IMG/VR virus record: IMGVR_UViG_3300022752_000223
Location: 1-33,837 of that record
From: a virus
Lineage: Duplodnaviria; Caudoviricetes
Reading direction: 5' to 3' (one strand)
Length of the DNA stretch: 33,837 bases
This document shows, piece by piece, positions 1-33,837 of the stretch. The notes below the pieces were generated by a model. The model worked only from the letters and a program-made list of their open reading frames with translations, was not told where the DNA came from and made no database searches. The translations under genes and the position numbers were made by a program. Within the stretch, counting starts at the first letter, position 1. Each line of letters begins with the position of its first letter.

Positions 1-2
1 AA

Positions 3-188
3 ACAGTACCAGATGATCTTAAATTAGCTGTACTTGATTTGGTAGAATACTATTCAAAGAATAACAGCGCTGTGCACGTAAATCGTGATGTAACTCCTAA
101 TACTACACAAATACAATATATAGCTACAACAAACTTTCCGGCACATATTAAGCGTATACTAGATCAATATGTTGTGGATTATACATAA
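3..188 (+). CDS. 3' end of head completion / head-tail connector protein (T5 p144-like), partial
   Basis: Not in ORF track. Frame 3 reads TVPDDLKLAVLDLVEYY...TNFPAHIKRILDQYVVDYT*. The stop TAA (186-188) overlaps the next ATG (TAATG). The PxDLKLA and FPxHIxRxLD motifs and the gene position fit T5-type head completion proteins. Confidence 0.7.
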   Translation, partial: TVPDDLKLAVLDLVEYYSKNNSAVHVNRDVTPNTTQIQYIATTNFPAHIKRILDQYVVDYT

Positions 189-1693
189 TGGGAATAGCAG
201 ACTTTAGTAAACTGTTACAAAATCAAGTTTATAAAGAGTGGGTTAAAAAATTAGATAGTATTGCTACTAAAACAGCAACACAATTACGTAGTAAAGAATT
301 AACTGCTACTAAAACTAGATTTTATTTAATGGAGAGTCAACTCAGAGAAATAATTACTACTATAGCTGGAAAAGAACTAAAAATAGATAATAGTGATGTA
401 CAATTACTGTTAGCGAGTATTGCAGGAGGAGGTCTAACTCAGCAAGAAGCTGAATTAGAAAAAATACCTTTTGGTATTACAACTAATATAAATGGTGAAA
501 ATGCTATTAAATTTGATAATATATCTTATAAATTAATATCTGACAGATTAAAAGATGTATTAGATACTATACCAGAAGTAGCAGAAGGCTATAAAAAAGC
601 GGAAGATGAATTTAGAAAAGAACAGTTAAAAGAATTAAAAAGTAATCCTAAGTATATTTCTGCAAATACTAAAACTCGTAGAAATATGGAAAACGATATT
701 GAAAAAGCAGCAAAAGAACGGGCTGAAATAGGTTTTTACTTTAATAAAGGTCACGTAATTTCAGTAGCTACTAATTTAGCTAGACAGTTTCAGCAAAAAG
801 TAGTCGCCACAGATAAATTAGCCGAAAAGCAAAAAGAAGCATTAAAAAAGTTATTAGATTTGTATATTGAAAAACTAACTGCCGAAGATTTAGCTACAGC
901 AAATCTACCACCAGCAGTATATCAAGAAATGTGGGCAGACTATGAAAAAGACCCTGAAAAATATATTGTAGAAATACAATTAAGATCAAAAAATCTTAGT
1001 TCAGGATCACTTAGTAGAACACAATTTGACGAGCTCAGATCAATATTAGATCCTAAAGTAACGCAACTTGATTTAGAAAAAATAGTATCAAATTCTACTT
1101 TTATCAAAAATTTAGCTAATAGTTATGGCAGTAAGAAATTTACGGAATTAATTGCAGTACCTATAGTTGATGCTTTAACTAAAACTAAAACTCAGGTTGC
1201 CAAAGCCAAAATACCAAAGGTTAAAATTGGTGAGAAAAAAACAAATATAGTTAAGCCCAGCTCTAATAAACCAAAAATAGCGCAGATTAAAAAATTACGA
1301 TCAAAAATAGCTAGTGCTACTAAAAAACCTAATTTGATCGTTAATACTGAACCTAGTTATGTTGAAAGTAACCTAGTTGGTTTACAAAATTTATTAAATG
1401 CTAAGTTAGTGCAAACTATAAAAGAAAACATGGGTCTGGGAAATAGGCGAGACATACTCAACCTACGTAGTGGTAGATTTGCAGAAAGTGTTCAAGTAAA
1501 AAAACTAAGCGAAAGTCGTCAGGGAATGATAACTGCTTTTTATACATATATGCGTAATCCTTATGCTACTTTTAGTGAGGGCGGACGTCAGCAGTATCCA
1601 CGTAGTAGAGACCCTAAACTGCTAATAAGCAGTTCAATTAGACAGCTAGCCCAACAAATAACCCAACAAAGATTACGGGCTGTACTAGTATGA
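188..1693 (+). CDS. Tail completion / neck protein (T5 p143-like C-terminal domain) with long N-terminal extension
   Basis: 501 aa. The C-terminus LNLRSGRFAESV...YTYMRNPYATF...RDPKLLISSSIRQLA resembles T5-type tail completion proteins. It lies between head completion and tail terminator genes. Confidence 0.65.
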   Translation: MGIADFSKLLQNQVYKEWVKKLDSIATKTATQLRSKELTATKTRFYLMESQLREIITTIAGKELKIDNSDVQLLLASIAGGGLTQQEAELEKIPFGITTNINGENAIKFDNISYKLISDRLKDVLDTIPEVAEGYKKAEDEFRKEQLKELKSNPKYISANTKTRRNMENDIEKAAKERAEIGFYFNKGHVISVATNLARQFQQKVVATDKLAEKQKEALKKLLDLYIEKLTAEDLATANLPPAVYQEMWADYEKDPEKYIVEIQLRSKNLSSGSLSRTQFDELRSILDPKVTQLDLEKIVSNSTFIKNLANSYGSKKFTELIAVPIVDALTKTKTQVAKAKIPKVKIGEKKTNIVKPSSNKPKIAQIKKLRSKIASATKKPNLIVNTEPSYVESNLVGLQNLLNAKLVQTIKENMGLGNRRDILNLRSGRFAESVQVKKLSESRQGMITAFYTYMRNPYATFSEGGRQQYPRSRDPKLLISSSIRQLAQQITQQRLRAVLV

Positions 1694-2133
1694 CTAAACG
1701 TAGACAAATAATTCAAGCACTAGCAGATAAAATTAATGTTACGATAAATGGCATTAATCCCTATCAAACTAACTTACAAAATCAGTGTTTTGCCAAACTA
1801 AAGTTTTGGGACGAAGTAAATGATTTTCCTAGTATTTATATATCACCAGGTAGTGAAACCAGAGATTATCAACTAAATAATTTTGCTTGGGGTATACTAG
1901 GCGTATCACTAAAAGTATACTGTAAGGGTGAAGATGACTCACAAGAACAACTAGAGCAACTACTAAGTGATCTAGAGATTTGTATAGATGCTAATAGACA
2001 ACTTGTTTATGATTCAACAACAGGTTATGAAACCACAGAAATACTAATAGCTTCAATAACTACAGATGAGGGATTGTTATCTCCCTATGCAGTTGGTGAA
2101 ATCAACTTACAGGTCCGCTATCAGATCATGTAA
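1690..2133 (+). CDS. Tail terminator protein (T5 p142-like)
   Basis: 147 aa, acidic, with FWDEVNDFPSIY and ITTDEGLLSPYAVGEI motifs. ATGA overlap with upstream gene. Directly precedes the major tail gene. Confidence 0.7.
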   Translation: MTKRRQIIQALADKINVTINGINPYQTNLQNQCFAKLKFWDEVNDFPSIYISPGSETRDYQLNNFAWGILGVSLKVYCKGEDDSQEQLEQLLSDLEICIDANRQLVYDSTTGYETTEILIASITTDEGLLSPYAVGEINLQVRYQIM

Positions 2134-2139
2134 GCAATC

Positions 2140-2190
2140 ATGCTAGTTTACCTACCACAGATAAAAATCTCGTCTAAGTATAATTAGCAT
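2140..2190 (+). promoter_or_regulatory. Long imperfect hairpin in the leader of the major tail gene
   Basis: ATGCTAGTT(2140-48) pairs with AATTAGCAT(2182-90), with inner TAC/GTA, TA/TA, AC/GT and AGAT-AAAA-ATCT apex. SD AAGGA at 2201-05. Also contains TATAAT (2179-84) with no good -35. Confidence 0.45.
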
Positions 2191-2211
2191 ACTAATATAA
2201 AAGGAATAGAG

Positions 2212-3468
2212 ATGGCTTTTAATTTAATTCGTAACGCACGTATGTTCTTTACAACAAACGTGAATAGTGTTACTGGTGTTATTGGTAGCACAGGATTTAC
2301 TACTACTAATACTAGAGAAATTCAAGTACTTGATGGAATGGCTTTTAGTCAAGCTACTGGTACAGAAACAGTAACAGTTAATGAAGCAGGTACAAATCCA
2401 GCACGTGGTCAGCGTCAGTTTAATACTAGCCTAGAGCCTGTAGAATTAACTTTTAGTACTTATTTGCGTCCTAAATTCAATCGTGGTGCAGATAATTTAG
2501 TAGGTGGTAATGATAACTTTATTAGTTGTGAAGAAGAAGTATTGTGGAATGCTTTTGCTGCTGGTTATCAGGATGCTACACCAAATCAAAATGAATTGAT
2601 TAATGGACAAACTAATGGTGATGCATCGCCTATTACTAGTAATGGTACTAATGCAGCTTGGACAGCTGCCGCCGCTAGTACACCATTTGCTATACTAGCA
2701 ATGACAAACAGTAATAAAAATCAACTACATAAATTTGGAATTATTATTCTCTTAGATGCTAATAGTTATGCTATTGATAATTGTGCTGTAGATCAAGCTA
2801 CTATTGATTTTGGACTAGATGCAATTAGTACAATTGCTTGGACAGTGCGTGGAACTAAGCTACGTGCTATTACAGCTGGTAGTACTACAGCAGGTACATT
2901 TACTGGTATTACTGGTAGTTATGCACAAAAAATTACAGATGCACCTTTCCTAGCTAATAAGTTAAGTAGCGTCTCACTACAAGCTTATACAAGTTCACCA
3001 ACCTATACCGGTGCAGGTAGTCCTAGTGGAACAACTTATACACTAGGATTAACAGGTGGTAGTATTACATTTGCTAATAATATTACCTATTTAACACCAG
3101 CTAATCTTGGTTTAGTTAATCAACCTACTACTTATTTTACAGGTACACGTGCTATTAGTGGTACACTTAACTGTTACTTAAAATCAGGTGCTGGTAATAG
3201 TGCAGCACTATTAACAGATATGTTAGCAAATAGTACAACTGATATTGAACCAGATTTTAAATTAACATTAAATATTGGTGGTAGCAGCAGTGCAACTACT
3301 CGTGTTGAATTAAACATGCCTAGTGCAATTCTATCAATACCAACAATTAATACAGAGCAAGTTGTAAGTCAAACAATTAACTTTACAGCTCAAGGTGCTA
3401 CAGCTAATGCACTTGATCTTGAAGAAAAAAACGAGATTACAGTAAAATACTATAGCGCAGCAGCTTAA
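2212..3468 (+). CDS. Major tail (tube) protein, T5 pb6-like
   Basis: 418 aa with strong SD. EIQVLDGMAFSQ...TVNEAG...RGQRQFNTSLEPVELTFSTYLRP and TTYFTGTRAISGTLNCYL motifs are typical of T5-type tube proteins. No obvious C-terminal Ig domain. Confidence 0.85.
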   Translation: MAFNLIRNARMFFTTNVNSVTGVIGSTGFTTTNTREIQVLDGMAFSQATGTETVTVNEAGTNPARGQRQFNTSLEPVELTFSTYLRPKFNRGADNLVGGNDNFISCEEEVLWNAFAAGYQDATPNQNELINGQTNGDASPITSNGTNAAWTAAAASTPFAILAMTNSNKNQLHKFGIIILLDANSYAIDNCAVDQATIDFGLDAISTIAWTVRGTKLRAITAGSTTAGTFTGITGSYAQKITDAPFLANKLSSVSLQAYTSSPTYTGAGSPSGTTYTLGLTGGSITFANNITYLTPANLGLVNQPTTYFTGTRAISGTLNCYLKSGAGNSAALLTDMLANSTTDIEPDFKLTLNIGGSSSATTRVELNMPSAILSIPTINTEQVVSQTINFTAQGATANALDLEEKNEITVKYYSAAA

Positions 3469-3520
3469 TCTAGGGGGCACTAGTCCCTCAAAAACACAAT
3501 AATCAAGGAATTTTATATCT

Positions 3521-3931
3521 ATGTCGTCTGTATCACTTAAAAACATACTTGTTCCTAGCAAGGAAGTTACTGTAGAGTATCCAGGTATGCCAGGATTTGA
3601 AGTTAATATATGTTTTTTATCTAGAGAAACACTACAAACAATTCGTAAAAAAGCCACTAAAACTACTTTTAAAAATCGTCAGCCTGTTGAAGAACTAAAT
3701 GACGATTTATTTTTAGAACTGTACGTTCGCGGAAGTATTAAAGGTTGGGCTGGTTTAAAATTTAAATATCTAGAACAACTAGCACCAGTTGATTTAGCTG
3801 ATCAAGATCCTGAACAAGAACTAGAGTATAGTGAAGAAAATGCACTATACTTAATGAAAAGCTCTACTAATTTTGACAGTTTTATTAGCGAAAAAGTAAC
3901 TGACCTGGGAAACTTTTCCAAGATCAAATAG
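3521..3931 (+). CDS. Tail assembly chaperone (gpG analogue)
   Basis: 136 aa, acidic, between major tail and tape measure genes. Ends with the in-frame slippery heptamer G GGA AAC (3907-3913). Confidence 0.75.
   Translation: MSSVSLKNILVPSKEVTVEYPGMPGFEVNICFLSRETLQTIRKKATKTTFKNRQPVEELNDDLFLELYVRGSIKGWAGLKFKYLEQLAPVDLADQDPEQELEYSEENALYLMKSSTNFDSFISEKVTDLGNFSKIK
3907..3913 (+). other. Programmed -1 ribosomal frameshift site GGGAAAC
   Basis: X XXY YYZ heptamer in the correct phase (CTG GGA AAC). The -1 frame is closed by TGA at 3901-03, then open from 3904 straight into the 3982..4299 ORF. Confidence 0.8.
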
Positions 3932-3981
3932 AAGAAATAGAACAATTACTAGATAACTATCTTCAAAATCGTGATTTAGGC

Positions 3982-4299
3982 ATGACTAAAGATCAGTACT
4001 ATGAAATGTGCGACATGCTTGGTAATGAACCTAATACAGAAGAAATTCCTGTAGAATTTGATGACTTATCGATATTAGTCCAACAAGCTTTAGAAATATA
4101 TTACTACTTACCTGATCGATGGGAGGGTATGAGTGCTACATTTATGGGCAAAGACTATAGTATTGTGTTTGAATTATTTACAACCTATGAAATAGAACAC
4201 AATGTTGAAAGACGACTATTATTAAGAATTATGAATATTGTAGATAGTATACGCAGTAGAATAATTCGAGATAAGCAGCAAGTAAAAAAGTCCTCTTAG
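3982..4299 (+). CDS. Tail assembly chaperone, frameshift extension (gpT analogue)
   Basis: 105 aa from the annotated ATG, but the frame is open from 3904 (…LFQDQIEEIEQLLDNYLQNRDLG-M). The LPDRWEGMSATFMGKDYS motif and position fit the T5-type second chaperone. Confidence 0.7.
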   Translation: MTKDQYYEMCDMLGNEPNTEEIPVEFDDLSILVQQALEIYYYLPDRWEGMSATFMGKDYSIVFELFTTYEIEHNVERRLLLRIMNIVDSIRSRIIRDKQQVKKSS

Positions 4300-4312
4300 T
4301 GAGGACTTTTTT
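4284..4312. terminator. Rho-independent terminator, potentially bidirectional
   Basis: AAAAAAGTCCTC-TTAGT-GAGGACTTTTTT is a perfect 12-bp inverted repeat with a T6 tail. The chaperone stop codon lies in the loop. Confidence 0.85.
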
Positions 4313-4332
4313 ATTGCTAAAAAAAATTGTTG

Positions 4333-4361
4333 TTGTAATTTTATTTGTGTTGTGGTATAAT
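4333..4361 (+). promoter_or_regulatory. Sigma70-type promoter for the tape measure operon
   Basis: TTGTAA(4333-38)-17 bp-TATAAT(4356-61) with extended -10 TG (4353-54) and an upstream A-tract. Confidence 0.75.
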
Positions 4362-4428
4362 TAGTGTAAACTTAGAATTATTGCTAGCTATAAAAATTAC
4401 TAGTAAAATTGATTGTGTGAGGAACTAT

Positions 4429-7400
4429 ATGGCATCACAAGACGTATCAATTCGCTTAAAAATGGTTGCTGAAGGCGTAGATCAGCAAGTACAAAATAGT
4501 CAGACTATTGCTAATAACTATGCTAGTGCGGCTCGTAGTGCACAACAAGTAGGCAGTGCGCCACAAGCTCGTCGTGCTGCAGCAGCGGGTGCTATGACTA
4601 CTAGTGAAAATATTGAATACGGTCGTGCACGTGGCAACATTGGTGGTACCGGTGCTAGTGCTCGTGACTTTGCTAACCAAGCTCAAGGTCTTGGTGGTTT
4701 AGTTCGTCTATACGCAACCTTTGCAGCTAATATATTCGCTGTTAGTGCTGCTTTTAATGCACTTAGTCAAGCAATGGATACCGCTAATATGGTTAAAGGC
4801 TTAGACATACTAGGTGCAGCCGCTGGTAGATCACTGGGAACATTAAGTCAGCAACTAGTGAATGTTACAGATGGTGCTATTAGTTTACGTGAAGCTATGA
4901 GTGCTACAGCGATGGCTAGTAGTGCTGGCTTAACTAATCAACAAATACTTCGTATGGGTCAGGTAGCTAAAACAGCTAGCTTAGCCCTAGGCATTAGTAT
5001 GCCAGATGCCATCAATAGATTAAGTCGTGGTATTACTAAACTAGAACCAGAATTATTAGACGAATTAGGTATATTTACAAAGATTGAACCAGCCGTGCAG
5101 GCATACGCCCTGCAAATGGGTAAAACTGCGACACAATTAACTGACTTTGAGCGTCGCCAAGCATTTGCTAATGCTGTGCTCAAGGAAGGCGAAGATAAGT
5201 TCAGTGCTATTAGTGATGCCTCAGCCAATCCATTTGACAAATTTTTAGCACAACTTAAAAATGTTACTACTGGTGGTTTAAATTTAATTAATACTGTACT
5301 AGGCCCTATAGTGGACATCTTATCACAGAGTCCGGCCGCTTTAGCTGGTGGGCTAGCACTACTAGTAACTACACTTGTACAACGAGCACTGCCTGCACTA
5401 GGACAAATTCGCGAACAGCTTGCAGCAGACAAAGTTATGGCACAAGAAAAATTAGCTCAAAAACAGCAAGATGCTGTTAAGGCTAGTCAAGCACTTGGTC
5501 AACTAGGCGCTACAAAAGCATTGGCCGAAATGGAAGCTAATGCTGAAAGTGAGCTAAAGATATTTGAACAAAAAGAAGCCAAGTTAAAAGAATTAAAGAA
5601 AAATGGTGCTGCATTTAGTCAAAAATTAAATGAAACACTAAAGAAAGATATTCAAGAAGTAACACAGTTTGAGATAAATCAATTAAAAATTGCAGCAGAT
5701 GCTAGAGTAGCCGCCGCAGAGGCAGCATTGAAGAAAATTCGTGGCACATCTGCAAAACAAGAAACTAAGCGTGAAGCAGCCAGAGGTGAGATAGGTGCAG
5801 CTAAGGCAGAACAAGAAACTGTAACAGCTCTAGGAGCTACTGTACAAGCTGAGGCAGAATATAGCAAAGCTCAAAAGCAGCTAATTGATCAGCATGTAGA
5901 AAAAATGCAGATGAGCAGACAGTATCAGAGCCTAGTAAAAGCCGAACAAAAATTAATTGTAGAAGCTAAGCGTTCTGAAATAGTAGCTAATATGGCTTAT
6001 AATACTAGCTTGCTAGGTATTAGCGATGCATTTAAGATAATGCGTGCTGAAATGGATGCTGCAGGTAATGTTGGCGGAAAAGTGAGTTTAGGATTACGCG
6101 GCATAGTTGCGGGTATCGGCACACTTATAAGTGGTGCACTTGGTGCTATTGGTACTATTATACAAGTAGTAACAGCAGCAATAACTGTTTTTGGCATAAT
6201 AGATTCATTACTTAGTAAGAATAAAAAAGAAACACAAGCATTTAGTGATGCCATAGATCAAAGTGAAAGTAGTATAAAAAATGCTACTAAAACTATTGAG
6301 TTATATGAAAGCAAAAATCAAAATAGCATACAGAGTACTGTAGCCTTAGCAACAGCTTTTGGAGAATTAGCAGACAGCATGGAAACTGCTGTTAAAAGAT
6401 TTGAAAAAATGATGGCTGCAAGCAATGGTTGGGATAGATTTTGGGATAGGGTTAAAGGCGTGTTTGGCTATGGCAAGGCAGATACACTAGCTGAAACACT
6501 TGCTAATCAGTTGTACAGTGCACTTGATGTAGCTGAAAAATTTGGTCAACGTGGTGAAATGGAGGCTAGACTACAGCAATTTCTAGGCATTGAAAATATT
6601 TTTGATAAGCGAGCATTTGAACAAGCTATAAAAGATCTTGGAGAAAGTGGTCAAGCAGAATTACTTGGTATAGCTGACAACTTCAAAAAACGTTTCCAAC
6701 AAATAGGCAGTACACTAGATGGATTTAGATCTAACTTAGATAAAACTTATAAAAGCACACAAGAATTTATGCAAAGTTTAAGCAGCAATGATCCCTTTGC
6801 TAAAATGGCTGAATCATTTGGTGCTCTAGCACTTGATATGTCTAGAATTTCTATGCTCAGTGCTGGTGAGCAGTTAAAGGCTTTTGAAGAATTAACTAAA
6901 AATCCAGAAAAATTATCTTTATTTAGTGATAGTTTTATTAAAGGCATGTTTGATATTAAACAGGCTTTTACCATAGAAAAAACACAAGTTGACGCCTATA
7001 CCAGCGCTATTGATCAAATGATTAGAAAAGTTGCTGAGTTAAAACAGAAACAAACCGAGATAGCCTCACAGGCTCCAGCACCTATAAGTATACCTAAAGG
7101 AATGTCAAATCTACCAGAAAGTATAGCTACGCCAGGAATAGCTCAAGCAGCCAGAGCATCTCAGGCTGTTTCTTTTGGACAACAACCACAGCAACTATTA
7201 GATAAACAAATTAAAGAACAAGAACAAGCAATACAACAGTATAAAAATATAGTTAAGGAAATACCTACAACTTTTACAAAAGCATCAGAGTTATTTGTAG
7301 AAGCTGCTCAAGAAAATTTCAAGAAAGCCGCTGATTATACTGCTATAGCTATTCAAAATTCTTCTACTAGAGCTGCTAATACTATAGCTAGTGCCTGGGC

Positions 7401-10400
7401 TGCAACTCTTACAGGACCCCAAGCCGTAGCAGAGCAAGCACGTATAGCTAGAAGTGAACAGGCTATTAAAGTGAAAGAAGCAAAAATTGCAGTAGATATG
7501 CTAGATTCTCAAGATAGTTTACAGTCAGCAATTCGTGAAAATACTGCACAACTAGAAATAACCACTGAGGCATTAAAAGGTACTCCAGAATCTAAGGCTA
7601 ATATTGCCAAACTTGAAGAAGGTCGTAATTTACAGCGTGCTATAGGACTAATCTCGCAAGGAAAAAGTCGTGATGAGGTATTGGCAGCCATCGGCTATGA
7701 TCCTAGAAATAGAAGTTTACGTACAGATAGTGAAGGTCCAGGAAGTAAAGCTGCAGAAATATTTGCTAAAGCTCAAATGCAGGTAGATATACGCAATCAA
7801 AAACGAGATGTTGCTCTTGGTAAATTAAAAGAAGAGCAAGCTAAACAAACAGCTATAAATGTTAAAGAACAAGTTGATTCAAATGCAGCAAGATTACAAC
7901 AGGAAAAACAAATACTTGATATAAATAATGCTACTCGTCAGGCCAGATTAAGTATTTATGAGATAGAGAAGCAAATAGCTGGAGTTACTACACTAGCTAG
8001 TATTAATGCTAAGGCAGAATTAGAAGATACTATACGTAGATCAAATCAATTAGCAGAAATAGACGATATAAATCGTCGCATTAAAGATGAAGATGAGGCA
8101 GTAGCTAAGACTACTGGAGAGTCTAAGGCCAATCATGAAAAACAATTAGCATTTTTAAAATATCAATTATTGCCAGCAACCGAAGCACGCCAAATAACAG
8201 AAGACCAACTAGCAGCTCGTAAAAAGATACTGGATGTATTAAATTTAGAAATAGAAGCTATACGCAAGCGTAACGAAGTTGAAAAAGCACAACTAGCAAC
8301 ACAACAAGCAGGTCAAGAAGCTCAGCTGGAGATTGATAAAGCCAGGTTTACTAGTATGGCGGAAATTTATAATCTTGATAAACTATTTGTTGCCAATCAA
8401 ATTTATCAAATGGACTTGCAAAAAGCTAACTTTGATGCACAAAAGCAACAAAGTGCAGCATTACTAGACGCTAAGGTTAAGCAAGAAGAAGCTGAAAAAC
8501 GACTACAAGCTAGTGGTCTAACAGGCTTAGATTTACAAAATGCTATCACTCAAGAGCAGAATCGTCAAAACGAATTGCTCAATCAACAACTACAGCAGAT
8601 TGAAATAGAACGTCAAAAACGTACTGATTTATTAAAAGTTCAGCAAGATCAGGTAACTGCGCAAGAACGCATGAATTATTTTATGAATCAGGCTAATACT
8701 ATTGCTGCAACACTTAGTAATAATTTTGGCAAGGGTGGTGAGAAAATAGGTCAATTAGTTGATACATTTGCTAAAATAACTAAGAGTATAGATGAGAGTA
8801 GGGGTGCACAAGAAGCTTTCAATAGACGTGCTGAACAAATGACTGATGATAGTAGTGCTGACCAGTGGAGAGCGTTCTGGGAAGACAAAGATCGCCTAGA
8901 AAAGAAAAGTGCTCAAGATGAATTAGAACGCAATGCTATGACCCTAAACAGCACCAAAAAGCTATTTAAGGAAAAAACTGGTGCATATAAAGCATTCGGT
9001 GCATTAGAAAAAGCATATCACATAGCTAGACTAATAATGAGTGCTAAAGAAATAGCCACTCAGATTGCTAATACTGTTAGTTTTGTTACTAATAGTATTA
9101 CACGCCAAGGAGCCGCAGCAGCCGAAGCAGGAGTACTAGGTGTTAAAGCAGTAATTAATTCTATGAGCACTCTACCTCCGCCATTTAATTTTGCGGCTGG
9201 TGCTGTTATGACTGCACTAGTAGCTAGTCTACTAGCAAGTATAGGTCAAAGTTTTCGTGGTGGTGGTGGAAATAGACCAAGCATAAGCACTGAGGATATA
9301 AATAAAACTCAGGGAAGTGCTATGGAATATAATCAACAAGGCCAACTAGTACAAGTACGACCAGGAGTACTTGGTGATACAAGTGCAAAAAGTGATAGCG
9401 TTCGCAAGAGCATTAGCATGATAGAAAAATATACACTAGAAGGTATGCCTATTAATGATGCACAACTACAGTACTTAAAATTAATTGAAAAAAATACTAA
9501 AGCTGCAGCAATATCTATATATGGAGCAACTGGATTAAGAACTGGTAATATACCAGGTATAAAAGGTGCCGGTACTGCACCAACTACACTAGGTAATATA
9601 GCTAGTGCAAGTGGAGCCATACTTGGTGGAGGCGGCGGTGCTTTACTAGGTGCAGCTATAGCTGGTCAAGGTTTACTATTGGGTGGTACTGTAGGTTCCA
9701 TCTTAGGTGAGGGGCTAGCGGTTGCCTTAAACATGGCACTACCAGGTATTGGCTTAGTATTAGGGGCTGTTTTAGGAAAGGGCCTAATGAGCCAATCCGT
9801 CACTAGAACCATAGAGCAGAGCGGTATATCGTTTAGCGGAGACCTAGAAGCACTAGCCAAAGATACAGATAATGCTATAATGGCCTTTGCTAGTGGTATT
9901 GATAAAACTACAACAAAGTATCTATGGGGCTTAGCAAAAAGTTCTAAAACAAAACCATTTTTTACGGAAACCCAACTTACAGAATTAGAACAAGGTCAAC
10001 AAATCTTAGATTCATTAAGACCTATATTTGCTACTAGCTATAAAAGCATAACTGGTTTAGCTACAGAATTAGGTTATAGTGCGGAAAAGATAAATGCAGC
10101 TATAAAACAACAAGAATTTACAGTTAATTTTAAAGATCTAAAAACAAGTGAAGAAATTGGTCAAGCACTATATGATGGAATTAATGCTTATTTAGATACT
10201 ATTAGTAATACATTATTTGAAGAATTTAAAAGTTTTAGAAAAGAAGGTGAAGGCATGTTTGAAACTGTACAGCGCGTACGCTATCAGTTTGAACTTGTTA
10301 GTCAAGGTTTAAAAAATATAGGTGTATCAACTGATTATTTATTTAAAACAATAGAAGGTTATGGTATTGCAGACATGATTACTGAAGTATTTGGTGGCAT

Positions 10401-11736
10401 GGAAGCATTTATTGACAAAACTGAAAAATTTAGAAAAGCATTTTTAACTGAAGCAGAACAACTAGCTCCAATTCAACAAATGGTAACAGATACACTAAAG
10501 AAACTAGGTTTTGCTAATGTTGATACTATGGAAGAGTTTAAACAACTTGTACAAAGTATAAAACCAGTAACTCCAGAAGCAGCACAACTACAAAATACTT
10601 TACTAGAGCTAGCTCCAGCGTTTGAAAAAGTTTATAAAGGAGCAGATGATCTACTAGAAAATCTTCGCAAAGAAACTATTAACCTAACAACTACACTTAG
10701 TGCAGATGAAATTATATTACGTGATATAACTATAAAAACTAATGAATATGTTGAAACACTAAAAGCATCCGGTGTAGCTACTGAAAAAAATATTAAAATA
10801 GTAGCAGACTGGGCTAAAGCTAGCGCACTAACACAACTACGTAATAATTTAAAAAGTGCATATGAAGATCGTAAACGTGAATTAGAAAGTAGTATTAGTG
10901 CACTAGAAAAAGTTAAAAATAGTTTAGTTGATTTTAAAACACAATTATTACGTGGAGAATTATCTCCTGAGTCAACACTAAGTAAATTTGAACAATTACG
11001 TGCAGAATATGATGTACTACTACAAGATGTAAGATCAAGTGATAGTAGTGTAGCAGAAAAAGCAGCAGAAAAATTTCCACAATTATCTACACAACTACTA
11101 GACACAGCAAAAACACTTTATGGTAGTGGTGAATTATATCAAACACTACACGATAAAATTCTTAAAGATTTAGATACTACTACCACTATAGTTAATACAA
11201 AACTAACTGATGCCCAGCAACAATTAGAAGAACTAACTAAACAAGGTGTAACCCTAGGATTTATTGAGCAGAACACTAAAACAACTGCTGAAAAATTTAG
11301 TGAATATTTACGATTATATAATGCTGTTAATGCTATTAATACAGCAACTGTTGGAGCTAATGCAGCTGCTGCTATAGCTAGTGGTAATACAGTAAATAGT
11401 AGTATGCTAAATGCTTATCAAAATGAATTAATAACAAATATACCAGAAATAAAGATAACTCCACTAGAATTAACATCTGAAGCAGCAGCAGCTAAGAAAA
11501 AGGCTGATGAAGAAGCAGCAGCGGCAGCAGCTGCTAAGAAAAAGGCTGATGAAGAAGCAGCGGCGGCAGCTAAAAAATCAAATGAACTAGCACAAGAACT
11601 AAAAAATGCAATTGATGCTCAAACAGCTATATTAACTACAGTAATTTCCAATACTGGTAGTGATACAGTTACGGCTGTTAAAAACAATACTTGGATAAAA
11701 ACTGGTACTTTTGGTGTTGTAATGGAGGAAAGGTAA
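4429..11736 (+). CDS. Tape measure protein (T5 pb2-like N-terminus)
   Basis: About 2435 aa, Ala/Gln/Glu/Lys-rich and helical, with several hydrophobic stretches. N-terminal RDFANQAQGLGGLVRLYATFAANIFAVSAAF and RGITKLEPELLDELGI motifs. Start moved from TTG 4345 (inside the promoter) to ATG 4429, which has SD GAGGA. Confidence 0.92.
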   Translation: MASQDVSIRLKMVAEGVDQQVQNSQTIANNYASAARSAQQVGSAPQARRAAAAGAMTTSENIEYGRARGNIGGTGASARDFANQAQGLGGLVRLYATFAANIFAVSAAFNALSQAMDTANMVKGLDILGAAAGRSLGTLSQQLVNVTDGAISLREAMSATAMASSAGLTNQQILRMGQVAKTASLALGISMPDAINRLSRGITKLEPELLDELGIFTKIEPAVQAYALQMGKTATQLTDFERRQAFANAVLKEGEDKFSAISDASANPFDKFLAQLKNVTTGGLNLINTVLGPIVDILSQSPAALAGGLALLVTTLVQRALPALGQIREQLAADKVMAQEKLAQKQQDAVKASQALGQLGATKALAEMEANAESELKIFEQKEAKLKELKKNGAAFSQKLNETLKKDIQEVTQFEINQLKIAADARVAAAEAALKKIRGTSAKQETKREAARGEIGAAKAEQETVTALGATVQAEAEYSKAQKQLIDQHVEKMQMSRQYQSLVKAEQKLIVEAKRSEIVANMAYNTSLLGISDAFKIMRAEMDAAGNVGGKVSLGLRGIVAGIGTLISGALGAIGTIIQVVTAAITVFGIIDSLLSKNKKETQAFSDAIDQSESSIKNATKTIELYESKNQNSIQSTVALATAFGELADSMETAVKRFEKMMAASNGWDRFWDRVKGVFGYGKADTLAETLANQLYSALDVAEKFGQRGEMEARLQQFLGIENIFDKRAFEQAIKDLGESGQAELLGIADNFKKRFQQIGSTLDGFRSNLDKTYKSTQEFMQSLSSNDPFAKMAESFGALALDMSRISMLSAGEQLKAFEELTKNPEKLSLFSDSFIKGMFDIKQAFTIEKTQVDAYTSAIDQMIRKVAELKQKQTEIASQAPAPISIPKGMSNLPESIATPGIAQAARASQAVSFGQQPQQLLDKQIKEQEQAIQQYKNIVKEIPTTFTKASELFVEAAQENFKKAADYTAIAIQNSSTRAANTIASAWAATLTGPQAVAEQARIARSEQAIKVKEAKIAVDMLDSQDSLQSAIRENTAQLEITTEALKGTPESKANIAKLEEGRNLQRAIGLISQGKSRDEVLAAIGYDPRNRSLRTDSEGPGSKAAEIFAKAQMQVDIRNQKRDVALGKLKEEQAKQTAINVKEQVDSNAARLQQEKQILDINNATRQARLSIYEIEKQIAGVTTLASINAKAELEDTIRRSNQLAEIDDINRRIKDEDEAVAKTTGESKANHEKQLAFLKYQLLPATEARQITEDQLAARKKILDVLNLEIEAIRKRNEVEKAQLATQQAGQEAQLEIDKARFTSMAEIYNLDKLFVANQIYQMDLQKANFDAQKQQSAALLDAKVKQEEAEKRLQASGLTGLDLQNAITQEQNRQNELLNQQLQQIEIERQKRTDLLKVQQDQVTAQERMNYFMNQANTIAATLSNNFGKGGEKIGQLVDTFAKITKSIDESRGAQEAFNRRAEQMTDDSSADQWRAFWEDKDRLEKKSAQDELERNAMTLNSTKKLFKEKTGAYKAFGALEKAYHIARLIMSAKEIATQIANTVSFVTNSITRQGAAAAEAGVLGVKAVINSMSTLPPPFNFAAGAVMTALVASLLASIGQSFRGGGGNRPSISTEDINKTQGSAMEYNQQGQLVQVRPGVLGDTSAKSDSVRKSISMIEKYTLEGMPINDAQLQYLKLIEKNTKAAAISIYGATGLRTGNIPGIKGAGTAPTTLGNIASASGAILGGGGGALLGAAIAGQGLLLGGTVGSILGEGLAVALNMALPGIGLVLGAVLGKGLMSQSVTRTIEQSGISFSGDLEALAKDTDNAIMAFASGIDKTTTKYLWGLAKSSKTKPFFTETQLTELEQGQQILDSLRPIFATSYKSITGLATELGYSAEKINAAIKQQEFTVNFKDLKTSEEIGQALYDGINAYLDTISNTLFEEFKSFRKEGEGMFETVQRVRYQFELVSQGLKNIGVSTDYLFKTIEGYGIADMITEVFGGMEAFIDKTEKFRKAFLTEAEQLAPIQQMVTDTLKKLGFANVDTMEEFKQLVQSIKPVTPEAAQLQNTLLELAPAFEKVYKGADDLLENLRKETINLTTTLSADEIILRDITIKTNEYVETLKASGVATEKNIKIVADWAKASALTQLRNNLKSAYEDRKRELESSISALEKVKNSLVDFKTQLLRGELSPESTLSKFEQLRAEYDVLLQDVRSSDSSVAEKAAEKFPQLSTQLLDTAKTLYGSGELYQTLHDKILKDLDTTTTIVNTKLTDAQQQLEELTKQGVTLGFIEQNTKTTAEKFSEYLRLYNAVNAINTATVGANAAAAIASGNTVNSSMLNAYQNELITNIPEIKITPLELTSEAAAAKKKADEEAAAAAAAKKKADEEAAAAAKKSNELAQELKNAIDAQTAILTTVISNTGSDTVTAVKNNTWIKTGTFGVVMEER
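11479..11577 (+). repeat. Coding direct repeat (EAAAAKKKADEEAAAA x2) near the tape measure C-terminus
   Basis: GCTAAGAAAAAGGCTGATGAAGAAGCAGC occurs at 11491 and 11533 (42-bp period). Confidence 0.85.
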
Positions 11737-11742
11737 TATATA

Positions 11743-13293
11743 ATGACAACATTAACACAGTTAAAATCTTGGCTAAAAACACCACAACATATTAGAAGAA
11801 TACTCATTGAAATAGATAATGTAACAGATATTAGTGGTAATAATCCTACTACTATTTATTTATCTAATGGTGCTTATACTACTATGTCTTCTGATAGTCC
11901 TAGTAATAAAACATATTTTCCACTTATAGTTGGAGGGGTAAGTTTCAATCAAAGTTTATCTATAGATGGAACTGTTAATATAAGTTATGGAGATATTGAA
12001 CTAGATAATACTACTGGTGACTTAGATACTATATATTTAAACTTAATATTTGTAAATAAAAATATTACTATTTATCTAGGCGATCCTAGCTGGGCAAAAA
12101 GTGATTTTAAAATATTATTTCGAGGAACTGTAGTTGAAGTATTAGCTAAAGATAGAACTAAATTTAATTTAGTAATAGCAGATAAACTTAAGCAGTTAGA
12201 TACTAGTTTAAGTGAAGATACTGTGTTACAAACTACTAAAAATAATATATTAGATCTTAAACCAGTATGTTTTGGAGAGTGTTTTAATGTAACACCATTA
12301 GCAAATTCTATTACTACTGGTGCAGATGCTGGTAAAACTTATTATATAGTACATAATGGTGCTATAGAAGATATTATTGAAGTTAGAGATATGGGTGTAC
12401 CAATTAGTGGTATACAAAAAGATCTGGCAAATGGTAGATTTAGATTAACACAAGCTAATTTTGGTCAAATAACTTGTAGTGTACAAGGAGATAAAACTAC
12501 AGGAACTTATACTAATAAAATTGCAGAAATTATTAAAAATATATTAAAAAATTATGGTCCACCTAGTACTAGACTAGTAGACGGTGATCTAGATTTAACA
12601 AATTTTACAAATTTTGATAATAATTTCGTTGTTAGTGGAAACTATACTAGACAAGTAGGTTATTATACTAGTAATACAGAAAATTTAATAGATGTTTGTA
12701 ATAAAATTGCAGCAAGTGTTAGAGCAAAATTAGCTGTAAATATAGGCCCACTCTCTTCAGATAGTGATGTAGGAAAAATTAAATTAATTAAGTTAGACTC
12801 CGCTACTAGTGCAACTATAACAGTAACTTCATCTGATATAGAAGAATTTAGTATTAGTATATCAGACAGAACTTCAGTTCGTGCAGCTACAAAAATAGCT
12901 TATTGTAAAAATTATACTGTTCAAACAAGTGGATTAGCTGCGGGTTTACCTATAAAAAATGTAGAAGATTTTGCTAGCGAGTGGTATTACAGTACAACTA
13001 GCAATAATACAGTTAAATCAAATTATAAAATTACTAGCGAACCACAGCAAGAAGATACCTATTTAGTTACACAAATAGGTGCTAGTACTGAATCTAGTTT
13101 ACGAAATAGTTTATGGTCTACTCCTAGAACTATATATACTATGAATGCATATCCACATATGTTTGATATACAGCTAGGTGATTTTGTTAAATTAAGTAAT
13201 CGTAGATTTGGTTTAAACGAGTCTCTTGGTACAGTTGTTACAGTTTCTAGAGATTGGATTAGTGGCAGAATTCAATTAGGGATATTAGTATAA
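11743..13293 (+). CDS. Putative tail tip / baseplate hub protein
   Basis: 516 aa, directly after the tape measure. SYGDIELDN, KPVCFGECFNVTP and C-terminal DIQLGDFVKL...RFGL motifs are typical of siphovirus tail-tip proteins. Function inferred mostly from synteny. Confidence 0.55.
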   Translation: MTTLTQLKSWLKTPQHIRRILIEIDNVTDISGNNPTTIYLSNGAYTTMSSDSPSNKTYFPLIVGGVSFNQSLSIDGTVNISYGDIELDNTTGDLDTIYLNLIFVNKNITIYLGDPSWAKSDFKILFRGTVVEVLAKDRTKFNLVIADKLKQLDTSLSEDTVLQTTKNNILDLKPVCFGECFNVTPLANSITTGADAGKTYYIVHNGAIEDIIEVRDMGVPISGIQKDLANGRFRLTQANFGQITCSVQGDKTTGTYTNKIAEIIKNILKNYGPPSTRLVDGDLDLTNFTNFDNNFVVSGNYTRQVGYYTSNTENLIDVCNKIAASVRAKLAVNIGPLSSDSDVGKIKLIKLDSATSATITVTSSDIEEFSISISDRTSVRAATKIAYCKNYTVQTSGLAAGLPIKNVEDFASEWYYSTTSNNTVKSNYKITSEPQQEDTYLVTQIGASTESSLRNSLWSTPRTIYTMNAYPHMFDIQLGDFVKLSNRRFGLNESLGTVVTVSRDWISGRIQLGILV

Positions 13294-16200
13294 TGGCAAC
13301 CATTATTAATGATAGAGATATTATATTACAAGCTACTAGTCCTAGATTGGAAGAAGTAAGTAGCAATAAAATTATAATAGTATCTAGTGCCACTAATTTT
13401 GTAAAACAAGCAAGTGGTATTCAACCTAGCACTATAACTATTAAACCAGTATTAACAGGTATACTAGGAGATTTACCAAATTTAACTTGGTCAAGCTCGC
13501 CTGTAGTAACCTATAGTGTAAGCGGAGATAAAATTGTTACACTTGATTCTGCTAATATAACAATTGGTACGCCTATAGTATTTACAGCTACACTTCCATT
13601 TAAAGGAGTAACTTATACTAGTAGTATTACAATTAATAGTATAAGTGAAAATGTAACTAGTAATTTAAGTAAAAATAGTATAGTAATTAATACTCTTAGT
13701 GATGGTACTGGAGGAGATTATACTACAGCAACCAGTACAATGACTATATCTATAGGTGGAGTAGATGATAGTTCAAATTGGACTTATAGCTGGAGTATAC
13801 CTGGAACTGTAACAGCTAGTGGTAGTAATACTAGCACAATTACTGTTACTGCTATAAGCGCCAATACGCCAGTAGTACTAACCTGTACAGCAACTAGAGC
13901 TGGTTATTTGACTCAAACTAGATCTCTAACTATTAGTAAAGCTATTGCTGGTAGTACAGCTAAAACATTAACTTTAAGTGCTACTGATTTTGCTTTTATA
14001 TTTAGTAGTAGTACAGCAACAACTGCTACATTTCCGGCTAATATAACATTTACTGCAAATAAACAAAATATTACAAATAGTCCAACTTTTACCGCTACAG
14101 CATATAATTCTAGTAATACAAGTCTTGGTAGTGTAACACTTACAGGCAGTGGAGATACACGAGATCTTAGTAGTACTAATTTTAATCAATTAGGTGCTAC
14201 AACTGTTAGATATGTTAAAGTAGTAGCCACTGTAGATGGTATAAGTGATACTGTAACTATTGTTCGTGGTGATAATGGTAGTGATGGACTTACATTTTTG
14301 TTAACAAATGAAGCCCATGTAGTACCTGCAAATAGTAATGGTACAGTTAGTAGTTATACGGGCGCTAGTACAGATGGTGCTATATTTCGTGGAATTACTA
14401 ATGAAACTAGTTCTTGGACAATAACTAAAAGTGATACTACTGGTTTAACAACTACTTTAACAGGTCAAAGTACAAGTGCTATTACTCTAACAGTAAATAG
14501 TTTAACAGACGCAATTGATAGTGCAGTTAGTACTATTACAGCTACTAGAACTGGTTATCCAACATTAACAAAAACTTTTTCTATTAGTAAAAGTAGAGCA
14601 GGAGCACAAGGAGCACAAGGAATACAAGGAGCACAAGGAGCACAAGGAGCACAAGGAGATTCAGGTAGTAGTGGTCTTGAAGGTATAAGAACTATTACAG
14701 CTTTTATAATTAGAAATCAAACTGATCAGGCCTTAACAAGTGCACCTAGCAATACAACTGGTGTTACTGCTCCAACAAATTGGAGCTTAACAGCTTCCTC
14801 AGTAAATATTGGTCAAGTATTATGGTATAGTTTTGGTAGATATAATCCTAATAATACTACTGTAGAAAGTATTCCTGCTAATACTACAGTTTGGAGCGTA
14901 CCAGTAGCTGCTAGTATCTTTCAAGATATACGTAGTGATAATTATAATGGACCTAATCCACCTACTAGTGCAGATTTTGGTACTACCGGTTATTATTTTA
15001 GACGTAGTACTGGTGAGCTATTTGCTACTAGTGCATATTTACGCGGTCAATTAGTTACTGGTACTAGTGGATCGCAGCGCATAGAAATTAATAAAAGTTC
15101 GGCCAATAAAGTTGCAATCTATAATTCTGCCAATCAACTTTTAGGTTATTTTGGGGGTACTAGCGCCGAAACTGATCCATTGATTCAGTTGTCTCCAGTC
15201 TCAGTTTCAAATTATGCTAGTGGAATTAGTATTTCGCTACCTGTGCCTACTGGGTCTGTAACATCAAGTGGAATAACTGCATCGCTTTCGAATGGTTCAA
15301 CAGTTGCTTATTTTCTAAACGCTAGTACGGTGGGAACGATCGCGGTAGCTGGAACAACAGGTTATACTGGAAGCGTCGGATCAGGTTATACAGGTATTTT
15401 AGGTTGGGATGGAGCGTATGATGCAGGTGGAAGATTCGCTGCCGGCACAGGCGGCACAGAGGTTTCTATATGTGATTCTGATGGTTATGCATTAAATCTA
15501 AGGTCTGGCCAATTTAGATATGGTTCTTATACTATCTCCGCACCAACAGGTTCAACATCTACATATTTACGTGCTGATGGAACATGGGCAGCAGTGTCAG
15601 GATCACCAGGATCACCAGGATCACCAGGATCACCAGGATCACCAGGACCAGCAGGACCAGCAGGATCACCGGGTGCTTTTTCTTTTCCAACAGATAGTGG
15701 AACTGCTAATGTTCCTTCTTCGGGGCCTACTGGTGGACAATTAACAGTTTTAGGAAGTGCAAGTGGTATTTCAACAGCAGGTTCAAGTAATACAATAACC
15801 ATATCAAATACAAAACCTTTTAATCCTTCTAATGCAGGCACCACAGGTCAAATATTAATAAAAACTGATAGTGGATATAACTGGGCATCAGGTGGATCCG
15901 GATCACCAGGACCACCAGGACCACCAGGACCACCAGGATCCGGATCACCAGGTCCCGCAGGACCATCAGGTGGATCAGGACCTCCAGGTCCACCAGGACC
16001 ACCAGGTGGATCAGGACCATCAGGTGGATCAGGACCTCCAGGTCCACCAGGACCATCTGGTGGTCCAGGACCAACTGGACCACCAGGACCATCTGGTAAT
16101 TCTGGAGTTACAGGTATTCCAACAGATAGTGGAACTGCTATTGTTTCAGGTGGATTCATAACATTTACATCTCCTTATTCACCCACTAGATTTCAGGGAG

Positions 16201-16550
16201 CTGGTAATTCAGTTACGCTTAACTCTTCATCAGATATTAGACTAAAGAAAAATATTAAAGATGAATATCTAGGTTTAGATTTTATTATGAAATTAACACC
16301 TAAGACTTTTGAATTTACTGGTGATACCAAAAATCAAGATCTACTGCATCATGGATTTATAGCGCAAGATATTGAAATATTAATTCCAGATGAAGATGCT
16401 TTGGTATATATTTACTCAGGAGAAGCAGGAGTAGATACTCGTGGTTTTAACACAGTTGAATTAATTGGTCCTCTTGTAAAAGCAATACAACAACAACAAT
16501 TAGTAATTCAGTCCTTGCAAGAACAAATTAAGGATTTAAATACTAAATAA
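13293..16550 (+). CDS. Tail fibre with Ig-like beta repeats, collagen-like segments and C-terminal peptidase S74 intramolecular chaperone
   Basis: 1085 aa, Thr/Ser-rich. Contains an LTNEAHVVPANSNG module and three Gly-X-Y tracts. SSDIRLKKNI...GLDFIMKLTP...GFIAQDIE...LIGPLVKAIQ is the S74 signature (from ~16230). Confidence 0.85.
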   Translation: MATIINDRDIILQATSPRLEEVSSNKIIIVSSATNFVKQASGIQPSTITIKPVLTGILGDLPNLTWSSSPVVTYSVSGDKIVTLDSANITIGTPIVFTATLPFKGVTYTSSITINSISENVTSNLSKNSIVINTLSDGTGGDYTTATSTMTISIGGVDDSSNWTYSWSIPGTVTASGSNTSTITVTAISANTPVVLTCTATRAGYLTQTRSLTISKAIAGSTAKTLTLSATDFAFIFSSSTATTATFPANITFTANKQNITNSPTFTATAYNSSNTSLGSVTLTGSGDTRDLSSTNFNQLGATTVRYVKVVATVDGISDTVTIVRGDNGSDGLTFLLTNEAHVVPANSNGTVSSYTGASTDGAIFRGITNETSSWTITKSDTTGLTTTLTGQSTSAITLTVNSLTDAIDSAVSTITATRTGYPTLTKTFSISKSRAGAQGAQGIQGAQGAQGAQGDSGSSGLEGIRTITAFIIRNQTDQALTSAPSNTTGVTAPTNWSLTASSVNIGQVLWYSFGRYNPNNTTVESIPANTTVWSVPVAASIFQDIRSDNYNGPNPPTSADFGTTGYYFRRSTGELFATSAYLRGQLVTGTSGSQRIEINKSSANKVAIYNSANQLLGYFGGTSAETDPLIQLSPVSVSNYASGISISLPVPTGSVTSSGITASLSNGSTVAYFLNASTVGTIAVAGTTGYTGSVGSGYTGILGWDGAYDAGGRFAAGTGGTEVSICDSDGYALNLRSGQFRYGSYTISAPTGSTSTYLRADGTWAAVSGSPGSPGSPGSPGSPGPAGPAGSPGAFSFPTDSGTANVPSSGPTGGQLTVLGSASGISTAGSSNTITISNTKPFNPSNAGTTGQILIKTDSGYNWASGGSGSPGPPGPPGPPGSGSPGPAGPSGGSGPPGPPGPPGGSGPSGGSGPPGPPGPSGGPGPTGPPGPSGNSGVTGIPTDSGTAIVSGGFITFTSPYSPTRFQGAGNSVTLNSSSDIRLKKNIKDEYLGLDFIMKLTPKTFEFTGDTKNQDLLHHGFIAQDIEILIPDEDALVYIYSGEAGVDTRGFNTVELIGPLVKAIQQQQLVIQSLQEQIKDLNTK
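14601..14654 (+). repeat. 9-bp tandem repeat (GGAGCACAA)x6 encoding Gly-Ala-Gln collagen triplets
   Basis: Five exact units plus one variant (GGAATACAA). Confidence 0.95.
15600..15671 (+). repeat. 9-bp tandem repeat encoding (GSP)5(GPA)2GSP
   Basis: GGATCACCA x5, GGACCAGCA x2, GGATCACCG. Confidence 0.95.
15891..16097 (+). repeat. Collagen-coding repeat rich in Gly-Pro-Pro
   Basis: Multiple GGACCACCA units. A 42-bp block GGACCATCAGGTGGATCAGGACCTCCAGGTCCACCAGGACCA recurs at 15960 and 16014. Confidence 0.9.
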
Positions 16551-16551
16551 A

Positions 16552-16585
16552 AATCCAGGGTATTTGCCCTGGATTACTATTTTTT
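16552..16585 (+). terminator. Probable rho-independent terminator or attenuator after the fibre gene
   Basis: AATCCAGGG-TATTTG-CCCTGGATT forms a 9-bp stem, followed by ACTATTTTTT (T tract slightly offset). Confidence 0.65.
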
Positions 16586-16597
16586 GTAGATTTTAAA

Positions 16598-17161
16598 TTG
16601 AATAAATATTACGAAGTTTATAACGAATTTATTCCTCATACAATATGTGATTATATTATTTCTGAAGCACAAATGTATGAGCCAAATGATGCTACTGTTG
16701 GAACCTATAATAATTTATCATTACCAGAACATAGAATTAGTACAGTTAGATGGTTACCTCCATTCAATAATTATGTAACACCGTTTCTTTTAACTGCTGC
16801 ACTTAATAGTAATAAACACTGGGAATATATTATAGATCCAGAGCTTGTAGCCATTCAGTTTACAGAATATTATGGGACTCTAAAAGGTCATTTTAATTGG
16901 CATAATGATATTCTACTTGATAAATCAAAACATCGCAAAGTATCAGTTATTTTACAGCTAAGCGATCCAACAGACTATGAAGGCGGCTTTTTAGAAATGG
17001 AAAACTGGGTTGGATTTAATAACTCGCAAGCAGAAATAGCTTTTAAAAAAAGAGGATCTGTTTTAGTTTTTCCATCTATTCTTCAACATAGAGTTTCACC
17101 TGTTACTCTAGGAACAAGATATAGTGTAGTAACATGGTTAGAAGGTCCTCAGTTTAAATAA
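16598..17161 (+). CDS. 2OG-Fe(II) dioxygenase, prolyl 4-hydroxylase / PKHD-type
   Basis: 187 aa. HxD (WHND), RKVSVILQLSDPTDYEGG, distal His (LQHRVSPV) and 2OG-binding Arg (TRYSVVTW). The TTG start has no clear SD, so the start is uncertain. Confidence 0.9.
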   Translation: MNKYYEVYNEFIPHTICDYIISEAQMYEPNDATVGTYNNLSLPEHRISTVRWLPPFNNYVTPFLLTAALNSNKHWEYIIDPELVAIQFTEYYGTLKGHFNWHNDILLDKSKHRKVSVILQLSDPTDYEGGFLEMENWVGFNNSQAEIAFKKRGSVLVFPSILQHRVSPVTLGTRYSVVTWLEGPQFK

Positions 17162-17179
17162 TTTTATAAAGTTAATAAT

Positions 17180-17479
17180 ATGTGGAAAATAATAAAATTA
17201 GAGTGCTTATTAAATTATAATAATTTACAAAATGTAGTTTTAAAAGCATACTGGGAATATACTATTAGTCAAGATAATGAACAAGAAACTATTAGTGGTA
17301 TTAAACAATTTACAGCACCTAGTGAAGATAATTTTATTCCCTATGAAAATTTAACAGAACAAATAGTGTTAGATTGGTTGTGGAAAGAAATTAGTAAACA
17401 AGCCACAGAAGAACTAGCTATTAAAAAATTAAATGATAAAATAAATCCACCAATAATTAGTTTATCTTTGCCTTGGTAA
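17180..17479 (+). CDS. Small fibre-associated hypothetical protein
   Basis: 99 aa with FIPYENLTEQIVLDWL and a terminal LPW. I recall this motif set from small proteins next to fibre genes in aquatic phages. Confidence 0.6.
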   Translation: MWKIIKLECLLNYNNLQNVVLKAYWEYTISQDNEQETISGIKQFTAPSEDNFIPYENLTEQIVLDWLWKEISKQATEELAIKKLNDKINPPIISLSLPW

Positions 17480-17588
17480 TTACTAGATAAAATTAGATCT
17501 ACAAAACTACTCCGACTGAATGATCGATCTGATTAATCCAATACGAAAACCACAGTCGTGTTGAAACCTAATGCATAAAGTTACTTAT

Positions 17589-17628
17589 AATACTACGCTT
17601 ATAAAACGGTTTAAGCATAGTATTTTTT
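17589..17628. terminator. Long hairpin, possible terminator
   Basis: AATACTA-C-GCTTA / TAAGC-A-TAGTATT with a 10-nt loop, then TTTT. The C-A mismatch becomes a G-U pair on the minus strand. Confidence 0.5.
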
Positions 17629-17632
17629 CTAA

Positions 17633-17661
17633 TTGACTTTATTTAGCCCTTGTGTTATAAT
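17633..17661 (+). promoter_or_regulatory. Near-consensus sigma70 promoter for the fibre/adhesin operon
   Basis: TTGACT(17633-38)-17 bp-TATAAT(17656-61) with extended -10 TG (17653-54). Confidence 0.9.
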
Positions 17662-17725
17662 ATACAAGAATATAAAATTAACTATAAAAAATTTATGGTA
17701 GTTGTATACTCAGCCGAGGAATGTT

Positions 17726-18574
17726 ATGGCAAACGTAAGAATTATTTATGACGATGCGGCTGGAAGAGCAACAATTACAGCTAATAATACTGCTAATGGT
17801 AGTCTTGAAGCTAGTTCTTTAAATACAAATACAAAAAGTTTAGCGCATCGTAGTAATAGCACTAGTGTTACTTATACACTAACTTGGGCTAGTGATGAAA
17901 TTATAAATGGTATTATACTTCCAGCCACTAATTTAAGTAGTGCAAGTACTATTGCAGTAGTAGCAAAAAATTCAATTGGAACAAGTATTTATACACATAA
18001 TAGTGGAACACCAGTTAATGCTTGTATAAATACTACTCTAGATAGTTATCCTAGTATAAAAAATGTAAATAGTTTTCCTTATGGTGGATTAAGTAAAACT
18101 GCTATATGGTTTACCTCAACACCAACAACAGTAAGGTCTCTAGAAATAACTTTAAATCGTGGTACTAATCCTAGTGCTAGCCCAGCATATCCTAGTTATA
18201 TAGATTGTAGTAGAATAATTTGTGGAAAATACTGGGAACCTAATATTGGTGTTAGTAAAGATGGATTAGAAGTTACGATAAGTGATACTACACAAACTAG
18301 TCGCAGTGATGCCGGCGATTTATATAGTGATCGCGGCAATATATATGATCAATTAAATTTTAATCTAGCTATTTTAGATAAAGCAGATAGAGAAGAATTA
18401 ATTAAAATAATGAAATATGTAGGTAGTTATAGAAATATAGCTGTAAGTATATTTCCTGAAGGAAATAATAGAAATGAACAAGATTATTTAATCTATGGAA
18501 AACGAGAAACTAGTGGAATTGGCTATTTAGTACACAATTTCTACTCGAATAGTTTCTCTATTACAGGATGGTAG
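17726..18574 (+). CDS. Putative distal tail (Dit-like) / baseplate protein
   Basis: 282 aa from ATG 17726 (SD GAGGA), preferred over TTG 17702. Beta-rich N-terminal part, then IDCSRIICGKYWEP and DTTQTSRSDAGDLY motifs reminiscent of distal tail proteins. Function is inference. Confidence 0.45.
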   Translation: MANVRIIYDDAAGRATITANNTANGSLEASSLNTNTKSLAHRSNSTSVTYTLTWASDEIINGIILPATNLSSASTIAVVAKNSIGTSIYTHNSGTPVNACINTTLDSYPSIKNVNSFPYGGLSKTAIWFTSTPTTVRSLEITLNRGTNPSASPAYPSYIDCSRIICGKYWEPNIGVSKDGLEVTISDTTQTSRSDAGDLYSDRGNIYDQLNFNLAILDKADREELIKIMKYVGSYRNIAVSIFPEGNNRNEQDYLIYGKRETSGIGYLVHNFYSNSFSITGW

Positions 18575-18583
18575 GGAGAAACT

Positions 18584-18934
18584 ATGGAATCTATAGAAAA
18601 TCAGGGATTAGTACAAACACTTTCATTAGTTGCAATGGCTATAATTGCACTAGGTATTGGTATACAGAAATTATTAAAACAATGGAGTACTACAAACGCA
18701 GAAACTAGTGTTATTGAAATGATGCACAAAGAAATAGAGCGTATGGGTACACAAAATGCTAAGTTACAAGAAGAACTTAGTAAACTACAAAATGAACTTA
18801 TTGAACTAAATAATCAACTTAGTAAACTTAGTATAGAAAATAATAAACTACAAGAAGAAGTAAGTGCACTTACACTAGAGCTTAATAGTTTTAAAAAGTT
18901 GGCAGCTATTAGAAAGATAAAGGTGCAACAGTGA
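18584..18934 (+). CDS. Single-TM coiled-coil membrane protein (holin-like or unknown)
   Basis: 116 aa. Hydrophobic LVQTLSLVAMAIIALGIGI segment, then about 7 regular heptads (LQEELSK-LQNELIE-LNNQLSK-LSIENNK-LQEEVSA-LTLELNS). SD GGGAG. Confidence 0.55.
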   Translation: MESIENQGLVQTLSLVAMAIIALGIGIQKLLKQWSTTNAETSVIEMMHKEIERMGTQNAKLQEELSKLQNELIELNNQLSKLSIENNKLQEEVSALTLELNSFKKLAAIRKIKVQQ

Positions 18935-19524
18935 CACCGGCAAAAATTAATTATAAAATTTATCAAGGCAGTACTTTTAGGGAAATATATCGCTGGGAAT
19001 CACAAACTAAACAGTATGCTAATATTACTGCTATTACAAAAGCGGCTCCTTGTGTAATAACTGCACCATCTCATACAGTACCTAGTGGATGGCGAGTTCG
19101 TGTAACTGGTGTTGGTGGTATGAAAGAAATAAATATCACATCAGAAGATGGCTATTATATTGCTACTAGTGTAGCCGCTAATCAAGTAACACTTAATCAA
19201 ATAAATAGTAGTAGTTATACAACTTATATAAGTGGTGGTATACTAGAGTGGAATCATCCAATAAGTCTTGTAGGATATACTGCTAAAATGCAAATTAGAG
19301 AAACAGTAGACAGTTCTACTGTTATTCTAGAATTAACTCATTTAAATGGTGGTATAGTATTAGATACAGCGAATTATACTATTACAGTAAATATGACTAA
19401 TGTTCAAACTGCAGCATTTACTTTTCCAGTAGCAGTTTATAGCTTAGAACTTACAGATAGTAGTGGATTTGTAACAACTTTTATTCAAGGTAATTTAACT
19501 CTAATACCGGAGGTTACAAGATGA
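18931..19524 (+). CDS. Putative collar / side-fibre anchoring protein (T5 p132-like beta sandwich) with inserted domain
   Basis: 197 aa, GTG start. IYQGSTF...LVGYTAKMQIR...AVYSLEL...QGNLTLIPEVTR frame interrupted by a ~75-aa ITAITKAAPCVIT...VTGVGGMKEIN segment. Confidence 0.55.
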   Translation: MTPAKINYKIYQGSTFREIYRWESQTKQYANITAITKAAPCVITAPSHTVPSGWRVRVTGVGGMKEINITSEDGYYIATSVAANQVTLNQINSSSYTTYISGGILEWNHPISLVGYTAKMQIRETVDSSTVILELTHLNGGIVLDTANYTITVNMTNVQTAAFTFPVAVYSLELTDSSGFVTTFIQGNLTLIPEVTR

Positions 19525-19754
19525 CAACTGAAGTAATTGTAACCGAAAAAAATAATCAAGTAGTTATCGAAAGAAAAGAACCTCAAGTTATAGTTGCTGG
19601 CTTAATGGGACCTAATAGTAGTATAACTGGTTTAACAGACGTAGATCTTTCAAACTTAACAGATGGCGGGCTGTTGGTTTATAGAACTTTAGTACAAAAA
19701 TGGGTAGCAACCACAACGCTTGACGCTCAAAATATGGAAGGCGGCTACTATTAA
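19521..19754 (+). CDS. Short fibre adaptor-like protein
   Basis: 77 aa. N-terminal beta strands plus GLMGP, then an LTDVD...LVY...KW fibre motif and C-terminal MEGGYY. Confidence 0.5.
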   Translation: MTTEVIVTEKNNQVVIERKEPQVIVAGLMGPNSSITGLTDVDLSNLTDGGLLVYRTLVQKWVATTTLDAQNMEGGYY

Positions 19755-19767
19755 TCGGAGATAATAA

Positions 19768-22473
19768 ATGGCTTCAACAATTCGTATTAAGCGTACAACT
19801 ACTGGCGGTAGTCCAGGTACCCTAGGTTTAGGAGAACTAGCATATGCATTTACTAGTGCAACAGCTGGTTCTGGAAAACTATATATAGGTGGTGGTACAG
19901 AAACATCAGGAAATGCAAGTGCTAGAGTAGTGCTTGGTGGAGAATACTATACAGCATTAATTGATAGTGGTGGTGCAGGCGGCACACTTACTACTAATGC
20001 AAAATCTATACCTGTACTTAGTGCTACTGGTACTATTGACACTTGGAAAGTTGGTAATTTACAACTTACAGCTAATGCATTAAGTTCTACAAATGCTAAT
20101 GGTGATATTAGTATTACACCTAATGGTACTGGTAAAACTGTTATTAGTAATGTTTATATTGGTGATACTAGTACAACACTGCAAGAATATATTTATGATC
20201 AAGTTGGTGGTACTATAGCTAATGGTACTGGTATTACCACAACTTTTAATGATTCTAGTAATACTACAACTATTGCCATTGATAGCACTGTAGCCACACT
20301 TACTGGTACACAAACACTTACTAATAAAACAATAAATCTTTCTAGTAATACATTAACTGCTACTAGTTCACAACTTGCTACTGCAATTACTGATGAAACA
20401 GGTAGTGGTAGCTTAGTATTTGCTACAAGTCCAACACTAGTAACTCCTGTACTAGGTGTTGCTACAGCTACAAGTATTAATAAACTTGCTATTACTGCAC
20501 CTACAACTAGTGCAACACTAACAATAGCTGATGGTAAAATACTAACAGTAAGTAATACTTTAACTTTTACGGGTACAGATACAAGCTCAGTAGCTTTTGG
20601 TACTGGTGGTACAGTTGCTTATACAGCTAACAAATTAAATGTATTTGCTGCTACAACTAGTAGTGAACTAGCAGGTGTAATCAGTGATGAAACAGGTAGT
20701 GGTGCATTAGTATTTGCTACAAGTCCAACACTTGTAACTCCAACACTTGGTGTAGCTAGTGCTACAAGTGTCAACAAGTTGGCTATCACTGCCCCTGCTA
20801 ATAGCGCAACATTGACTATTGCAGATGGCAAGACACTAACAGCAAGTAACACATTGACATTCACTGGTACTGATAGCAGTTCAGTAGCATTTGGTGCAGG
20901 TGGTACAGTTGCTTATACAGCTAACAAATTAAATGTATTTGCTGCTACAACTAGTAGTGAACTAGCAGGTGTAATCAGTGATGAAACAGGTAGTGGTAGC
21001 TTAGTATTTGCTACAAGTCCAACACTAGTAACTCCTGTACTAGGTGTTGCTACAGCTACAAGTATTAATAAACTTGCTATTACTGCACCTACAACTAGTG
21101 CAACACTAACAATAGCTGATGGTAAAATACTAACAGTAAGTAATACTTTAACTTTTACGGGTACAGATACAAGCTCAGTAGCTTTTGGTACTGGTGGTAC
21201 AGTTGCTTATACAGCTAACAAATTAAATGTATTTGCTGCTACAACTAGTAGTGAACTAGCAGGTGTAATCAGTGATGAAACAGGTAGTGGTGCATTGGTA
21301 TTTGCTACAAGTCCAACACTAGTAACTCCTGTACTAGGTGTTGCTACAGCTACAAGTATTACGGCTACTAGTGGTGCACTAATAATTGCAGGTGCTGCTG
21401 GCAATAATAATGTTACTATTACTCCAACAGGCACAGGTACTGTTGATGTAAGCAGTAAACGTATTACTAGTGTTGCTGATCCTACACAAGCACAAGATGC
21501 TGCAACTAAAGCATATGTAGATGCAGTAAAAACTGGTTTAGATATTAAAGATAGTGTACGTGCTGCAACTACAGCAAATATTACATTAAGTAATACTCAA
21601 ACTATTGATGGCGTAGCCCTTAGTGTTGGAGATAGGGTACTTGTTAAGGATCAAAGCACAGCTAGTCAAAATGGTATCTATGTTGTAGCTAGCGCAGCAT
21701 GGACAAGAGCTATTGATTTTGATAATACACCTGGTACTGAGGTTACTAGTGGTGTATTTACATTTGTTGAAGAAGGTACTGTTAACAGTGATAGTGGTTG
21801 GGTACTTACTACTGATGGTACAATTACTCTAGGTAGTACAAATTTAACTTTTGTACAATTTAGTGGTGCTGGTCAAATTATTGCTGGTGGTGGTTTAACT
21901 AAAACTGGTAATACACTAGATGTAGGTGGCACAGCAAATCGTATTACAATTAATGCTGATAGTATTGATATTGCTAGTACTTATGTAGGTCAATCTAGCA
22001 TTACTACACTAGGTACAATTGCTACAGGTACATGGCAAGCTACAATAATTAATCCTATTTATGGTGGTACTGGTGTAAATAATGGTAGTAGTACTTTAAC
22101 ACTAGGTGGTAGTGTTACACATGCAGGTGCATTTACTCAAACATTTACTGCTACTGGTAATACTAGCGTTACTTTACCAACAACTGGTACACTTGCTACA
22201 TTATCTGGTACAGAAACATTTGCAAATAAAACATTAACAAGTCCTACTATTAATAGTGGCGCAATTAGTGGAACATTTACAGGTGCAGCAACACTTAGTG
22301 GTATTATTACACTATCTAGTAATACAGTATCTAGCTCAACTACAACTGGTACATTAGTAGTTACTGGTGGTATTGGAGTTAGTGGTACAATTTATGTAGG
22401 CACAAATATAACTGGTGCAGGAGCAGCAACTTCTACACTAGATGGATTTACAATTGATGGTGGTACATACTAA
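19768..22473 (+). CDS. Long tail fibre protein with 98-aa internal repeats
   Basis: 901 aa, Thr/Gly/Ser-rich. N-terminal IRIKR...PGTLGLGELAY. Conserved fibre domain DAATKAYVD...SVRAATTANI...GDRVLVKDQ...NGIY. C-terminal IDGGTY. SD GGAG. Confidence 0.85.
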   Translation: MASTIRIKRTTTGGSPGTLGLGELAYAFTSATAGSGKLYIGGGTETSGNASARVVLGGEYYTALIDSGGAGGTLTTNAKSIPVLSATGTIDTWKVGNLQLTANALSSTNANGDISITPNGTGKTVISNVYIGDTSTTLQEYIYDQVGGTIANGTGITTTFNDSSNTTTIAIDSTVATLTGTQTLTNKTINLSSNTLTATSSQLATAITDETGSGSLVFATSPTLVTPVLGVATATSINKLAITAPTTSATLTIADGKILTVSNTLTFTGTDTSSVAFGTGGTVAYTANKLNVFAATTSSELAGVISDETGSGALVFATSPTLVTPTLGVASATSVNKLAITAPANSATLTIADGKTLTASNTLTFTGTDSSSVAFGAGGTVAYTANKLNVFAATTSSELAGVISDETGSGSLVFATSPTLVTPVLGVATATSINKLAITAPTTSATLTIADGKILTVSNTLTFTGTDTSSVAFGTGGTVAYTANKLNVFAATTSSELAGVISDETGSGALVFATSPTLVTPVLGVATATSITATSGALIIAGAAGNNNVTITPTGTGTVDVSSKRITSVADPTQAQDAATKAYVDAVKTGLDIKDSVRAATTANITLSNTQTIDGVALSVGDRVLVKDQSTASQNGIYVVASAAWTRAIDFDNTPGTEVTSGVFTFVEEGTVNSDSGWVLTTDGTITLGSTNLTFVQFSGAGQIIAGGGLTKTGNTLDVGGTANRITINADSIDIASTYVGQSSITTLGTIATGTWQATIINPIYGGTGVNNGSSTLTLGGSVTHAGAFTQTFTATGNTSVTLPTTGTLATLSGTETFANKTLTSPTINSGAISGTFTGAATLSGIITLSSNTVSSSTTTGTLVVTGGIGVSGTIYVGTNITGAGAATSTLDGFTIDGGTY
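20392..21360 (+). repeat. 294-bp tandem repeat, 3.3 units
   Basis: GATGAAACAGGTAGTGGT recurs at 20392, 20686, 20980 and 21274. Units 1 and 3 appear identical by eye, unit 2 is diverged. Confidence 0.92.
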
Positions 22474-22526
22474 TCTATAGGCAATCATTTTTGATTATAA
22501 GCCAACCTTTTTAGGATATTAATTAA

Positions 22527-22967
22527 ATGGCAAATAAAGTTATATTAAAGAAAAGCTCGGTAGTTGGTAAAGTACCACTAGCTGCCGATCTTGATTATGG
22601 CGAAGTAGCAATTAATTATGCAGATGGAAAACTGTTTTATAAGAAAACAGATAATACAATTGCAGAAATTAGTGGGGCTGGTGGCGTTGGAAATAATAAT
22701 TTACAAACTAGACGAGTATATGAATTTACAGCAACTAATAATCAAACTACTTTTAGTGTACCTAATGGCTATATAGTAGGTGGAATAGATGTAATTATTA
22801 ATGGTAGTTTATTAGCTAGTACAGATTATACTGCTACAAATGGAACAACAGTTGTACTAGCAGAAAATGCTGTTGCAGGAGATTTTATACGTATAGTTGC
22901 ACTAGATAGCCCTACCGCTACAGAATTAAGTAACTTTTCAATTGCAATGGCAATTGCACTAGGATAA
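22527..22967 (+). CDS. Fibre adaptor / branch protein
   Basis: 146 aa. N-terminal ILKKS...PLAADLDYGEVA resembles the 19768 N-terminus. The ATNNQTTF...DYTATNGTTVVL domain is shared with 25685. C-terminal IAMAIALG. Confidence 0.6.
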   Translation: MANKVILKKSSVVGKVPLAADLDYGEVAINYADGKLFYKKTDNTIAEISGAGGVGNNNLQTRRVYEFTATNNQTTFSVPNGYIVGGIDVIINGSLLASTDYTATNGTTVVLAENAVAGDFIRIVALDSPTATELSNFSIAMAIALG

Positions 22968-22971
22968 TACT

Positions 22972-23307
22972 ATGCCATTTAAAAGTAAAATATCTGCAAA
23001 TATAGGAACCAGTGGTAGTCCCACAACCGTTACTGATACAGTTAGTGCAAGTACTGCACATACTGTTATAGGATTATCACTAGCAAATATAACTGCTAGT
23101 AATATTAATATTAGTGCAAAATTACTTAAAAGTGGCGGCACTAATGCACATCTTATTAAAGATGCTACTATATTGCCTGGAGGCACACTCGTACTAGTTG
23201 GCGGTGATCAAAAAGTAGTATTAGAAGCTGGTGATAGTATAACAGCTTGGAGTAGTAGTAGCAGTAGTTGTGATGTAGTTGTAAGCTATCTATCAGCAAC
23301 TAATTAA
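22972..23307 (+). CDS. Small beta-sandwich structural protein
   Basis: 111 aa with VIGLSLAN...PGGTLVLV...KVVLEAGDSI...VVVSYL. Paralogue of 31413..31775. Confidence 0.6.
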   Translation: MPFKSKISANIGTSGSPTTVTDTVSASTAHTVIGLSLANITASNINISAKLLKSGGTNAHLIKDATILPGGTLVLVGGDQKVVLEAGDSITAWSSSSSSCDVVVSYLSATN

Positions 23308-23317
23308 GGAGAATACG

Positions 23318-24397
23318 ATGCCATATATTGGAAATGCTCCTTATCAAGGTGTTATAGATAGTGGTAATATTTTAAATGGCACTATTGATACTGTAGATAT
23401 TAAAGATGGTGCAATTACAAATGCTAAATTACTTAATAGTGCAATAACTATTAATGGAACAAGTGTTAGTTTAGGTGGATCTACTACTATTGCTGGTGGT
23501 GTTACAGGTAGTATACAGTATAATGCAGGTAGTACATTTGGTGGTGTTTCAACATTTGTATACGATTCTGCCAATGGTTGGATGGGAATTGGCACAGCTT
23601 CACCAACTGAAGAATTAACGGTTGCTGGACAAGGCATATTCTACACTGATACTATTAATACACATAGTTATAGTTTAACAAATGGCGGCACCGCATATGG
23701 TGGGGCAAATGTACCACATATTACTATAGGTTCTACTAATGGTAGCTATGCACACCTATTAATTAAAGGTGGGGCTACAGCTGCCGACGGTAGTAATGTT
23801 CCTATTATAGGCATGGCAGTAAGAAATAGTGCTGGTAACTATACACTAGGTGCACAAATTGGTATATTAACAAATAGTGCTGGTTCAACTGCTGGTAGTG
23901 AAAATCATGGTTTGTTTTTTGGTACACAAAATGGTGGTACAGCTGTAGCTATACGTGCTTATTTTGAACCTGCAGGTAATTTTGTACCCAATAATAACGT
24001 AACTTATACTTTAGGTACAATTAATTTACGTTGGTTGCAAACTTATACGCGCGATATTTTTGCTAGCAAATATAATCGTATTATACAAAGCATAACCTCT
24101 AGTGCTGGTACTCAAACAATTGATTTTAACAGTGGTAGTTCTGTTGTATTAACACTTAATGCTGGTATTACAGGCTGGACACTACAAAATATTCCTAGTA
24201 GTGTAGAATTTGAATTTAGACTATATATAGTAATTGCGGCTGGAGGTAGTATAAGTACCTGGCCAACAGGGGTGAAATGGGCCAACGGACAAACACCATC
24301 TTTATCAACTACAGCAAGTAAAATCGATGTAATTAGCTTTGTTACATATGATGGTGGATCATCTTGGTTAGCTATGGTAGTAGGACAGAATTTCTAA
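23318..24397 (+). CDS. Tail fibre-like protein
   Basis: 359 aa. MPYIGN start, GIGTASP fibre motif, PNNNVTYTLG...RW motif, C-terminal TWPTGVKW...P.LST...DVISFVTYDGGSSW domain. SD AAGGAG. Confidence 0.7.
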   Translation: MPYIGNAPYQGVIDSGNILNGTIDTVDIKDGAITNAKLLNSAITINGTSVSLGGSTTIAGGVTGSIQYNAGSTFGGVSTFVYDSANGWMGIGTASPTEELTVAGQGIFYTDTINTHSYSLTNGGTAYGGANVPHITIGSTNGSYAHLLIKGGATAADGSNVPIIGMAVRNSAGNYTLGAQIGILTNSAGSTAGSENHGLFFGTQNGGTAVAIRAYFEPAGNFVPNNNVTYTLGTINLRWLQTYTRDIFASKYNRIIQSITSSAGTQTIDFNSGSSVVLTLNAGITGWTLQNIPSSVEFEFRLYIVIAAGGSISTWPTGVKWANGQTPSLSTTASKIDVISFVTYDGGSSWLAMVVGQNF

Positions 24398-24398
24398 T

Positions 24399-25175
24399 AT
24401 GATCTATACAACTTATCAACATCAGCCAACTTGCTCTATTGCAAGAATAGCACAAAATACTTCTGTAGGTGTAGCAGGTAATATTAACCTAACAGCAACT
24501 ACTAACCAACAAATACTACCTGGCGATGGAATTTTAATCTTTGTGTCCAATAAAGGTGTTAATAACTGGACTGCTATGTATGGACCTGATGATGTTAATG
24601 GTCAAAAAACCATATCTGGTCAAAATAGTGCAGGACAGCTAGGTAGTCCAAATGTTCAAGCACGTAGTGCAGGTGGTACTGCTGCACACCTAGTATGGGC
24701 AGGTATTGCTGGTGGTACAATAGCTGCAAACAGCAACTTTCAGGTATTTATTAACTCAGGTAATGGAACCCTACTAAGTGTTTTTAGAATACGTGGAGCA
24801 CCTAGACTTGAAAATCATTCAGCTCTTACACTAACTAATGGCATTGCTAATACTGTTTATGGTGTAGGAACGTGGAGAAGTACAGGTGCCAACCAAGTTA
24901 CAGGAATAGGTGGTTATAGACGAAACCTAGTACTTGTAATGCTAATAACATCAGGTATAGCCAATAATATTATTAATGGTACAGCTAACTATTTTCAGTT
25001 AATTGATAGCGTATATTTTAATATTGCAAGCTCAACTGGACTTTCACCTTCTTCAATAATAGGAACTTTAACTTACTGGAACGTTGTTGATCCAGTAGCT
25101 GGAAATCAATTCTTAATAAGATTTCCACTAGCTACACCTAATGCAACAATAACTGGTATGAGATTTGTAATATAG
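24399..25175 (+). CDS. Putative adhesin / fibre tip protein
   Basis: 258 aa, Gly/Asn/Thr-rich, beta-rich, tightly coupled to the upstream fibre gene. No family recognised. Confidence 0.45.
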   Translation: MIYTTYQHQPTCSIARIAQNTSVGVAGNINLTATTNQQILPGDGILIFVSNKGVNNWTAMYGPDDVNGQKTISGQNSAGQLGSPNVQARSAGGTAAHLVWAGIAGGTIAANSNFQVFINSGNGTLLSVFRIRGAPRLENHSALTLTNGIANTVYGVGTWRSTGANQVTGIGGYRRNLVLVMLITSGIANNIINGTANYFQLIDSVYFNIASSTGLSPSSIIGTLTYWNVVDPVAGNQFLIRFPLATPNATITGMRFVI

Positions 25176-25183
25176 GAATAAAC

Positions 25184-25447
25184 ATGTATCAAGTTCATGT
25201 AAATATGCAATTTTATAAACTAGCACAAGACCTGCAAGAAGCTACTAGTATAGTTACTCAAGCAATGCTAGCTCACCCTGGCCAACCAGTAACTATTATA
25301 CCAGTAGAAAGTTTAGATGATCAAATTATCTATAACACACCATTGCCTGAAATAGATATTAGTACTAGGATGCTTACAGCTGAGCAACTGGCTATTGTAG
25401 GTGGATTTCAACCTGTAGGTCAAGATCAACCCATTGGTCTAAGCTAA
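25184..25447 (+). CDS. Hypothetical protein
   Basis: 87 aa with SD AGGA. N-terminus resembles the next ORF. Confidence 0.55.
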   Translation: MYQVHVNMQFYKLAQDLQEATSIVTQAMLAHPGQPVTIIPVESLDDQIIYNTPLPEIDISTRMLTAEQLAIVGGFQPVGQDQPIGLS

Positions 25448-25449
25448 CT

Positions 25450-25671
25450 ATGATTAAGCAAGTATTCTTAAATGGTAAATTTTTACAAACTATAAACAGC
25501 AATGATACTGAAACTATACAAACTATTAAAAATCAGTATCCTGATCAAGAAATTACTGTAACAGAATCTAGCACAGAACAAAATATAGATAGTATGGTTA
25601 ATGTCTCTGATCAATTAATATCTGGTGTAGCTTTTATGGAAGTACAAATACTTTCAAACTTACCACAGTAG
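25450..25671 (+). CDS. Hypothetical protein
   Basis: 73 aa, fills the gap in the operon. QVxxNxxF...PxQxxT pattern shared with 25184. Confidence 0.55.
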   Translation: MIKQVFLNGKFLQTINSNDTETIQTIKNQYPDQEITVTESSTEQNIDSMVNVSDQLISGVAFMEVQILSNLPQ

Positions 25672-25684
25672 TTAAGGATAAATT

Positions 25685-26884
25685 ATGGCATATTTAGGAA
25701 ACGGTCCAGGAGTTGCTTCACAGCGCACTACAACAACTGTGGTGGCAACTAGTGGACAAACAACATTTACACCAACTAGTGGATATTCGCTTGGTTACCT
25801 AGACGTTTTCCTAAATGGCGTTAAACTGGTCAATGGCAGCGATTATACAGCCAGTAATGGTACCACTGTGGTATTAGTGTCAGGTGTGCAAGCTGGTGAT
25901 AGTGTTGAACTAGTAGCCTACACGCCACGCGGTTTATCAGATGGATATACAAAAACAGAAGCAGATCTACGCTTTCCAGTACTAGATGGTACTGGAAAAG
26001 TAGCTAGCCAACAATTACCTAGCTATGTAGATGATGTTCTAGAATATAACAACTATGCCGCATTACCCGCAACGGGTGAATCGGGCAAAATATACATAAC
26101 CTTAAATAATAATAAAGTATATCGTTGGTCAGGCAGTGTTTATGTAGAGATAGTAGCTACTCCAGGCAGTACTGATAGTGTTACTGAAGGTTCAACAAAT
26201 CTCTACTATACAAATGCTAGAGCACGTAGTAGCTTAAGCTTTACAGCAGGCAGTGGTGCCTATAACAGCAGTACAGGTGTTATTACAATACCTACTAATA
26301 CCAATCAGCTAACTAATGGTAGTAATTATATTACACTAACTAGTTTAAGTGCTACTACTGCTAGTGGAGTTAGCTATAATAATACTACAGGTGTTATTAG
26401 CCTGTCAAGTATACCTAACAATAGTCTAGCAAATAGTAGTATAACTATTAATGGTACAAGTGTTAGTTTAGGCGGATCTACTACTATTGCTGGTGGTGTT
26501 ACTAGTGTTAATACCTTAACAGGAGCTGTAACACTTACTACTGCAAACATCACTGAAAATACCAACCTCTACTATACAGACGCCAGGGTAGCTACTAAAC
26601 TTGGCACTACTAGCATAGACGCACTGAGTGATGTAGACACAACAACTAGCGCACCTACTAACAGCCAGGCCCTAGTATGGAATAGTACTAGTAGCAAGTG
26701 GGTACCAGGCACAGTTAGTGCTACTGGTGGCGGTAGTAATGCAGCCTTTTATCTTAATGATACAACTATAACCACAAACTACACAATTCCTAATGGACAA
26801 AATGCTATGACAGCTGGACCGATCACTGTTGTTAATAATGTAGTTGTTACGATTCCCGACGGATCAACTTGGACGGTGGTATAA
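25685..26884 (+). CDS. Tail fibre-like mosaic protein
   Basis: 399 aa. MAYLGN start, ATSGQTTF...DYTASNGTTVVL domain, QLPSYVDDVLEY...GKIY...YRWSGS domain, two ExxNLYYTxAR repeats, C-terminal NAMTAGPIT...VTIPDGSTWTVV. Confidence 0.75.
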   Translation: MAYLGNGPGVASQRTTTTVVATSGQTTFTPTSGYSLGYLDVFLNGVKLVNGSDYTASNGTTVVLVSGVQAGDSVELVAYTPRGLSDGYTKTEADLRFPVLDGTGKVASQQLPSYVDDVLEYNNYAALPATGESGKIYITLNNNKVYRWSGSVYVEIVATPGSTDSVTEGSTNLYYTNARARSSLSFTAGSGAYNSSTGVITIPTNTNQLTNGSNYITLTSLSATTASGVSYNNTTGVISLSSIPNNSLANSSITINGTSVSLGGSTTIAGGVTSVNTLTGAVTLTTANITENTNLYYTDARVATKLGTTSIDALSDVDTTTSAPTNSQALVWNSTSSKWVPGTVSATGGGSNAAFYLNDTTITTNYTIPNGQNAMTAGPITVVNNVVVTIPDGSTWTVV

Positions 26885-27436
26885 ATGAGTACAGCAAGAT
26901 TTAATCGATGGGAATTAACTTCAGGGCAATTAGTTAGCACAATTGTTCAAACTGCTTATGTCAGCAGTGTAACCAGAACAACATTGAATTCCACAAGTTT
27001 TGCAGAGCCCAGTACAAATTATCGAGTATCTATCACACCTAGATTTGCGAATAGTTTAATAAGTTTACAATATTACATACCTGCCAACCCCGGAGCTAGT
27101 TATGCTTCTAATACTATCTATAGTTTTAGAGCTTTTAGGAGTGTAGCAGGAATTAAGACATATTCATTTCTTACCGCAGGAGTAGCAAATGGCAGTAGGC
27201 AAGTATTTGCAGGAATTACAATGAGGCCCCCTGGGCAAGATGTAAACGATCCTATGTGGGTAAACTTCATAGCTCTTGATACACCTGGCACAACAAACAC
27301 CTGTGAGTACGGGTTTGAAGCTATGAGGGAATCGGGCGGTACGGGAGTTTTATATTTTGGATATACATCCGGGGACACTGCTATTTGGGGTTTTGATCAC
27401 GATATAGTAATTATTGCTAAGGAGATAGCACAATGA
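26885..27436 (+). CDS. Putative fibre tip / receptor-binding domain protein (module A, copy 1)
   Basis: 183 aa with IVQT...SITPRFANSLI...LDTPGTT...IIAKEIA. Paralogue of 27750. Confidence 0.55.
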   Translation: MSTARFNRWELTSGQLVSTIVQTAYVSSVTRTTLNSTSFAEPSTNYRVSITPRFANSLISLQYYIPANPGASYASNTIYSFRAFRSVAGIKTYSFLTAGVANGSRQVFAGITMRPPGQDVNDPMWVNFIALDTPGTTNTCEYGFEAMRESGGTGVLYFGYTSGDTAIWGFDHDIVIIAKEIAQ

Positions 27437-27747
27437 ATGTAAGTACTGCTTTATTGAGTTTATGTCCTCAAGCTGAATTTATTTTAGAAAATGAAGATTA
27501 TAGTTCTATAGTTTGGTTAAATAACAGACCTGAAGTTGAGCCATCATTAGAACAACTACAGTCAGAAATCGCCAGGCTACAGGCTGATTATGACGCTAAA
27601 CTGTATCAACGTCAACGTGCTCAAGCATACCCGCCCATACAAGATTTGGCCGATGCCATCTATTGGCAAACACAAGGAAATACAGAACCAATGAATGCTT
27701 ACATTGCTGCCTGTGCTCAGGTAAAACAACAATATCCTCAAGGATAA
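27433..27747 (+). CDS. Putative fibre assembly chaperone, XkdW-like (module A partner 1)
   Basis: 104 aa with ALLSLCPQAEF...Y..I.W...P...YQRQRAQAYPPIQD..DA...VKQQYP. Paralogue of 28274. Confidence 0.55.
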   Translation: MNVSTALLSLCPQAEFILENEDYSSIVWLNNRPEVEPSLEQLQSEIARLQADYDAKLYQRQRAQAYPPIQDLADAIYWQTQGNTEPMNAYIAACAQVKQQYPQG

Positions 27748-27749
27748 TT

Positions 27750-28277
27750 ATGCCCAGCTATGCAAAATTTGATATATGGCAAAATACTGCCGGGATTATA
27801 AGACAAACTATTCTCCAAGTAGTAACTGTGGTTAAAACTGACACATTTGCTACTACTAGTACAACTCCTGTTGATATTTCGGGATTGTCTGCCAATATTA
27901 CTTTATCATCTAACACAAACAAGGTACTAATAACAGGTACTCTTTATGCCGGCACAGATAATCCTTATTCTGGTGCATGGTTGTTCGGTGGGTTATTGGC
28001 TAGAAACGGAACAGCAATCTCTAGACATGATGTAGCATCTAATAGAGGAAGATTGTTTTGGGGCACTCAAGCACCAGGTAATACAGATGAAACTATAGCT
28101 TTTCCGATTAATTTTCTTGATTCGCCTACTAGTACCAGTCAATTAACTTACAGTCTACAGGCCCAAGCCGAAAGCCCTAGGACAGTATGGATAAATCGTG
28201 GAGCAGAAACCGACGGTGACGTATCAATTTCTGCTCGTTTCGTTAGTACACTTATTTTAATGGAGGTTGCATCATGA
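27750..28277 (+). CDS. Putative fibre tip / receptor-binding domain protein (module A, copy 2)
   Basis: 175 aa from ATG 27750 (SD AGGA), preferred over 27663. ILQVV...DISGLSANIT.SS.TNKVLI...FLDSPTSTSQLTY...LILMEVA. Confidence 0.6.
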   Translation: MPSYAKFDIWQNTAGIIRQTILQVVTVVKTDTFATTSTTPVDISGLSANITLSSNTNKVLITGTLYAGTDNPYSGAWLFGGLLARNGTAISRHDVASNRGRLFWGTQAPGNTDETIAFPINFLDSPTSTSQLTYSLQAQAESPRTVWINRGAETDGDVSISARFVSTLILMEVAS

Positions 28278-28576
28278 TTGATCGTGCATTAAAAAAGTTG
28301 CGGCCCGGTGCAGAATGGTCACTAACGGGAGATACATATTCCGGCATAACCTGGCACGATCAAACTCAAACGCAACCCACTCAGGAAGAAGTCGTAGCGG
28401 CTATTGAAACAATTAAAGCTGAAATCGCAGCGACTGAATATCAACGTCTCAGAGCACGTGAATACCCGCCTGTCACAGATTACTTAGATGCTGTGGTCAA
28501 AGGGGACCAAGCTCAAATTGATAAGTATATACAAGATTGCCTAGCAGTTAAGGCCAAATATCCCAAACCGGAGTAG
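28274..28576 (+). CDS. Putative fibre assembly chaperone, XkdW-like (module A partner 2)
   Basis: 100 aa with ALKKLRPGAEW...Y..I.W...PT.EE...YQRLRAREYPP..D.LDA...VKAKYPK. SD GGAGG, ATGA overlap. Confidence 0.6.
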   Translation: MIDRALKKLRPGAEWSLTGDTYSGITWHDQTQTQPTQEEVVAAIETIKAEIAATEYQRLRAREYPPVTDYLDAVVKGDQAQIDKYIQDCLAVKAKYPKPE

Positions 28577-28579
28577 GTT

Positions 28580-29152
28580 ATGCCAATTAGTATAAGCGGA
28601 TCACAGATAATTTTACCTGATAGCAGTGTATTAAACGGTAGTGCCTATGCCAATTTTGGTACACTATTTGATGACGCTTTAACGATCACTGTATCAAGCT
28701 CGGCCACTGATGGAACCACAATGCCTATATATAGGGTGTTTGGTATACCTAAAAATATCTCAGTAACTACAAATACTTCAGGCGGAACTTGGACACATAC
28801 ACTAACAGGTATATATGCATTGCATATGAGCTATCGACAGGCCAGCGGCGGGGATATTTGGACAATCTATGCAGTAACTAAAGATGGAACTACCAATGCA
28901 GTGGGTGTCACAGCAAGAATGGGGTCTGAGGACAATCATACAGAAGATTTTCACATTATCTATCGGGTAGACAGTACCGCATCAACTTATAGATTACAAG
29001 GTTGGACACATACTAGTACAAGAACAGCAGGTATTGCAAGTGCCCCTTCAGGAAATCCTGGGTGGACTATGTCTCCTACTACTGATCTGACACTAGGTAC
29101 TTGGAAAGGTCGCACAGTGGATATTTGGATATTTAGAATTGCAAGTTTATAG
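28580..29152 (+). CDS. Putative fibre tip / adhesin protein
   Basis: 190 aa, beta-rich. MPISISG N-terminus resembles that of 29162. Confidence 0.5.
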   Translation: MPISISGSQIILPDSSVLNGSAYANFGTLFDDALTITVSSSATDGTTMPIYRVFGIPKNISVTTNTSGGTWTHTLTGIYALHMSYRQASGGDIWTIYAVTKDGTTNAVGVTARMGSEDNHTEDFHIIYRVDSTASTYRLQGWTHTSTRTAGIASAPSGNPGWTMSPTTDLTLGTWKGRTVDIWIFRIASL

Positions 29153-29161
29153 GAGAAAAAC

Positions 29162-29371
29162 ATGCCACTAGAATTAAGCGGCGATCGCGGCGTAACCTAC
29201 TCAACCTGGACTACAGCCGCTAGACCTAGTTCACCCAGTATAGGGTTGGCAGACGTGCAATTAGTTAATAAAGCAGTTTTTGATCGTTATCGTAGTGAGT
29301 TACGTAATATAGTATTAAATCCACCTATAACTGTTACATGGCCCACAGAACCTGAAGCTGTTTGGAGTTAA
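29162..29371 (+). pseudogene. Probable in-frame deletion remnant fusing a fibre N-terminus to a chaperone C-terminus
   Basis: 69 aa: MPLELSG...WTTAARPSSPSIG joined to LADVQLVN...YRSELR...WPTEPEAVWS. Strong SD AGGAG, so it may still be translated. Confidence 0.5.
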
Positions 29372-29373
29372 CT

Positions 29374-30750
29374 ATGCCAAGTCGCGCGTTTCAACAAGCT
29401 ACCTTACTAGGTAGTGATGGTGTACTAAATACTGCAGATCTAGCCGGTTTAGCGACTGTGGCAACAACTGGCAGTTATAGTGATCTAACCAATAAACCTA
29501 CATTGTTTTCTGGTAGTTATAATGATTTAACAAACAAGCCAACACTTGCCACAGTTGCAACTTCAGGTAGTTACGCAGACTTATCTAATAAACCTACACT
29601 ACTAATTTGGCAATCCGTCCAAACCACAGGCTTCACGGCTGTCGCAGGCAGAGCTTATCCCTGCAACACCACCTCAGCAGCCTTTACAGTCACGCTGCCT
29701 GCAAGCCCATCGGCAGGAGATTTGGTAACGCTGATGGACTATGCTGGGACGTGGGCAGCCAACAACCTTACAGTCAGTCCTAATGGAGGAAAAATTGCTG
29801 GGTCAACATCTAACAGCATTCTTGACTTTAGCAGACAATCTGTTCAATTTGTTTATATTGATTCGACGCAAGGGTGGTGCATCTATTCAGGCTATAAAGC
29901 AACAGTTGGCAGCACACCTCCTCCTACAGTTCAATTATTTATGATTGGAGGTGGTGGTAGTGGCGGTAGTGGTGCCGACGGCGGTGGCGGTGGTGGTGGT
30001 GCTGGTGGCGTTGTAACAACTGCTTCTTGGATAGTTGCAGGTGGAACGACTTATTCAATTGTTGTAGGAAACGGTGGAACTGGAGCTAGCGCCTCGGTTG
30101 GACAAGACGGAGGAGATACATCAGCGTTTGGACTTGTTGCAAAAGGGGGCGGGGGCGGGGGTGGCGGTCCGCGAGGCAGCCAGGTTGTAGGTCGAAGCGG
30201 CGGTTCTGGTGGAGGTGGTTGTGGTTTTATTGCCTATAACGCAGGCGGCGCCTCAATTCAATCTTCGTACAACACCGGTGCTGCAGGAATCACGCAGTAT
30301 GGAAACGCCGGCGGTGGCAATGGTGCATATGCGAGCCCTTTGCCAGGAGGTGGTGGTGCAGGGGGCGCTGGAAGCGTTAATAATGGCGGTGGTATCGGTA
30401 TTGAATGGCCAAGCGGTTCAGGTGTTTATTACGCCGGCGGGGGCGGCGGGAGCGCAACTCCATATTCGGGCAACTCAACTGTTAACGCTGGTGTGCCTTA
30501 TGGAGGTGCCGGTCAAGTCGGAGATGGGGTCAACGGAGGAAATGGCACAGCAGGCAAAGGATCGGGCGGTGGAGCATCGGGCTCGGGCGGGGCTGGACCT
30601 ACTGGCGGCAACGGCGGTTCTGGTGTCGTCGTCATCCGCTATTCCGATGCTTATTCTGCACCAATTTCATTATCTGGATCGCCAACCGTCACGGTGAGCG
30701 GCGGTATACGTGAATATAAGTTTACCGGTTCGGGTTCAATTACGTTCTAA
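29374..30750 (+). CDS. Glycine-rich fibre / adhesin protein (module B, copy 1)
   Basis: 458 aa from ATG 29374 (SD GGAG). Three GSYxDLxNKP repeats, a TVTLPASPSAGD...QGW domain, then a polyglycine domain (GGGGSGG...YYAGGGGG...GNGGSGVVVIRY). Confidence 0.75.
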   Translation: MPSRAFQQATLLGSDGVLNTADLAGLATVATTGSYSDLTNKPTLFSGSYNDLTNKPTLATVATSGSYADLSNKPTLLIWQSVQTTGFTAVAGRAYPCNTTSAAFTVTLPASPSAGDLVTLMDYAGTWAANNLTVSPNGGKIAGSTSNSILDFSRQSVQFVYIDSTQGWCIYSGYKATVGSTPPPTVQLFMIGGGGSGGSGADGGGGGGGAGGVVTTASWIVAGGTTYSIVVGNGGTGASASVGQDGGDTSAFGLVAKGGGGGGGGPRGSQVVGRSGGSGGGGCGFIAYNAGGASIQSSYNTGAAGITQYGNAGGGNGAYASPLPGGGGAGGAGSVNNGGGIGIEWPSGSGVYYAGGGGGSATPYSGNSTVNAGVPYGGAGQVGDGVNGGNGTAGKGSGGGASGSGGAGPTGGNGGSGVVVIRYSDAYSAPISLSGSPTVTVSGGIREYKFTGSGSITF

Positions 30751-30759
30751 GAGGCTTAC

Positions 30760-31119
30760 ATGGCACATTTTGCTCAGTTAGATGAAAACAATCTTGTGAC
30801 GCGAGTAATCGTTGTACACAATAATGAATGCCTTGACGCACACGGCGTTGAGAGTGAAACGGTTGGAGTGGCTTTTTGCATGCGCTTGCTTGGCGGCGTA
30901 TGGAAGCAAACTTCATACAACGCCAATTTTCGCAAGAACTACGCAGGCGTGGGCTACACCTACGACCCTGACCGTGACGCTTTCATCCCGCCTAAGTCTT
31001 ATCCCAGTTGGGTGCTCAATGAGCAGACATGTCTCTGGGATGCTCCGGTAGCTATGCCGCAAGATGGCAAGCGATATCAATGGTATGAGGCGACGACCAG
31101 CTGGATAGAAATAACATGA
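30760..31119 (+). CDS. Conserved small partner of glycine-rich adhesin (module B partner 1)
   Basis: 119 aa: MAHFAQLDENN...WKQTSYNANFRKNYAG.G..YD...FIPPK...SW.L...W.AP...Y.W.E. SD GAGG. Confidence 0.7.
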   Translation: MAHFAQLDENNLVTRVIVVHNNECLDAHGVESETVGVAFCMRLLGGVWKQTSYNANFRKNYAGVGYTYDPDRDAFIPPKSYPSWVLNEQTCLWDAPVAMPQDGKRYQWYEATTSWIEIT

Positions 31120-31150
31120 TAATATTTAAGTACTTACTAGCGAGGTAAAC

Positions 31151-31411
31151 ATGACTAAAGCCATTACACTAGCACGTAGCGTTTCAGCTGGCGGAGCAAT
31201 AAGATTAGCAGAATTAGCAGCAAATGGTAATAATACAGCAGGATTACGTGCTCCTGATGCATTATCTAATGATATTACATGGAAACTGCCTATTCAAGAT
31301 GGACAGGTTAATCAAGCACTAATTACTGATGGTAGTGGTAACCTAAGTTTTGCAAATGCAGGAATTTCAGCAGGTAAAGCAATAGCTATGGCTATTGTAT
31401 TTGGAGGATAA
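31151..31411 (+). CDS. Short fibre adaptor-like protein
   Basis: 86 aa with WKLP..DG...QALITDGSGNLSF fibre motif and C-terminal KAIAMAIVFGG. SD GAGG. Confidence 0.6.
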   Translation: MTKAITLARSVSAGGAIRLAELAANGNNTAGLRAPDALSNDITWKLPIQDGQVNQALITDGSGNLSFANAGISAGKAIAMAIVFGG

Positions 31412-31412
31412 T

Positions 31413-31775
31413 ATGGCAGCACCAAATATAGTAGCAGTTACAACTATCACAGGCAAAACAATAGGTGCAGCAGTAACTACATCTCTTACAGCCGTTCTTA
31501 CTAATTCTAGTAGCAGTAATAAAGTATTTAAAATAAACTCTATTGTTGCAGCAAATATAGATGGTGTTAATAATGCAGATTTAACAGTTAGCATATATAA
31601 AAATGCAACTACAGATTACTATCTAGCTAGTACAATTAGCGTACCAGCAGATACAACTTTAGTAGTTAGTAGCAAAGATAGTAGTTTTTATCTAGAAGAA
31701 AATGATAGTATTAGAGCTTTAGCAAATGCTAATGGTGATATACATATTATTATTAGCTATGAGGAAATAAGCTAA
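31413..31775 (+). CDS. Small beta-sandwich structural protein
   Basis: 120 aa from ATG 31413 (SD GGAGG). MAAPNIV...INSIVAAN...VPADTTLVV...YLEENDSI...IISYEEI. Paralogue of 22972. Confidence 0.65.
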   Translation: MAAPNIVAVTTITGKTIGAAVTTSLTAVLTNSSSSNKVFKINSIVAANIDGVNNADLTVSIYKNATTDYYLASTISVPADTTLVVSSKDSSFYLEENDSIRALANANGDIHIIISYEEIS

Positions 31776-33415
31776 TGTTTAATGGTAATTTACGAGGCAA
31801 AAAAACTACTACATCGAGCAATGCTGTTAGCGGATTATTTAGCTTAGAAAATCAATTTATAGAAAAATTATCAGGAACCTGGACCCTAAATCAAGCCACT
31901 TATAGTGTTAGTCCTAGTACTACAAATTTAAATGAATCAGATACAGTAACCTTTACTGTATCTACAACAGATGTACCCAATGGTACTACATTATATTGGA
32001 CAAATAGTGGAACTACTAGTGCTAGCGATTTTAGTGATTCTTTAAATAGTAGTAGCTTTATTATTACAAACAATACCGCGACTATTACTAGGATTATAAG
32101 ATCCGACGCATTAACTGAAGGTAGCGAAACTATAGCTATAAATATAAGAACTGGAAGTACATCTGGAACTATTGTAGCTACTAGTAGCACCGTTACAATA
32201 AATGATACTAGTTTAACACCAAGTTATTCTGTAACACCTAATTTTACTAGTATTAATGAGTCAGGCAGTGTAACTTTTACTATAATTACATCTAATGTTA
32301 ATAGTGGAACTACATTATATTGGACAAATAGTGGTACTAGTAATGCTAATGATTTTAATGAGAATGCAAATAGTGGCTCTGTTGTTGTTACTGGTACTTA
32401 TAGTAGTTCTAGTGGAACTGTAACATTTACTCCTACTCAAGATGTATCTGTAAATGAGGGCAGTGAAACTATTATTTTTCAATTAAGAACAAGTAGTATT
32501 TCAGGTACGATAGTAGCTACTGCTGCAACTGTAACTATTGTAGATAGTAGTTTTAAAACTGCTCCCTCAGATGTGGATTTCTTAGTTGTAGCAGGCGGAG
32601 GCGGCGGTGCTATTAATAGAGGAGCTGGCGGAGGAGGTGCTGGCGGCATGATATATGGTAATACGTCTATCGCTTTAAATAATACTTATAATATTACTGT
32701 AGGCGGCGGCGGAGCAAATAGTTATGATATTAGTCCTCCAGGTTCAAGTACTACAGGTGGTAATGGTAGTGGAAGTTCGTTTTTTGGTTCATTAGCAACT
32801 ACTGGTGGAGGTGGCGGTGGTAGCTGGAATGGTGGTACAGCAGGACAAAATGGTGGATCTGGTGGTGGCGGTGGTGCTGGTGGTCGCGGATATACGGTAG
32901 GTGGTGGCCAAGGAAATGATGGAGGAAATCCAGATTTTGGAGCTCAACGTGGTGGTGGAGGCGGCGGACGTGGCGGAGCAGGTGGAAACGGTAGCGGAAC
33001 TACTACAATTAATGGAAATCCTGGAGGTGGGGCAGGTGGATTAGCTCAACAATGGCCAGGAAATGGTAATTATTATGCTGGTGGTGGTGGTGGTTCAGGA
33101 AATCAAGGCGATGGAGCAGGCCAAGGTGGTTTAGGTGGTGGCACTAATAATGGTGGTCAAAAAGGTGGAGGTGGTAACGGTACTGGCGGACCCAATACTG
33201 CTGAAGATGGCGGATATATGACAGGCGGGGGTGGAGGTGCCGCAGGCCAAGATAGTGGTTCCTCAGTAAGATCAGGAAATGGTGGCAGTGGTATAGTGAT
33301 AATAAGATATCCTAACACTTATAGTACACCTACTGTAACTGGTAATCCAGATATTTATAATAATGGCGGATACTATTTATATGTATTTGCTGGCAATGGA
33401 ACAATAAGATGGTAA
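31775..33415 (+). CDS. Adhesin with two Calx-beta/Ig-like repeats and a glycine-rich domain (module B, copy 2)
   Basis: 546 aa. Two repeats of YSV.P....NE...VTF...GTTLYWTNSGT...DF...EGSETI...RT...SGTIVAT, then VDFLVVAGGGGG...YYAGGGGG...GNGGSGIVIIRY. Confidence 0.75.
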   Translation: MFNGNLRGKKTTTSSNAVSGLFSLENQFIEKLSGTWTLNQATYSVSPSTTNLNESDTVTFTVSTTDVPNGTTLYWTNSGTTSASDFSDSLNSSSFIITNNTATITRIIRSDALTEGSETIAINIRTGSTSGTIVATSSTVTINDTSLTPSYSVTPNFTSINESGSVTFTIITSNVNSGTTLYWTNSGTSNANDFNENANSGSVVVTGTYSSSSGTVTFTPTQDVSVNEGSETIIFQLRTSSISGTIVATAATVTIVDSSFKTAPSDVDFLVVAGGGGGAINRGAGGGGAGGMIYGNTSIALNNTYNITVGGGGANSYDISPPGSSTTGGNGSGSSFFGSLATTGGGGGGSWNGGTAGQNGGSGGGGGAGGRGYTVGGGQGNDGGNPDFGAQRGGGGGGRGGAGGNGSGTTTINGNPGGGAGGLAQQWPGNGNYYAGGGGGSGNQGDGAGQGGLGGGTNNGGQKGGGGNGTGGPNTAEDGGYMTGGGGGAAGQDSGSSVRSGNGGSGIVIIRYPNTYSTPTVTGNPDIYNNGGYYLYVFAGNGTIRW

Positions 33416-33421
33416 TAAATT

Positions 33422-33784
33422 ATGGCTCATTTTGCAAAATTAGATGAAAATAATAATGTATTAGAAGTATTAGTTGTAAAAAATAGTATGCTATTAGATA
33501 GTAATGGTGTTGAACGCGAGGAATTAGGAATAGCTTTTTTAGTTACTTGGTCAGGAGGACACCCTTACTGGAAACAAACCAGTTATAATAATAGTTTTAG
33601 AAAAACTTATGCTACAATTGGTTCTAAATATGATCCAGATAAGAATATATTTATTGCACCAAAGCCTTTTAATAGTTGGATACTAGATACTGAAGGTAAT
33701 TGGCAAGCACCTATATCTAAACCACTAGATAATAAAGAATATTATTGGAATGAAGCTGAGTTAAATTGGCAAGAAGTAACATAA
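33422..33784 (+). CDS. Conserved small partner of glycine-rich adhesin (module B partner 2)
   Basis: 120 aa: MAHFAKLDENN...WKQTSYNNSFRKTYA. Clear paralogue of 30760..31119. Confidence 0.7.
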   Translation: MAHFAKLDENNNVLEVLVVKNSMLLDSNGVEREELGIAFLVTWSGGHPYWKQTSYNNSFRKTYATIGSKYDPDKNIFIAPKPFNSWILDTEGNWQAPISKPLDNKEYYWNEAELNWQEVT

Positions 33785-33796
33785 AGTTAAGTAAAA

Positions 33797-33837
33797 ATGT
33801 TTATCCTAAACTTTATACCTGGTTGGTTCTTTCCAGC
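33797..33837 (+). CDS. Start of a hydrophobic N-terminal protein, truncated by window end
   Basis: ATG at 33797 reads MFILNFIPGWFFP with no stop before the window ends. Could begin a membrane or lysis gene. Confidence 0.35.
   Translation, partial: MFILNFIPGWFFP

Follow-up and report, generated by a model that had tools for sequence, protein, structure and literature searches.

The window, that is the whole stretch of 33,837 nucleotides of viral DNA analysed here, carries 22 ORFs between positions 18931 and 33784, all on the + strand. They likely encode the host-finding side fibres of an aquatic bacterial virus. Here, as in many unrelated phages, short tags at gene ends fit the beginning of the gene that follows; the encoded pieces therefore likely snap together, into a branched tree. 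A GTDB scan matched three MAG contigs only and gave no usable host. For 31413 and 27750 (genes are named by their first position) the ATG starts are those used in a preliminary description of this DNA, and all terminal motifs quoted there were found where it had placed them. The features are:

18931-19524, + strand: collar protein, T5 p132/LtfC homologue with an internal insertion of ~85 aa (profile A4)
19521-19754, + strand: 77-aa stub with plug EGGYY at 19734-19754 (recurring cassette, alignment A6)
19768-22473, + strand: 901-aa fibre shaft with plug DGGTY at 22456-22473 (head HMM, repeats)
22527-22967, + strand: 146-aa linker, a gp37/Mtd_N-type head followed by the hydrophobic plug IAMAIALG at 22941-22967 (tblastn, phrog_35830)
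22972-23307, + strand: type-1 jelly-roll adaptor, 111 aa, predicted hub (model, fold matches)
23318-24397, + strand: branch with an MPYIG start and a C-terminal fibre domain (255-358) (MxYIG class; phrog_9017 tail fibre, E 9e-16)
24399-25671, + strand: three orphan ORFs, 24399-25175 (258 aa, possible tip), 25184-25447 and 25450-25671 (position only)
25685-26884, + strand: double-ended branch with an MAYLG start and a 48-aa C-terminal module ending GSTWTVV at 26738-26884 (WTVV module relatives)
within 26885-29152, + strand: three small likely tips, 26885-27436, 27750-28277 and 28580-29152
within 26885-29152, + strand: two likely chaperones, 27433-27747 and 28274-28576
29162-29371, + strand: likely deletion relic, a fibre start joined in frame to a chaperone end (partial matches)
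29374-31119, + strand: glycine-rich tip 29374-30750 with MAHFA partner 30760-31119 (Gly_rich_2, E 2.5e-13)
31151-31411, + strand: 86-aa linker with type-2 plug IAMAIVFGG at 31382-31411 (plug motif, adjacency)
31413-31775, + strand: type-2 jelly-roll adaptor, 120 aa (74 relatives, adaptor tree)
31775-33784, + strand: Ig-like and glycine-rich tip 31775-33415 with MAHFA partner 33422-33784 (Gly_rich_2, E 2.9e-12; Ig_3, E 1.2e-5)

The preliminary description had placed a collar protein at the base of the apparatus, and sequence comparison supported this. The collar family profile A4 matched T5 p132 (7qg9_R; E 1.5e-9, profile positions 4-110) and 8hqz_Q (E 8e-10), and 18931 itself matched PDB 26dk_M over its full length (E 1.2e-21). 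Collar, 70-95-aa stub ending GGx[YF] and head gene form a recurring cassette; by analogy with LtfA in DT57C, stub 19521 is likely anchored in the collar. The head of shaft 19768, of gp37/Mtd_N type, spans residues 1-54 and is followed by three ~98-aa repeats (DNA repeats at 20382-21361) and a decoration-like domain at residues 599-717 (capsid decoration protein 9nx3_A, E 1.2e-5). The shaft also matched tail fibre 23sh_r (E 9e-5). In other phages, members of the p132/LtfC collar family adjoin neck or head genes.

Adjacency of terminal motifs and following genes was counted in 476 viral loci, which together gave 3,866 distinct gene junctions; the BLAST set comprised 5,857 called proteins. Since the loci include kin, junction counts are not independent events, and the subtype patterns given below were set up post hoc, after the data had been seen. 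The preliminary description had proposed two matched joints: (i) the EGGYY and DGGTY ends of 19521 and 19768 each precede the same class of head, and (ii) the plugs of 22527 and 31151 each precede paralogous beta proteins. Both pairings held in the junction matrix, which was diagonal: DxGx[YF] ends preceded a head at 99 junctions and a beta protein at none, and AxxLG helices preceded a beta protein at 173 and a head at none. Outside cognate junctions GGx[YF] was found at 24/3,659 and ALG/VFG at 12/3,651, while the window has two of each; the occurrence of a motif before its cognate class is thus not due to chance. Proteins that carry the two plug types fall into 36 and 32 unrelated N-terminal families (54-1,326 and 68-917 aa, respectively), synonymous sites of the plug codons vary freely, and the gap to the next gene exceeds 20 nt in 33/159 and 60/117 junctions. 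The adjacency was clear in both scan directions and on unrelated fibre bodies.

For joint (i), a forward scan by motif alone showed IDGGTY ends followed directly by a head in 58/104 cases, with 9 more one gene further; 46/104 had no partner directly next. In the reverse scan, from which motif-chosen junctions were excluded, a GGxY or DLGxx plug preceded 73/100 heads versus 31/3,659 other junctions, leaving 27/100 heads without a recognised plug upstream. Subtypes were paired, GGxY with KRS heads (59:2) and DLGxx with RRG heads (11:1). The 22527 head gave tblastn matches to the gp37 genes of phiR1-RT, TG1 and EcS1 and matched phrog_35830 (E 6e-9), and the start of T4 gp37 scored 56 bits on head profile A3 (E 1.5e-19, one sequence). 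The C-terminus of T4 gp36 (QDFGYY) and its phiR1-RT counterpart (IDFGAY) both fit DxGx[YF]. As judged by these similarities, joint (i) and the gp36-gp37 joint of T4 are homologous, hence joint (i) is of an already known kind: in T4 the gp36 C-terminus physically binds the gp37 N-terminus (PMC9603124, excerpt). A PDB search found no structure of that joint, and the head profile had no significant PDB match (best E 0.026, unrelated). Pfam Mtd_N (PF18454) was matched by 13/62 heads of the family (best E 4.9e-14) and by neither of the window's heads at E 0.05; Mtd itself scored 11.9 bits on profile A3. By sequence, the window heads, of KRS subtype, and Mtd_N belong to the same wider family as different subtypes. 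In BPP-1, fibre Bbp9 ends DLGGIA directly before Mtd, which has an RRG-like head.

Joint (ii) gave the same picture. The adaptors 22972 and 31413 are paralogues, as proposed (23% identity, E 0.002; one HMM matches both). AMAIALG ends were followed by an adaptor in 83/97 cases, 14/97 having no partner directly next; for AMAIALG and IDGGTY a partner elsewhere in the record was found in only 3/19 and 8/30, the records being mostly fragmentary and without control. In the reverse scan, likewise purged of motif-chosen junctions, a plug lay upstream of 96/118 adaptors versus 12/3,651 other junctions, and 22/118 adaptors had no recognised plug. ALG paired with type 1 (39:0) and VFG with type 2 (30:1). 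Across an adaptor tree of 148 rows the plug type changed 3 times and the fibre body 69 times: plug subtype follows the adaptor tree, not the fibre body. The clade that includes adaptor 31413 (48 rows, support 99) has 44 VFG plugs; ALG plugs are absent from it. Among cultured phages, the plug preceded 11/11 adaptor copies in 10 podo-, sipho- and myoviruses including HTVC010P. Long MARQL-type proteins after a YAIIFGF plug were considered as fused adaptors and found unsupported (probability 0.4%).

The model of adaptor 22972 is all beta (pLDDT 94.7). Its fold matches were tied, with 7vrr at Z 9.8 (rmsd 2.5, 94 aligned), 7dou at Z 9.5 (2.9, 102) and HFTV1 8qpg at Z 9.0 (2.7, 96), all at 9-17% identity with no sequence match. 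Jelly-roll scores of Z 8-10 are common to unrelated proteins (nucleoplasmin, capsid cement), and the fold therefore gives no function. No Pfam family was above cut-off, the PHROG families are of unknown function (phrog_26609/1276), the adaptor profile had no significant PDB match (best the P22 tailspike head-binding domain, E 0.11), and the ESM Atlas returned only unnamed viral clusters for 22972 and 30760. Predicting a complex of three adaptors with three AIALG tails scored 0.03 against a mark of 0.32; the controls did not fold either, and the score weighs on neither side. The evidence for joint (ii), as for the WTVV joint described below, is wholly genomic. Identification of the 111-aa adaptor with T4 gp35 was rejected, gp35 having 372 aa and no match on the adaptor HMM. 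We found no published description of a joint between a hydrophobic plug and a 110-120-aa jelly-roll adaptor, and the motifs are not described in the excerpts of PMC4819975, PMC13730344, PMC9602691, bioRxiv 10.64898/2026.05.12.724579 and PMC12014285.

The preliminary description had also paired N-termini, with mixed outcome. MPYIGN/MAYLGN (23318, 25685) is a real class: MxYIG genes made up 73/103 genes after type-1 adaptors versus 89/3,575 in the background, although in loci chosen by neither gene, which are short, adaptors were found together with MxYIG/MTKARDLA genes no more often than by chance (1/7 vs 10/113, P 0.5). The first ~38 codons of 23318 are 95% identical in another locus (L001), where the protein has 889 aa and another body. 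MSTARFNRW/MPSYAKFDIW (26885, 27750) are distant paralogues (26% identity, E 0.007). MPSRAFQQA/MTKAITLA (29374, 31151) is a loose resemblance with no significant alignment between the two, and MPISISG/MPLELSG is misleading because 29162 joins a fibre start to a chaperone-like end. Residues 1-39 of this 69-aa ORF match fibres of 305 and 480 aa, and its end resembles Phage_tail_APC (E 0.02, below cut-off); these partial matches make it a likely deletion relic.

A third terminal module, ending GSTWTVV, had been overlooked. It has 236 relatives in IMG/VR, was C-terminal in 145/145 matches and occurs on 39 N-terminal families. Its model (pLDDT 95) had no fold match (best Z 2.1), which is no sign of a new fold, and its profile matched nothing in the PDB. 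The three candidate tips downstream of 25685 have N-termini that resemble other post-WTVV N-termini weakly (scores 27-37 vs a threshold of 40); the 26885-29152 block matched phrog_6942, phrog_29834 and phrog_9114, and XkdW below cut-off (E 0.018). The orphan ORFs of 24399-25671 had no Pfam or PHROG family at threshold and no BLAST match among the called proteins, and their roles are guessed from position. MAHFA genes followed Gly-rich genes at 12/18 junctions versus 118/3,866 in the background, and the two in the window encode proteins with 52% identity. Tip 31775 had no match in the PDB. The DNA at 30001-31000 has 55% G+C versus 29-45% elsewhere.

A multi-level tree of about 20 genes, as first proposed, stands in part. 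Proteins with one connector at the start and another at the end do exist: 31/128 MxYIG proteins end in WTVV and 101/138 head-bearing proteins end in a plug, both sets being enriched by the queries. Six of the 22 ORFs (likely chaperones, orphans or relic) are probably outside the tree, and docking of the tips is conjectural. We consider it likely that separately made pieces clip together by terminal plugs and matching sockets into branched lateral tail fibres. The p132-type collar 18931 would hold stub 19521, whose GGYY end would plug into the head of shaft 19768 (901 aa), and the GGTY end of the shaft into the head of 22527. The AIALG helix of 22527, probably as a three-helix bundle, would insert into an oligomer of adaptor 22972. 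This hub would take 23318 and 25685 by their N-terminal peptides (MxY[IL]G) and, with less certainty, also 29374 and 31151. In turn, 25685 may carry a second hub, the WTVV module, with the small tips 26885, 27750 and 28580, and 31151 may plug via AIVFGG into the second adaptor 31413, which would hold the glycine-rich tip 31775. We infer physical contacts, adaptor oligomeric state and branch wiring from gene order, save the joint (i) contact, which is predicted by T4 homology. On a wider proposal we are nearly evenly divided, with a slight lean against it: that abundant aquatic phages (including HTVC010P, HMO-2011 and T4-like pelagic myoviruses) share at least three orthogonal, subtype-matched joints, with a free jelly-roll ring that caps the fibre end as a multi-way hub and with tips moving between podo-, sipho- and myoviruses. 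Given such a hub, the wiring of the tree would be readable from gene termini alone.

It is possible, though we doubt it, that the joints are real but build no single tree. The genes would then encode a number of shorter fibres independent of one another, including some attached to the head or neck, or else alternative tips in competition for one hub, with only some of them on any given virion. In T4-like phages the collar-stub-head cassette immediately precedes the neck gene, and in Limnohabitans phage DC31 it follows a head gene block; 19768 contains a capsid-decoration-like domain. Furthermore, Melnitz and G004 each have three plugs and two adaptors, and plugs therefore share sockets. In the window, however, the cassette follows tail tip genes and begins with a p132 homologue, and the two-connector proteins counted above are common, which argues for a single tree. 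It is unlikely that the adaptor, along with some partners, serves as an assembly chaperone that binds the terminal motif only during folding and is absent from the virion. The gene of T4 gp38, a non-virion chaperone, directly follows that of its client fibre (PMC9603124, excerpt), and trimer folding could start from a hydrophobic C-terminal helix; yet adaptor homologues are deposited as virion structural proteins in S-TIM5, HTVC010P, HTVC019P and others (annotations as deposited), and the N-terminal class of the gene downstream can be told from the adaptor, as expected of a two-sided joint. Very improbable is a role of the motifs as linkage markers (recombination anchors, ribosome-binding-site overlap), with cassettes travelling without protein contact: DNA similarity to L001 and a further locus (L002) does lie in islands around junctions, and the terminal GG codons at 31411 spell GGAGG beside the next ATG, but the protein motifs persist with saturated codons and gaps of up to 63 and 97 nt and are kept with adaptors only 23% identical and with an endonuclease-like gene between plug and adaptor (L130, L361), while the homologous T4 joint is physical (PMC9603124, excerpt) and ribosome-binding-site overlap can account for no more than the final glycine of VFGG-type plugs. 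Neither such overlap nor pure linkage was accepted as a main cause.

If separately made pieces do clip into branched fibres, the connector code would allow receptor-binding tips to be swapped and multiplied without change to the tail. It would assign a function to phrog_26609/1276, an unannotated phage family that is very common and has no Pfam entry (502 IMG/VR relatives of one query; ~800 and ~3,100 stored stretches with exact plugs). It would also account for the many small tips that aquatic phages carry and trade with one another, and make host-recognition modules parsable from sequence. The joint (i) comparison also names residues of the T4 gp36-gp37 joint.

The T4 long tail fibre, gp34-gp35-gp36-gp37, consists of separately encoded segments placed end to end, as predicted here (PMC9603124, excerpt), gp36 has a DxGYY end, and the start of gp37 is the head domain also present in 19768 and 22527. 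In T4 the joint occurs a single time and the fibre does not branch; the window would use it twice in series before adaptor hubs. Among the best five Pfam/PHROG families per protein, none of the 22 ORFs showed gp34, gp35 or gp36 homologues. In BPP-1, Mtd trimers sit at the fibre ends (PMC2408619, excerpt), and Bbp9 upstream of Mtd ends in a DLGxx plug; the window heads are of KRS subtype instead, and no genes of a diversity-generating retroelement are among its annotated ORFs. The turret base gp30 of HFTV1 (PDB 8QPG), a small jelly roll, forms a hexamer that holds the stalk of a trimeric head protein (PMC12494034, excerpt). It is located on the capsid, and what it accepts is an N-terminal beta barrel rather than a C-terminal helix (same excerpt). 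Its identity with the adaptor is 14%; the likeness would be an analogy of mechanism, not membership.

In T5 (p132 and pb1) and DT57C (LtfC-LtfA-LtfB), one fibre protein is threaded into the collar and another is attached by way of it (PMC10713586, excerpt). The window resembles them in its p132/LtfC-type collar within a T5-like tail module, but they have one or two fibre proteins, whereas ~14 structural pieces are predicted here, with a 77-aa stub first and short reusable joint motifs. The position of the collar gene in that module fits a p132/LtfC-type dodecamer at the tail tip that would trap fibre N-termini. Branched receptor-binding systems (G7C, CBA120, KP32, K1-5, phiK64-1, phiKp24) place several receptor-binding proteins on one anchor via N-terminal peptides or domains; their docking domains belong to a tailspike or one tail adaptor, and the tips are mostly depolymerase spikes. 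No anchor or branching domains of the G7C/CBA120/KP32 type were among the entries of the adaptor fold list. In contrast to all these systems, a free jelly roll of ~110 aa is here predicted to cap the fibre C-terminus, in subtype-matched pairs found in podo-, sipho- and myoviruses.

The candidate receptor-binding gene set under study comprises the 22 ORFs directly after a T5-like tail module, which contains a p143 completion protein, a terminator, a major tail protein, chaperones, a 2,463-aa ORF placed where a tape measure is expected, and a straight fibre bearing a collagen and a peptidase S74 domain. The virus record is linear and judged 32% complete, and a GTDB scan returned 3 MAG contigs only, which did not give the host. 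Downstream of the collagen-bearing straight fibre, window 16598-17479 holds a 2OG-Fe(II) oxygenase and DUF7936 gene; the oxygenase may be a modifier of the fibre's collagen prolines. The collar gene and the genes with connector motifs or adaptor domains, named by start coordinate, are as follows.

18931, + strand: collar protein
19521, + strand: ends in the plug EGGYY
19768, + strand: N-terminal head, ends in a DxGx[YF] plug
22527, + strand: N-terminal head, ends in a hydrophobic AxxLG plug
22972, + strand: type-1 adaptor
23318, + strand: MxYIG N-terminus
25685, + strand: MAYLG N-terminus, C-terminal WTVV module
31151, + strand: ends in a hydrophobic VFG plug
31413, + strand: type-2 adaptor

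Five IMG/VR scans provided 476 loci, from relatives of 22972 (80 kept of 502), of 31413 (74 of 74) and of the WTVV module (80 of the 236 in IMG/VR), and from the exact DNA patterns AMAIALG* (120 of about 800) and IDGGTY* (122 of about 3,100). Genes were called on each locus's main strand by a purpose-made simple caller, which reproduced the window's genes. Excluding open ends, gaps >150 nt and next genes <45 aa, 5,035 junctions collapsed to 3,866 distinct ones, which include kin, so that counts are not independent events. The termini quoted in the preliminary description are all present in the window, and its observation that each C-terminal motif precedes one class of gene was borne out across these environmental phage loci: DxGx[YF] was found upstream of heads 99 times and of adaptors 0 times, AxxLG upstream of adaptors 173 times and of heads 0 times.

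Scanning forward, an adaptor directly followed AMAIALG* in 83/97 cases; ten of the 14 exceptions were T4-like phages with a neck gene next (label from Melnitz), and two had a gene inserted between plug and adaptor. IDGGTY* was directly followed by a head in 58/104 cases, one gene further on in 9, and by other genes in 10; in the other 27 it closed a ~77-aa podovirus stub located after the tail tube gene. In reverse, leaving out motif-chosen junctions, a plug lay upstream of 96/118 adaptors vs 12/3,651 other junctions, and of 73/100 heads vs 31/3,659; wider plug patterns were drawn up post hoc, after the data had been seen. By locus source, plugs preceded 37/37 adaptors in 22972-relative loci and 50/62 in 31413-relative loci. 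Small podoviruses (L204, L271 and 25 more IDGGTY* junctions; G020, G037) carry the DGGTY stub at the tail-fibre position and a head-bearing fibre gene downstream of the major capsid gene, likely a joint in trans. No more than 3/19 and 8/30 records, mostly partial, had a partner in trans, which speaks against the branched reading; the sole record at least 90% complete has the head gene.

Plugs were carried by upstream genes of 36 and 32 N-terminal families for the two classes, including T7-type tail fibres (HTVC019P) and a gp36-annotated fibre (PhiW-14), and both plug types occurred within four fibre-body families. Plug subtype matched partner subtype: ALG with type-1 adaptors 39:0, VFG with type-2 adaptors 30:1 (22 type-2 cases unclassified by pattern), GGxY with KRS heads 59:2 and DLGxx with RRG heads 11:1. 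On a FastTree phylogeny built from 116 alignment columns and 170 adaptors, of which the 22 lacking a plug were not counted for changes, plug type changed 3 times and fibre body 69 times, against 35-44 and 107-114 in the ten shuffles listed. Near relatives L001 and L002 kept the junction DNA and swapped fibre bodies; L001 is 95% identical to the window across 23014-23431, yet its MPYIG protein has 889 aa vs 359 aa in the window. Judged from these sequences, the terminal motifs would constitute a code rather than a trace of whole-gene ancestry.

The collar protein 18931 is a p132/LtfC homologue. Its layout of a collar with an insertion is shared by a structural protein of 197 aa whose structure is solved (PDB 26dk, chain M), and temperate phages of Pseudomonas commonly carry relatives. 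In DT57C, the collar ring holds the first fibre protein by its N-terminal beta strands (PMC10713586); by analogy, 19521 would be the protein held here. Both 19768 and 22527 have as their head the N-terminal domain of T4 gp37, and the family of this head extends to Pfam Mtd_N (13/62 members match). T4 gp36 has QDFGYY at its C-terminus, the end stated in PMC9603124 to bind the gp37 N-terminus; in BPP-1, Bbp9 ends DLGGIA with Mtd directly next, and Mtd is located at fibre ends (PMC2408619). From the gp37-type head, the gp36 end and its stated binding, and the Bbp9-Mtd pair, we consider it highly probable that the plug-to-head joint is physical, a known joint reused. This and the likelihoods stated below for the adaptor joint, WTVV hub and tree are our own estimates.

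Within 19768, three 294-nt repeats (window 20382-21361) are 86-97% alike, and the L002 counterpart has 520 aa; the number of repeats probably sets how long the shaft is. Residues 599-717 (window 21562-21918) form a capsid-decoration-like domain inside the shaft (9nx3_A, E 1.2e-5; phrog_2647), an observation that also concerns L269 and L317. In L269, a separate protein of 166 aa begins similarly and ends DGGEF before a head gene; head fibres may use this joint too.

The adaptor consists of one jelly roll and has no Pfam family; in a set of predicted viral structures it had 170 matches with E no higher than 0.001. Ten diverse cultured phage records were picked from the 21 and 64 matched by adaptor queries: the podoviruses HTVC010P, HTVC019P, HMO-2011 and CRP-9; the large myovirus-type genomes S-TIM5, Melnitz, PhiW-14, YerA41 and RHph_TM40; and PHB04. 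A plug lay upstream of 11/11 adaptor copies, and the next gene began with aromatic-[IL]-G directly in 8/11, with variants in 2 and without it in one. This joint, too, is probably physical. In L001:3607-4161 and L002:13753-14307, a 184-aa protein combines an adaptor domain with its own terminal VFG-type plug and precedes a second adaptor, so that adaptors may chain to one another. A YAIIFGF plug variant (L209, L247, L255, L274, L278, L099) precedes long proteins starting MARQLIEKY; their N-terminal domain has no match to the adaptor, and may therefore be another socket.

Genes after type-1 adaptors started with MxYIG in 73/103 cases and MTKARDLA-like in 19/103, and those after type-2 adaptors with GGxIG in 26/54 (background 89, 12 and 24 of 3,575, respectively). 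Several such genes per adaptor occur in genomes, which fits a multi-way hub. Among the N-terminal pairs proposed in the preliminary description, the one involving 29162 is misleading, this gene being likely a deletion relic, and MPSRAF/MTKAIT is weak. Gene 30760 and the glycine-rich half of 29374, at window 29950-31119, reach 55% G+C vs 29-45% elsewhere, which suggests recent acquisition.

A third C-terminal module, absent from that description, is carried by 25685; it spans 48 aa and has GSTWTVV at its end. This module was C-terminal in 145/145 matches, occurred on 39 N-terminal families and ended 31/128 MxYIG proteins. N-termini 2-4 genes past its carrier resembled first-place ones in 31%, 32% and 19% of cases vs 2% background; the window's own four genes after the carrier fell below threshold. 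We lean slightly towards the module being a hub. The second level of a tree would be supplied by double-ended proteins with a connector at each end; in L382 and L384, MxY[IL]G proteins bear a terminal VFG plug and precede a second adaptor. Against this reading, short unselected loci contained adaptor and MxYIG genes together no more often than expected by chance (1/7 vs 10/113). The branched tree as drawn is offered tentatively, at somewhat under even chances. The C-terminal domain of 23318 (window 24080-24397) has a 35% counterpart in CRP-9 (L482:12334-15117), where an adaptor likewise comes directly before it and a large fibre gene follows, and is possibly a fourth connector.

No description of these motifs or of the adaptor was found in the literature searched, whose coverage leaves out most subscription journals. 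The HFTV1 turret base, a hexamer receiving a trimer's stalk according to PMC12494034, is one of several tied fold matches to the adaptor and serves as an analogy only. Since end-to-end and branched fibres are already known, the system is not a new category.
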